Source: Leptogorgia sarmentosa
Lineage: Eukaryota
Direction: 5' to 3'
Length of the DNA stretch: 64,000 nt
Assembly (NCBI GenBank): GCA_964658305.1
Contig: OZ210885.1
Location: forward strand, 5,952,001 to 6,016,000
Under the pieces are notes generated by a model. The model searched no databases. It saw only the letters and a program-made list of their open reading frames with translations, and was not told the origin of the DNA. This document shows positions 1 to 64,000 of this stretch, in pieces. A program made the position numbers and the translations under genes. Numbering within the stretch: position 1 is the stretch's first letter; every line of letters begins with the position of its first letter.

Positions 1-63
1 GTGGCGTAGTGGAAGGGTGCTGGGCCCATAACCCAGAGGTCAGTGGATCGAAACCACTTCCTG
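1..63 (+). pseudogene. tRNA-iMet variant, 5' cut by the window edge, 3' acceptor end deleted
   Basis: GGCGTAGTGGAAGGGT D-arm substitutions; ends CCTG|AAAATGAG with the 12 nt CTAATTATGAGG missing relative to intact units. Confidence 0.8.
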
Positions 64-160
64 AAAATGAGATTCAATTCAACAAAAATTAACTTTTCTT
101 TTCCCTTTATTCTTTGTTAAAACAAGTGAAATATTTGAACTCAATTGTGTATCTCAGCCA

Positions 161-250
161 GCTCTCGTGGCCCAGTCGGTTAGTGCGTCGTACTTATAAA
201 CAGTGCAGAAGTATATGCGAAGGTCGAGGGTTCAATCCCCTCCGAGAGCA
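161..250 (+). tRNA. tRNA-Ile(TAT) with ~16-nt intron
   Basis: GCTCTCG...CGAGAGCA acceptor stem; TCGTA-CT-TAT-A[AACAGTGCAGAAGTAT]A-TGCGA anticodon arm; GGTTCAATCC B box; T-run terminator follows. Confidence 0.88.
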
Positions 251-352
251 ACATTTTTTAACTCCGAACCTTTCCTCCCAAATTCCTGTGTTTTCCCAGT
301 TTTTACTTTTAAATTAACTATTTTTGGTATGTTATACCTTAATAAGCGTTGT

Positions 353-424
353 AGCAGGGTGGCGCAGTGGAAGCGTGCTGGGCCCATAACCCAGAGGTCA
401 GTGGATCGAAACCACTTCCTGCTA
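353..424 (+). tRNA. Initiator tRNA-Met(CAT)
   Basis: 72 nt, A1-U72 pair, GGGCCCATAACCC anticodon arm with 3 G-C pairs, GATCGAAA T loop typical of eukaryotic iMet. Confidence 0.95.
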
Positions 425-529
425 ATTATGAGGAAAATGAGATCCAATTCAACAAAAATTAACTTCTCTTTTCTCTTAATTTCTGAAGAAAAAAGTGAAA
501 TATTAGGACTCAATTGAGTCTCTCAGTCA

Positions 530-619
530 GCTTTCGTGGCCCAGTCGTTTAGTGCGTCGTACTTATAAACAGTGCAGAAGTATATGCGAAGGTCGAGGGT
601 TCAATCCCCTCCGAGAGCA
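530..619 (+). tRNA. tRNA-Ile(TAT) variant (GCTTTCG; D-loop GG changed to GT)
   Basis: Same body as 161-250 with two substitutions. Confidence 0.7.
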
Positions 620-721
620 ATATTTTTTAACTCCGAACCTTTCCTCCCAAATTCCTGTGTTTTTCCAGTTTTTACTTTTAAATTAATTATTTTTGGTATG
701 TTTTACCTTAATAAGCGTTGT

Positions 722-793
722 AGCAGGGTGGCGCAGTGGAAGCGGGCTGGGCCCATAACCCAGAGGTCAGTGGATCGAAACCACTTCCTGCTA
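722..793 (+). tRNA. Initiator tRNA-Met (one D-stem substitution)
   Basis: As 353-424 but AAGCGGG. Confidence 0.85.
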
Positions 794-898
794 ATTATGA
801 GGAAAATGAGATCCAATTCAACAAAAATTAACTTCTCTTTTCTCTTAATTTCTGAAGAAAAAAGTGAAATATTAGGACTCAATTGAGTCTCTCAGTCA

Positions 899-988
899 GC
901 TCTCGTGGCCCAGTCGGTTAGTGCGTCGTACTTATAAACAGTGCAGAAGTATATGCGAAGGTCGAGGGTTCAATCCCCTCCGAGAGCA
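899..988 (+). tRNA. tRNA-Ile(TAT) with intron
   Basis: Same as 161-250. Confidence 0.88.
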
Positions 989-1143
989 ATATTTTTTAAC
1001 TCCGAACCGTTCCTCCCAAATTCCTGTGTTTTTCCAGTTTTTCTTCTGAATCTTCTGAACCTTTCCTCCCAAATTCCTTTGTTTTTCCTGGTTTTACTTC
1101 TAAATTATTTATCTTTTGTAAATTATTCTTTCATAAACGTTGT

Positions 1144-1215
1144 AGCAGGGTGGCGCAGTGGAAGCGTGCTGGGCCCATAACCCAGAGGTCAGTGGATCAA
1201 AACCACTTCCTGCTA
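1144..1215 (+). tRNA. Initiator tRNA-Met (T-loop variant GATCAAAA)
   Basis: As 353-424 with one T-loop substitution. Confidence 0.85.
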
Positions 1216-1320
1216 ATTTTGAGGAAAATGAGATCCAATTCAACCAAAATTAACTTCTCTTTGCTCTTAATTTTTGAAGAAAAAAGTGAAATATTTGGAC
1301 TCAATTGAGTCTCTCAGTCA

Positions 1321-1410
1321 GCTCTCGTGGCCCAGTCGGTTAGTGCGTCGTACTTATAAACAGTGCAGAAGTATATGCGAAGGTCGACGGTTCAATCCCC
1401 TCCTAGAGCA
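1321..1410 (+). tRNA. tRNA-Ile(TAT) variant with T-stem and acceptor-stem mismatches (possible pseudogene)
   Basis: GTCGACGG and CCTAGAGC substitutions. Confidence 0.65.
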
Positions 1411-1510
1411 TTTTTTTTAACTCCGAACCTTTCCTCCCAAATTCCTGTGTTTTTCCAGTTTTTCTTCTGAATTATTGATTTTTTGTAAATTATACTTTCA
1501 TAAACGTTGT

Positions 1511-1579
1511 AGCAGGGTGGCGTAGTGGAAGGGTGCTGGGCCCATAACCCAGAGGTCAGTGGATCGAAACCACTTCCTG
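1511..1579 (+). pseudogene. tRNA-iMet pseudogene variant (3' acceptor end deleted)
   Basis: Same D-arm changes and 12-nt deletion as the copy at 1-63. Confidence 0.8.
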
Positions 1580-1705
1580 AAAATGAGATTCAATTCAACA
1601 AAAATTAACTTCTCTTATCCAATTCAACAAAAATTAACTTCTCCTTTCCCTTTATTCTTTGTTAAAACAAGTGAAATATTTGAACTCAATTGTGTGTCTT
1701 AGCCA

Positions 1706-1795
1706 GCTCTCGTGGCCCAGTCGGTTAGTGCGTCGTACTTATAAACAGTGCAGAAGTATATGCGAAGGTCGACGGTTCAATCCCCTCCTAGAGCA
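1706..1795 (+). tRNA. tRNA-Ile(TAT) variant, same as 1321-1410
   Basis: GTCGACGG and CCTAGAGC substitutions. Confidence 0.65.
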
Positions 1796-1895
1796 TTTTT
1801 TTTAACTCCGAACCTTTCCTCCCAAATTCCTGTGTTTTTCCAGTTTTTCTTCTGAATTATTGATTTTTTGTAAATTATACTTTCATAAACGTTGT

Positions 1896-1964
1896 AGCAG
1901 GGTGGCGTAGTGGAAGGGTGCTGGGCCCATAACCCAGAGGTCAGTGGATCGAAACCACTTCCTG
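1896..1964 (+). pseudogene. tRNA-iMet pseudogene variant (3' acceptor end deleted)
   Basis: Same D-arm changes and 12-nt deletion. Confidence 0.8.
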
Positions 1965-2061
1965 AAAATGAGATTCAATTCAACAAAAATTAACTTCTCT
2001 TTTCCCTTTATTCTTTGTTAAAACAAGTGAAATATTTGAACTCAATGGTGTGTCTCAGCCA

Positions 2062-2151
2062 GCTCTCGTGGCCCAGTCGGTTAGTGCGTCGTACGTATAA
2101 ACAGTGCAGAAGTATATGCGAAGGTCGAGGGTTCAATCCCCTCCGAGAGCA
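2062..2151 (+). tRNA. tRNA-Ile(TAT) variant with U33 changed to G
   Basis: Anticodon loop reads CG-TAT instead of CT-TAT. Confidence 0.65.
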
Positions 2152-2253
2152 ATATTTTTTAACTCCGAACCTTTCCTCCCAAATTCCTGTGTTTTTCCAG
2201 TTTTTACTTTTAAATTAATTATTTTTGGTATGTTATACCTTAATAAGCGTTGT

Positions 2254-2325
2254 AGCAGGGTGGCGCAGTGGAAGCGTGCTGGGCCCATAACCCAGAGGTC
2301 AGTGGATCGAAACCACTTCCTGCTA
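2254..2325 (+). tRNA. Initiator tRNA-Met(CAT)
   Basis: Same as 353-424. Confidence 0.95.
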
Positions 2326-2431
2326 ATTATGAGGAAAATGAGATCCAATTCAACAAAAATTAACTTCTCTTTTCCCTTTATTCTTTGTTAAAACAAGTGA
2401 AATATTTGAACTCAATTGTGTGTCTTAGCCA

Positions 2432-2521
2432 GCTCTCGTGGCCCAGTCGGTTAGTGCGTCGTACTTATAAACAGTGCAGAAGTATATGCGAAGGTCGAGG
2501 GTTCAATCCCCTCCGAGAGCA
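2432..2521 (+). tRNA. tRNA-Ile(TAT) with intron
   Basis: Same as 161-250. Confidence 0.88.
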
Positions 2522-2623
2522 ATATTTTTTAACTCCGAACCTTTCCTCCCAAATTCCTGTGTTTTTCCAGTTTTTACTTTTAAATTAATTATTTTTGGTA
2601 TGTTATACCTTAATAAGCGTTGT

Positions 2624-2695
2624 AGCAGGGTGGCGCAGTGGAAGCGTGCTGGGCCCATAACCCAGAGGTCAGTGGATCGAAACCACTTCCTGCTA
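2624..2695 (+). tRNA. Initiator tRNA-Met(CAT)
   Basis: Same as 353-424. Confidence 0.95.
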
Positions 2696-2791
2696 ATCAT
2701 GAGACCCAATTCAACAAAAGTTAACATCTCTTTTCTCTTAATTTCTGGAGAAACAAGTGTAATATTTGAACTCAATTCAGTGTCTCAGTCA

Positions 2792-2881
2792 GCTCTCCTG
2801 GCCCAGTCGGTTAGTGCGTCGTTACTTATAAACAGTGCAGAAGTATATGCGAGGTCGAGGGTTCAATCCCCTCCGAGAGCA
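2792..2881 (+). pseudogene. Degenerate terminal tRNA-Ile(TAT) copy
   Basis: GCTCTCC acceptor mismatch, extra T in anticodon stem, 1-nt loss in the variable region. Confidence 0.7.
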
Positions 2882-2999
2882 ATGTTTTTAACCCCTCAAC
2901 ATTGTCTCCCGAAATCGTGCTTTTTTGAATTATTTCCTGCTAATTATGAGCAAAATGACATCCTATTCAACAAAAATTAACTTCTCTTAATTTTTGTTA

Positions 3000-3160
3000 A
3001 AGAAAATGTCTTCTGAGACGAGTTTTTAAATTATTTTTTGTAATATTTTCATGTTTGATCTCTGATTCTACTAAAACAACTACGGATTACTCACTCTCGA
3101 TTTCTACGAGATGAAAATTTCACCTCATAGAAATCTCGAGCTCGTAATCTAATTGTTAAA
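3000..3160. repeat. Interspersed repeat with hairpin end; second copy at ~23250-23405
   Basis: AAGAAAATGTCTTCTGAGACG...CTCGATTTCTACGAG...AGAAATCTCGAGCTCGTAATCTAATTGTTAA present at both sites. Confidence 0.8.
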
Positions 3161-3176
3161 TAGAGTAAGATTTTCT

Positions 3177-3451
3177 TTAATCCCAACCCAATCCCTAAAA
3201 TCCTAACCCTGACCATAGAGGTCGGCAAAATATTGGGGGAAAAAAGTTTTAACTTGAAATCGCCAACGCGAAAGAAAAGTGTCGCACCGGGGTTTGAACT
3301 CTAAAACAACAACGCGTGCGCGTTGCCTAACCTCCTGAGCTGATTTCGAGCTCGCTGAAAATTGTCGTCAAAAAACATTTTATAGAGAAAACTCCGTTAA
3401 TAATAAATTCTGACGTCATGGTACGTTAACTCTATATGATCTAACACTAAC
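3177..3451 (-). mobile_element. Partial copy of the tRNA-core MITE seen at 16571-16936 (opposite orientation)
   Basis: Reverse-complement similarity over ~270 bp, including the terminal repeat TGACGTCATGGTACGTTAACTCTATATGATC. Confidence 0.75.
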
Positions 3452-3852
3452 ATCGTAATGAGCAACAAACATTGTCATGAGCAGGATAAATGCGCAGAAC
3501 GCACTTTACTGCATGTTTAAGGTATCATCAGTAATTTTTGCAGTAATGTAAATTTGCCGAAAATTGACAAGGACTAAATTTGTGATAAGCACATGTATTA
3601 AAAAAGGAAAAAGAAATTATAGTCAGCGAACTCGTTCGCAAGATATGGTGCGCGCAATTTGCGGCATTTGCGCAATCTTCGCCGGTCAACGATTGCAGAA
3701 ACAATCACAATTCTATATTTAAGGAACAGAAAATATTTTCCATGTTTACATTGAGTTATGTAAACATGTGTGGAAGTTTGGGAGAACGAGAAATGTGCGG
3801 AAACACAAGCCCGAAAGGTGAGTGTTTCCACACATTTCGAGTTCTCCTAAAC

Positions 3853-5267
3853 CAACCTCGTACCCAGGCTCTCTCCTATGGCATCCCAAGGCGAGGAGAG
3901 ACCCTGGCTGGGGCTGGTCACGTGAATCCCCAGATTTTGGGGGAAAATGAAAATGTGACTTAGGGAGGGGTGGTAGGGGAGTGAATTGGTTTGGCTTTAT
4001 TTAATTGCAACTTGTGTTCTGAATTCGGACGATAGTATTCATATTTGCAACATGAAATTAGAAGTAAAAGAACTCTCAAAAAATCGTATTTGTTATGCAA
4101 ATACTTCCTGTGTAATATTGAGTGTCAAGTTACATTTCGCGACGCAAGTTGGATCAGATTTCAATAGACAACAGGGCCAGAGGCGCTTGGAGAGGAAAGC
4201 CGTGACATTGTATAGGCAAGCTATGAAAAACAAACTATGAAATATACATATATAGGAGCAACGGATACATTGGGATATGTAGTTGCTAGTGTCAAAGTGT
4301 CCAATAAGTGAACGGATTTACTTTATATATACTGTGTGAGTGTGTGTGATGTAGAATTAATAAATCAAAGATAACTGGAAGCAGTTCGACTATTTGTATA
4401 AAACATGACCTATCTAACACGGACCGCAAAATATATCTCTTATTCATTCCATGAAAGATATTAACGATCAAGAATTACTGTGGAGTATATATATCAAACG
4501 GTATTACCCTAGAAGTGCGGTACAATATTTTACTGCTTATCACATGACAAATACATTTCGACTTTATTATTATATATATTCTGTGCAGCCTGTGCTGAGA
4601 ATTTTAGGAGTTGGTATGATTCAGTGTCTACCTTCACTGCAACCTAGAGAATCAATGTTAAATCAACAGCCAATCAATATGTAAACTTACATGCTGTTAG
4701 CGATCATGAATGATAATAGTACATTGTAGCATTTGACATCAGCGATTCGCATGCGGTAGAACTTTGTAGAAGTTTCTATTCAATATTAAACACAGTCTAA
4801 CACTTTTCCTCGAATGACAATACATCATTATTAACATATTTTGCGTGAAATCTATGGCACTATGATGAATAATAAATGAACACAATTGATTTACATTGAA
4901 CTACATGGCAACAGTTGATTTGTAAGGCATATTGAGACGAAGCGCACGATCATATCAAATCAAATTCCTCCGTTTCTTCTTGAGTAGAATAAAATTTATT
5001 CATGTTAGATGGTTCTCTTAAGTATAAAATTTGAATGTTAACAAGCTACTTTAGCATATTTCTAAGGTATTCGTATCACGGAAGTTATTGTACACATAAA
5101 TTATAAATATACTCACTCCTCGCAATTGAAATGTAACGTTTTCAAGTGGAAAAGTGTAATTCGAGACTTTCCCCTCTCCCCCTGAGGCATTGTATCACGT
5201 GACCAGCCCCAGCCATGGTCTCTCCTCGCCTTGGGATGCCATAGGAGAGAGCCTGGGTACGAGGTTG
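3853..5267. mobile_element. Non-autonomous Academ(H)-type DNA transposon
   Basis: ~73-bp TIRs CAACCTCGTACCCAGGCTCTCTCC...; exact 9-bp TSD CTCCTAAAC (3844-3852, 5268-5276); inserted in a palindromic MITE related to 18077-18235. Confidence 0.85.
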
Positions 5268-6273
5268 CTCCTAAACTTGCACGAGTGTTTACATAACTCA
5301 ATGTAAACTTAGGAAATTGTTTTCTTTATAAAATAACACGATGACAAAAGTGGAATACCGCAATAGCGAGAAGCAGCGGGAAATAGCTGTGTTTACATAA
5401 TCTCACATCAACACGGCTGTTAGCCAATCACGCGTGCGCAGTCTTTTTCACTTACTTCCGGTTATTTTATAATAACTATTGATAAACCTTTTTTACAAGG
5501 ACGTTAATTCAAATATGTCTATCTTCTTATCATGTCTATCTTGAAACCAGTGGCATGCATTTTTGAGTGAAGACATGTTTTCCCCTCATATTCTCAGACA
5601 TCTATCCTTTTGGAAAGTATGCACGAAATATGATTTTTGCCAATATGGCATGCAAAACGTATAGAATAACAAAAATATAACGTAAAAATTGCTTTAACCG
5701 ACCATCTGAAGTTTGAGAATCTTCGAACCACCCCCCCCCCATCCCACCCCACCCCCATCCCACCCCCCTTCAGAACTGAATGTCTGCCTTCGAATTGCTG
5801 CCATGGTTACCATGTACAATCCTGGCAGCTGGCGTTTATTCGAAGTGCGATCCACATTATTGTCCCTAAGCTAAACGCAAAACGTGCGCACAGCATACTT
5901 TAATTAATTCAAATTAAGTTTACGAAATTCCTTTTGTCATGTTTTAGAATCCTTAATAGTTCAAAGTATTTTCAAAAATTTTGCCGATGGTTGTTATTTT
6001 CATAATAATACATTGGTATTAGCACAATAATAGTAGTTTACAAGACATGAAAGGAGACTTAACCCTAATCTCATAGTAGTGTTCTACGGAATAACTGAAA
6101 ATATTGACATTTATATATTATTCATTGTTTTTGTAGGCACATACTTTAAATTCGTCTGAAGGAGTTAAGGACCGTTATGTAAACTCATTATACAACTTTG
6201 TTTTATGTTTATTGTCTTCGTCGGTCTGAACAGATGTTCAGTCGTGTATTAAAAACTTCAAAAATTTTCTGCC

Positions 6274-7230
6274 ATGAAAGACATAACCATGGCAAATAAC
6301 TCGCCACATTTCTCCACAGTCTCAAGTAAGATTCTCATTTCGTCCGTTGTGTTTAAATTCTTGGCAATGATTATTGGAGTTTTGGGAAATATCACAGTTA
6401 TAATTCATACAATTTTCACGAGCAAAGAAAAGACAGCGACATCTTACTTGGTTGGAAACCTGGCACTGGCAGATCTTCTCGTGTGTTTAACATTTTATCC
6501 AATATGGATCGTTGAATTTATACAGACTTTATTAAACATCGATAGTGACCAGGATTTATTTTGTAAGTTGAGTAGTTCGAGCATAAGTGTATTTATGTTC
6601 GCTTCAGTAGCCACACTTCTGGCAATTACTGTTGATCGATGTATTTATATTGTAAAACCTCTCAAATATCCGCTGATTGTGACCAAACGACGAGTTTTTG
6701 TAGCTGTGTCCGGTATTTGGTTGATTGCCTGTTGTATTTTTGCTGTTTTCATGGTTCAATATGGAAAACATCCCGACAGATTCAGAAGTTTCTGCTATCT
6801 TGAGGATACGTTGTCTTTCTTGATGAATGCTTTAATTTCCTATTTCCCACTGACTATCATAGCAATTCTTAATGCTTGGATTTTAAAAGTGGCAGAAAAA
6901 CAACGAAATCGTATCTTGGTTGAAACAGCTGCAACGCACGCGTTCAAGGTAAATCGGATTTTTCGCGCTCATAAAGCCGTCCGAACATTTTCTGTTGTTG
7001 TTGCAGTGTTGACTTTCTGTGTTTTAATACCAACAGTGGTTGGGCAAGTGATAAAGAAGGTACCTTCATGCAGTGATTCATGCGAGCAGTTGTGGTTCGT
7101 AGTTTTTCATTGTGAATTTTATGGAATAAACTCAATTGTGAATGCTTTCATCTATGGAATGAGACATATCAAGTACAGAAGAGCTCCGAGACAAATCATT
7201 CTCAAAATATGTCGCTGTTCGACTGAATAA
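6274..7230 (+). CDS. Intronless class A (rhodopsin-family) GPCR, 318 aa
   Basis: Seven hydrophobic segments; GN (TM1), LALADL (TM2), DRC (DRY-like), W (TM4), NAFIY (NPxxY-like). Confidence 0.92.
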   Translation: MKDITMANNSPHFSTVSSKILISSVVFKFLAMIIGVLGNITVIIHTIFTSKEKTATSYLVGNLALADLLVCLTFYPIWIVEFIQTLLNIDSDQDLFCKLSSSSISVFMFASVATLLAITVDRCIYIVKPLKYPLIVTKRRVFVAVSGIWLIACCIFAVFMVQYGKHPDRFRSFCYLEDTLSFLMNALISYFPLTIIAILNAWILKVAEKQRNRILVETAATHAFKVNRIFRAHKAVRTFSVVVAVLTFCVLIPTVVGQVIKKVPSCSDSCEQLWFVVFHCEFYGINSIVNAFIYGMRHIKYRRAPRQIILKICRCSTE

Positions 7231-7901
7231 AATTCCGCTTTGAAGTCTCGTTAGGAATTACGAATCGTTCCCAACTAAACATAAAAGTTACAACGATAGG
7301 ATCGCTTTATCGGAGGAATGTACAAATTATTTCACTTTACGTCGAAAAAAATTAAATGCGCAAGGTTTAACCTAAATGCCTAAATTAACTACCTGAAATG
7401 TATGCATGCATTATTTGCCTTCGAAGGCGATTTCACGATTGTGTTTTGTACATTTGTAACAAAATGTGTAAGATAAAGATAAGTGTGACATATATTTGAG
7501 AATTTGAAGCATTCTTCGTGTTGATATGCATGCAGTTACATCAACTCTAGTGGAAATTGGGAGATGGAGAAATGGTGGGTTTCGCATGGACACATATGGC
7601 TCGAATTCCGCGAAAGAATATCAGCATGAAAAACGTTGCAGATTTTATTTATAATATATATAGAACAACGACTTTAACTAAAAGAGATAATACGAATCAA
7701 GTACTGTTTGTGGTATCACAGCACTTTTATCCTGTTTAGCTTTTACTTACACTGTACACAAAATATGAAATCCCAGAGGCACATAAATATCAAGTTCGTC
7801 AAACTAATGTGTATAATAATTACATTATTGTGAATAAAAATGTCATTGAATGCATAATTAATTTATGCGGGTTCCGGTTCTTTCGGGACACTCTTTTTAG
7901 C

Positions 7902-10900
7902 CAGCCTCGTACCCAGGCGTCTAGCGCGTAATTTCGCAAGGGATTGTGGGGAGGATTCAACAAGAGAATGAGACGCCTGGCAGAAAATGACCGATATCTG
8001 GCAAATCTTAACCGATATCTGACAAATCGCTTTTTACTAAATAATGGGGTAGTTTTGAGGTAGTTATCGCTTCTGGTTACTAAAGCAATGGATAATCTTG
8101 AGGAATCGCTGCAAGAACAACCACCTGAAGGTAATATTTCCTTAATTTAGATTTTTTCAGCGTGTAATACACGCGCCATCATGATCATATTATTTTTGAT
8201 TTTGCTTCACGCAACTCGTTCTGTTTATTACATATCTGAGCTCTTACTTTTATCTAATAATAGCATCCTCAAGTTCTGGTGAAGAAGAACTGAACGTATC
8301 CTTCGAACAACTGGGTATTAATGTAACTATTATCCCTTTTGTCCATTGCTTTTATATTGTCTCAAATTACTTATTTGAGGATGTAATGGGCAAGAGATAA
8401 AACTGGCAATTGAAGTAAATAGACTGAAATATACAGAAATGAAAATGGAGAAACTGCTCAAATTGTTATTGAAATCTGAATCTCCCTGTTATGTATGAAT
8501 TAGGCACATTCATATATACATATTTGAAGATTGTTTATGATAAAATAATTGCTCCCAACAGTTCAATTGTATACAATTACAATGATGTATATATTGTTTT
8601 GTGTCAACCTTTGAAAATAGTTTACAATACATTGACTACTGTACAAATTTTATTTTACAATCTTAGAAACAGTTTAATTTCTCTATTTCTTAATAAATGT
8701 GATTTCTTACCAAGAGTAATAAATGGTGTTATAAATTTGTCATCTACAGCACGGAGATTCTCTGTCAGAACCTCATTAATAATTAGATGTTGTACAAACT
8801 TTATGGCATCTGAATCATTTTTAAATACATTTTTCCCAATACTATAATGAGGAATCATGTGGAATCCTTTGCTTTCCACGTCACGCTTAGATTTTGAGCC
8901 TTTGAAAGTCAATGCAAGCTGTTTGACATTTATCTTTGGAGTAATTGTCATCATTTTCTCCAAACAAAGACATGCATTAATGGCTTCTGTTGTAAATTCT
9001 CTGGGTGATGTAGGGGTTGTTAGGCAATTATCACAGCCTCCACCACAGTTGACTTCTGTTTCATCATCAAAGTACTCTAGGATAAGTTTTCGACGACATG
9101 TTGAGGACATGCAGTATGAAACAACCTCATTCAGTGAATGTGTTTGATGCTCTCTGAGTTCAGCAGTTGATGATTTTGTGATTAACTGCATTAATCTGTT
9201 TCTGTCCTCAAATCTGTACATTAGGACACAATGAGCGTTTCTCCCATCGCGACCAGCCCTTCCTGCTCCTTGATAATAGTCTTCAAGAGATTCTGGTATG
9301 CTCAGGTGTAGCACAAATCTCACATCAGGTTTGTCAATTCCCATGCCAAATGCACTGGTGGCACACATGATCAATGCTTTTCCAGAAAGCCATGCTCTAG
9401 CATTTTCATTTTTTTCAAAATAATCAAGCTGACCATGGTAGTAGACAGCTGTCATGTGCTTGGATTTAAATATGTAAGCCAACTCAATGGTATCTCTTGT
9501 GCTGAAGGAGTAAACAATACCACAAGAGCCAGCAAACTTATCAGCAATAAACTGCACTGCGTCTTCCTTAAAATGTGCTCCACTTTTTGGGATAACTTGG
9601 AAAAACAGATTGCTCCTATTACAAGATGAATGGAGTATTACTGGTTCAACCAGACCCAACCCAACCACGATTCTCTTCCTTGTTTCATTTGTTGCAGTAC
9701 CAGTGAAAGCTGCAATTGGCGTGTTGTATTGTTTCAGTTTATGAAGTTGACCATATGATGGTCTGAAGCTTTGGCCCCAAGTATCAACACAATGTGCCTC
9801 ATCTATCACAATCCGTAACAGAGTGCCATTTTCTCTCATTGCTTCAAAACATGCTGCAGCTGATGGGGACAATGCAAATTCTGGAGTCAAATAAAAAAAC
9901 TTGTAATGTGTTTCCTTATTTGTTAGTTCATGGAATACTGCTGCCCTGTCCTCTGGTGTCATGCTTGAATTAACACTAGCAACATTAATGCCATAGCTTC
10001 TGAGCTTTGACACTTGATCATTTAATAGTGCCACTAATGGTGTAATAACAACGGTGATTCCAACAGCTGACAGGCCAGGAACCCAATAACAAAGAGATTT
10101 TCCTCTTCCAGTAGGAATGACAGTTAACATATCATTATTATTGATATCTATCACATCCCGTTGTATGCCTTGGAAGTTCTCATGCTGGAAAACATTTCTA
10201 AGTATGGACAGGAATATATCATCTTCAGTAGGTGGCAGGAGTGGGTTCTCTTGAAAAGGTTGGTTCGAGACTGTCACAGGACCTTCTGGTGTCACATGTA
10301 ATCGGTGATCCTTAAAAAAATTATACCATGTTTGTGTTGGAAATATAGGATGGTAAATTATGAAGCCAGATCGACAATTTGGTCCTGCTATACCAACTTC
10401 AAATCATTACCATTTCTTTAGAAATTGATGAACATAAACTGATAAAAGCATAACAACTAAACAAACCACAAGGTGGTGAACTCCTTTATAAAGTATATAT
10501 TACATTAGCCTCACCTTTTTAACAAAGAAACACTCTGTTTCAAAATACACACCATGACCATCTGGCTTATTTTGGAACCAGCAATGAAATTTTGCCACGG
10601 ACGAACCACACACAGCTTCCACATCGCAAGGTTTGTTTCCTTTACTATAGGGATTAAGCTCTCTTCCATAATATAATAGGAGGCACATTAACTGAACAGC
10701 TTCACGTTCATCCTCAACAACACAGGTGATACTACGACCACAAGAGGTCACAACAACATCTTGGTAGCGTTGTTCCTTCAATTCAAAGATAAGAAATAAT
10801 ATATTTTTATTTAGGAATTCGTATAATAATAATTTTGGTGTGGAATGTAACTGTTGTGTTGGATGGTAAAACTAAAAGCTAGCTAGTCATGCAATAAGTG

Positions 10901-11340
10901 TCATATCTTAAATACGTTTATCAAATAGTTTGTACATACCGATTTTCTTCTGAATTCAAATATCTCTTCCAAGCAATTCGTAGTTTCTTCAACGTGCAAT
11001 TTCTTACATATGCTGATGGATTGGTTTCTCTCTCGATCAGAAAATTCTCGTTTATGAATCACTCTAAAATGATGGCCTATGCCATTTTCAAGAAAAAATA
11101 GACGCTTCGCAACACAGTCATCGTCTGGGCATAATATCTTCCCCAAACACACAGCTTCGTGGATCGGTCTCTTTTCATTACTCGTTAATTCACCGATTTC
11201 ATCATTTGCATTATGAATATTGAACAGTCGTCCGCCATCTTGTTTGCATTTTCTGCCAGGCGCTTAATTCCTCCCGACCTCCCCATGCACCCTTGCGCGC
11301 TTAGCGCGCCAACAAAAAAAAGCGCCTGGGTACGAGGCTG
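7902..11340. mobile_element. AcademH-like DNA transposon carrying RecQ helicase; no transposase found
   Basis: Perfect 18-bp TIR CAGCCTCGTACCCAGGCG, imperfect to ~90 bp; exact 9-bp TSD CTTTTTAGC (7893-7901, 11341-11349). Confidence 0.88.
8655..10310 (-). CDS. RecQ-family SF2 helicase (last exon); probable upstream exons ~10514-10781 and ~10930-11240, the latter with a C2H2-like finger
   Basis: PTGRGKSLCY, DEAHC, FRPSY, ATSAFGMGIDKPDVR, GRAGRDG, RQC CRR..C..CDNC and a winged-helix-like tail; TTTTAAG acceptor near 10311. Confidence 0.9.
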   Translation of the reverse strand, partial: DHRLHVTPEGPVTVSNQPFQENPLLPPTEDDIFLSILRNVFQHENFQGIQRDVIDINNNDMLTVIPTGRGKSLCYWVPGLSAVGITVVITPLVALLNDQVSKLRSYGINVASVNSSMTPEDRAAVFHELTNKETHYKFFYLTPEFALSPSAAACFEAMRENGTLLRIVIDEAHCVDTWGQSFRPSYGQLHKLKQYNTPIAAFTGTATNETRKRIVVGLGLVEPVILHSSCNRSNLFFQVIPKSGAHFKEDAVQFIADKFAGSCGIVYSFSTRDTIELAYIFKSKHMTAVYYHGQLDYFEKNENARAWLSGKALIMCATSAFGMGIDKPDVRFVLHLSIPESLEDYYQGAGRAGRDGRNAHCVLMYRFEDRNRLMQLITKSSTAELREHQTHSLNEVVSYCMSSTCRRKLILEYFDDETEVNCGGGCDNCLTTPTSPREFTTEAINACLCLEKMMTITPKINVKQLALTFKGSKSKRDVESKGFHMIPHYSIGKNVFKNDSDAIKFVQHLIINEVLTENLRAVDDKFITPFITLGKKSHLLRNREIKLFLRL

Positions 11341-11437
11341 CTTTTTAGCGTTGTTTTAGATCATTGTATATTAAGGAGTGGTAGCTGAAAGCTTTCAAAT
11401 GAATACATGTTTTTAATAGGGGAACGTCTGATTTTCT

Positions 11438-12290
11438 TCGTCATCTCTAGTCCTATAGGTAGACATCTTCCATTAAGAACAATGTTTGCTTTTACGACTA
11501 TGCTCTATACTGATAATATTGTTGCATATATAATTCCGTCTCCATTGAGCTACAACCAACGGCCAAAAACTTGCCATATTTCCTAAAATATATAATAACA
11601 ATTAATAGATATTTTGAATACACATTTAAATTGTGTTTACCAGATTTTCTCTCTACAAATGACAACCTGCAATAACTCGTCGCATCATTACATTCAACAA
11701 CGCATATCATCGCCACATGGGCGTACCGGGCGGGGGGGGGGGCTGGGGGGGGGGGGCGGCAGCCCCCCCAGTTTGACTAACGTTTTTCTCCGGCAGCCCC
11801 CCCCCGGAGAAAAACGTTTGACTAAGATACTAAGTTGTTGTTTGAAGTATCTTACTAATGCTTATTTTCTATTTTCCCTATCATGCAAGTTGGTTACCAC
11901 GCACATCTGGCGAGGGAAGTAATTAGTATGAAAAACGTTTGCGAAGGAAGTAATTAGTATGCATAATGCAAATAGCGCTAATTAGTATTCAGAATGCCAA
12001 CAGCGCCGGATGTATTCCAGTCACGTATCCGAGACACATGTTATAAAAGTGAATGGCATATGAAAAAGGTATAATTTTTCAGTAATTTTTCAGACGTGTG
12101 ACATTACAAAGTTAAACTATGATACTATATTACAAAATTACAATGAAAGTAGATATATCTAAGTTTTTTAAAAGTTGTTAAAAAGAAATCTATTTAAAAA
12201 TGACCGCTTAAATCTCTCTGTTTTAACGTGGGGATCGTAGGGACGTACGAACGTCACAGGGGAAGTGTTTATTGATTCATGTTAATGAAC
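11438..12290 (+). repeat. Segment repeated directly (with different insertions) at ~20830-22582
   Basis: Shared blocks GTCATCTCTAGTCCTATAGGTAGACATC..., GCACATCTGGCGAG...AATTAGTATGC..., TACGAACG..ACAGGGGAAGTGTTTATTGATTCATGTTAATGA. Confidence 0.8.
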
Positions 12291-12770
12291 CCGTTTTCCA
12301 CTCACGTATTTCGCCGCCGCTGGCGAAAAATTTCGCCACCGAAAAATTTAATTCCCTATTCTTTCGCGCCATCAGTGAAAGTCTGACAAAAGTTGAGCGT
12401 TTTCAATATTTATAAAAGCGAGACAAATTTCTTCAGTGGCGAATGAATGTAACAACATGATTTCCGTGTCCAGATTTTTCGCCGACGGCGGCGAAATAAT
12501 GCTATAATATTAAGAATTTTAAGATAAAATGACTATACAATAGTTACGGTATGTTGTACGATAATTTTCACTGAAAGTTCAAATTTTGTGTCTTTAGATT
12601 TTGTGTTTATACAGCGGCTCGAATCAACAGGATTAGTTTTGATTGTTCGTTAAATCTACACGCTCGTGAAATACACGAACATTGCGATGAATTTAAACTT
12701 TTTAAGAAGGTTCATAAACGTGAATGTTAAACACATTTTGCAACTTTGGAAAGGTCCTTAACATTCGTTC

Positions 12771-14414
12771 TCAAATGTACTCATCATCTTCATCATATTC
12801 ATTGTCATCATGATAGTCAACGGATGAATTGTTTTCACCGACATCAAAATCATCGTTGTCATCGTCGCGATCTTCGTCGGGATTATCATCGTCGTCGGAA
12901 TAATCATCTTTATCGCCGATTATCATCTTATCTTCGTCAGAATCCTCATCTTCGTCGGGATCCCCATCTTCGTCACCATCCCCATCTACGTTTGGATCCT
13001 CATCTTCGTCGAAATCCTCATTTTCGTCGGGATCCCCATCTTCGTCGGAATCCTCATCTTCGTCGGGATCCCCATCTTCGTCGGGATCCTCATCTTCGTC
13101 GGAATCCTCATTTTCGTCGGAATCCTCATCTTCGTCACCATCCCCATCTACGTTTGGATCCTCATCTTCGTCGGAATCCTCATTTTCGTCGGAATCCTCA
13201 TCTTCGTCGGGATCCCAATCTTCGTCGGAGTCCTCATCTTCGTCGGGATCCTCATCTTCATCGGAATAATCATCTTTATCGTCAATTATCATCTTATCTT
13301 CGTCGGGATCCCCATCTTCGTCACCATCCCCATCTTCGTTGGAATCCTCATCTTCGTCGGAATCCTCATCTTCGTCGCAATCTTCTTCTTCGTCGGGATC
13401 CTCATCTTCATCGGATTGCTCGTCTATTCCCGAAAATGTAACTGAGGTGTCATTGTAAAAACTATCATTTTCATCTTCTTCGGCAGAATAATGTTTGTAG
13501 TCATCTGGATTGTCATTGCCAGTAACGTTACCTCCGGAGGAAAAGATACTTCCAAGAGAGGAAAAGATCGTTTCGTCTCCAGACCTAGAACCCAATTCGA
13601 ATTTTTTCTCATTGACATAAACCCAACCCAAAGCTTCACAAGCATAAGGCCTGTCATCAATGTTACGACTGATTAATTTTGAAACAAACAGTCGAGCATC
13701 GGAGTCATCAAGGTTCTTTAAGTTTACTGAGTCACCTTTCAAAATATTTACCATGCGTTCATACAAATGCCCGAACGGATGTTCACCTTTGCTCAAGATG
13801 AAGTGAGCTATCATACCAGCTACCTGAACGTCAGATTTTTTCTTAAATCGACCTTTTCCTCCTTTCCCTAGGGTTTCGATCACTTCTGAAGGCATCCAAC
13901 CTCGAGTTCCACTTGCATTAGTCAGGACTGTCGTTTCATCTTCATTGAGAATACGGCTTATCCCAAAGTCTGCCAGTCTCATGTTATTTTTTATATCAAC
14001 GAGTACATTGGATGGCTTCAGGTCTCTATGCAATATACCTTTACTATGGAGAAATTGAAGACCAGTCAAGATTTCTTTTATCATTCGATGACTATTTGCT
14101 TCCACATATTTTAAATCTTGAGAAAGAATGTGATCGTGCAACGTTTCTTCGCAAAGATCAACAATGAGGTACATGAAGGTGTTGTCCTTGATGAAACTTT
14201 GGTAGCTGACAATAAATGGTGATTTTTTAGTGTTAATCAGTTTTAAGATTTTTTTCTCATTTTCAGCCATCTTTTTAGCCGTTGCTATCAACATTCTTTT
14301 TACAGCCACTTCACTGCCATCTTGCATGATACCCACGTAAACGGAAGTGCCCATAGATCCAGTTCCGAGGGAAAAGAATTCAGTCGTCGCAACACGTTTT
14401 ACTGGTGGTCCAAC
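12771..14414 (-). CDS. IRE1/RNase L-like Ser/Thr kinase domain plus long acidic repeat tail (terminal exon)
   Basis: GTGSMGTSVY, VAVK, HRDLKPSN, DFG, GTRGW, SDVQVAG, GEHPFG; phase-0 acceptor TATTAG at 14415; no KEN RNase domain. Confidence 0.88.
   Translation of the reverse strand, partial: VGPPVKRVATTEFFSLGTGSMGTSVYVGIMQDGSEVAVKRMLIATAKKMAENEKKILKLINTKKSPFIVSYQSFIKDNTFMYLIVDLCEETLHDHILSQDLKYVEANSHRMIKEILTGLQFLHSKGILHRDLKPSNVLVDIKNNMRLADFGISRILNEDETTVLTNASGTRGWMPSEVIETLGKGGKGRFKKKSDVQVAGMIAHFILSKGEHPFGHLYERMVNILKGDSVNLKNLDDSDARLFVSKLISRNIDDRPYACEALGWVYVNEKKFELGSRSGDETIFSSLGSIFSSGGNVTGNDNPDDYKHYSAEEDENDSFYNDTSVTFSGIDEQSDEDEDPDEEEDCDEDEDSDEDEDSNEDGDGDEDGDPDEDKMIIDDKDDYSDEDEDPDEDEDSDEDWDPDEDEDSDENEDSDEDEDPNVDGDGDEDEDSDENEDSDEDEDPDEDGDPDEDEDSDEDGDPDENEDFDEDEDPNVDGDGDEDGDPDEDEDSDEDKMIIGDKDDYSDDDDNPDEDRDDDNDDFDVGENNSSVDYHDDNEYDEDDEYI
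12800..13420 (-). repeat. Coding 18-bp minisatellite encoding (D[PS]DED[EG])n
   Basis: Units such as GATCCCGACGAAGATGAG repeated in frame, with larger internal duplications. Confidence 0.9.
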
Positions 14415-15593
14415 CTAATATAAGGAGAAAAAACAAAATTCACTGGAGCGTGTAAAGCAGTACGAATATGCCATAGAAGAGTTTTGAAGGGTTGACATTT
14501 TATACAATTTTATACACATTTATTTTAATATTCCACTCGTACCACTGGTATGCTTAGCAACTCAATTGCCTATGATAAAACATAATAATATGTAAATATT
14601 TGAGATTATATCTTGCTATTTATTCCTTCCTATGTTAAAAACTAGAGACTTGAGACGAAACGTTTTAATCTTCCTAGATAATGGAAGGACGAGGAAGAAA
14701 TGACGAGGTGATTCAGCATAATACAGGGTGCATGAAAAAAACTGACCAAATTTAAAATCGCTGTCAACTTCGGGAAGCTGCTTAAGGAACGAAGTTGTTA
14801 AAGTGATATATTGAATAGTTGTCGTTGTGCGATGAAAGAGTACAACCTCGTGTAACTATATATATACTAAAAGCAACAATAATCAGGCGCGCAAAAAACC
14901 TCGTGCCATGTTCGTGTCCTCCCGTAATGGGCCACAGCTCGCCCGAGAAACGTAACTATGAATAAGAACTAATCTATATATAATATCTTATGAATACAAC
15001 AGTCCTGCCCCGTGTCCAATAACGTTCAGACAGAAGTTTTTGGTTCATGTAGATAGTTTATATTTACTTAAAATGTATGAATAAACGCAAAAAACTCATG
15101 GCCAGAAATACGCGACACGCAATTGCGGAATCTACGCGATGATCTGTCGAATTAATATAATTTGTATTGGAGCGAGATAAATTTTGTTGAATTTAAAAAC
15201 GCAAGTTGTGTTAAAAACTTAAAAAGCGAAAAACGCTCAATATTCAAACAAACGAAATTTGTGTTAAATCACTAAAATGGTTTCGAATAACGAGGACTAA
15301 AAATGATGACACCTGCATTCAAAAAAAGTTGTCCCTCAGAATTTTTTAAAAACGAGACCAGTCTGTATAGATTAGTAAACAATTAATAGCGCCTGAAGCA
15401 CATATCCATAAGAAAAACCTACTCTGTGGGTGCAAGGAACATACAGTTCAACAAACGAAAGTACCTTCCATAAGTTGAGGTTCCTCTGGCTCAGCCGTAC
15501 GGGCTACATTTTTTCAGTGGGGGGGGGGGGGGGGGGGCAGAAAGATCTTTGCCCGAATTTGAGGGTAGGGAATGTCACGAGGCGCCACCGCTT

Positions 15594-16009
15594 ATTTCGA
15601 TTCCGTCGACGGTCGGACACCTCCGAGATGGTCGGACACCTCATTATAATACATGAACAGCTGTAGCATTAGAAATAAGCATAATAATAATGTTTAATGA
15701 GGGATCAGGCAGCTGGAGCAGTTGGTGCAATGGCAAGGGTGCGGATTTCCGTGCAGAGCACCAGGGTTCGATCCCCATCGGGGTACAATATTTTTTCCTT
15801 ATTTTTTTCGACCTTTAATCTCAAACTTTAATTTTGCCAAAGATTTTTCAACTATTTTTTTTCAAAATACGCATATTATTTTGTCAATGTTTAAAGTTAG
15901 GGTTAGGAATAGGGTTTGGGTTAGTGTTATGTGCTGTTGAGGTGCTGAATACGAGTGAATGAGGTGTCCGACCATCTCGGAGGTGTCCGACCGTCGACGG
16001 AATCGAAAT
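15594..16009 (+). mobile_element. MITE with 52-bp TIRs, tRNA-derived core and GGTTAG motif, nested in another MITE (~15490-16262)
   Basis: ATTTCGATTCCGTCGACGGTCGGACACCTCCGAGATGGTCGGACACCTCATT and its reverse complement; internal TGGTGCAATGG...GGTTCGATCCC; GTTAGGGTTAGG. Confidence 0.8.
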
Positions 16010-16570
16010 TTGCGGCGCCACCATGGTTGGCGCCAAGCGAGAAATATTTGAACTTTTACAACCTCTGGATTGCCGGAAACGGCGATTTCAGAGTCCTAAC
16101 TCCACTTTCTTGGTACACTCGTTCAGGTGAACGACTGGAGGATTGTTGACATTACCTTATTCCTCAGATTTTTTCCCGAATTATGTTCAAAATCAGCGCC
16201 CGAATTTTCCAATTTGAAATTTTTTTGGGGGGCAGTTGCCCCCCGCCTCGTACGCCTATGGCCTAACATAAAAAGTCAAAATCCTACCTTATTTTCGTTT
16301 GTTCCAGCAATACATACTTTCAGGGTAAATTAGAGCTTTATTATGTTAAAAGTTAAAACGTACTTCGTTGGGTATAAAAATGGTCATAACTTTGCGAGCT
16401 TTTAGCCGATTTACTCCGTGAAACTTTCATATTGAAGCTTTCAATTTGATCGTGAATATAAACAGAGTTTCAAATACTCACACGCATACACAATGCTTCT
16501 AAATACCGCTGTAATGCCCGCAATCTACAATATTACATGATATTTTGAACCCGTCGACGTGACGTTGACG

Positions 16571-16936
16571 GTTAGTGTTAGATCATAATTTATAGAGTTC
16601 ACGTACCATGACGTCAGAATTCTATTATTTAAAAAATGTTTTTTTGACGACAGTTTTCAGCGAGCTCGAAATTAGCTCAGGAGGTTAGGCACGCGGTGCT
16701 TGCGTAGCTGTTTAAGAGTTCAAGCCCCGGTGTGACACTTCTCTTTCGCGTTGGCGATTTCAAGTTAAAACTTTTTTTCCTCAATATTTTGCCGACCTCT
16801 ATGGTCAGGGTTAGTATTTAGGATTTGGGTTGGGATCTTAGTCTATATAAAACTAGTTCACAGCTAATACTAATACTATATTAACGGTTATATTAAAATC
16901 ATGACGTCATGGTACGTTAACTCTATATGATCAAAC
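16571..16936 (+). mobile_element. MITE with tRNA-derived core and GGTTAG motif
   Basis: Inverted ends ATAGAGTTCACGTACCATGACGTCA / TGACGTCATGGTACGTTAACTCTAT; internal TAGCTCAGGAGGTTAG...GAGTTCAAGCC. Confidence 0.75.
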
Positions 16937-17681
16937 GCCGACCGACTTTGACTCACAGAACTGTATTATGCGCAAGCGCAATAGGTAATCTCCGCTGACA
17001 TAATATGTGGTGCGTGTGTACTGAAATGTCGCGTATTTCTAGCCATGTTAATTGTAAAAATTCAGGAGGTTGTCGTTTACTGCAGATAAAAAATGACTTC
17101 CGCAAGAAATTTATAGGCCTGAAAGAAATCAGTTTGTATGGTGGACGAAAACCTTTCAAAATTCTAAAAAAAAACTTGGTTAAATTTTAACCCTTCAAAA
17201 CGTCGTGAAAACGTTCGTTTTCTAGAATAACTAGTTTTTGCATTTCTAATTATATAATTTGCAGATTTTGCATAGGCAAACTAGGCACAACTATAATTAG
17301 CATTAACTAATCATGTGAAAAGGTAAAAAAACCTAAGTTAATTTGTATAGACAATTTTTTTAAAAAGTTCGAAATAGTACAATTCATTATGTAAGCTTCA
17401 ATAGCATCCCAAAGTGAGTAGAATTGCAGAGTTTGGTTGCGAAATGTTGTAAAATGCGAAAAATATACCCCTGTGAAGTTTGCAAAATTTGTATATTGTA
17501 TTACATATTTTAGATTTATTTATAGGGTTAACCTCACGATTTCCATTTCAACATTTTTGTAATGTTATCTTGAATAAATCATGTATGTATGTACCCCCCA
17601 ATGAACATTCTAGTTTGGCCCCTATTAGTCAATCAACCAGTAAGAGATTAATTTTACCGAACAGCAACAAAGTTTTATTAC

Positions 17682-17801
17682 TTGTGTCAATCCCTTCTTA
17701 TCCAAGGCTTTTAAGCTATCAATTTTATCACGATGTTTCCTGGATTTCTTTTGTCTTATTTTTGTGACCCTCGCATCTTTATTTTTCTTCCTTTTTGTTT
17801 C
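17682..17801 (-). CDS. 120-nt phase 0-0 exon upstream of the kinase exon (ETKRKKNKDARVTKIRQKKSRKHRDKIDSLKALDKKGLTQ)
   Basis: TTTTATAG acceptor, GTAATA donor, open frame, joins in phase to 14414. Confidence 0.65.
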
Positions 17802-17872
17802 CTATAAAAAACAAAGTAAATTACCTGTAAATGAGAGCCTAGTGCGAATTTGAAATCGTTTTACGAACGTAA

Positions 17873-17990
17873 GGCCTAGGTCAAACGTCGAACTTTTCAT
17901 GCGCCGAACCTAATGCAAATGAGCTCAAACAAAGAACTTTGCTCATTAACATTAGGTTCGGCACATGAAAAGTTCGACGTTTAACCTAGG
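17873..17990. mobile_element. ~120-bp PIF/Harbinger-like MITE; same family as 39266-39386
   Basis: TIR GGCCTAGGTCAAACGTCGAACTTTTCATG. Confidence 0.8.
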
Positions 17991-18076
17991 AAGTACGAAG
18001 TACGACGTACGAAGCTTTCGGTTTATTTAGATTGTTTGGGTACTTATAATGAAGAGTAAATGTACTTATAAATAAA

Positions 18077-18235
18077 GTTATAGAAACACGCGTGGAAGTT
18101 TGGGAGAAACGAGAAATTCCGTGGGAACACGAGCACGAAGTGCGAGTGTTTCCACACAATTTCGAGTTTCTCCCAAACTTACACAAGTGTTTCTATAACT
18201 AATATGAACACGGAAAAAATGTTTTCTATTTCCTT
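18077..18235. repeat. Palindromic MITE-like repeat (relative of the interrupted copy at ~3727-5335)
   Basis: GTGGAAGTTTGGGAGAA...TTTCGAGTTTCTCCCAAACTT foldback. Confidence 0.65.
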
Positions 18236-20034
18236 TATTAAATAGCCTTTTAAAAACAATAAAAAAGATAAATTTATTGATTTTAATTGCATTCATTCAA
18301 AGATTCATTTGTTTTTTAATTTCCCGCGCAATCCACGCAACCCTCGTGAAAATCCTCGTGTTTCTATAGTGTTATAGAAACACGGGTTTTTTGAGCTCTC
18401 GACCAATCAACGCCCGTGTTTTTAAAAGGCTATTTTATAAAACGGTTTGTAAGATGGATTATTGTCATTTCGGCAAATTAATGAGAAATTCTGCGCCTTC
18501 TGTACTTTAACTCTAGGCGTCGTAAATAATCATTGCGTTTTATCATAGGCTATAGTTTTCCTTATTTTTTATTTGATTACTTCAAAATGTTTTTTTTCTA
18601 CGATGCACATTTTTCATTTTTTATGACTGTTAAATGGTATTTCATGTAAAAAATGGATGACCATATATATTTCTTATAAAATTTAAATATCCGAGTGAAC
18701 GGGGAGACTGGAGCGAGAACGTATGTCTTCGTTCCAATGTCCGCCATTTTCTAGCAATGGTCGCTCAAGTGCCTAAAACCTGATTTATGTTTGAATAAAT
18801 CTTATCTTCAGTATGATTATAAAATAACAAGTAATCGCATTGGGTCCCTTGAATCCCTTGGTTAGACACGACTTTACAACGTTTATATAGAATTCTACTG
18901 TCTGGAGTCGGTTTCAGAATCAAATTCCCGCCATTTTCGTCGATAGAGGTTCTTTTGTATATTAGTTTGAAATATCCAATAATTTTATTCTATTATTCTT
19001 GTATCATATTGTTTTGTTATATTGCGTTACTGGCTATTTAACGTGTTGAACAGTATTATGAACTGTCGCATGACTTGCATGACTTGTGTAATATGTATTA
19101 GTTAACCTTATAGGTTTAGTATAGTTTATTTGCCACGAACTCGCACGACTGATGAACATTGAATCCACATCGAAAAATATCTATCACTATCACATCTGTG
19201 TTGTTGAGCTAAATCAACGAAGTTCGAAACTCCTCAAGCCTCTCGCGAAACGCTAAGTCAACCCCCTCCCCCTGTAGGTCCAAGAAGCGAAATCGGGGAA
19301 GCAAGATCAGCAAAGGCCTACATTGTATACCGTCGGATTCTACAGGACATCTGGCGGCAGAGTTCGATTAGGTGTTTTAAATTGGTGACAGATTTACCCT
19401 GTTTACATATATTTTGCCCTGACATGCTTTCGCGATTCGTGAAAGCTCTAAGTTGTTCTAATTGGAACTATTAGACTATTTATTACCTAGTCTACAGTTA
19501 TTTATTTAGCAGAGAACAGGGGTAACTTCCGAACAACGTTTAAAATGAGCTATCGTATGGCTAGAGCTTACATGGACAGTATGGATAAAAGTAATCTTAA
19601 ATAAACTAGGTTTTACATTATTAATTAGTACAAATTAAGATATGTACACTTGCCATTTCGCTGTTACTCTGTTACTATGAACCGCTATAATCGACGCAGC
19701 TGCGTAAAATATCCTTGTACAGTTTCACAGAATAAAGTATTAACCCTCCTTTCTTTCGTAACTCTGTAAAAGCTCCGTAGTGGCGTAGTCCGTTCACAGA
19801 ATTGGAAGCTCTGGTTCCCGGTAAGACATGTACAAGGTGATTTCCGGGTATAGTGATTTCCGGCATCCAGCTGAGTCAAAGTCAAACCCATTGAACTAAA
19901 AATAACTGAAACGCTACCTGAGATATTTGAAGCCAAACTTTTTGGTGAAATCACCAGGTCCCTGTGAGAAAATCCCGCGCGCTCATATGAAAAAATAAAC
20001 AAAAAGGCGGTCGAACAGTGAAAGGATCATCCTA

Positions 20035-20300
20035 TGAGAATATTTAGGGTTTCTACGAAAGTCTAAGTAAAAAACTATGATGCTTTTCAAACTCTAAGTG
20101 AGCATGAGAAATTAGACGGGTTCATGATGTGTATTAACAAGTTGCCTCATATAAAGCCAGATTTCGTAAAGGTTGATGAAGACTGCGAAGAGTAGAAAAT
20201 GTCCAAACTATTCGAAAGTCTACAGAAGTGGTTAAGAACAGGAAGTAAAGTCGAGGACAGTAATTCCAAACAGACAAGGTGACCCAAAAAGAAAAAGAGA
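20035..20300 (+). pseudogene. BEL/Pao LTR retrotransposon gag remnant
   Basis: Broken frame reading FYESLSK/NYDAFQTLSEHEKLDGFMMCINKLPHIKPDFVKVDEDCEE*KMSKLFESLQKWLR. Confidence 0.6.
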
Positions 20301-23300
20301 AAATAGTTTGTTTACCAGGGGCCGGTTGTATCAAAGGCATTTAGCTTAAACGGTGGATAAGTAAAAAATATCAAATAAGTTTATAGTCTTTATAAGCTAT
20401 AGACTAAAAGGAAACTAAACGTTTCTGTCTAAACATGACAACTATGCTTAGAACTACACATGCAGTTGATAAAATGTAGTTTCAATCATTTACAACACGA
20501 ATAGGAGTGAAAACATGCCTAACCCTTCATGGGCGTACTGGCCCTATCTTGTTTGGAGGGCATACTATTGTTTGCCCGACAGAACCGGTGGAACGACATT
20601 TGAAGTGGGGGAGGGAGCTAACATATACTGGGGGACGAAGCGAGAAATGGCATTTTCGAGGTGTCATAATGTACCTCTTTCGTTGTGTAATACATATTCA
20701 CCGTTCTGAAATACTTGTGCTTTGGAGTTGGAATACTTCATACAGGATGTTTTAGAGGATAATGATTTTCACCGTATAATTCGTGTTATATTGTTATATT
20801 TGAATTTTAGCTCAATTGCCTGACCGTGATGTCATCTCTAGTCCTATAGGTAGACATCTTCCATTAAGAACAACGTTCGCTTTCACGACTATGTTCTATA
20901 CTGATAATATTGTTGCATATATAATTCCGTCTCCATTAATTGAGCTACAAAAAACCTGCCATATTTCGTTCGATTAAAAACGTTAAAACATTTTCTCTCT
21001 ACAAATGACAACATGCAATAACTCGTCGCATCATTACATTCAACAACGCATATGGCATATCATCACCAGAAATCGCGGACATTCGCATTAGGGATATCTT
21101 GGGATATTGGTTTTCATTACTGTCCTTTATTATCCCCCGCTATCCCTTATTTCACTCTGCTTCGAAATTCAAAATGGCACGTCTAATGGAAGGAGTACCA
21201 TAGTAAATTACAGAGTCGACTAATCGACTCTTTACAATCGGACATTTGTTTTAAAACTGGAAGGAACCCCAAAGGAAAGTTCTATTCTGCGGAAAAAATG
21301 ATTTCCAGTGATTTCGCGCTTGATCTTCAGATTATCCATTCTCGTGAAATGGATCTACAATACTTATTGATTAAACTATGTGAATTACATCAGTTTAGAC
21401 AAAAATATTACAATGAGTCATTTCCGGAAATGTTTCGACTATGTTCGGCCGAAAAATTCTATTTTGAAAAGCGTTCGCAGCAGCCGAAGCTGTTTATGTT
21501 GCTCACGTGGACAGGGGCGAAATTTAAGGGGGGGTTAGTTAGGGGGGTGACTAACCCCCCCCCCCAATGCTTAACTTTGCAGGGCAAAGAGGGAGTTCGC
21601 AGGGCAAAACGAAATAAATATATATTCATTTGAAAAAAATTGACTATCAAGAGTTTGAAATTGCCATTAAAGTTTATATGAAACGTTTCTGTGCTTGTAA
21701 GCCGACTCGCGGAAAATACTTGCCCCCCGCCCCCCCTCCCCCCGCTCGCCAACAATTTAGGAATATTTTCTACGGTCCTGGTTATCTTGCAGGGTATTCC
21801 ATTTTCTTACAGGGCATTTTTGCCCATAACCCCACCATTGAGAAGGTGCAAGTTTCGCCCCTGGACGTGGAGATGCACTTATAGCCAGCTTCGGTTAAAA
21901 AAAGAAAACCAATAACAGCTAGGGGTAAGAAAGTGGTTGTTTTGAACTCTCTAACTAACGCTTATTTTCTGTATCATTCAAGAAGGTTAGCGTGCACATC
22001 TGGCGAGCGAGGTAATTAGTATGCAAAACGTTAGCGAGGGAAGTAATTAGTATGCATAAAGCCAATAGCGCTAATTAGTATGCAGAATGCCAACAGCGCC
22101 GGACCCAGATACGTATCCGCGGCATGTATTCCAGACACGTATCTGAGACACATGTTATAAAAGTGAACTTGCATGTATATAAGAAAGGTATAATTTTTCG
22201 GTAAAAGAGATATAATGAGTGTGTGTGGGACTGAAAGTTTAAAATAAAAGGACGTGTGACAGTTGAATAAATGTCAAATAGTAAAGTAAATATGCATGTA
22301 TTGTAATACAGAGGCGCACATGTATTGTCACATTGAATAATACAGTAGTCTTGACCCAAACCACTGTTCTGACCCTGATCTATTTCGGTTGCTCATGTTT
22401 TGAGAAAGGGCCAAATTTTTATTTTCAAACATTCATTTATGAACTTTTATTTTTAAACTTTTATAATCAAACTTTTATTTTTAAACTTGTATTTTTGAAC
22501 AACATGGTTCGTTTTATGATATAGCGTTACAGCGCTGCGCTACGAACGTTACAGGGGAAGTGTTTATTGATTCATGTTAATGATGTAGCGCTACAAAGCT
22601 AACAAATTGTGTTTAATGGTGTAGCGCTAGAAAGGTCACGACATGCATGTTGCAATAGTATTAATGAGACGATGATGATGTATAAAAGTAAGTGATAACG
22701 TAAGTAAAATAAAAGTAAGTGTAATAATAGTTAATAAAAGTTAATAAGTTAAAAGTGTAATAATAGTTAATAAAAGTAAGTGATAACAAGCACCTTTGCT
22801 TCGCAGATACAACAATCTTTGATTAATCATGCATGGCATCTGCACTCCAAACGATGTTCCCTCCGGCCTCCAGCTCAACAATACTGTAGGTGTATTGTAA
22901 ACAGAGTTTTAAACCTTGTATTTAAAAAACTTACGGCCTGTTCTGCACTCACAATACAAACCGCGTAAAAACGTTAGATTACATAATGTTCATGTCGGAA
23001 CAAGATCCATCGACTCATCGAGTGTTCGTTTTTTCGATGAAGCATCCGTCTTAAAACAAAGCCAAAACCGCGTGTATAGACACAGTAAGAAAGGACAACC
23101 GGCTGTTGAAGTTAAGCGCTATACACTTCTAACTGTCATTAGTAGAATCATACTCGTATACTATTGCAAATGCTGCAATTTGATTGGCTACTCTACTCGA
23201 TATCTATTCCTCGATAGATAGCGAGTAGCAAAATATGTGAATTTTCGTTCAAGAAAATGTCTTCTGAGACGTGTTTTTAAATTACTTTTTGCAATATTTT

Positions 23301-23413
23301 CATGTTTGATCTCTGATTCTACTAAAACAATTAGATTACTCGCTCTCGATTTCTACGAGATGATATCACCTCATAGAAATCTCGAGCTCGTAATCTAATT
23401 GTTAATTATTACA

Positions 23414-23730
23414 CGGTTAACCTTTTGCATGCATAGTCGTTTTGAACCACTTTAACATCCTGAATGGTCCGTCTTATGTATTGGAAATGCTCATTTTTTT
23501 TGAAGAATGCTTTTACTTGGTCGATCCTGTCTATGGCAATGCCCTGCTGTCGAATGGAGACATTATTGTTATGGACAACTGTGCATGGATTTAATCATGG
23601 CGCATTTGCCGAAAATGAACTGCGAACAATATTGTGAAATAATGACGTAAATTTTGTGTTTCAGCCCCCGTACACTCCTGACATTAATACGCGCAAATTT
23701 TGGTCTAGATTTATGAAACTACATTTAAGA
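23414..23730 (+). pseudogene. IS630/Tc1-mariner-like transposase remnant
   Basis: Broken frame GDIIVMDNC/GFNHG...ELRTIL*...VFQPPYTPDIN. Confidence 0.65.
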
Positions 23731-24890
23731 AGAGGGTGGTAAAGGGTATTTTCGTGATCCGTGAATGGCCAATAATATTGCTCTCGAGAAATATGAAATG
23801 AATAAATTTTGTGTCGTGAAACATGATTTGAATTGCCGCCGTGAGCCGTGATCATCGATAAACGCTCCGTGAAACGAGAATTAAGCTGTCTTCGTCGTGA
23901 ATTGTGATTTTGTCTAACAGGCAGTGCAATGCTTTGAGTGTAAAATTTCGCATACTCCAGTTACCGTCACTTACCGATGTGCTAACAGATAGACGAATAT
24001 GTGTTATTATTTTATTATTGCTATAATCAAAAGACCAAATGAAAACAAGATGGAATGAACGGAAAGAGATGGATTTTTCTCACAAATGGCCTGGCTGAAT
24101 GTGTTGGTGTTTTTTTTCAAGCACCATTCTTAATTTTAGCCACAGAACGGAGAACAAGTCACAACTGGAAAGAGATAGTTACGGACATGCGCAGATACTG
24201 ATGTTGTAAAAATTCTATTTTTCCCATTTTCAAGCCGTTTCACTGAATAGCCGTAGTTTTAATATTCTTCGGTAAAACTTTTCCAAATTTTGGTAATTAC
24301 CAAGATATTAACCAACATATTAACTTTATCATAATCCCATTTATTGGTGCAATTTTCCCGTAAGTTTCGTGAGAATATCTTACAAAATAAAGAAATGACG
24401 GACCTTAATGCGCAAAAGTTTGCTACAACGTAAGTGCAGGGAGCACCTCTGTGTTGGAATAGTCTTAGTATAGTCACCTAATTTAGCTTCGTGGCAACAC
24501 GCGTGTTTCGCGCGATCGCGCCAAAGGGAGGGTCACGTGAGTTTTGAGAAAAAAACAGTTCACTGGAGGAAACATTCAAAAAAGGTCCGCCATTGCTGAT
24601 TTGTACCTAAAACAGTGTTTTACCGACAAATATTAAAGACAACTATGTTTCATTTATTGTAAAGTTTATAGTCCGTGTGATTGTTTGTTTACTGTGTCGT
24701 GTTAAATCTTGTTTACGGGTTCGCGTTTGGGTTTGTTTCTTACTGCATCCCAGTACAACTTCAATTTACGCATATTTTACTACTGGTATTATACAATGAA
24801 ATTATACCTTGACTTTGTTTCGGTGAATATTCACCGATATCACGTCGGCGTCGGTAAATAATTGTCAATTGTTATAGTACAATTAATTAC

Positions 24891-25214
24891 GGGAAATATT
24901 ACATCCCGGGCGGAGAGAGAGGTTGAGCCAGCTATACATCAGCAGTTTCATTAGTAAAATTTCTTCGGATACTTCAGTATTTTTACAAAATAAACCAAAC
25001 CCAAACGGTAAACCTGACCCTAACAAGTCTTCCAGTTCATAAGGTTAGGGTCAGGTTTACCGTTTGGGTTTGGTTTATTTTGTAAAAATAAATGGACTTT
25101 AAAACATGAATGTATATAATTCTACTCCTGAAGTATCCGATGTAATTTTACTAATGAAACTGCTGATGTATAGCTGGCTCAACCTCTCTCTCCGCCCGGG
25201 ATGTAATGTTTCCC
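24891..25214. mobile_element. Near-perfect foldback MITE with central CCCTAAC/GTTAGGG arms
   Basis: ~135-bp arms GGGAAA.ATTACATCCCGGGCGGAGAGAGAGGTTGAGCC... and reverse complement; TAC on both flanks. Confidence 0.8.
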
Positions 25215-25586
25215 TACAATTACACGCTATAGTACAATTACACGCTATAGTACGATCGGATTGGTCATTTCAACCAAAGCAAACGTGTACTTTTGAACAA
25301 TAAAATACACTTTTTACTATAATTTGGGTGAGATCCCATGTTATGTTTTCTTCTTTTTCAAAAAAAAGCGAACCGCCAAGCCCAATATAACTTCTAGCAT
25401 TGGCATCAGAATGTCTTTGGTTATAAAAGCTTTGGTTATTCCCGAGTCATTTTTATCCAGTTGATGTTTCTAAATATAAATTAAAGATGGTGATTGTTAC
25501 AAGAAGTTAGGAATTACATCATTTTCAGAACACTGACCTGAAGCACGCCAACCAAATCAGTGAAGCCAAAATGACGCCATCGTCGA

Positions 25587-26165
25587 CATGTTTTGGTGCT
25601 AAAAATTCCATTTTCGAAGTTTTACCATGCTGATTTCTGCGCCAAAAAATACGCCGTTACATTTTGAAAACGTACCAGTTTTTATGTCAGCAAAACCAGG
25701 GCATGGTCAAGAACTGACGAAGATTGTGAAAAAAAGGCACTTAAAGCTTTTACAAATGATTTTAAGCTGAATCCCGTATTCAAACATTGAAATATTTACT
25801 CGACAATCTTGGAAATTTGGGGAGGAAAACTCGACATCTATCTATGCGATCTCTTCTAAACAAAATGCCGACCAACACTGATTTGGGTCGAAACATTTAG
25901 TATGAACTATGAAGTGTGAACTTTTCCAGTTGGGAGATGAGAACGGACACACCAGCGATCTCTGGAAATCACCTCGGCTCAACAGGATAATTCCAAAGAA
26001 CGAATTTCGCAAATTTTTGTCATCTGATCCTTTCGATACACCGCATTTGTTCACACGTTTTCTTGAACACGTCTTGAAATAAGCACTGCTACGGTTTCAA
26101 AATGTAACGGCGCTTAATTTTTTTTCAAAAACTTTGAAATTCGAATTTTGTAGCACCAAAACATG
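25587..26165. mobile_element. MITE with long imperfect TIRs
   Basis: CATGTTTTGGTGCTA...CGCCGTTACATTTTGAAA mirrored by TTTCAAAATGTAACGGCG...TAGCACCAAAACATG. Confidence 0.65.
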
Positions 26166-28400
26166 GCCGCGATGCGAATATCGAATCTGCCGACAGTCGA
26201 CCATCTCATTTGATAGTCATTCCATTATTATATGAACATTAGCATTAGCAATAAGTATTATAAAAATTTTAAAGGGAAGACCTGGTAGCTTGACGGGCTA
26301 TGGTGTAGTGGTATAAGCATGCGGAGCCCAGTGAAACGTGTCTGGGTTCGGCTCCTGTTAGTGCGCTGTTTTTTTCGTCAATTTTTTTCTTCAAAATTTT
26401 TTCTTTAAAATTTGGTCTATAACGTTAATGGCCTGTTGAATTTCTTATTATTCTAATTCGAAGTTAATTTTAAAAAATTCTGCCTTTTGCTCCAAAATGA
26501 TTTCTATCGTAATTTAATCTGCAAGTGTTTGTCTAAACGCTGAACGTGTTGCTTTTCTGTTAAAAATTGCGCCTACAGGTTTTTGGGCTGTATAAAAACA
26601 GCTTGCAGTTTTGGACGACACTACACATGTCGAAGCAAGCTTCGAAGTCACGACGTGGTAGATGGCTTTTTTCTGCGGTTTCCAACTTTTTCCAAGTTGT
26701 AAAAGTGGATTATAAGCACAGCAGAAAGCAAAATGCAGCCAAAATTTTTCCCAACATTTTTTTGTATACACATTAGATTTTGAAAATTCCCGCAAGCACA
26801 CGCTATTGCCATGCACGCATTCTAATTCACGCATGCTCAAACAAATCTCCCACTTGTTGGTTAATGCGTTCCTTAACCAGGTTGCAAATGGCCGTGTGGA
26901 ATCAGTACCTCGATCAAGCCTGACTTCAATTGATGATGGGTGAATAAACATGTCTTTAAAATAACCGAAATTAAAAACATAGCAAATCTGAATAATGCCC
27001 ATGTAAAAATTGTATCAGAATATCTAACTTTCAGAATAACCAACGTTTCGAAATGAAGTACATTGATATTAATTAGAGTTGAGCCTGCGTTAAAGAAACG
27101 TTTGGATGCGTACTGTATTTTTTGTAGTAAATAGAAACCTGAAATTATACGCTATGAAATGTACTGCCTCTTTTAACGAACCAAAATTATAATGAAATTT
27201 GTAATAGTCTACTGCACTTACTTTTGTTAATGCTTCAATATCCTCTTCTTGCTGTAAAATAGAAACAAAAAAAGTTACCTTTAATTTTTGCTTTGCAGTG
27301 TGAAGACCGTTTGGCATTCACTTGTTTAACTTGGCATGCGTTTCATGGTTTGCACAACCTCACTTCGATACAGCAACCAAAAGTTTGAGATAGCGCACCA
27401 TAGGCAATATTGATAGCGTTATCTCGATGAATGTTGACACAACCTCATTGCTGGTAAAGTAGCCTGAATAAATTGTAAGGCACCCCTCTAACGAGCAGGC
27501 GCTGACCTATTGTATCCCGGCTAACTAATCCCATCATTCATTGTGCTCAAATAATTGTGATATTACTGTATTTCACAAACATAACACAGTTTTTCAGTGT
27601 TCTCGCCCATTTCTCAACATTGAGATAAAATGCAATTTCTGCCACGGGGGAAAATATAATACAAAACATAATCCGAAGATTAACATCTTGAAACCCAAGA
27701 TATGAGTTAAAACAGGACAAGAATGAGTTTGTGATATTTCGATTTTATTACAAAATCATTATCAGACTGACTGACTGATGATGATTTTGTAATAAAATCG
27801 AAATATCACAAACTCATTCGGATTATGTATAAATACAAAATTTTGTATTATAAACAAAGTGCATAGATCTGCAAAATGCACGTCAGTGACGTCACCATAT
27901 AAAATTATGCATCGTTGCTTTAATATGCGAATAAAAATTGCCCACGTTGGATGAATATTCGTATTAATAGAATTTTTTTGCACTTACTTTTTTTTTCAAT
28001 TCTTCAATATCCTTGTTATGCTGAAGGATTAAAAATACAAGCTATTGTACTACTAAATGTACTATTTAATTTTTGTCAAAATGTTTAGTGTATGGAGTTA
28101 AAACGTCATGTCAACCTGTATGTCAAAAATGTTCAGTACGTGCTTCTCTTGGAATGTGTTCAATGTACAATTTAACTATATAAAATAAGAGCGAGGAGAA
28201 CATCATCGCAAATATGAGCTGAAATAAAACTCACTGATTAATTAAAATGACATCAAACAAACAAATTCGTTTAATTTTAGCATCGCGTAGTCATCGAAAA
28301 TGAGATTAAAAATTAAGTATAGAAATAATGGCTACCCTGCTTCATGTTTACTGTGAATGTAATAAACAAGCTTCTGAGATAATTATGACACATCTCATAC

Positions 28401-29047
28401 CATTTCTTTTATCATCTTCTTCTCTTCATCATTGCCCCATGTACTCTCCAGGATTCTCGCTGGTTCTTCAAACTCACTGCCAAGATCACCAATCAACTCC
28501 CAGACTGGTAAGTAAGCATCTGAACTGCCACGGTCAATAACTGCCCAAGTGGAATTATTTGCCAGCATTTTCTCGAATGCCTTAGGATCTGTCGTTGCAG
28601 GACCCATAGCTTGAGAGGAAAAGGTGTATAAAATACCATCAACCTTCTCGCTATGGTTCTCTGTATTGCCACTGCTGTCACTGTGTTCGCCCCTGATGCT
28701 TTTGCAAATTCCACCAACTCCTAAAGCAGATGCAGCTGATATCTGACCCTGAAGCTGTTGCGTCGCTTTCTCCATCAAAACGGATGTCGCTTCCGTGCTT
28801 GTGCTTTCGGCATCAACGATACGGAAAAGAACACCACCAAGTGTGTGGAGTCCGGCAGGAAAATGACTTCCGTAGCGTTGCATGAACCGACGGGCGGTCT
28901 TCTCATCTTTAATCGTTCTTGCCATTTTTTTGGCGCTCCTACTTAATTGCAACTGCTCCTGCGGAATGGTGAACGTTTTTTTGGCAACCCAAAAATACTG
29001 TACCACTGATGCGTTGGTGGTTTGCGTTTTCTCTGATGTTGCTTTTT
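28401..29047 (-). CDS. Exon of GVIN1/VLIG-like gene with MACPF-like signature
   Basis: FMQRYGSHFPAGLHTLGGVLF (Y-G-S-H-x6-GG MACPF motif), WAVIDRG..PVWELI; TTTTACAG acceptor (phase 1) and ATG|GTATGA donor (phase 0). Confidence 0.8.
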
Positions 29048-29949
29048 CTGTAAAATAACAAAAATTAAAATCATAGTTATGACAAAAAATGAATAACAAT
29101 GCACAGTGAGTAACAAACAATCCATCATTCCAAGAAATTAAAAGTTGCAAACATTCGATGCCTCGAGAAAAAACCCTTTGACGAGATGAAGGGCATTTGA
29201 TCGAAACAGAAGAACATTTGATGATTCGTAATATCCACGATTTAACGTGGGACTACCTTTTTTCTAAAGTTCCAATTCGTATACATTTTTTTCAGTTGAA
29301 GGTATGGATATCAGAGTGTGTAATATCAGTAGACCCTCGCAATTTTGGAATGGGAAGTTTTGCAGCAATTTTTTGTAGCCAGTTCCGAGAAATTGAGAAT
29401 TTTTGGAGCATGATAAGAACAGAATGAACAAGTTTCTTCAGAGGAAAATGAATGTAAAGAAATTATTTACTTGCAAAAATTATTTCGTAGGCGGCAAACC
29501 AAATGTAGACCGAATCGATAGACGGTCAGTAGAAACTTTGGTGGTCGATGGCATCATTTATTCGTGCCCAGCTCCCTGCATGACGCTGAAACTAACCCTA
29601 ACCCTAAAGCTAATTCTGATCCTAACCTTTAAAATTAATAAAGTTTTGAAGAACATTATAAATATGCGCAGTTTTCAAAACAAATGGTTAAAAAATCTTT
29701 GGTAAGATCAAAGAATAAATTGAATGAAAAGTATGAGGATCGAATGACGAGGATCGAAGTCATCGAACACTGGTGAATTGCGCTCCGCATGCATTACTAC
29801 TCGCTAATTGCTCCAGCTGTCTAATTCCCAATTTGAAACATTTATAATGCTTATTCCTAATGCACTGCTGTTCATATAAAACTAACTAGTTTTCCTCCGA
29901 CTGTCCATACTATGAAATCTAGATAATTAGTGAAATACTTTCTTCATAC

Positions 29950-30637
29950 CTTTGCTACATCTGCTTGCCTCGCTTTCATTTACATCTCCAACAGACAGTG
30001 GGCTAAGTAAAGCAATTCTACGTCCGATGCAGCTGCTTGAAGATTTTACCAGTTGAACGTATTTGGCAGCAGCCCGGCTTTGAGAAAATTTCTCGTATTC
30101 TACCTGAATTGCGTTATTAGGACTTGACAGGGTCAATTCACTAGGCATTTCAATAAGTGGTAATTCAGCCGTTTTTGGAGGCTCGTGTTCAGAATGATAT
30201 ATTGCACAAAGCGCGCGACCACCGCTGGCCTTTCTGACCACTTCTAGGTCACTCTCGTAGGCTTCACCAACTTCAACCCCGATGTTCATTTGCTCTATAA
30301 TCCCATCCAACTGTCCGAAAAGTTCCTCAGGTTTGAGTCCGATATCATGTTTATTCCATGTAGGAGGAAGTTGAAGGATTTCCGAGACTTCTGCCATTTT
30401 TTGGTCCGCAGCTTTCTTTGCTTCCTCGGATTGCTGTTTTGCCATTTCTTTCGCTTCATTCATCAACACTTTAGCTTTATGAAGTTTCTCTTGAACAATA
30501 GTCTTTTGGACTTTCCCTTTTGCAGCCATTTCTTGAACATCTGTTGGACCAGCTTTCTCTCCGATTCGAGTATTTGCAATTTTAACCAGAACATTCACAT
30601 CTTCCCTTTCTCGAGAAGTAGCTTCCTCCCAATATTC
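29950..30637 (-). CDS. Exon of GVIN1/VLIG-like gene (coiled coil, EVVRKASGGRALCAIY)
   Basis: AATTAG acceptor phase 0, AAAG|GTATGA donor phase 1; ASGGxAL motif resembles the GVIN1 N-terminus. Confidence 0.75.
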
Positions 30638-30876
30638 CTAATTAGATAAACATAGAATTACTAGCACATGAATTATCGTCAGGCGTTAGAGTAAGGAGCA
30701 ATTTGATATTAGCAATTGGGGTGACTCATTCAGCAGTGCATCGTGATTCACACGGATTTAAATGCATTTTATCTGATAATTATTTTATTTTTAATTGTGA
30801 AATTCATGCTGAGTGGGGTGGGGGCTGTGACTGAGGGGAGGGGAGAAACATGCCTGATTACAACCTAATATCCCAC

Positions 30877-31370
30877 CTCAAGATCTTGGGCTGACATTTT
30901 GGAAAGTGATTGAAACGATGGAGCCACTTTAACAAGCTTTGTGACCCAGTTTTTTCTCACATCAATTCCTTTGGCACTCAGTCCACCAAGAACTTCAAGT
31001 TTCGGGGACAGCCTTCTTCTTACGGCATCTAATCCATCATCGCTTTTCGGGTGATTGAAAAAATATTGGGCGAGTTCTTCTACAGTGGTTAGATATTTCA
31101 CCACAAGATCAAGTGCTTCCATTTTCAAGCCCTTTTCTTCAACCAGTTCCTTCAAATCGCCACTCAACCCGCAACATGAGACAGCCCTAAGTTCAGAATG
31201 AAGCTCCTCCTTCATATTTCTGTCGGTAATTTCCGATATCCTTTTCATTAAATCACGGATGAGCCCTTCGCATACTTTGGGATTATTCTCTTGCTCCAGG
31301 CTTTTAATTCGCGCCTTTAGTTTTTCCACTTGCTCTTTTGTATTTGACGTCACTTCGCTTTTAACGTTTT
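30877..31370 (-). CDS. Exon of GVIN1/VLIG-like gene (helical N-terminal part)
   Basis: CCTTTAG acceptor phase 1, GAG|GTGGGA donor phase 0, open frame. Confidence 0.7.
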
Positions 31371-31415
31371 CTAAAGGATGGAGAAATATTTCTAAAATAG
31401 GCGACACTCTGCTTA

Positions 31416-31860
31416 TGTAAGACATGGGCTACCTATGACGCGCATGTGCGGGACCGACAGAGAACACATGTTGAGGTATGACTTTGTTGGGCATTTGTAA
31501 GCGTTTGTAACATAAATAAAATCATTCTCTTTGTCTCGTCTAGTTATTATTAACAAGACAGTACTACCCGAGAGTATAAGTTCCCAGGAGAAGGGGATAT
31601 TCGAGAATACGAAAAACGACGAGAAAGCAGGTCAGTATTTGGCAGTGTTTTTTAAAGATGATGCCAAAGCATTTTACCACCAACAGTCAGGGACTGAGGT
31701 GAGGATGAGTTATAGACAACTCTCACAGACATTGAAAGAGAGATACAAGGGGGCTTAGCGTTGTTAAAGTATAAGAAAGAGTTCAATGCTAGAAATCGAA
31801 AGGACGGTGAGTCATTACATTCATATTTGACTTGCGGCTGTCGTATTAAAGAGCTTATAA
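31416..31860 (+). mobile_element. Gypsy-like LTR (TG...CA, ~31416-31554) plus gag remnant
   Basis: TGTAAGAC...ATTAACA with AATAAA; DEKAGQYLAVF..DAKAFY...LKERY/ALLKYKKEFNARNRKDGESL. Confidence 0.55.
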
Positions 31861-33011
31861 AGTAGACCCTCTACCTGAAGACGCCACTTCTTGCTCTTCT
31901 GTACTCGACGTCGCTTCGCTTTCAACGTTTTCTAAAGAATGGAGAAATATTTCTAAAATAGGTGACACTTTGCCGTTGTCTGTTTACTTATAAATGCTTT
32001 ACCCGAATTTCTTTTTGTTGATGACAAATACAAAAGTAAGGTAGCAGCCTGTAGAGTTGGCATGTGCATAAAAGGTTTTATACGCCTAATCGCCTCAATA
32101 GAAGTGCTTACGTCACGCTAGTGTCAAAAACAATGAATTGCAATGCAATGTGGGAAACATGTGGGAATAAATTTAACTGTATTTACATGCATTGAAAAAC
32201 CATTTGACATAAGCACTTCAAAAGTCTATTCCTGCACTGCCTATCTACATATTTTTTCAATGTGTGTCTTTCCCAACTCAATTATCAAAGGGTATCCAAA
32301 AAGTATCAATTCAAGAAACTGGAGCTCTACTTAATAGAACACTTCGGTGCATGCGAGTGTCAGTGGAACTACAACACCTTTCCGCAGAAAAGAACTTGAA
32401 GTGGTTCACGACTTTGTTATGAATATGCTAAAGCTGCTGTAGCCGTTTACGACTCTAATATTATTATAAGCGTGGACTCGAACATTAGCATGTCTACAAT
32501 TTAGAAAACATAAAACTTAAAACGCGTTTTCCCTCTTTTTAAGAGAGAAACTTCAATGGTTCGGACTTTTTACTTTCATGTATATATATATATGTAAGGT
32601 TTTCTGATTCAAATAAAACTTCTTACACGTGCGCATGCTAAGGGCTTGCCGTAAATCATTTCTTGGGATATTTCGCGCGGTTGAATATTTATAATATTAC
32701 GTCATTTTAGTTCTCTTTTAATTTGAGTTAGTCCACAAAACAAGCCTGGACGCTTATAGTTCGAACATTTTACTACTATAAAATGATGAATTAGGTTCGT
32801 TTCAATCACTCTAAGTGTCAGTAGAATGAGCATGAAACTGATTTGAGAAGACTTAGTGTGACAAGGCCCTGAAATGAGCAGAGATGGAGTGCTGGACCTT
32901 TGAAATAAAGTTTTTAACTTCTAACATATATATGGAACGACGGTTCACAGCCAGTACAGCACATGAATGCTGATTGGTGAATTATTCTCACTGGTAGTTC
33001 TAGCAAACAAT

Positions 33012-33170
33012 GAACAGCACACGTCGCCAGCGTAGGTAGCACTTCAGGAAAACAAACAAGAGCAGTAACGATAAGGACAGCGAAGGGTCCGACGAAGGCT
33101 CTTCGGTCGAAACGTCGAATCTGTTTTATCGTTTAGATAGTGAGATTATCATTGCTGCTCTTGTTCGTTA
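33012..33170 (+). mobile_element. Penelope-type short insertion with hammerhead-ribozyme-like core
   Basis: 13-bp direct repeat TCTAGCAAACAAT at 32999-33011 and 33171-33183; CCGACGA-AGGCTCTTCGGTC-GAAACGTC inside a long hairpin. Confidence 0.65.
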
Positions 33171-33755
33171 TCTAGCAAACAATAGCACTTAAGTTTGCAA
33201 TGAAAACAATAGGCAGGCTTCATGCTATTCATTTAATCCCTGGGGGACGTTCCCAGCATAAGTATAGCGTGAGGCCGCGGACTTTCCACAGTTTTCTACG
33301 AAGACGGTCAAGCTGAAGGAACAACAGACACGAGGGGCTCACCGGTGAATTCTCTTGGCTTCTCTTCTATCTCTCTGACTATGTGAGTATATGTTAGAGA
33401 CGTAGAGTCATATATGATTCATAGTATTATCGTTTGTACCTAAATCAAAGGTGTATGGCTCATCCGGCAAGTCTGACAGATTTTTATTGCAGTGTATATA
33501 AAATAGCACGAAAATCGGATAAATTAGAAGTCATAGCTAATAGCTATAACTATAGCCAATAATGCACTCGTACATAAATGAAAGAAAATTATATATTCCT
33601 AAGTTTAACCTAATTATTCCTAAAATGATTCAATTTTTTATCTATCTGCATCTGCATGGTAGATTGCATAACAAGTTTAGTCAAAAGTGCATTTACATTA
33701 TTTTTACTTGAGAGACTGTGTTGTAGTAAACATTTACATTTTGCCGTAAAACCTC

Positions 33756-34150
33756 GTTCCGGGTTTTACAGATTCCGGCTTTTCATGTTCCGGGTTTTAC
33801 AGATTCCGGCTGTTCTCGTTCCGGGTTTTACAGATTCCGGCTTTTCATGTTTCGGGTTTTACAGATTCCGGCTTTTCATGTTCCGTGTATTACAGATTCC
33901 GGCTTTTTATGTTCCAGGTTTTACAGATTCCAGCTTTTCTCGTTCCGGGTTTTACAGATTCCGGCTTTTCATGTTCCGGGTATTACAGATTCCGGCTTTT
34001 TATGTTCCAGGTTTTACAGATTCCAGCTTTTCTCGTTCCGGGTTTTACAGATTCCAGCTTTTCTCGTTCCGGGTTTTACAGATTTCGGCTTTTCTCGTTC
34101 CGTTCCTCGTTCCGTTCCCAGATTCCCCGTTTCTTGTTTTACAGATAGCC
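33756..34150 (+). repeat. 31-bp minisatellite (~12 copies)
   Basis: GTTCCGGGTTTTACAGATTCCGGCTTTTCAT-like units in tandem, no spacers. Confidence 0.95.
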
Positions 34151-35852
34151 ATTCGGACCGGCCGTGTTCCATTGGCAATTGTCCTTTTGGTATTCCAGTG
34201 GCGAAGGAATAAATTGCGCGCATTAAACAGGATATATACAGCACGTTTCAGCAACCGCAAATGGATGAAATTATAACACAAATAAAAGCTAATCTGAAGC
34301 ATTTAAACTAATTTAATATGACGTGCGGCAAACTAAGGTTCTCATATTTCCTAAGTGTATCTATGGTATATTGCGTTCCAGTATACTCAGCTTCTTTGAT
34401 TTTGTTTTGGCTATTCAGTCTAGTACACGGACTGCATAAATCTTAATTGTATCCAGTTGTCTAGAATAACCCTTTTTTAACAAAAATATTTACCATACGC
34501 CACAAGTAAAATCTCAACAGCGGAAATTATGTTGATCTGTATAAGCGAAACCTTGCTTTCGTATTTCTGCAGCCATTTACATGACTTGTCGTATTCTTAT
34601 CGTTATTTGAGCCATATAATCGCATATACTCAACACAGATTTGTCTGAATTTTCCTCAACTATAAGAAAATTCAAGTTTAACGCAGTTGATGCAGCATTG
34701 TTATTTACATATAGGAAAAGCGCACTGTGTCACACTGCATACGTCATAACGACCTTTAATTTGGAGCGCAGGAATTTCATCAGGTAACATGTCTCACAGC
34801 CCAACTTTGAACGTAAAATTCGCAAACTTCTCAGTTCGAAGTTTTCAACAATATTGGTGTTAATATGCTCGCAAAAGATGAAATTTTCAGATTATGTAAA
34901 AAAATTCGAAATTTTCATTTCATGTAAGGCATGTGGCAATGTGCCTAGTTTTAACATACAGAATTCCTATGGCCATTAAATCCTATATTGGCCTGTAAAC
35001 TTCGTTTAGCTACATAATTGATTATTCAATACAATTCGTATTGACCAAATTTTTTTTCAAACTACAACACTGTTTATACCGATATAAAATATATATTTAT
35101 TGGTATATTTATTTAGAAGTACGTATTATCTTGGCAGTGTGCCTACAAATTTTAGCATACAGAATTTCCTGTATATCCTACAGGCGAGTAGATTTGGAGA
35201 ACGTAATTCAATATAATTTGTCAGGATTTGCATACCAGCAATGCGTGAGCTGCTATTTTCAGTAAAGCAGATGATTAATGTGAAATCTCATTTCGATTAT
35301 GTAGCGGTGAGTGGTGCGCAAATGTATAAATTGAGTCATAGTTTGTATGATCTCGAAATGAGTTTACCGACATAATAAACTCAGATTCCGCAGACGTTTT
35401 GAGGTCGATTACGATAAACCAAACTCTTTAACACATGCAATAATAATTCAAGATGCTTCTTGTATAAATGTACGTGCATGGTATTATCTTAAAGTCACTT
35501 CAACCTATGAAAATTTTGATAGTGTTACTTCGTGCCAGAGCGCATGTACAGTATCAAATATTTTGTAGTTTCAGGGCGGAAATCCTGCCAAAAATTGAAA
35601 TTCTGTGATATTTCGGCGATTGCGCGAAACCGTGGCAATTGCACAATGTCCGATGTATATGGACTAAAAGAAATACCGAGTCTCATACTCAGTACTTGTC
35701 TTTACTAGTCGGGCACTAGAATGAATATATATCAGTTTAGGGATTTATTTTTTATTTTTATTGCTACTGTATGTATGCGTGGCTGCCGTGTTGTATTCAG
35801 ATGTAGCTACAAAGACAGGCCAAATGCGAGAGTTACAAATTAAGATATATAC

Positions 35853-35859
35853 CTGCCAT
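35853..35859 (-). CDS. Putative start micro-exon ATG GCA G of the GVIN1-like gene
   Basis: GAAATGGCAG|GTATAT, phase 1, compatible with the acceptor at 31370. Confidence 0.45.
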
Positions 35860-36051
35860 TTCGTTGTCACCGTCAATTGCTATACAAGCAGTCCCGTAAA
35901 ATATCTTTGAATAACTCTGCCAAAACAAACTTCGTTCACAGAATTCGATTTCTAGCTAGGTAAGGTCATTTCCGGTTACAGTGGTTTCCAGCATCTAGCC
36001 CACAGTAGCCCGAAAATTAGGGTAGGGAGGTAGGGATAAAAGTAAAACGCT

Positions 36052-36084
36052 GAAACTGAATCGCGCGGAAACGGAAACTGAAAG
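36052..36084. promoter_or_regulatory. ISRE/IRF-binding-like element
   Basis: GAAA-CG-GAAA-CT-GAAA at 36068-36083 plus GAAACTGAAT at 36052; ~210 bp upstream of the putative start exon. Confidence 0.45.
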
Positions 36085-36544
36085 CGGATAAAACGCTGAA
36101 TGTACAGATGTATAAATTAAATTCCGCAGACGTTTTGAAGTCGATTGTGATAAATCCAAATTCTTTAACACATGCAATAATAATTCAAAATGTTTCTTGT
36201 AGAAATGTACGTGCATGGTATTATGTTAAAGTCACTCCAACCTTTGATAATGTAAACCGCCCAAACATAATGTTGTAATGCCATTCAGTCATCCACAATC
36301 TCACCAACATGGTCTGCAACAACCAATGCCCAGAAACGTAAGAGAGTTATTCAATAAGATTCCGATGATGATTGAAGATTCCAAAGTAAGTAATTCACTA
36401 TAGTGTTCTCCTAAGTTACATTTGACTTGTTGGTACTGTTTATAATTAATATAATTACAGTGGAACCTCCCGTAAGCGGACTGGTGTCCGCTTACGGAAG
36501 GTGTCCGCTTATGAGAGGTCGTAAAGTAATTTAATAGAGGTTAA

Positions 36545-37100
36545 AAAACGGAGTACATGATCATTGGTTCCCAGAACAGGCTTAAAAATATACTTTCGGA
36601 CCCAGAAATTCGTATTGGGGACCAAAAGATAAAGAGAGTATCACAAAAAGAATTTCTGGGAGTATTTGTAGACGAGAATCTCAGCTGACATAAACATATC
36701 GACACTCAATGCAAGAAAATATCAAAAAACATTGCCCTATTAAGAAGGGCTAAAAAATACATGACAGAAAAAACCTAAAACAAATTTCTTAAAGAAAAGC
36801 TTTCTATATCGTGGCCCAATGGCATGGAACAAATTACCAAATGAAATTGTCCATGATTTTGAAAATCATTCATTACTTGCATTTAAACGACTTTTAAAAG
36901 CCCAATGACTTTGCCAGGGGAGCGCGCAGATCTGATCCTCATTTGTAAATAGCGTAATATTAATTGTCTAGAACAGTATTTGTTGTAAATATGTATTTTT
37001 CTTAGTATTTAGATTTTATTTGTTACTCACGGCCCTTTGAAAACCAGGAAACGGAAAGGCTACTGTGATTAAATATATTTAAATAATAATAATAATAATA
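36545..37100 (+). mobile_element. Degraded 3' fragment of a CR1/L2-type LINE with (AAT)n tail
   Basis: KTEYMIIGS...LGVFVDENLS*HKHI...ISKNIALLRRAK; 3' CACGGCCCTTTGAAAA motif shared with the full LINE. Confidence 0.75.
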
Positions 37101-37780
37101 GGTTATCATACTCGGGATGAGGTGATATCAGTTTTATCGACATTGGTGATATCGTCCCTCAAGCGATAAAACTGATATCACCTCATCCCTCATAATGATA
37201 ACCTCTACATATATAATACGTTGAAACGAAAATGAAACGCATCGGAAGTACTTCCATTGTCATGGGAAAGTTTTGTTTCAAAGTAAAAAGTAAATGCCTG
37301 TGGACATGCATGGTTAGACATTAATAAATGTTGCTTCGAGCCAAAGTACATGTACAGTATCAGATATTTTGTAGTTTCAGGGAGAAAATTCTGCCAAAAA
37401 TGAAATTATGTGTATTTCCTCATATTTAGATAGAAGAACACAAGTATGTAGAGTAAATAATGTCACCTCATCATCCAAATACGTATCATGCGGTGTTCCA
37501 CAAGGGTCTAACTTGGGCCCTTTATTATTCCTTTTATATGTAAATGACTTGCCAAATTGCCTAAATAAATCTATGCCTGCTATGTATGCGGATGATACTA
37601 ACCTATCTGTGACGGGAACCTCAGCTACTGATGTAGAGATGAAATTAAATTGTGAGTTAGAATTAGTACATGATTGGCTAGTTGCAAATAAATTAACTCT
37701 GAATGTTGAGAAGACCGAATATATGATCATTGGATCATATAAGAAGCTTAGCAACATTCAGAACCAGAGTGAAATTAAAA

Positions 37781-38688
37781 CTAGGAGTTACTATCGCAAG
37801 GAAATGTGCTGCCGTTGCGCTCAAACTTTATAATCCCGGCTGGGTTATAGAATACCTGTCCACTTTTGAAACAGTGACTTGTTATCATAATACGATGATA
37901 CGAAGTCAAAATGATCACGTAATGTAATGTATCCGAGTTTTTAAAAAGCCTGGGCAAGATACATTTTTTTGTAATACGATGACACGAAGTGTGAAATTGA
38001 TATGCCCGATTATTCAGAAAGCAGCGTGTGACAGCCTTCGTTCTTCGTGTACGGTCATACGAAGTGAAAATTATTACCGATTAAGTTTATCACGTATATA
38101 TCTCGTTATTTAATCGCAAGCTCAACATAATAATTAAAAATGCGATTCAGTGCGCATATTGTGTTTATGTCCCGTTCTTTGAAAAGCAACAGCACGCCAG
38201 TTAGGATGAAGGTTTACTGTTAGGGTTAGTGTTTACTATACTATTAGTAATAGCATAGTAAACACTAACCCTAACAGTCTATTAGGGCTAGCATTCTGAA
38301 CATTGCTTGCATCATTGATGTGTGATCGCCATAAATACCAAATTACCCAACCACAACGCATAAAACATTAGCACAATCTTGCATCCGTATGAAACGCTTT
38401 TGTAAAAACCTTTCGATTCTTGACGCACATGGAGATGCGTGCCGCGTGCGCAATACAATATCTTGTTTACGTACTTCAGGCTTAATTATTCTGACCGCTC
38501 CCCTCTTTTAACAAACGTCCCTGAAGCCTAATTATGCCCCCGGATACGACAAACATCTTTATGGACAGACAGACACAAGATCTCGATCTCGGCAATACAT
38601 AACTCGCGCGAAAGACTGGGTCGAGTAGACTCTGGGGAAACCACCGCGTGTCAAGAATAGTGTGCTGCCTCGCTACGCTCGGCAGCAA
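37781..38688 (-). mobile_element. Helentron/Helitron2-type non-autonomous element (HINE/DINE-1-like)
   Basis: Empty site in the paralogous LINE (GAAATTAAAA|TAAAGC) shows no TSD; minus strand starts TT-GCTGCC..GGCAGC hairpin, has (GTCT)n, 3' subTIR CGGCAGCA, ends CTAG|T. Confidence 0.75.
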
Positions 38689-39265
38689 TAAAGCTTGGAG
38701 GTAAGGAAATTACCCGCACAAACGCTACCAAAAGTTTAGGGGTTATAATTGATGAGCACTTAAGGTGAAAAGAACAAATTGATAGTATCAGCACCAAGGT
38801 GTCAAGAGCTATTGGAATTATTAGACGCGTAAAAAAATATGTTTCACAAGATACGTTAGAGCTAATGTATTGTTCCTTAGTTCTCCCGTATTTTGATTAT
38901 TGTTCTCTTGTCTGGGATAATTGTAGTCAGACGTTAAAAGATAAAGTACAAAAGTTACAAAACAGAGCGGCAAGAGTTATAACTGCAGATAATTATGATA
39001 TTCGATCGAGTGACATTCTCAAAAAGTTAGGATGGAACAATCTCCAGGATAGACGAAACTCGCAAACTATCAATTATGTTACACAGGCTCTTTTTAAAAA
39101 ATGTCCTGAAGGGATTAATCAAATGTTTCATGTTAGTGATAATGACAACTATAATCTTCGGAGCAATGACTTGGTGCTGGGGCTATCAAAACCAAATACA
39201 AATGCAATGAAAAGATCCTTTAGTTATGCGGCCGCCAAAATCTGGAATTCGCAAAGTAAAACTAA

Positions 39266-39386
39266 GGCCTAGGTCAAACGTCGAACTTTTCATGTGCCGA
39301 ACCCTAATGTTAATGAGCAAAGTTCTTTGTTTGAGCCCATTTGCATTAGGTTCGGCACATGAAAAGTTCGACGTTTGACCTAGGCC
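39266..39386. mobile_element. 121-bp PIF/Harbinger-like MITE
   Basis: GGCCTAGG...CCTAGGCC termini; TAA TSD confirmed by the empty site ACTAAGAGAG in the full LINE. Confidence 0.88.
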
Positions 39387-41250
39387 TAAGAGAGTCGAGA
39401 TAATTAGTAGCGTTAATTAGAAACTGTAGTTAAGTAGTGTGTATATTATATAGTTTGTTTAAATTTTTATAGTAAGCCAAACGTATAGATTTGTAAGTAG
39501 TCGTAAATACACGGCCCTTTGAAAATCAGCACTTATTTTTTGTACATTTTTCAGCTGAAAGGCTACCGTGTTTAAATATTTTTAAATAAATAAATAAATA
39601 AATAAATGTGATATTTCGACGATTGCGCGAAACCGTGGAATTGCACAATGTCTGCATGATGAAAGTATATAGACTACAAGAAATACCGAATCTCCTACTC
39701 AATACTTGCCCTTACTAGTCGGGCACATTTATATATCCAGATGATCTCGTATTCGTGTTACAGCCAATCAGCGCTCAGAAAGGGTTGCCCGAATAGAAAC
39801 CATTTTGCTATATTCACACGATTATATCTTTCGTCATTCTGTACGAAACTACATGAAATTTTGTAATTATGTTTGTTTATGAGAACTATAGCTCTGACAA
39901 AAATATGGAATCGAAATAAAGTATATTATGAGAGATATTCAGTTGTTTCGGTCGAAAAATGGATTTCTATTTGACAGCTAGTCCCAGTCCTTTTCCGTGT
40001 ATCGAGATCACCTGGATAAATGAATAAATAAAAATTTCAATTCGATTGAAAAATGTCAATCGATTAGAACAACTGAGAATCATTTCAATCTTTGTAAAGA
40101 TTTATTATTCTAAGCCATATTGCTCGAATTTCGTCCGCGCGGAAATAACAGACCAAAGCTTCGCTTTGCTGACATTTGCTGGCTGAAGTCATGGTCGAAC
40201 TACAAGAAATGCTGCAAAAGGTTTTTGCCCGAAATCATCCTCAGACTGGAAGGTTAGCGTTTCTCTTTTTTATTCATCTCGTCAAATTACTTCTTGTAGA
40301 AATATGTAGTGTGCTAGCATACTTTTAAAGCTGTTTGCCGTGTCAGCCAGGGTAGGAAGAATTGTAGTGTCAACCAAAGTAAAGGTGTGAAATGGGAATT
40401 ACATCCTGTGCTGTGCAAGGAGACTAAACTTTAGTACACTAATGTGCAAGACTTTTGCCCTTGACTACTATAAAATTGTCTGACACTAACCAGAGTCATA
40501 CTCTTTGGCTTGGAAAGTGTTTGCTAAAGTATAGAAAGGTGCATGAACCAGGTTTAAATGTGAATGAAAGACATGGAGATAGTTAGGTTAATTTAACATT
40601 TGCTGGACTCCCCTGGTCAAGTGGTATCTAAAGTAAAGCTATCTGTTATTAATTAGCAGAGTAAGCATATAAGGTGCTGTAGTACTACTTAGTGGGAGTA
40701 CTTGTAATACTACTTTTGTATTTACTTGGATAACCAAGTAAATGCACAACTGGGTGGTTAAAGGCAGTGATAATTAATACATGCAGAAATTTGTACCACA
40801 ACCAGGGCCTTTTTGAAGGATTTTTCAATGGGTGGCCAAACACAAAAAAGGACTTTAGTGAAGGATGGAAATATAATTATAAAATAGGAAGAGCGGAAAG
40901 GAAAGAAGAATAATTACAAATTAATAAAGAATGTGTAAGGAAATATACATTTAAGGGGGTCTGGTCAGAAAATTTTTGGATTTTTGAGCTCCCTAGGGCC
41001 TAGACTTGATTTCCTTCCAGACAGGAGGAACGCAAATTCCTCTAGTGGGGGCCAACAAAGGAGGTGGGGGGGGGGGGGGTGGGAGGGCTTTGGCCCCTTC
41101 AGCTTATATGTTAAAAAAAGTCAATTTATTGCGTAACATATTACGACATTTGCAAACAGGTGTAAAGAATGCATCTATAGTTCCAAAAATTTCTAAATGT
41201 GGGATCTTGTTTCTTATTTTCTATAATACTGTACATATTTCTTTTCCGTA

Positions 41251-41582
41251 GAGTGAAACGGACGTGGAAGAAAGAAGTAGGGAAAAGCAAAAGACGACAG
41301 ATATACCCAACCATTTCTGCTATCAATTAACAGGAAATGAACAGAATCCAGATCATTACATTTTTGCTCTGGATCGAATTGCCATTCGTTGTGGAAAGAA
41401 AACACGTCGTCAAAGCACTCGATATGCTCTGCAAGAGCCATTACGTCTTTAATGTGGAATATGCAGCTCCCGCTGATCAATTTTGGCAATTCGTCGCAGC
41501 CATGATTTATGCATGGAGTGATCAAACCATCTGCGACCGGTCCATCTGTCCGAGCTCTTGGCTCTTCATGCCGAGATTTTAA
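41251..41582 (+). pseudogene. Frameshifted remnant of a transposon accessory protein (EnSpm-associated-type C-terminus)
   Basis: VVKALDMLCKSHYVFNVEY..PADQFWQFV motif; possible upstream exon at 40191-40252. Confidence 0.4.
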
Positions 41583-43285
41583 ATTGTGACCATATGAAGT
41601 TATGTTTTATTGAATGTCAGTATAACGTTTCGCTATAACGTTTTCTTTCACTCGCAGAATCATTTATTCCAGTAATAGCAATAAGTTCATTTCCAGTAGG
41701 CTACATTGTTAAAAAGAATATTAATGAATATTTGTTTATGGTCTATATATATGTGCGCATAGAAAACTTATGCACATAAATGCGCCACGGTTAAACTAAA
41801 TTTTATAAGTAAATGTGAGCATTAATCATAAGGTGGTTATATCCCTTTTCAAAATGATTTTTTCAAAATTTGGGTTTTAGTGTTTTAGATATTTCAAGTA
41901 TTGAAAATTCAGAATCTGCAATTATTTTAGTTGATTTCTTTAGTTTTGAACGCGAAAAATGCTTTTGAAGTGACCATAGTGCATAATTTTCCCCTTAGTA
42001 ACGCCTTAGCAACGAGTTTTGGCCCAAAAAAAACGCAAAAAAACATAAACAAATGAATAAATAAATGTTTTTGAAGTTTCTACTTTTGATGTATGTGATC
42101 TAGGAATCATTTTGAAAGCTGCAATTTGATTGGCCATCTATAAACAGCGCTATGACAACGCGAATTTGCATTATTCATAGGCCTACTTTGGGGGCCAATG
42201 TCGCCTAATGTCGCTGCGACAATGGGCGACATTTGGCGACATTGGGGATTTTCAAAGAAAATTCCTTGCAACATTAGGCAACATTAGGCGACATAGGGCG
42301 ACGGTTGGCGACATTAGGTTAGATAGATGGACAGTATTAGAAATATTTGTCAGCCCAGGGGCTGAATTGGGGGCCACGCCGCAATGACCTGGGGTGCTTA
42401 CGGACAATAATTGACAAATTTGAATATTCCCATGATCTCCTAGCCTGGAGACCCACTACTATTCTAATAAAATACAAAAAATAGTAACTCTGAATAACAT
42501 TGTTTATATTGTACAGATGTTTGGACTTCAGCAATAATACAAGGAAGCAAAATGTTATTAGGAGTTAATATTCTTTTATGTGAGTTAATGAACATAAAAA
42601 TCAAAAAATGTCAGTTAATGAGCAGCTATTAATAAATAGCAAAGCAAGTAAATGCAAATCAGCAAGTATTTCAATACTGCAATTCATAATTGGTCAATTA
42701 ATCAAGTTGTTTAATATAGTTATACTCAGCTTATTGAAAAGTATAAACAGATAATAATTAATGCATTATATATTGCACATATTGCCCATGGAAGTATTAT
42801 TTCTTTACCTTACTAAATAACTGTCAACTATTCATTGATATTGTCATATAACTCATATTGAACTATTTAATCAGCATTCAGCCATCAGGGTCACCCTTGT
42901 TTGCTGTAAACGGACGCTTTGTAAGACCTTCCGGGATATGCAGTTGCCTCTAGGAAGTTTACCAAATGATGTATCGTTGGATATGAAAAGCATATCAGTG
43001 ATTTAATCGTATTTATTATCATTGAAAGAAACAAAGTCAATTTCATATTCTAAAAAGTCGTGTTTTCGCCATATTAGCCTGCGGACAGGCAAAATTGTTT
43101 CCATAAATGAATAGTAACATTCAATTTACACTTTTCGGCAAACAGATTACTGTGACCACTGACTGTGACGTAAGTGACGTTAAATTTCACAACGCGTATT
43201 AATTTACATATTTTTCGTAACAAGAACGCAATGGGTTAGTTCCTCTTCGTTATAGTCGGCAGGTTTTAATCTCGTTCGTTTGAAA

Positions 43286-46200
43286 ATGACGGACTCGTCG
43301 TCTTCGTCCTCACCGATTTATATGTCTAGCGACAATGAATCTGGTGAAAGCGAAGCACATGAAATGCCTTCCTGCTCTTCCAAGCGCAAGCACAGACGTT
43401 GCCGATCGCCCTCGCGTCATTCCCATAAAAAGGCCAACAAAAGGTCAAAACGATCATCTTCGCCGCAAGGAAGCAAAAAAAAGAAGAAAAAGAGTCGGCG
43501 TGACAATCGACATGGTGGTCCGAAAAAACCCAAAAAATCGGCAAAAAATAGTGACGCCAATAGGCCCAATACTGATGAGGACAGTGACGCTAGGCCAAAG
43601 AGTGCAAAGACGCGTGATTCTAATAGGGAATCAAATTGCACAATTACAGATGCCAATGAAGGTAATGTTGAAATATGGATCTTTAAAAAAAGCAAAGTTT
43701 ACATGGTTTTAAAAGATGAACCCTATACAGTTTCAGTATCTGACATAACCTTACGGTCCTTGCCTGCAGTGGGATGCTCAATTGAGGGAACATTAATTAT
43801 TCTCTAATCCCTATAGCGCTTTCTTATAAGTTTAGTCCTCTCTGGAAAAAATGACCAGAAACTGCAAAAGAAAGGGGAATGTTTGTAATATTGCTGTAGT
43901 AATACTTCTCACAGTTTTTCCATTTTTGCAGTTTTAAAAAGATTGTGGAGTGTAAGAACTACAAAATCTAGTACCTATAAATTTCTACAAGCAACCAGTG
44001 CCATGACTACAAAGGAACTCATTGGCAAAGTAGCAAAGTTGTTTAATCTCAAGGAAAATTTTATTTCCCTAACATTTGATTTCCAACCGGACAATTGTAC
44101 TGAGAAGCTAAACATCACAATAGAAGAAGGGGATGAAGAGAGTTACCAACATGCACTCACAGTTCTTCCTAATTACTCTCGAGTAACTGTGGAAATGAGT
44201 ATTCAAAGGATGAAAGAGATAAGTATATCTGGTGAAAGAATGTATCGCAGGAAGGAAGTTGTTGCTGAGGAAATAAAACGCGAAATGGGACTACATGATG
44301 ACCAAGGGAAAGGAAAGAAAGGGTACATGGATGCTAAATGGACAGCTAAATGTGACACACTCATGGAACATGATTCCAGGTTTCTCTTTGAATATGACAA
44401 GCTGCAAAGTGGTGTGGAGTTAGCATTTGGAGATAAAAGGTATCTTTTAAATCCATTCCAGATCATATGTCCTATTTGTGGGCAAGTAAAATGCTTGGGA
44501 AACATGAACCAACCTGTAGCATTGGTCCAACATATTACTACTCAGCATTCTACAGAAGCCGCTGTAGCATGTACAAAGCGATTGAAAGCATGGGGGCAAA
44601 ATAATTTTATAACTGCCCCACAAATGGACGGTGAGGCACTTTTGCCTGAAGGTCTCTTTAATTTAACTTCACTACTGTCAACGCCACGGGTCAGGAATGC
44701 CACCCTGGCCCGTGACATTGTTTGAGGGGTGCTTGTCACTTTGATAAATTAGACATGGTAATTTCTTTAAAGTTAATGAGAAATTCAGCTCATGAAACAT
44801 ATATTACTTATACTGTTTGTTTCTCAGCAACTTGTCCAAAATAACTACGTAGTTGGTAAATAGTCATTGTATAATTGTAAAGTACTTGACAAAATGGAGA
44901 GGATCGAAGTCAATACTATACAGTAGATGTACACAAAACTGCATAGTAAAATATTACATGCTATTTACTGCTATATTTTACACCAAGTGTCACCTTTTAC
45001 TATTACCATGCAAATTTAAAGATAAGGTTGACAAGTGCCCCTTAACAATGAGCTATCAAGGAAGGAAACTACTTAACCTATTGGCTTAAACTAGCCATAG
45101 ATTCAGGCATAATATCGAGAGAGCATGTACTATATCAATCTGTGGATGCATTTATGACAGAACAACTTCACCAGCCGCATCCTGTGTTAGATTGGACTGC
45201 ATGGCCAACTTTGTACAGTTTTTGTGAGTCTCTTTTTGGTCTTGGGACAAGGAGAGGGTATCGTTTTTTTCTTGGAAAGAAACGTTTTGGTTATAAAAAT
45301 CAATCAACTATTGTACCACCACTTGAGTACTGTTTCCCTGGACCTTCAGTTAGCACCTTAGACCTGAAGAAATCTCCACCCATATACAATAATGGCCCAC
45401 ATTTGAACAATTTAATGTTATTGCTAACCATTCTGGACACTCTTGATGGAATACCAATGTATCAGCAAAATGGTGTCAAGAGGTATTTTACCTGTATTCA
45501 TTATGATGGAATGCCTTTAAATGTTGGAACATTCCCAAGGCAGGAGAATGTGGAAACTTTTTTTGATGGAATAGTGCCTGCAATAAAACTAGATCAAATG
45601 GAAGATTTGTACAGAAATGGGAATGCAGCTGTACATCAATACATCAAAGAAAACTGCGAGTGGATAAGTGAAGTTAAGGAGTATGATATGATGGATGCCT
45701 CTGGCACTGTCAACGTTAATGTTTTTACGTCGTTTGGAACAGCTGCTGGAAATTCAGACAGTGTCAAAGCGGAACTTAAAGAGGCACTTCAGTGTTTGCA
45801 ATCATGTACAAACTGCATATTATCAAATAATGCCGGAACTTGTAAATTCACCTCTTTGGACAAGCCTTGTGAACGATGCGATCAGCAGAAGAGTACAACA
45901 AACGGATCCCCATGTGTAAGTGCAAAGATACTTCACATTTCATCTGACCAGGCGCCATCACAACGAAAGGCACACATGGAACTGAATGAAGGTGTACCAA
46001 GAGACATATTAGATCCAGGCTACATTCAATATGGATTTGGGCTGCTGCACTTTGCCAAAAATTGCATTTCCTCATTGCGGCACTACAGATTGACCAACAT
46101 GTCTGGGACATTTTATATTGGACTTATGACTGCAGTTTGGGCATCTAATACCACTGAAGCTTCAAAAATGAAGAAAGCAGCCCCTGCTGCTGTGTTTTCG

Positions 46201-49038
46201 TTCAGAGATGCGCATAGCGATGAAACAGGATATAAGTCTGTTTGCAAGGAGATGGAAGAAGTGATGAAGGAAACAGAAGCTATTGTTGCAACACTTGTAC
46301 CTGAACAGTATAAACCAACAGCACGGGAGGCAAAGACCCATGAAATTATTGGTCGACCATTGTATATTACCTGTAACCGCAATGGAGATTTCCTATGGAC
46401 TGGTAAGTTTGAAGTGCAAATCTTCAAACAAGAACTAAGGTTGAAAAGTGACTGAGAAAGTGGTGGTGTTAATTGCTGTGCACCATATTGGTACACTGAA
46501 AGATACTGAAACATGTTAGAAACCAACTACTAACTCAATCATTTTTCACACCTGGGTAGATCATTTCTATTGTCTTTCAAAATCCTAAATACATTTGTCT
46601 TTCTGCAATTTTTGATATGTTAACTTGTTGTTAGAAGCAATTTTTGTGATATGTTTTTCTTGTTCGATAGATGCAGAATATGAGTTTGTCGGAATGGGAG
46701 ACAGACATGTACCTACAAAGTGCTTATCATTAGGAAAATGGGATGACCCTGGTAGGTTCAACTCTACTTTCTCAACTTACGAGAACAAAAGTATGTATTG
46801 TAAAACACTGTAATTGCATCAAAGGCATCATTCTCCCATCCGTCAGGAATTGATGTTATGAAGATCGAACCTGGGAAGAGTGAACAAGCCTTTGTTTGTG
46901 ATAAAGGTAATTCGTGCATACGGTTCATCACAAATGTACATTCCTTCCATGGCGATAAGTTTATTGGCACAGTCAAGATCCATGGTATCCCTTTGTCATG
47001 GAAACCTGAGGCTTTAACTGTCATTCCCAATTCTCGCACAGTTGCAGTTACTGAGTCCACAAAAATCTTCCTGCTGAGTCTAGACCATTCCCTCACCTCA
47101 GGTAAAATGCACCAAGTTATTGATACCTTGAATGTACCATGTGGACTTTGTGTATCTCCAACAACACCAGATTCACTACTTGTGGCAGATGGGAATGATG
47201 TTTTGGAAATTAATTTGAACACCCAAAGTGTTGCTATTGTAGCCCAAAACTTTCGCAAGGCATTTGACATCTCTGTTGATTCCAATGGAACTGTTGCAGT
47301 TACAGATGTAATATCACACAAGTTGCATATTCTTTCATCTAAGAAAGCTGGTCAAATGTTGGAATTACAGTCAACCATTGGCTCAATAAATGGCTGTCTT
47401 GATGGTCCTGCATCTAAAGCACTCCTATCTGAACCCACTGGTGTATGCTTTGACATGGACACAGCAATTGTTTGCTGCTTTGGTGGCAGATCAAATGGAT
47501 GTATTAAACTCCATACCACTGTCACATTTGCTTGTGAGATGATGGAAAGCATAAGGAAAATCTATGATGCAATTGGGTTTCTTCCTAAAGCAGAACAAAA
47601 TAGATTAAGACAGCAACAGTCAAAAATTGTGATTCCATTCCACACAGGCCTTCATAATCTTATTGATTCCCTTGCATACTTACAAGGTATCACCACTAAA
47701 CGGGGAGAGTACCTTAATAGTGCAACAGCTGGTCCTGAGGGTACAGTGTATCATATTTCCTTGAAAGGTTTTGCTGAGGTTGTAAAGGCGTTAGAAACAC
47801 ATGTGCAAGTTTTTAAAATGGTTGGTATGGCTGACACAGTAGACAATATCAATTTGTATGCTTTGCTCAACGAATCCACGAAAGAACATGGCTTTGCCAA
47901 GCACAAGCAATCTGGCCAGTACAGACACCCAACAAAGAAACAGTATGTCCAAAGCAAAGGGCAACATGAAATTGAAACAATCAAGAAAACTTGCAAATGT
48001 CCACATTCTTATCACACTAACAGATTTAGTGCTTACCAACCAACACATGCCTCCAACTTGGCATCAACACTAGTTGTTAGTCAGTACAAGAAATGGAGTC
48101 AGCAGTTTCAACCAGAAGACATGGCCCCCACAGCAGAGATGAAGAAAAGAATGAAAAAGGCAAGAATGCTTAACGTCCTAACAAAAGCAAATCCAACTCA
48201 AAATATCAGAGACCTATATCGATACAAATGTGGATATGGCCCATGCGTTGTTTTCCAAAAGGACGCTCTGTTAGATGATGGCAATAATGATTCTCGCCAT
48301 TACCCCGATTTTGAGAAACTTATGAAGGAATTGGAAGTAAGAAGAGGTGAAACTGTTCCAACAGACAGACGGGTAGAGAGTGGAGATTACCTGTTTGTAC
48401 CTGGTGATATTGTTATCATAAATCCTGGTGTCAATAATGAGATCCCTAGTGCAGACAAGTGGTGGCTTCTGCAAGTAAACAAAGCCCATCATTCAACTAA
48501 AACAGGAAATGCTTGTGTTGTGTATGGATTTTGGCTTGATGAGCAGCTGGAAAGAAAAGATGATTGTAGAGTATTTTCTCTTATGTCAAACGCAGTAAAA
48601 GTATACTTTGGCAGTGTTGTAAAGAATGCAGGGACACCACTCCTTATCCCAGCAAGTGAAATAACGACAGGATGGCAAGGTGGACAAGTGAGTTACGCAT
48701 TCTCAAACGAATACTGTTCCAAGTTAGACCACTTATCAGACCAGCACCGCCTTTCACTGGAAAGCAACAACATCGACACAGAAGAATCTGATTCTGCAGA
48801 GGAAGATGAGATTGATGAAAGTGACAATGATGACAATGACGAAGAACATGATGTGGAGCTGACCTTGTTGACCAGAAACAGAGTTATCGGGAATTCAGAA
48901 GGAAACCGAATATTTTCATACAAAGATCTGGCTGGGGTTGGCAGTAGTGGTAGAAGGGTGCAACGAAGACAGATATCTCAAGTGGAAAAAAATGATGACC
49001 TGGTATCTGCACAAAGGGACAATCCTGAATTTCACTAA
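43286..49038 (+). CDS. Multi-exon ~1600-aa transposase: exons ~43286-43661, 43932-44630, 45101-46402, 46671-49038 (frame break near 46750-46860)
   Basis: Phase-compatible GT-AG junctions; FPGPSVSTL, HYDGMPL, SSDQAPSQRK, LLHFAKNCISSL, LNESTKEHGF in P/THAP9 order; FSHPSGI, WKPEAL, VPCGL, SEPTGV NHL-type repeats. Confidence 0.75.
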
Positions 49039-50202
49039 TTGTATTGTACACATAAGAATGACAAACTTTTTAATAATAATTTAGGCATGGGTGGTATGGG
49101 TGATATTTAGACATTTAAATTTGTTGAGTTCCAATGTATACCTCATTGTTGTTGCATCTCAAAAAAAAATTTTTCTTGAATGATATCTTCGTTACTTGTA
49201 GTGCTATAACTGCTGTTCTGTTTTGCTCACTTTTGCCTGAACTTGCCTGACATTGGTGAAACCCTCATAAAACCGGGAGAGCCTAATCATATTATAATCA
49301 TGATTAGTCATACTCACAGCCACTGGTCATAGCAGCGATTAAGAGGCATTTCCATATTAAAAATTCTGAAACTTAATCTCTAATCCTGATCTAAAACCAA
49401 CCCCAGTTCTAACCCTATTGTTTATTGTATTGGTAATCCTGACTAATCCTAGTGATTATCTTTGGGGTGTAATGATATATGAAAGTGATTCTAAAAACAA
49501 TTACGAGACGAAAGAATTTATCGACAGAAATAGTTAATTATTAAGTTCGGTCCCAATCGCACCATTGCACGGAAATCAATATGGCGGCCAATATGGGCAA
49601 TGTAAATTTCAGGATTTAGCAATTTAAAATGTTCCTGTCTGGCCAATTCGTCACGTATGGTTATGTATGATGTAGGACCACTATAGTTTATAAATGTATT
49701 GACATCCGCAACGGAATCATGTTTGAATGCAGTATGCAGACAGGATGTAAGTGTATTTTGTAAAGCAGTATCCAGTATGTCACACATGGAAGTGATAAAT
49801 ATCTTAAAATTATATGTGAATATATTCTAATTTATTTGGTTTATGCAAATTTCATTTGCAATGCAAATTTCATTTGCATGTTAAACATAAAGTTTTCAGA
49901 CTGCTACAGTGAACTTGCATACATATTTATACCACCTTCATTTGCTATTTGAAAAAGCATTTCACTTTCAAGTCCAAAACTGTTCAAAATAGTAATATGT
50001 AGGTATACTTTGTGGATAGTATATGAGAATGAATAGAGTTTTGATATTTTTTCCATTTCATCGATATATTGACGTTGACGGAATTAGGTTCTAAGGAATG
50101 ACCCCAGGCCCTGGCAAGGAGCTAGGGCTATTACAGCTATAAGTTCAGCTATGTTCTAGTGTTTCTGCTGCACAAAAAAGAAGATCTGTACTATGCTTTG
50201 CA

Positions 50203-52068
50203 TTGATCCAGTTGTTTGAAGCAATCCATCCGAGGATTGTCATGGAGGCAACACGTGTAAATGAGAGCTCTGGTTGTGAAGCTTTATCACAAAATAAAAG
50301 TACATCTGATGAAATAGTAGAGGATTTCCAAATAAAGAAATCCTTGATAGTAACAGAGAAGGGGAAATTCAAGTGGATTGGAACGTTTGAAAACCTAATA
50401 AAGCTGATGAAAGAGCTGACTGGCGAAGTTGGTTGGAATTCGCCCGGTGGCGACTGTAAAATGTTGAAAACTGACGGGGTCGAAGTGCGATGGTATTCCA
50501 CGAGTAATTCTCTGACTATAAATGGTGAGGCTAGGGAAGAAATGAAAGCTCAGCTTCGAGTCATTACAAATATAGATCATCTTCAAAATAAAGTATTTGA
50601 CGAGAATGCCCTAGGCGAAGGCGTCGATTATAATGGCCGAACATGTTTGGCGAATTCAACCGAACAGTCTGATGATTATAAAATTGAATCACTATTATAT
50701 GTCATTCAGAGACTTGAAGAGAACTTTCAACTGAAGTTTAGTGATCTTAAGACCGAAATTCAAGAAATAAAACGAGATTTACAGCTCGAGCGACCCGTTG
50801 AGAAGAGTATGGCTGCTGAGAATACCTCGATAAACAATAGTGATTTGCTCGTTGGGGAATATATAGAATCTATTAAAAATGAGAACGACAAGCTGAAGAA
50901 AGAAAACACTGTATTACAGGGAGAAATGAACAGTTATAAAATGATTGCATCAGATCTGAACGTAAAAATAGAGGAATTAACGTGCGAGAAAAAAAGCTTG
51001 GTCACTGCAATAAAAATTCTACAAGAAGATCAAACTCAACACAATCAGTGGAATGTCATTAAGAACAGTAAGACAATTAAGCATAACAAAGAAGGTCATG
51101 CTAATAAAGCGAGTGAACAAAGGGTGCAAAGTTCAGCACTGTCTACAAATCGTTATGCAATGTTAAATATCAGCGATACTGAAGAAGATGAATCGTTCAG
51201 CGTTAAAAACAAATCGCGTGAACAACAAACTAAGTCAAACATGGGTGAAGTCGAAACACGTAAAAATGCATCTAAAAATGTTAACGGGGAGAATGATATA
51301 ACAGAGAACGATGACCAAACAACTCAAAAGAGCAAGGAACAAAAGAAAAGCAGCGCGAAGCGTAAAAATAATCGTTCAATTCTAAATATCAGCGATCCTG
51401 AAGAAGATGAACCGTTAAGAGTTAGAATCAAATCGTGTGAACAACAACCTAAGAGTTCAAACATCGGCGAAGGCCAAAGACGTAAAAATGCGTCTAAAAA
51501 TGTTAGCGGGGTGAATGATATATCAGAGAGCGATGATCAAAAGCAAAGCCGCGCCAAGTGTAAAAATAATCCTTCAGTTCTCGTTATGGGAGACTCGATG
51601 CTGAAACATCTATCGCAACAAAAGATTAGCAGATCAACAAACGCTAAAGTGAAAGTCAAGTCCTTTTCAGGGGCTACTATTATCGATATGAAAGACCATG
51701 TAAAACCGGGATTGAGAACAAATCCTGATAACGTTATCCTACACATAGGAACAAACGATATAAGAAGCAAAGAGGCTCCTGTAATTGTTGACCAGCTTGT
51801 CGAATTGTGTGACCAGATTAAGAAGAGCAACCCAAAAACAAAAGTATCAATATCAGAAATCATAAAAAGGGATGATAATGAGGTATTTCAAACAAAAGTT
51901 GATGCGGTAAACAAACTTTTGAAAGTTAATTTTAGTAAATCCCAAGTTAGTGTCTTGGGACACGCTAATATAGATAAAAGAGGTCTAAACAGATATGGAC
52001 TTCATCTTAATCGTTCGGGTACATCTTTGCTAGCCAAGAATCTAATTGAACATATCAAGTGTTTTTGA
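50203..52068 (+). CDS. LINE ORF1 with coiled coil and C-terminal SGNH/GDSL esterase domain (first ATG at 50242)
   Basis: VMGDSM, SFSGAT, HIGTND, GLHLNRSG. Confidence 0.9.
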   Translation: MIQLFEAIHPRIVMEATRVNESSGCEALSQNKSTSDEIVEDFQIKKSLIVTEKGKFKWIGTFENLIKLMKELTGEVGWNSPGGDCKMLKTDGVEVRWYSTSNSLTINGEAREEMKAQLRVITNIDHLQNKVFDENALGEGVDYNGRTCLANSTEQSDDYKIESLLYVIQRLEENFQLKFSDLKTEIQEIKRDLQLERPVEKSMAAENTSINNSDLLVGEYIESIKNENDKLKKENTVLQGEMNSYKMIASDLNVKIEELTCEKKSLVTAIKILQEDQTQHNQWNVIKNSKTIKHNKEGHANKASEQRVQSSALSTNRYAMLNISDTEEDESFSVKNKSREQQTKSNMGEVETRKNASKNVNGENDITENDDQTTQKSKEQKKSSAKRKNNRSILNISDPEEDEPLRVRIKSCEQQPKSSNIGEGQRRKNASKNVSGVNDISESDDQKQSRAKCKNNPSVLVMGDSMLKHLSQQKISRSTNAKVKVKSFSGATIIDMKDHVKPGLRTNPDNVILHIGTNDIRSKEAPVIVDQLVELCDQIKKSNPKTKVSISEIIKRDDNEVFQTKVDAVNKLLKVNFSKSQVSVLGHANIDKRGLNRYGLHLNRSGTSLLAKNLIEHIKCF

Positions 52069-55021
52069 TAATAATTTAGATGCAATTCCAGACTTTGGTG
52101 GGCTTGACCCAACTGTTAATAATTTAATAGCGATTAATAACTTAAATCAAACAGAAATAGTATCAGATAATTCATGTGAAAATGAAAATTTAATCCAGGC
52201 TCAGCTGAAAAAACTTAAAGGTTTCCGTGTAGGCCATTTAAATATTACTTCACTGACGAAACATATAGAACAATTAAGGTTTTACCTTTATGATAAACCG
52301 TTTGATATTTTCAGTATAAATGAGACTAGACTGAATAATAGTATAGATGATAGAGCACAGTTGGAAGGATATAATGTAATTAGGAAAGATCGATCACGTG
52401 AAGGAGGTGGCGTTGCTATATATTACAGGGATCATTTAAATGTTAAAGAGCGCAATGATTTAATCCCTGCTGAAATTGAAGCAATCTGTATTGAAATTTT
52501 CAAACCTAAATTAAAGCCTATACTTGTTACAACCCTGTATAGGCCACCGAATACTCGATCTGAAATATTTGATGTAATTAAACAACTTGTTGAAAACCTA
52601 GATGCGGAAAATAAGGAAACGATTCTGGTGGGTGATTTTAATTGTGATCTGCTGCCAGATAATAAAACCTCCTTTACCAATCGATTAGTTGATATAATAA
52701 ATCTATTTCAACTCACTCAGGTGATTGAGGAACCAACTCGAATCACTTCAGACACGCAAACACTATTGGACCTGTTCATAACCAATAAGCCCGAGAATAT
52801 TATTAATTCTGGGGTTGTGCAATTGGGGATCAGTGACCATAATCTCATATTTGGTTGTAGAAAATTATCTTTGGGTAAAAATCAGCCTAAAATTGTTGAA
52901 ACCAGAAATTATAAGTATTATAAATCTTTTGAGTTTAAGCATGACCTTTTGGTTTCCCTTTCGAATTGTGATTGGGCGTACACTGATAATCCGAATGCAC
53001 TATGGGAACAATTTAGGGACAGGTTCAACGAAGTCGCTGAAATACATGCTCCAATTAGACAAAGGCGAGTCAGAAGTAAATACGCACCTTGGTTAAATAA
53101 TGAGATAAAAAACCTCATGAATTTTCGTGATGTTATGAAAAGGAAAGCTGTAAAAACCAAATCTAGCTTTTATAATGATGCCTATAAAATTGCCAGGAAC
53201 AAATTGAATAAACTTATTGAGAACACTAAAACAAAATATTTCCAGCAGGTTATAAGTGACTCTAAAAATAATTCAAAGGAATTGTGGAGAAATATTAATC
53301 AGATGATCAACAAAAGTTCAAAAACAACGAATGTAACTAGTGTTAAATTTAATGAAAATATAGCGACAGATAGTGGTGATATGGCTGAAATATTTAACAA
53401 TTATTTTACTAAAGTGGGAATAGATTTATCAAAGCAGATTCCTAAAGGTTCCAAAAGGTTCGAAGATTATATAAAACCAGTTAATTGTATCTTTGAGTTC
53501 AAAATAATTTCTGTTGGTGAAGTAGAAGCAGTATTGAATAAACTCAAAACATCCAAGTCGTGTGGACAGGATAAAATACCTTCAACATTATTAAAGGATT
53601 CGTGTGAGATATCTGCCTATTACCTAACATTTATATATAATTGTTCTCTTGCTACTGGTATCTTTCCTGATGATTGGAAAGTTGCCAGAATTTCTCCCAT
53701 TTATAAATCTGGTGATAAGCAAGAGTGTGGAAATTATCGGCCAATATCAGTCTTGTCTGTCGCTGCTAAAGTATTTGAAAAATTGATGAGTGATCAACTA
53801 AATGGCTATTTGAGAAAGGAAAATATTTTGACTAAATCTCAATCAGGATTTAGGAAAGGCCATTCCACCACATCTTCTCTACTTAGCACGACAAACTCTT
53901 GGCTTATTAATATGGATTCTGGCCTAATTAATGGAGTTCTTTTCCTCGATCTCAAAAAGGCATTTGACACAGTTGACCACCAGATTTTAATCAGAAAACT
54001 AGAATTATACGGAATTAGAAATATTGCGCTAGCATTGCTTTCCTCATATTTAGATAGAAGAACACAAGTATGTAGAGTAAATAATGTCACCTCATCATCC
54101 AAATACGTATCATGCGGTGTTCCACAAGGGTCTAACTTGGGCCCTTTATTATTCCTTTTATATGTAAATGACTTGCCAAATTGCCTAAATAAATCTATGC
54201 CTGCTATGTATGCGGATGATACTAACCTATCTGTGACGGGAACCTCAGCTACTGATGTAGAGATGAAATTAAATTGTGAGTTAGAATTAGTACATGATTG
54301 GCTAGTTGCAAATAAATTAACTCTGAATGTTGAGAAGACCGAATATATGATCATTGGATCATATAAGAAGCTTAGCAACATTCAGAACCAGAGTGAAATT
54401 AAAATAAAGCTTGGAGGTAAGGAAATTACCCGCACAAACGCTACCAAAAGTTTAGGGGTTATAATTGACGAGCACTTAAGGTGGAAAGAACAAATTGATA
54501 GTATCAGCACCAAGGTGTCAAGAGCTATTGGAATTATTAGACGCGTAAAAAAATATGTTTCACAAGAAACGTTAGAGCTAATGTATTGTTCCTTAGTTCT
54601 CCCGTATTTTGATTATTGTTCTCTTGTCTGGGATAATTGTAGTCAGACGTTAAAAGATAAAGTACAAAAGTTACAAAACAGAGCGGCAAGAGTTATAACT
54701 GGAGATAATTATGATATTCGATCGAGTGACATTCTCAAAAAGTTAGGATGGAAGAATCTCCAGGATAGACGAAACTCGCAAACTATCAATTATGTTACAC
54801 AGGCTCTTTTTAAAAAATGTCCTGAAGGGATTAATCAAATGTTTCATGTTAGTGATAATGACAACTATAATCTTCGGAGCAATGACTTGGTGCTGGGGCT
54901 ATCAAAACCAAATACAAATGCAATGAAAAGATCCTTTAGTTATGCGGCCGCCAAAATCTGGAATTCGCAAAGTAAAACTAAGAGAGTCGAGATAATTAGT
55001 AGCGTTAGAAATTGTAGTTAA
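52046..55021 (+). CDS. LINE ORF2: APE endonuclease plus reverse transcriptase
   Basis: NETRL, GDFN, SDH; YRPIS, DLKKAFD, GVPQGS, YADD. Confidence 0.96.
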   Translation: MNISSVFDNNLDAIPDFGGLDPTVNNLIAINNLNQTEIVSDNSCENENLIQAQLKKLKGFRVGHLNITSLTKHIEQLRFYLYDKPFDIFSINETRLNNSIDDRAQLEGYNVIRKDRSREGGGVAIYYRDHLNVKERNDLIPAEIEAICIEIFKPKLKPILVTTLYRPPNTRSEIFDVIKQLVENLDAENKETILVGDFNCDLLPDNKTSFTNRLVDIINLFQLTQVIEEPTRITSDTQTLLDLFITNKPENIINSGVVQLGISDHNLIFGCRKLSLGKNQPKIVETRNYKYYKSFEFKHDLLVSLSNCDWAYTDNPNALWEQFRDRFNEVAEIHAPIRQRRVRSKYAPWLNNEIKNLMNFRDVMKRKAVKTKSSFYNDAYKIARNKLNKLIENTKTKYFQQVISDSKNNSKELWRNINQMINKSSKTTNVTSVKFNENIATDSGDMAEIFNNYFTKVGIDLSKQIPKGSKRFEDYIKPVNCIFEFKIISVGEVEAVLNKLKTSKSCGQDKIPSTLLKDSCEISAYYLTFIYNCSLATGIFPDDWKVARISPIYKSGDKQECGNYRPISVLSVAAKVFEKLMSDQLNGYLRKENILTKSQSGFRKGHSTTSSLLSTTNSWLINMDSGLINGVLFLDLKKAFDTVDHQILIRKLELYGIRNIALALLSSYLDRRTQVCRVNNVTSSSKYVSCGVPQGSNLGPLLFLLYVNDLPNCLNKSMPAMYADDTNLSVTGTSATDVEMKLNCELELVHDWLVANKLTLNVEKTEYMIIGSYKKLSNIQNQSEIKIKLGGKEITRTNATKSLGVIIDEHLRWKEQIDSISTKVSRAIGIIRRVKKYVSQETLELMYCSLVLPYFDYCSLVWDNCSQTLKDKVQKLQNRAARVITGDNYDIRSSDILKKLGWKNLQDRRNSQTINYVTQALFKKCPEGINQMFHVSDNDNYNLRSNDLVLGLSKPNTNAMKRSFSYAAAKIWNSQSKTKRVEIISSVRNCS

Positions 55022-56494
55022 GTAGTGTGTATATTATATAGTTTGTTTAAATTTTTATAGTAAGCCTAACGTATAGATATGTAAGTAGTCGTAAATACAC
55101 GGCCCTTTGAAAATCAGCACTTATTATTTGTACATTTTTCAGCTGAAAGGCTACCGTGTTTAAATATTTTTAAATAAATAAATAAATAAATAAAAGGCCA
55201 TGTTTTCAATGGGCTGAGTGCCAGGTAGTCTCGACAGAGAGAAATTGCTAACTTTTAATATATAGCCTAATTATTAAATGTTAGGCATTGCCTTATATAT
55301 ACCAAAAATCAAGAAAGCCTATAAAAATTAACCAATTACTCAAGGATAGGGTAGATATAAGAAGGTAATGCTGGTTGACACTACCTGACATTGGGCAATG
55401 ATGTGCGCTAATAGGCGGCATTGGGTGACAATGGGCGACAATGGGCGACATTAGGCGACATTAGGCGACATTAGGCGACATTGGCCCCCAAAGTAGGCCT
55501 ATTCATAGCGTGCTTACTGATCGATCGAGCGAATTTGCTAGCGAATACTCCGAGATTTCTTTGTAGTTTTTGAGGACTTCCTGTCGTTTTTTGAAATTTC
55601 TTTTATTTTAACATCTTGTTAAAATATTATTTGATATAATAATGGGAAATCCGCAAAATAGAAAGATAAAAAAAGAAGAGAATTCCACCACGAAAGGGAA
55701 ACAAGAAATTCAAAGATGGCGGCCAACCATCTCAGTCATCTCCCCAAAACACGGGGGCTTCCCACACCAAACTTGCTGATTCACAAGACAAATTTGGTGT
55801 GAATCGTCGCGTTACTGACTCCGTCAAAGAAGGCACCGTATTCATGGATGTAGAGGCACTTTTTTTGGTCTTTGATGAAGTACTGAGATGCCTTGACTGT
55901 GGCAACCATATGACATCTCATGTGGATATCAAGAAAAAAAATGGGTTTTCGCATTATATCGTTCTACAATGCAACAATCCTGAATGTGACTGGAAGCATT
56001 GCTTTCATACATCCCAGAAGCAAGGTCACTCATACAATGTAAACACAAGAGCAGTGTTAGCATTCAGGGAGATTGGTCGAGGACACAGTGCAATGGTGAC
56101 ATTCACTAAAGTCATGAACATGCCATCACCACCAACTTCCAGTAACTTCATGAAGATTCAAAACAATAAACTATTGCCTGTTGTGAAGCAATTGGCAAAT
56201 GACAGTATGGTGACTAATGCTACAAATGTCAAAGAAGTTTGTGATAATGATATGGGAGAGTGTGGGATCTCCCTCGATGGAAGTTGGCAAAGACGAGGCC
56301 ATACTTCGCACAATGGTGTTGTTACTGCTATATCATTAGACACAAAGAAATGTCTGGATGTAGAAATCATGTCAGATAAGTGCAAGGCATGCCAGAAATG
56401 GGGAGAGTAAATGACCCTAAATACCCAGAGTGGAAAGCTAACCACAACTGTAAGATTAATCATACTGGGAGCGCAAACAGCATGGAAGCATGAA

Positions 56495-56915
56495 CCCAAA
56501 ATAGATATTCTACACTAGCAATATCTGGACCCCAAGCTATAGAAGAGAATGTCGAAGCCATCAAAGGCAAGCCAGTGGACAAGGTCAAACATCAACATCA
56601 ACACAAGACGTCGATAAGTCGAGCGATAAACCGAAATCAGTTTTGATTATTGGAGACTCTATAATTAAGCACATATAGACCCCCGAAAACTCTCCAAAAT
56701 GACAGTCTATAAGCGGTCGTTTCCAGGTAAAAGAGTCGAAGAAATACATGATGAAATAGACAATAATACAAACAAATGATGAACTATCGCGTACGTAATT
56801 ATCAATGCAGGTACGAATAATCTACCATCCGAAAGCGTAGACTCATGTGTTCGAAAAATACAAAAGCTGGCTTTGAAGACTTGCAGAAAATTTAAAAACT
56901 CAAAGATTGGAATAC
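56495..56915 (+). pseudogene. Esterase-type LINE ORF1 fragment
   Basis: VLIIGDSIIKHI/DPRKLSK..KRSFPG...INAGTNNL. Confidence 0.7.
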
Positions 56916-57175
56916 CGACTCTCATACTCAATACTTGCCTTTATTAGTCGGGCACTAGAATGAATATATATATATTAATGAATAAATAAAAATTTCAATT
57001 CGATTGAAAGCAGCTGAGAACAGCTGAGAATCATTTCAATCTTTGTAAAGATTTATTATTCTAAGCCAATAAATTCTAAGTCATATTGCTCGAATTTCGT
57101 CCGCGCGGACTTCACCTTGAGAAATTCCGCGCCGATTGGCGCGCGATTTGACTTGTAATACAAACAAAGAAACAA

Positions 57176-58960
57176 ATGTCGCGGAGGAATTGAATATTCA
57201 TGATTTGACATTTTCATCAGAAAGTTGCCTTTCCTTCATCCGCAAGCAGTATAGCAACGAAGTGTTTATCACTTTCTCTATCCCTTATGAAATTTTAAAT
57301 AAGTAAAACCAAATAAAAGTAGGCAAAGAAACTCTTCGTCGTGGCATACGTGGATTTGCTTTTCCTTTCGCAAAATCTCCCCTCTTCTTCTTATTTTGTC
57401 GGGCATGCTCGCTTTTGGGTATTTCAAAGCCCTAGACGGTACTAACTGGAATCACTGCTGACCGTTAACAGCGGGCGCCGGGGTTACGATTTCTGGCCAT
57501 GCCGCCATGGTATTTTTTTTATATATAGTTAGGGAATATCAATGGTTTGAACGATGTAAGTTTGTTATTTAAAATTGACTATTTTTTGTAAAATAGTGTG
57601 TGGTTTTTCAAATGAATGCTGTTTCCGAATATGTTTTCTTTTATGTTTTTACCACAACACGGACTATTTAGACTTGAAAAAAGACAGACAAGTATGTTTC
57701 ACAATCATTTTTAGAAGTTGTTCTCTGTAAATTGTTCAAATTAAAGGCCCCTTATCTTTTAAAAAACCATATGAGAGTGAAATACAGAATTATAGTTCTC
57801 TTTTATGACTGATAAATCATACGTACATGGTAGACCATTATACTGTACTCCAATGTGTCATTACATTAATCCATACATGTTTACTTAGTGGAAAATGAAG
57901 AAGATGTTTTAATCGGTATGTAGCTTTCCATTGTTTTAATACCAGATGTCTTCATGTCCGAAATGGTCATATCTAGCACCTTCAGATTGAATGATCAAAT
58001 TAACAGAAATAAACAAAAAACATTTTCCATTGATTTTCCCCAATCTCACCATTCACTATAGATAACCGTGGGTGGGTTGATATGAATGCTGCGCTGGAAT
58101 GTAAGTTTTTACAATTACTACTCATGATTGAAGTGATCTACACAGCCAAGTTCATTTAATTTCGTCTTTGATGAAGAACTAGTTGAAGACTATAATGCGA
58201 ATGGTATGCATATCATGTACTAATAAACCACCAACTCAGTATGCAGTCTATGAAATATACATATTTTATACAATTTATTAATTATTCTTGGAAATTAAAT
58301 ATCAGTACCTGTATAGATAACACATTTTTCTTTCACAGAGCGGAATCAGCAAGATATGGATGAGCAAGGCCATGCATATTTGTAAAATACTTCACACAAT
58401 GTAAAATGCAATTAAGTAATTATATCATTGTAATGAATAACCTATTTTTTCCCGTTCAGTATGAAGAATCTTTATTAAAAAAAACTTCACACTTATTATA
58501 CTTGTACAATTCTTCCCAGTTATGCTATCGTTGTACAGAGATCTCAAAAAAGCATTCGGGTATTTTTTCCAGAGATACAACATGAAGCAATTGGCCAGAG
58601 AAGGGGTCGTGGCCAGGTTCCTGGCAGAGGTGTTGGCCGGGTTCGTGGATTTCGTGGTATGTTAAACGTCTATGACATTTATAGTGTGCCACATGACAAG
58701 AAAGCAGTAAATTAAATCTCACAATATTTAACCTTTAGGCCAGTGTTACAGGTGTGGCCACAAGGACCACCGTGCAAACGATTGCAGAACACGTGTGTAT
58801 CTTTTGCCTGTTGTACAGGTAGTAGTGTACTTGAGCACTGTAACTGTACTTGTCTTGTCATTAATTTAATATTAACCACAATTTTTCCCCAACAGGATCA
58901 AAGTGTGGCCAGCGTGTCCACAAATCCACATCATGCTCTCAGAAAGGGGGGCAAATTTTA
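57176..58960 (+). pseudogene. Degraded multi-exon gene with RG-rich stretch and CCHC zinc knuckle
   Basis: Short AG..GT-bounded exon-like pieces; RRGRGQVPGRGVGRVRG and QCYRCGHKDHRANDC (58741-58790). Confidence 0.4.
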
Positions 58961-59344
58961 CATTTTGAAAATTGCAAATTTAAAAAGAACATTTCACTCG
59001 AACACTCGAACTTTTCAAATCTTGATTACAATAATTGTTAACTGTTTTAAAAGTGTTAAACCTTTCAAATTTGCACAATACTGGTGTATAATACATGTTT
59101 TTATAACATTTTTCATAGCACATTTCGTGTAAATATGTAAGTAATGTAAAAATTAATGAATGTTATCATCAATCATTAAATTTCAAACACTTCTTTCTTA
59201 ATTGTGATTATAATTTTTCCATATTGTGATGCCTTAACAACCCATGCTGTGCAAATATTTTTGTGTTCATACAGACCACGAAAATATTTTCGATTAGGGG
59301 GTTTTATATTTTTGTCGATAACAAAATTACCTTGCCATAATTTA

Positions 59345-59940
59345 CTTTGAAGCTATATGTTCTGCCGATCATGTCCGGAATAACTGCCTAAAGATCGTCC
59401 CCGAAGTTGAGAATTCCATTGATGAACAGATCATTCCGGCCAAAATGAGATATAGTGGCTTAGGCAATGCAATTCAAAGAAGCCTGTAAAATATGGTTTC
59501 AATAACTATGTACGAGCTGGGAAATTGGGGATGATGTACGATTTTTTTCGCTATGTTGGAGTACAACTACAGAGAAATGCACAGGGGAATATGTTGTCCT
59601 ACGTCTTTGTGAAACTCTTCCACAGCACAAGGACTATAAAGTGTTCTATGACAATTGGTTTTCTACCTTGCTTCTTTGTATAAAGATGAAGGAATTGGGA
59701 ATGTTGGCAACATCAACACTGAGATCTGATCGCTTGAAGAAATGCCCATCGCCAACAAATAATGAACTGCAGAAAGAGGGGGCAGTGAATTCAGATGTGA
59801 TGGCAACTCTGGTGTAAGAGTTCTGAAATGGTTTGAAGGCAACAAGTGTGTTATAGTGTGCTCAACATATTTACTCCCGCTACTTCACCAACTGTGCAGA
59901 GGTGGGATAGAAGAAATAAGAAATGTCTATATAAATATAC
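59345..59940 (+). pseudogene. piggyBac (PGBD-like) transposase remnant
   Basis: NSIDEQIIPAK...KKPVKYGF...YDF...YKVFYDNWFST with frameshifts. Confidence 0.8.
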
Positions 59941-61059
59941 GAATACGAATACACGTTATTCGAAAGGAGATGTTATTCGCCAAACACGCGTGCAATTTTT
60001 CATTAATACTTCTCGAACCGTGTAATTTCCTATACTAATTTTTTCTACTCAAACGAGTGAAAATTCAATCTATTTACCCGTAAGAACAATCTTTTTGCAA
60101 AATCTTTTTGCAATCCCATGGGATTGTTTTTACGGCCCAAACTTTTTCTATTGAAATTCAATCCTATTATTCCTATACGCGCGATCCAAAGAAAAATCAA
60201 TCTAAAAGGAGTTACTTCGCAATCGATTTAAGCAAGCTTATTCTTGGTTTGCAATGGGAAAATTATGAACATCAATGCTCGTATACTCAGCGCAACACGA
60301 GTGAAGCCTCAGTTGGTTTCAACGATAAAAGCAAGATTTCAAACGTAATTTTCTCTTTGGCGTACCCTCCAAAATCTTTTTATTTCCACTTTATATCATT
60401 AATTATAAATCCGTCAAACGGAGGAAAATAACGATTTACAAAATTATTAGACTATCTTACAATTGAGCTTATTTCATTTTTGAAAGAAATAAGAGATGTT
60501 GCTTTTTCAGCTTCTGAAGGTAAATTATTCCAATGAAGTGAAACACTATATTGAAAGCTTCCTTTTTAATGGTATATGTGATCGACAGGTATAGTCATGT
60601 CACAGTGTGACATGACTGTATCACTGGATTACATACACCAAAATGACAAATCATGTGTGAAAATCGCACCCAGTAAATCGGGCTTAAGATAATTAATATT
60701 CTCTTTGTTCCTTACTTAGCATATCTTGTAGATTACTAAATGTTTATTATTTGTCTCTTTATATTTTATTTAGCTTCCTCACTCTATGGGTGTGCTATCA
60801 GGTCTTTTTTACTTAGATGTAAAAAAAATTACAGAGGTCAGCATGGCAAAGTTACGAAGTGAAGTGGGCTAGGAATGAGATTCCAGAAAGGAACATTTCC
60901 CCCAAAAAAACGACTGGTGTATTTATTCGGAAAAGAGCTCTTAACCAAAGGAAAGTTGAAGAGACCTTTTGGGATATAACCTTATTATCGTTTAAATTGT
61001 ATCTATTAGCTGAGATTGCTTCAATTTGAGCTCAGTTTAAAGTTTTTTTAATGGTTAAG

Positions 61060-61414
61060 GTTTTTTACAGAAAAATTGATCAGATTTTATAGATATTTTG
61101 TTCAGATTCTACAGAGATTCTGTAATATCTTATTTGGTGTTGTTAGAAATTTACAGATAATATATAAAGATTTTACAGATATTGTTGTTCAATCATTTCA
61201 AATCTCTGTAAATTTTACAATCACACATATTACACACATTTCATGTTCTTTTCAACATGAAATGTCCAAGAATTTACAAACATTTGATAAACATTTTGAA
61301 ATATCTGTAAATGTGCACGTTTGCAGACATTGCATTTTACAAGTAAAAGGTTGCGATTTTATAAAGATTTAGTAAACTTTTCGTATGTCTGTAAAAGGTT
61401 CAGTTTTGCCAGTG
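61060..61414 (-). mobile_element. EnSpm/CACTA-type terminus with subterminal TTACAGA repeats
   Basis: Ends ...TTTTGCCAGTG (CACTG on the minus strand); many TTACAGA/TCTGTAA motifs. Confidence 0.5.
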
Positions 61415-62420
61415 CTGCCGACCGAGACTGAACCATATTTAGAAATTATATATTGACGAATTTGTTATTGGGACTTTGGTTTGGAAGCGTTAAACCCATC
61501 ATGTCCTCATTTCTTTTCCCATTTACAGAAGAGATGAAAAACCTTGCTTCGACAGGAATGAAGTGGATCAAATCTGGTAGTCTAGTGACGTCAACGGTGC
61601 ACGCGTGTATCTGTTCTGCAGATAGTGTCGCAAGATACATGCTTCAGAACATCAAACAATTTAATGGATTTTGTGGTTGCAGTTGGTGTGAGAATCCTGG
61701 AGAAGTTGTGGAGAAAGGACGCGGACATTGCCGAGTTTATCCGAATACCGAAGAAGGAGACAAGTTGCGAACACACGAGAGCATGGTGCAGAATGCACGA
61801 AGTGCTTTTGTGTCTAATGACTGTGTAGTTGGTGTGAAGGGGCCACACTCGTCTTGGAACTATTAAATTAGATGTCGTGACCAATTAGATCCGGGGTAAA
61901 CGGGGTCTAAACGGGGTCTTAGTTGCAGGCTTCATTGTCGACAACCTACACTGCGTTGACCTTGGTGTTGCAAGACAGCTGGGCCATTTATGGTTTGATT
62001 CCACAAACCATAAACATTCCTGGTACATTGGGAGTAAATTTCAGACAATAGATGACAGGCTTAAGAAGATTCAACCACGTAATGAGATTACGAGATTACC
62101 ACGGTCAATGCGTCAAGAGCATTTTGGAAAGGATCTGGTGGTTACTTCTATACGCTCCAGTTGTTTTGACTGGATTCTTCCTCAGCCTTTTTATGGTCAC
62201 ATTCTTTTGCTTGTTGAAGCAATGCTCACCACTTCGTCGATTTCTTACAGCGACCTCAACAAGGCAGATGCGTGTCTAACCCAGTATGTGTTCCAGTTTG
62301 AACGACTGTACGGGAAACAGCACATGAGTTACAACGTACACCAATTGTTTCATTTAACAAAGACCGTGAATGACTGGGGCCCTTTGTCATGGAATGAATA
62401 TATTAGGCTAAAGTCATAAG
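61415..62420 (+). pseudogene. EnSpm/CACTA transposase remnant
   Basis: GLWFGSVKP...CSADSVAR..QNIKQFNGFCGCSWC; DNLHCVDLGV; LYGKQHMSYNVHQLFHL..WGPL. Confidence 0.8.
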
Positions 62421-62594
62421 CAATATAGAATGACAAGTCAGTCAGCACATTGCAAACAGATAATTTCGAAATTTCTTATCACAGGAGGTGACCAGGGAAA
62501 AGAAATATTCCTGAAAAAGGAAATGGATAAAAAGAATCCTAACAAGTTGGCTATTTAACAATTAGTCGCCGAAGGCGAGGTGATTACAAGCTCA

Positions 62595-62994
62595 TAGTCC
62601 ATACGAGAGAAGATATCAACCAAGGAAATCAAAGTCGAATATTGCTCTACACATGATATGATCGCAGATATCATGACCAAAGCTCTTCCCAAAGACAGAT
62701 TTGAAAAACTGCGAAACCTGTTGAACGTTTGTTCATCATAAACTTGACATGCTTAAACTTTTATATATTAGATGTTGCACTTGGACAATGAACATATCAA
62801 ACACAATTATTAAGTGGGAGTGCTAGAACAATAATAACTGTGTTTGTAGTCCTCCATATATATTTAGATCAGTGGACATCACGTGACACTGCACGCACTG
62901 TGTTTACTCTCTGGTCTTGTTCTGATAAACGTTTTGTTATATATATATATATTATGTTCTGTTTGTATCACAATAAATCTTCGTAATCCTAACA
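62595..62994 (+). mobile_element. Ty1/Copia 3' end: RNase H C-terminus, PPT and 3' LTR (62821-62994)
   Basis: IKVEYCSTHDMIADIMTKALPKDRFEKLR; TTAAGTGGGAG|TG...CA. Confidence 0.8.
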
Positions 62995-63330
62995 AAGGCC
63001 AAAAAGCGAAAGCTCGAAATTTAACACGAAAACCCATGTTGTTTGGTACGATGCGTCCAAGACTGGTAACAACACACTTGAAAACATGCTGCGAAGGATG
63101 ACCGAAAAGGTTGAAATCGTCCCACACCTCGAAAACCACTCTCTGAGGGCAACGACGGTTACTGTGTTGTCTGCTGGCAATATCGAGGCAAGAAAGATCA
63201 AAGCCATCACAGGCCACAAGAGCGATGCCAGCATCGAAAGCTATTGCGAGCGTCCAACGCGTAATCAGTTCAAGCAGATTTCGACAGCGTTAACGTCGTT
63301 CATTCACAGCGACAGAAGTCCAGAATCCCG
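62995..63330 (+). pseudogene. Crypton-type tyrosine recombinase C-terminal remnant
   Basis: NHSLRAT...ITGHKSDASIESY (H-x-x-R, H, Y catalytic motifs). Confidence 0.75.
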
Positions 63331-63797
63331 TCATCAATCTCATCAACTACTCAAAGAAAACCAAAGGCCACCGGCTTCGATTTCTAGTTTTCTATTCTTA
63401 GTTTTTAGGGTGGGATGGATTGAGGGGTTGGGGGTAAAATTTTTGTCATTTCTATTGTATTTGTTCTTTGCATGTCTACACGCCCCTCCTGTAAATCAAC
63501 ATATTTGTTGTGTGAGGCTAGCGTGTATTTTAAATAAATTTGATTGATTGATTGATTAGTGTAGCTCATCCATGTTGCAGCTCCACGTCGACATGCCAAC
63601 GGCAACAGTTGCTGCCAACTAAACAACATGAAAGCTTTTTCACGTCGCTGGGCTTCAGGGGCGGATCTAGGGTTAGTCAGGGCGTAATAAAACACGGGCG
63701 GGGAAACGCGCATATATCACGCTGTTCTATGCGTGATGCGCCTGCGGATTGGCGCGAGCGCGCGTTTTGCGAGAAAATACAAAAAGGACGGCAAAAA

Positions 63798-63849
63798 ATG
63801 GCAACAAAAAGATTTGCGGAAGACTGCGAAAGTACAAATGAAAACATAG
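63798..63849 (+). CDS. Possible first coding exon of a gene continuing beyond the window
   Basis: AAAATGGCA start context, G|GTAAGT donor, GC-rich region with ATTGG upstream. Confidence 0.3.
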
Positions 63850-64000
63850 GTAAGTTTTAAATTATTACATAATTATTTTACGTAATTTAAAAGAAAAAAT
63901 ATTATACTTCAGTTCTACCAGATTATAATAAACAACAAGCGCATAGTGTTGTAAGAAGTCGATGTTTCAGGAGATGTTTTGATTTTTATTGCTTTGAAAA

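Follow-up and report, generated by a model that had tools for sequence, protein, structure and literature searches.

A candidate MACPF and IRE1-type kinase chimeric gene in Leptogorgia sarmentosa

Do minus-strand exons encoding a MACPF module in Leptogorgia sarmentosa continue, across a long interval containing dispersed repeats, into exons encoding an IRE1-type kinase, and if so, what might the joined protein do? An earlier, sequence-only reading of this locus had proposed such a fusion gene and likened it in concept to MLKL. We addressed both questions within a window of 64 kb, the whole stretch of DNA that was analysed.

Gene structure

The six exons proposed earlier are present on the minus strand with AG/GT ends and compatible phases (end phases 1, 0, 1, 0, 0), and they translate, as claimed, into 1199 aa plus one stop (3600 nt). 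Three further small exons had been missed, two of them between exons 4 and 5, where no other exon was thought to lie. The resulting nine-exon model is open for 1239 aa, its 3720 coding nt are interrupted by no stop or frameshift, and all of its splice sites are canonical. Splice scores given below come from a hand-set generic matrix that was not trained on this species.

We infer exon 1 (35853-35859; 7 coding nt including the start codon, end phase 1, donor 6.3 bits), because it is too short for homology support. The first of the added exons (31931-31875; 57 nt, phase 1-1) is open, with an acceptor of 7.7 bits and a donor of 6.5 bits. It repeats the acceptor and start of exon 2 in tandem (90% identity over 84 nt) and may be either included or skipped in splicing. 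Exon 2 (30877-31370; 494 nt) encodes an N-terminal helical region and exon 3 (29950-30637; 688 nt) a helical linker, the first MACPF strand and a diverged hairpin 1; their nucleotide identities to L001, a contig of a relative, are 72% and 76%, respectively. Exon 4 (28401-29047; 647 nt) supplies the MACPF core, the signature motif and a diverged hairpin 2, and ends in a phase-0 donor. It is followed by micro-exon A (28020-27988; 33 nt, acceptor 9.8 bits) and micro-exon B (27251-27222; 30 nt, acceptor 13.9 bits), both phase 0-0 and coiled-coil-like. Micro-exon B is a duplicate of A and aligns with both A and its flanks. The two micro-exon donors, at 8.5 bits each, tie with that of exon 2 as the strongest in the gene.

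The putative fusion intron (17802-27221) spans 9420 nt, more than any other in the gene (the second longest has 3921 nt), which counts against the join. It holds dispersed repeats and hairpin elements, with 1526 nt of the interval covered by repeats found within the window. Downstream of it lie exon 5 (17682-17801; 120 nt, phase 0-0, donor 3.6 bits), which encodes a basic helix linker (linker profile E 1e-4), and exon 6 (12771-14414; 1644 nt), which encodes an IRE1-type Ser/Thr kinase, an acidic tail and the stop.

Family and conservation of the two halves

Exons 2-4 encode a GVIN-type MACPF module, as judged from Pfam and from the fold of a 60%-identical relative. The signature motif is read directly in exon 4, whose ORF scores 24.4 bits on Pfam MACPF PF01823 (cut-off 21.5), and six long relatives carrying a URGCP GTPase domain match the module at E 1e-25 to 1e-43. 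The MACPF identity and GVIN-like character claimed earlier for the N-terminal half are thereby upheld. ORFs of genomic relatives end just past the position matching the end of exon 4, and exon 4 itself has five near-identical database copies. In a quick tree of 43 MACPF rows, the window gene falls in an intron-bearing subclade (support 96).

The structural model of P0001 (pLDDT 64.5, pTM 0.37), which is the relative's protein and not the window protein itself, contains a bent four-stranded MACPF sheet with two hairpin clusters. Its best Foldseek match has E 5e-6, and the 41 top-ranked VIA rows are all of MACPF type (highest Z 9.4, rmsd 6.6, 205 aligned); a PDB sequence search with the MACPF-family profile returned nothing significant. 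The region encoded by exon 2 is modelled with pLDDT 95.8 as a bundle of three helices and a small helical domain, and matches generic helical bundles only (best Z 7.8, rmsd 2.1, 62 aligned; none with Z of at least 8). One structure search gave a SAM-like match (Z 5.0), which is absent among the 50 matches listed for the exon 2 model. Unlike secreted perforin or perforin-2, the protein has no predicted signal peptide or transmembrane helix, with a hydrophilic N-terminus and a highest 19-residue hydropathy of 0.88.

Exons 5 and 6 derive from an octocoral family of ankyrin/IRE1-like kinases and come without ankyrins or an RNase domain. Exon 6 scores 143.5 bits on Pkinase, and its VAVK, HRD and DFG motifs are intact, with the catalytic Lys and Glu also present. 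The 16 best PDB sequence matches of the kinase are all IRE1 (E 5e-30 to 4e-29; next family 1e-21), in agreement with the type first assigned to it. No KEN RNase domain was found, either by Pfam in exon 6 or by tblastn of the window with the KEN region of P0211. The kinase is instead followed by a 257-aa tail that is 59% Asp/Glu and encoded by 18-nt repeats, and it groups with an acidic-tail subclade (support 91) in a quick tree of 53 of about 120 kinase rows. Its closest relative, P0110 (77% identity), has its start called at a Met just 7 residues ahead of the linker motif and may be a stand-alone kinase.

Judged by sequence conservation, both the MACPF core and the kinase look constrained. 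The core keeps 104 of 124 conserved columns, compared with 105 in its closest relative, and the MACPF part has a dN/dS of 0.30 against L001. The kinase keeps 101 of 105 family-conserved columns, which is the median of 118 relatives.

The join between MACPF and kinase exons

Neither unit appears complete by itself. Exon 4 and both micro-exons end in donors, and read-through of exon 4 meets a stop after one codon. Searches of the window found no VLIG-type GTPase (tblastn with the C-terminal parts of five relatives), as had been noted before, no MATH domain (profile search), and no match to the profile of the roughly 100-aa C-terminal domain usual in this MACPF family, a profile that recovers the last exon in 5 of 8 related loci at E of about 1e-41 to 1e-49. 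On the kinase side, exon 5 has no in-frame Met, and in exon 6 no Met precedes the one within the glycine loop. Exon 5 is homologous in frame to the internal linker of ankyrin-kinases (ungapped, 47% over 38 aa to P0146 and 39% over 31 aa to P0218). An out-of-frame ATG in exon 5 was considered as an ancestral start and rejected, as the in-frame homology runs through it. Because no last exon can be recognised for the MACPF unit, and no in-frame start for the kinase unit ahead of its glycine loop, the simplest reading is that together they probably constitute one chimeric gene.

The missing last exon, the missing first exon and the homology of exon 5 add to the support that the fusion had when first proposed. 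The micro-exons are the only open, symmetric candidates above splice-score thresholds in 28400-17802. Micro-exon A has a match of 23 in 33 nt in contig L001, which is uninterrupted, starting 3 nt past the projected end of exon 4; this score is reached by only 10 of the 10,566 33-mers in the interval, all 10 overlapping at micro-exon A. With the micro-exons in place, the uncertain join shortens to 27222 to 17801 (9.4 kb).

Two tandem genes are an unlikely alternative. Here the MACPF gene would end after the micro-exons, by read-through or in an unrecognised short last exon such as a 166-codon open frame at 27014-26514, and the kinase would have a tiny first exon of its own. The MACPF gene itself starts with a coding exon of just 7 nt, some kinase relatives have short N-termini without ankyrins (P0110, P0128, P0133 and P0145), and the interval contains 14 candidates that combine an ATG with a phase-0 donor (threshold 3.5 bits). 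A separate kinase first exon between 17801 and 28401, raised at the outset as the outcome that would speak against a fusion, therefore has candidates in the interval; none of the 14, however, has homology support, and neither a profile of 38 nor tblastn of 48 N-terminal parts gave a credible ankyrin exon in the window. As for the last exon, a phase-0 AG at 26989-26988 opens 157 codons of the 166-codon frame, with ATTAAA at the stop. Its acceptor nevertheless falls below the scan threshold, a frame this long arises in 22 of 300 resampled introns, and it has no Pfam match, Atlas recognition or homolog support. Its codon use is non-coding-like at -0.05 bits per codon, compared with +0.07 to +0.26 in eight of nine reference ORFs (the ninth, a GPCR, scores -0.07). 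We rejected it as a likely last exon on these grounds.

Less likely still is an accident or artefact: a 3′-truncated MACPF-MATH-type paralog beside a 5′-truncated kinase paralog, or a misassembly across the repeats, with the chimera transcribed but non-functional, or untranscribed. Both halves do belong to expanded families, the interval contains dispersed repeats, and hairpin decay (below) could represent early loss of function. Exon 4 also has its near-identical copies, yet we found no kinase relative above 78% identity, although the length floor of 300 aa, together with breaks of short contigs at the acidic repeat, may account for this. Against an accident stand the uninterrupted frame with its canonical splice sites and the fact that MACPF core and kinase are as conserved as in their relatives.

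A single chimeric gene thus remains the most likely reading, and MACPF-kinase would likely be a new domain architecture, judging from the proteins compared; we found no description of it in the openly licensed literature. No kinase is carried by any of 284 MACPF relatives, and none of the 120 listed kinase relatives aligns to the MACPF part. This absence weighs little, because 13 of the 15 nearest-clade MACPF rows are single-exon genomic ORFs and the kinase search covered proteins of up to 958 aa. Of 8 loci recovered from metagenomes, none has a kinase on its contig; viral contigs yielded no locus for the MACPF or the kinase half; and exact look-up of three window ORFs in a protein collection found none.

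Membrane-inserting hairpins

Conservation within the MACPF module is uneven. With hairpin boundaries drawn by us, the two hairpins keep only 12 of 26 family-conserved positions, compared with 104 of 124 in the core (Fisher p 1.2e-4). They have lost the glycine and aromatic residues of the family, retain no aromatic residue at all and have gained Arg, Lys and Pro. Among relatives, an aromatic is missing from hairpin 1 in 0 of 103 and from hairpin 2 in 2 of 103; in the nearest clade, 13 of 14 members have one in hairpin 2. Of the conserved residues of hairpin 2, the window gene retains 6 of 13 and P0001 10 of 13. Hairpin dN/dS is 0.83 on 47 codons, a value at which relaxed and positive selection are inseparable.

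The diverged hairpins and intact kinase motifs lead us to favour the MACPF part as a scaffold for kinase activation over an MLKL-like pore, and they make the MLKL concept of the earlier reading a weak analogy. The least likely of the explanations is that a real fusion encodes a pore-former of the cytosol, with hairpins refitted to a new membrane target, and that the kinase attached to it controls or sets off membrane insertion and cell death. In its favour, the MACPF fold is retained in the P0001 model, mean hairpin hydrophobicity lies within about 1 SD of relatives, and 3 of 5 substitutions in the near-identical copy P0230 fall in hairpin 2, as diversifying selection could give. Against it, the hairpins have the residue losses and gains described above, the kinase shows no pseudokinase switch, and the exon 2 model, with its generic bundles, identifies no four-helix-bundle killer domain.

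A candidate upstream element

About 210 nt upstream of the ATG, on the minus strand (36068-36083), lies a triple tandem core of three TTTC units spaced 2 nt apart, which we take to be an IRF-type motif and which was noticed post hoc. It is the only match in the window, and 5 of 100 shuffles give one anywhere; a shorter form of the motif is present in 32 of 100 shuffles. No such motif lies close to the start of L002, L004 or L005. We regard 36068-36083 as a candidate immune-inducible promoter element. In Nematostella, cGAMP induction was unaffected by IRF knock-downs (PMC8713801).

Proposed explanation

IRE1 is activated by oligomerisation. We tentatively propose, at somewhat less than an even chance, that the locus encodes one cytosolic protein in which the MACPF module, rather than forming a pore, serves as a scaffold whose clustering activates the kinase. 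The exons would splice via 27222 to 17801 into a protein of about 1,240 residues. Such a gene could have arisen if a rearrangement within the phase-0 intron that follows the MACPF module had exchanged the family's usual last exon for the two final exons of a kinase gene with an acidic tail. Immune induction would act through the IRF-type element. In the protein, MACPF modules oligomerising side by side would gather kinase domains, held on coiled-coil stalks, so that they trans-autophosphorylate; the MACPF module would occupy the place of the sensor, which in related kinases belongs to the ankyrins.

MACPF modules of this family are elsewhere fused to GTPase, MATH, jacalin, ricin-type lectin, SPRY or DOMON domains. 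It is conceivable, though we would not call it probable, that in the intron-bearing octocoral MACPF clade the phase-0 intron is a plug-in site for signalling outputs (MATH/TRAF in one member, an active IRE1-type kinase in the window gene), with the hairpins retired. If so, a former pore-forming protein would now act as an inducible ring for signalling or as a decoy, and plant immune receptors with kinase fusions would have an animal counterpart. A genuine splice would mean that a perforin-type fold has been put to new use as an intracellular kinase activator.

Comparison with known systems

The window gene shares with GVIN1/VLIG (URGCP_GTPase PF25683) an N-terminal MACPF-type module (24-29% identity over 330-630 aa to the six long URGCP-bearing relatives) and the lack of a signal peptide. 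It differs in being about half as long and having no GTPase, a kinase following instead. Closer are the stand-alone coral GVIN-N/MACPF proteins (such as Oculina ACROYT_G022711, Stylophora 'very large GTPase 1' and Paramuricea CAB3991233.1; 50-55% over about 600 aa), which also have a phase-0 exon boundary after the MACPF domain. These proteins keep Gly/Phe-rich hairpins, whereas those of the window gene have diverged, and they end in a domain of about 100 aa, unnamed in Pfam, whose exon is absent here. Short and with swappable C-terminal modules, they may offer a route to the role of the GVIN1 MACPF module. Closest of all is P0001/L001 (60% over 634 aa), a MACPF-coiled coil-MATH protein that shares a segment like micro-exon A and a diverged hairpin 1; it has a MATH/TRAF domain where the window gene has its kinase, and its hairpin 2 is better kept.

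For the kinase half, linker and kinase are 55-78% identical to octocoral ankyrin IRE1/RNase L-like kinases (Dendronephthya, Paramuricea), with the same exon boundary before the kinase. The window gene has the MACPF module upstream in place of ankyrin exons; among the 120 octocoral kinase relatives listed, 46 carry ankyrins and one a KEN domain. Fusions of KEN domains to IRE1/RNase L-type kinases with ankyrins have been described (PMC3710099). Compared with IRE1 and RNase L, the window gene lacks a luminal domain, transmembrane helix, ankyrins and KEN RNase.

MLKL is a pseudokinase with an N-terminal four-helix bundle. The likeness to the window gene is a membrane-attack-type module N-terminal to a kinase fold. 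The differences are that this module is a MACPF domain rather than a four-helix bundle, that the kinase is catalytically intact rather than a pseudokinase, and that it is the membrane-inserting part whose sequence has diverged. If the plug-in reading with its retired hairpins is correct, the window gene would reverse the logic of MLKL.

A nine-exon gene model

The six minus-strand exons of the sequence-only reading (35859-35853, 31370-30877, 30637-29950, 29047-28401, 17801-17682 and 14414-12771) have the splice dinucleotides and phases that it listed and translate to 1199 aa. Its domain calls also held, as exon 4 clears the cut-off of the Pfam MACPF family and exon 6 encodes a protein kinase with a long acidic repeat after it. 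Its exon list proved incomplete, having missed a 57-nt phase 1-1 exon that duplicates the start of exon 2 (31931-31875) and two micro-exons, A (28020-27988) and B (27251-27222). Micro-exons A and B were the only exons returned when we scanned 28400-17802 for open, frame-preserving exons with an acceptor of at least 5 bits and a donor of at least 6 bits, using a hand-set matrix; they are copies of each other, and their peptides are coiled-coil-like.

The uninterrupted contig of the closest MACPF relative (L001) aligns with exons 2, 3 and 4 in the same order. Micro-exon A shares 23 of 33 nt with this contig in a match that begins 3 nt past the projected end of exon 4, and an equal score is reached by only 10 of the 10,566 33-mers in the interval, all 10 of them overlapping micro-exon A. 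The resulting nine-exon model comprises 3720 nt (1239 aa) with no internal stops. The exon 5-6 join is uninterrupted in relatives, including the closest kinase relative, P0110, leaving 27222 to 17801 as the sole join without homology support.

Relatives of the MACPF half

None of the 109 relatives of exon 4 sized 378-2000 aa (observed range 392-781 aa) has a kinase or a GTPase, and those that are named belong to stony and soft corals. Such proteins usually end in a second exon encoding a ~100-aa domain, found in 5 of 8 fetched loci; the window contains no such exon. This domain has no Pfam match in L002, L003, L004, L005 and L008, or in P0003 (a canonical family member), P0016 and P0050. The window gene falls within a 15-row clade (support 96) with P0001, the protein of L001:25-2409, and 13 genomic ORFs that each cover a single exon. 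P0001, whose structure model has a predicted MACPF fold, carries a coiled coil and a TRAF-type MATH domain in place of the usual C-terminal domain, making it another instance in which the C-terminal module has been exchanged; its first presumed membrane-inserting hairpin has diverged. No MATH sequence occurs in the window. The 5′ end of the contig (L001:1-55) appears to duplicate an internal stretch whose end lies close to where exons 3 and 4 meet in the window gene, an assembly artefact or a back-splice.

We also searched 1.8 billion representatives with a MACPF-family profile, considering the best 150 of 564 matches. Pfam annotation covered 41 proteins of the family: P0001, P0003, the full set of 30 representatives sized 690-1300 aa, and 9 of 29 longer ones. 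Partners of the MACPF module identified in this set are GVIN GTPases, jacalin, ricin-type lectin, SPRY and DOMON; the last four types of domain occur with this same GVIN-type MACPF module in P0338, P0343, P0404 and P0280. A kinase profile matched none of 284 MACPF-family proteins.

Relatives of the kinase half

The nearest solved-structure relatives of the window kinase are IRE1 proteins, and its nearest sequences, among the matches listed, are octocoral kinases (Paramuricea, Dendronephthya). It keeps 101 of 105 conserved columns and groups in an acidic-tailed subclade. Among 120 listed of the 189 matches of 300-958 aa, 46 carry ankyrin repeats and one a KEN domain; no ankyrin exon was found in the window. 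Exon 5 is homologous, in frame and without gaps, to the family's pre-kinase linker. Exon 5 offers no in-frame Met, and in exon 6 the earliest one falls within the glycine loop, so the kinase requires a coding exon further upstream whose end is in phase 0. The named relatives point to an octocoral as the probable host. Elsewhere in this octocoral family, the kinase ORFs P0192, P0218 and P0221 end in a second linker copy, suggesting tandem-kinase genes, and P0211 has a KEN domain flanked by two kinase domains.

One gene or two

The MACPF unit has donors and no last exon, the kinase unit has acceptors and no first exon, and the two share a strand and compatible phases. Both are undamaged, with conservation on par with their respective relatives. 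This arrangement predicts that they probably yield one fused transcript. Against fusion stand the putative 9.4-kb, repeat-bearing intron, 14 weak candidates (ATG plus donor) for a very short first exon of the kinase, the possibility that P0110 stands alone, and a 166-codon open frame shortly past micro-exon B. This frame has non-coding-like codon use, is equalled in length in 22 of 300 resampled introns, and matched no family and nothing in Atlas. Two hairpin (MITE-like) elements, each copied elsewhere in the window, lie just upstream of exon 5 (17868-18200); the fusion breakpoint could lie near them.

Hairpin divergence and a possible mode of action

We assigned both presumed membrane-inserting hairpins from the P0001 model topology and aligned the domain with 103 full-length relatives. 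In the hairpins the window gene keeps 12 of 26 family-conserved residues, compared with 104 of 124 elsewhere in the domain (Fisher p 1.2e-4); in this alignment its hairpins have no aromatic residues, and Arg, Lys and Pro have appeared in them. Relative to L001, dN/dS reaches 0.83 over the 47 hairpin codons, against 0.30 for the core and 0.47 for the N-terminal region. The simplest reading would be that the core was retained for self-association or sensing and membrane insertion abandoned. Because hairpin hydrophobicity lies within ~1 SD of that of the relatives, the protein may instead be a retargeted pore.

IRE1 is activated by oligomerisation. By analogy, a scaffolding MACPF core could gather kinases on coiled-coil stalks, leading to activation in trans. 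Neither a signal peptide nor a transmembrane helix was found in the nine-exon protein, which would therefore be cytosolic.

A triple core of the IRF-type motif lies 210 nt upstream of the ATG; it is the sole copy in the window and arose in 5 of 100 shuffles, the motif having been noticed post hoc. This candidate element suggests that the gene may be immune-inducible. PMC13319465 and PMC8713801 describe induction of IRF2, GBPs and perforin-2 by dsRNA or cGAMP in Nematostella, where IRF knock-down had no measurable effect according to the latter.

Other features of the window

On the plus strand, tRNA-Met genes alternate with 90-nt tRNA genes in a tandem array with a period of about 370-385 nt (1-2889), followed by an intronless rhodopsin-family GPCR (6253-7230); an intronless RecQ-type helicase ORF lies on the minus strand (8655-10403). 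Long plus-strand ORFs of 278, 467 and 744 aa (43256-49038), with an NHL repeat as their only clear family match, are possibly a mobile or virus-derived element. By eye, we recognized a plus-strand LINE-like retroelement with ORF1 and endonuclease/reverse transcriptase (50143-55021) and, by eye only, several transposase-like and recombinase-like ORF remnants (55670-63547). Fragments of a broken, partial LINE-like copy lie upstream of the gene (37375-39272).

Comparison with known systems

The window protein lacks the GTPase of GVINs and is not a GVIN; lacking a sensor domain and KEN, it is neither IRE1 nor RNase L (KEN-kinase architectures are treated in PMC3710099). The earlier likening to MLKL is weak, as the parts of the window protein are not MLKL-like. 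No paper describing a MACPF with GVIN or a fused kinase was found in the open-licence literature searched. The predicted MACPF-kinase, which combines parts of two expanded octocoral immune families, is likely a new architecture.

Follow-up and report, generated by a model that had tools for sequence, protein, structure and literature searches.

A probable P-related DNA transposon from Leptogorgia sarmentosa with an NHL beta-propeller predicted inside its transposase

At 42180..55499 of the window, by which we mean the whole 64,000-nucleotide stretch of Leptogorgia sarmentosa DNA that was analysed, a first-pass annotation had recognised a large DNA transposon, raising the question whether its P-like transposase carries an NHL beta-propeller within the catalytic domain. 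We propose, with a probability of roughly 85%, that the locus holds a TIR-bounded DNA element, likely of the cut-and-paste type and related to P elements, with a P-type transposase predicted to contain a nested NHL propeller. The ends, the target-site duplication (TSD), an uninterrupted target, a deleted derivative and the D/D/E residues were observed directly, while both folds are seen on models of a homologue. Coordinates are collected in Table 1.

The inverted repeats could be confirmed at both ends, with 35/35 bases matching, and they are flanked on either side by the octamer TATTCATA, an exact match expected by chance at a given place with a probability of ~5e-5. Since this duplication is near-palindromic at its edges, an 8-bp TSD with GGCC ends and a 6-bp TSD with AGGCC ends fit equally well, and both flanks are known for one insertion only. 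The 8-bp duplication and the GGCC...GGCC termini described previously can thus both be read from the sequence, but the 6-bp reading and AGGCC...GGCCT termini are equally compatible. An 8-bp TSD, the most straightforward reading, would agree with the P superfamily as proposed, where the available text of PMC3698922 gives a range of 7–9 bp. A target pattern T......A fits three independent sites, namely the window, a contig of sequencing run X8 (flank TGCTTTAA, one contig) and a related end, L001 (flank TGTATATA), which carries 10-bp subterminal repeats like those of the window element. TAGG ends with a 4-bp TSD and ATAGG ends with a 2-bp TSD are ruled out by the X8 flank. Academ elements have TAG ends and a TSD of 3–4 bp, and ends of this type would fit the window junction if shifted outward by 2; the X8 contig, a single observation, reads GGCC-T-G instead of GGCC-T-A and speaks against them. 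The uninterrupted target site is present in the public DNA runs X1 and X4, where it could alternatively stem from paralogues of the surrounding repeat and not from an empty allele.

Not all of this interval belongs to the transposon. When 42180..55499 was read as a single element, it was overlooked that ~5 kb of the 13.3 kb constitute a nested LINE, which we take to be CR1/L2-like and which ends in an (AAAT)n tail; the LINE-less junction in the sequencing-run data rules it out as an element component. With the LINE occupying its own segment, the element proper amounts to ~8.35 kb, so that the description as large holds for the span but is partly owed to the insertion. A non-autonomous derivative was abundant in the sequencing runs, in which contig depths are not equivalent to copy numbers, and would measure about 2.2 kb provided that it lacks the LINE as well, as we infer. 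The gene's five exons could suggest a domesticated host gene captured by an unrelated TIR element, a very improbable history, given that the TIRs enclose the entire gene and its full triad is preserved, that the site exists empty of the element, and that the derivative has lost the gene but retained the ends.

Table 1. Features of the transposon and of the nested LINE, in positions of the window
Feature	Position	Strand	Remark
Left TSD TATTCATA	42172..42179	.	one copy in runs X1 and X4, at the uninterrupted target
Left 35-bp TIR	42180..42214	+	starts GGCC
Left subterminal 10-bp repeats, GGCGACATT core	42216..42315	+	putative transposase binding sites
Segment absent from abundant non-autonomous derivative	43143..49317	.	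joint 43142->49318 plus 9 letters, 4/4 runs
Predicted exon 1	43286..43661	+	Ser/Lys/Arg-rich low-complexity N-terminus; no homologue match
Predicted exon 2	43932..44630	+	weak ubiquitin-like stretch, then region conserved in homologue N-termini
C2H2-type zinc-finger motif	44468..44548	+	C..C..H..H aligned in window and 14 homologue N-termini
Predicted exon 3	45053..46402	+	acceptor uncertain, 45053-45107
Six-cysteine cluster	45805..45915	+	between both catalytic Asp
Six-bladed NHL beta-propeller (predicted), ~290 aa	46340..47523	+	across exons 3, 4 and 5
Predicted exon 4, 27 aa	46671..46751	+	71% identity to homologue P0001
~52-bp deletion of window copy	46799..46802	.	likely removes intron 4 acceptor and exon 5 start
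Exon 5 (predicted)	46804..49038	+	propeller remainder, helical stretch continuing the insertion domain, catalytic E 47884
LINE ORF1, esterase	50143-52068		long open frame
Nested LINE, not transposon part	50226..55191	+	LINE-less junction: run X1 loose end 50225 continues at 55192
LINE ORF2, endonuclease-RT	52046-55021		long open frame
Right subterminal 10-bp repeats	55414..55483	+
Right 35-bp TIR	55465..55499	-	finishes GGCC
Right TSD TATTCATA	55500..55507	.

The multi-exon gene of ~1600 aa that had been described is reproduced here with ~1,580 codons in five exons, whose splice sites are predicted from sequence and homologues, but it is not intact in the window copy. Exon 2 yields a Ubiquitin_5 match below the cut-off (E 0.15). 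Exon 3 would encode an HTH, RNase H strands 1–5 with D 45505, D 45946 and H 46048, the first insertion-domain helices and the first propeller blade, while exon 5 additionally comprises a helical CTD, a beta-rich C-terminal domain (~48380–48710) and an acidic tail. At the intron 4/exon 5 boundary, 54 letters are found in runs X1, X4 and X6 (three of the four examined, out of 16 listed; for the fourth no piece is listed at this place) versus 2 in the window at 46800–46801, and no acceptor was found in the window that keeps the conserved stretch 46804–46846 in frame. With ~52 bp missing here, the window copy is probably defective, most likely having been inactivated by the splice-site deletion and having received the LINE since.

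The structural evidence stems from models of the octocoral homologue P0001, which is 45–50% identical to the window protein (pLDDT 88–92). As propellers dominated the results of fold searches with the whole chain, a second model was made of the N-terminal half (P0001 1–402). With this model, the proposed likeness to P-type DDE transposases held: Foldseek placed Drosophila P transposase (6P5A/6PE2) at the top with E 1.7e-6, the best solved match, followed by ISCth4 (6e-3), Transib (2e-2) and Hermes (5e-2). Model residues 1–395 superimpose on P residues 131–427 with Z 12.0 and an rmsd of 5.5 over 282 aligned residues; P transposase is the only chain with Z of at least 8 among 48,161, the next-best fold reaching 7.5. 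Counting against the likeness, the rmsd to P transposase is 5.5–7 Å and the TM 0.40. In the ESM Atlas, residues 60–440 of the distant member P0113 matched P-transposase clusters at 0.92/0.90, and all ten of the ten best named matches belong to that clan. A further point against it is that no P-element Pfam match (TNP-like/Tnp_P_element) was obtained for the window ORFs or 28 long homologues and that none appears among the 25 of 53 families listed for 94 members. PDB sequence searches returned NHL and weak Zn2Cys6 chains only and no transposase, and BFVD gave no match at E <= 0.001. KDZ/Zisupton and Plavaka were considered and rejected, as no such Pfam match is shown and the fold points to P.

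All previously cited motifs, including E 47884, were found in place. In our alignment A3, the first Asp (D134) is conserved in 45/47 rows, the second (D281) in 62/63, the His (H315) in 58/62 and the Glu (E822) in 16/16, and on the model strands 1 and 4 each end in one of the Asp residues, while the His follows strand 5 and the Glu lies on a later helix. After the second Asp, the available text of PMC3698922, citing Yuan and Wessler 2011, lists a D(2)H motif as characteristic of the P superfamily; the window reads G(2)H at this position, with G in 49/62 and D in 2/62 rows, and D(2)H together with the propeller occurs only in the distant members P0113 and P0143. The Cys-rich insert does sit between the two Asp, but it contains six conserved cysteines and not four, each of them conserved in 57–60 of 59–63 rows. 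Judged by sequence, their spacing weakly resembles a Zn2Cys6 binuclear cluster, with PF00172 matching 6/94 members (best E 0.013) and LEU3/PPR1/LAC9 matching at E 0.03–0.9. We additionally could confirm the absence of THAP, the N-terminal C2CH domain of animal P-superfamily members, its pattern missing from exons 1–2 and from all nine homologues tested (0/9), with no THAP Pfam match in the window ORFs or 28 long homologues; a C2H2 pattern stands in its place in 9/9. As it has neither a THAP domain nor D(2)H nor ends of the P type, we consider the element a P-related lineage and not a canonical P element.

These same deviations, together with the lack of a P Pfam match among the proteins searched, could speak for a different superfamily within this fold group or for a superfamily of its own. 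hAT elements have an 8-bp TSD, a C(2)H motif, (C/T)A ends and a BED finger, while G-rich ends fit MuDR, so that the 8-bp reading of the TSD, the GGCC ends and the C2H2 finger, which resembles a BED finger, each find a counterpart there. In Hermes (hAT) and ISCth4 (MuDR/IS256), too, the RNase H fold carries a helical insertion domain. Yet the homologue model matches both far below P transposase (ISCth4 with Z 5.5), which is compatible with kinship, the Atlas neighbours are P transposases, two members show D(2)H, and hAT itself is disfavoured by the GGCC ends and by the 62 rows, none of which has Cys at position −3 relative to the conserved His. Taking this into account, placement outside the P branch appears improbable.

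The NHL repeats were recovered above the cut-off (PF01436, E 3.8e-5), but they extend over ~290 aa and not 250, starting in exon 3 at ~46340–46354. On the P0001 model they form a six-bladed NHL propeller (Z 32.0, rmsd 2.1, 267 aligned), and the homologue model and the family profile together support its predicted location within the catalytic domain. In P transposase, the GTP-binding insertion domain spans residues 339–528 (PMC10824691, in which NHL or propeller occurs 0 times). As the model aligns up to P residue 427, ~90 residues into this domain, and helices resume afterwards by secondary-structure prediction, the propeller appears nested in the domain; the location named by the first-pass annotation stands, but the propeller probably does not replace the GTP-binding-type domain.

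The propeller is present in 40/41 stored proteins running at least 120 aa past the N-terminal half, a set that includes near-duplicates and of which 27 members built the profile. It is the least conserved region, with 19% mean identity against 23–31% elsewhere, as would be expected of a surface whose constraint is weak or shifting, and this offers no clue to a ligand. A passenger without a role in transposition, tolerated since a single capture into a permissive loop, would explain this low conservation, the insertion between two helices and the absence of ligand evidence. However, it would leave unexplained why the propeller is kept in nearly all long members across lineages only 18–30% identical, from cnidarians to algae, and we regard it as rather unlikely. 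The propellers of SOQ1, NHLRC2, TRIM71/Brat and teneurin are likewise six-bladed and of NHL type (Z 27–32); they are domains of host proteins, and the shared fold shows no function.

As to the cofactor, K385, K400, V401, S409, F443, D444, N447 and D528 are named as GTP contacts of P transposase in the accessible part of PMC7776569. Compared by spacing only, a Ser lies three before the catalytic Glu in 11/16 rows, the presumed D444 is Asp in 9/24, and no conserved Asn is found at the presumed N447 position. That GTP use was lost or altered is, in our estimate, an even call.

The family comprises 169 homologues, found from cnidarians to marine algae and including the annotated genomes of Paramuricea, Actinia and Aureococcus, which share D/D/E, the six-cysteine cluster and a C2H2 finger in the place of THAP; no member lacking the propeller was encountered. 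None of 44 pattern matches to P0001 in viral contigs was confirmed. A SAP motif occurs in 34% of the nearest Atlas cluster and is absent by Pfam from the window ORFs, P0001, P0003 and P0004. With such a wide distribution, the family could already be catalogued as an ordinary P family, for example in Repbase or Dfam, with its NHL domain noted there. This seems unlikely, since the named homologues are labelled 'hypothetical' or 'uncharacterized' and full-text literature searches, with Repbase Reports, most subscription journals and supplements outside their scope, found no description of the architecture; the available portions of PMC6431247, PMC4455052 and PMC5753468 hold nothing on an NHL transposase. 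The earlier suggestion of an unclassified lineage is supported insofar as no published description was found, but it is too strong in one sense, the nearest superfamily being clearly P.

P elements have CA...TG ends, from which the GGCC ends differ, and relative to Drosophila P transposase and THAP9, which likewise feature an HTH, a split RNase H and D/D/E, the window family shows an NHL propeller nested at about P residue 428, the six-Cys cluster, C2H2 for THAP, mostly G(2)H, an extra beta-rich C-terminal domain and ~1,580 instead of 751 aa. The helical insertion domain of P, which lies between strand 5 and the Glu helix, appears to have a counterpart here, aligned up to P residue 427 and predicted beyond. 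In the accessible parts of PMC7776569 and PMC3698922, members of the P superfamily (P, 1360/Hoppel, Galileo) resemble the window element in TIRs that are short and perfect (31 bp for P versus 35 here), internal binding-site repeats (putative here), an 8-bp TSD and an intron-bearing single gene. The 3'-terminal base is C (or T) here, in contrast to the G that pairs with GTP in P (PMC7776569, as far as available). RAG1–RAG2 and ProtoRAG (RAGL) offer no more than an analogy: there, the kelch-type propeller belongs to RAG2, a protein of its own that bears a PHD finger, and RAG1 is Transib-related, with a fold match of Z 5–6 to the homologue model. Membership in RAGL/ProtoRAG is rejected, since it features a separate kelch-PHD gene, RAG2L, and its TSD measures 5 bp (PMC7204232) versus 8 or 6 bp here and the window propeller is of NHL type and lies in the transposase's own set of frames.

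We propose a model in which the N-terminal C2H2 finger and HTH would bind the 10-bp subterminal repeats and the TIRs. Cleavage of the ends would fall to the RNase H site (D 45505, D 45946, E 47884), which would also join them to a T......A target at positions staggered by 8 bp, while the 2.2-kb derivative would be mobilised by intact copies elsewhere in the genome. The propeller would occupy the place at which GTP is held against the end/target junction in P transposase. By analogy with the help that RAG2's propeller gives RAG1, its most likely role would be that of a built-in accessory surface for target or flanking DNA or for a host chromatin factor, to which we give somewhat less than even odds. 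More doubtfully, the family may be an ancient sister lineage of P, undescribed and spread widely from cnidarians to marine algae, in which all three modules that face the DNA were rebuilt around the P core, with C2H2 for THAP, a Zn2Cys6-like cluster within the RNase H fold and, nested in the GTP-binding domain, a propeller replacing the GTP cofactor as a RAG2-like partner in end positioning or target choice. If this sister-lineage reading were true, six-bladed propellers would have been recruited by DDE transposases twice, independently, and a P-type enzyme would work without GTP.

According to the available text of PMC7776569, P transposase is unique in its GTP need, with GTP bound in the insertion domain against the terminal G. 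A natural lineage with a 290-residue propeller predicted in this domain, other terminal bases and apparently altered GTP contacts makes it testable whether GTP is an ancestral and indispensable requirement of P-type chemistry, and whether propeller helpers, of which RAG2 is the known example, were acquired by transposases repeatedly. The window copy provides assay material in the form of defined ends, a target pattern and a non-autonomous derivative, and GGCC-ended repeats with 8-bp TSDs in invertebrate genomes would become classifiable.

In the window sequence, the perfect 35-bp TIRs and the 8-bp duplication claimed by the first-pass annotation could both be recovered, with TATTCATA bordering each TIR on the outside, and every motif it named lies where it was placed. 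Clusters of a 10-bp repeat are located just inside the left and right ends, while no further TIR copy occurs elsewhere within the 64 kb. Since the duplication starts with TAT and ends with ATA, the ends can be shifted outward by 1, 2 or 3 bases, giving duplications of 6, 4 or 2 bp with an unchanged empty site. A second insertion was observed in one contig of sequencing run X8, whose right flank, TGCTTTAA, rules out the 4-bp and 2-bp readings. In the metagenome contig L001, TGTATATA precedes a related end that agrees with that of the element over at least its first 26 bases and contains the 10-bp repeats as well. An 8-bp T......A target is compatible with all three sites, and the X8 flank also allows the 6-bp reading; for the P family, PMC3698922 gives duplications of 7–9 bp.

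Features located in and around the element (window coordinates)
Feature	Position	Strand	Basis
Tandem array	1-2950		~370-bp units; ARAGORN: 5 tRNA-Met(CAT), 4 unassigned tRNA-like genes
Long frame, presumably GPCR-like	6253-7227	+	by eye
Long frame, presumably RecQ-like helicase	8658-10403	-	by eye
Long frame, presumably kinase-like	12774-14414	-	by eye; 18-bp proline repeat
LINE fragments, themselves interrupted	37415-39606		96-100% identical to LINE 3' part (54039-55194)
Left TIR	42180-42214		comparison of both ends
Nested LINE	50226-55191		esterase ORF1 (PF13472, E 3e-9); endonuclease-RT ORF2 (PF03372, PF00078)
Right TIR	55465-55499		comparison of both ends
PF20700 "Mutator-like" transposase frame, directly right of element	55670-56410	+	E 3e-32
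Long frame, presumably tyrosine-recombinase fragment	62993-63544	+	by eye

From TIR to TIR the element is large, as had been stated, but the LINE, which we take to be of the CR1/L2 type, is foreign. The element proper measures 8,354 bp, to which the 52 bp absent from this copy would have to be added. Judged by its copies, this LINE family is recently active. The insertion site of the element itself seems to lie in the end region of the PF20700 transposon. The single multi-exon gene of ~1600 aa described before is present as five predicted exons of ~1,580 codons, but probably not intact: no splice acceptor in the window copy keeps 46804-46846 in frame, a stretch conserved in the homologues P0001 (Paramuricea clavata) and P0004 (Actinia tenebrosa), and this copy is probably defective, unless an assembly error lies at this point.

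Part of the stretch is contained in 11 of 16 public DNA runs from three studies; contigs of four runs were compared in detail, of which the best-covering may be the window's own source. Contigs of X1 and X4 contain an element-free site with a single TATTCATA, which may be a paralogue, since the DNA around it is repetitive, too, and adjoins the PF20700 frame. At the joints 42180->55508 and 42118->55500 (X1, X6), the uninterrupted site occurs in variant form, carrying one or 22 other letters; these may be footprints of excision or, alternatively, paralogues of the repeat that flanks the element. A deleted form joining 43142 to 49318 was found in all four runs, with summed depths of 1098, 45, 49 and 24 against ~250-425, 5-7, 0-4 and 0-1 for the coding part; contig depth is not copy number, and the deleted form exceeds the coding part in each run. 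The LINE-free junction was found in X1, and 46800-46801 is replaced by 54 letters in X1, X4 and X6. The segment 49348-49389, also retained in the derivative, is a piece of another high-copy repeat, at which many unrelated contigs start or end.

A protein search with exon 3 returned 169 representatives at E <=0.001 (104 at 1e-10), the majority unnamed; among those with names are Aureococcus anophagefferens and EukProt entries assigned to Pyramimonas and Prorocentrum, a kind of entry that can be a contaminant. P0001 shares 45-50% identity across exons 3-5, while P0004 is closest in a 30-row tree (61% over 259 columns). In a 94-row alignment, D134 is kept in 45/47, D281 in 62/63, H315 in 58/62 and E822 in 16/16 rows (P0001 numbering). 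The Cys-rich insert noted between the two Asp residues is likewise a family trait, its six cysteines being conserved in 57-60 of 59-63 rows with weak Zn2Cys6 matches, and the reported lack of a THAP domain agrees with the homologues, whose N-terminus, like that of the window protein, has a C2H2 finger instead. The propeller is found in 40 of 41 proteins reaching 120 aa beyond the N-half, a count that includes redundant members and uses a profile derived from the same set. The C-termini of P0033, P0044, P0053 and P0143 display extra beta-rich segments, Tudor/KOW barrel-like by eye, and these homologues may carry variable chromatin-reader tails.

The structure was modelled for P0001 in place of the spliced window protein (1-1123: pLDDT 88, pTM 0.81; 1-402: pLDDT 92). 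Foldseek placed Drosophila P transposase first for the N-half (E 1.7e-6), as the first-pass assignment anticipated, followed by ISCth4 (6e-3), Transib (2e-2) and Hermes (5e-2), and among 48,161 chains it was the only one with Z >=8. Model residues 1-395 align with P 131-427 (Z 12.0, 282 aligned), where the high rmsd of 5.5, like the lack of P Pfam matches, counts against the P assignment. Residues ~412-702 form a six-bladed NHL propeller (SOQ1: Z 32.0, rmsd 2.1, 267 aligned; TRIM71: 31.2). Since the GTP-binding domain of P spans 339-528 (PMC10824691), the propeller is, in the model, inserted within this domain between the S409 and F443 contacts. It was correctly located in the GTP-binding region but probably does not replace the domain, as predicted helices restart past it and run on to the E822 helix. 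In the ESM Atlas, P0113 60-440 falls among P-transposase clusters (0.92), while whole P0001 adjoins an unnamed 50-member cluster (NHL 100%, SAP 34%).

The element would operate in the manner of a P element, and the superfamily closest to it is P. We do not file it as canonical, because it lacks THAP, this member has neither the D(2)H motif nor P-type ends, and no P Pfam model matches the window ORFs, 28 long homologues or 94 members (among the 25/53 families listed). The distant members P0113 and P0143, which combine D(2)H and propeller, bridge the family to P. Full-text literature searches brought up no description of this architecture among the papers listed.

Beyond what the data show, namely the ends, duplication, derivative, triad conservation and homologue-model folds, we infer that C2H2 finger and HTH would bind the subterminal repeats, that the DDE site would cut the ends and join them at T......A with an 8-bp stagger, and that the derivative would be mobilised in trans. 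In P transposase, GTP sits in the insertion domain, hydrogen-bonded to the 3'-terminal G (PMC7776569), whereas the element's terminal base is C or T. When positions are equated solely by their spacing, S mostly stands in place of D528, Asp is kept at D444 in 9/24 rows and nothing corresponds to N447. With these differences, chances are about even that GTP use is lost here. Being the least conserved region, the propeller is possibly a passenger. We tentatively prefer (roughly 0.4) that it would act as a built-in accessory surface for target or flank DNA or a chromatin factor, in analogy to RAG2 (PMC7204232).
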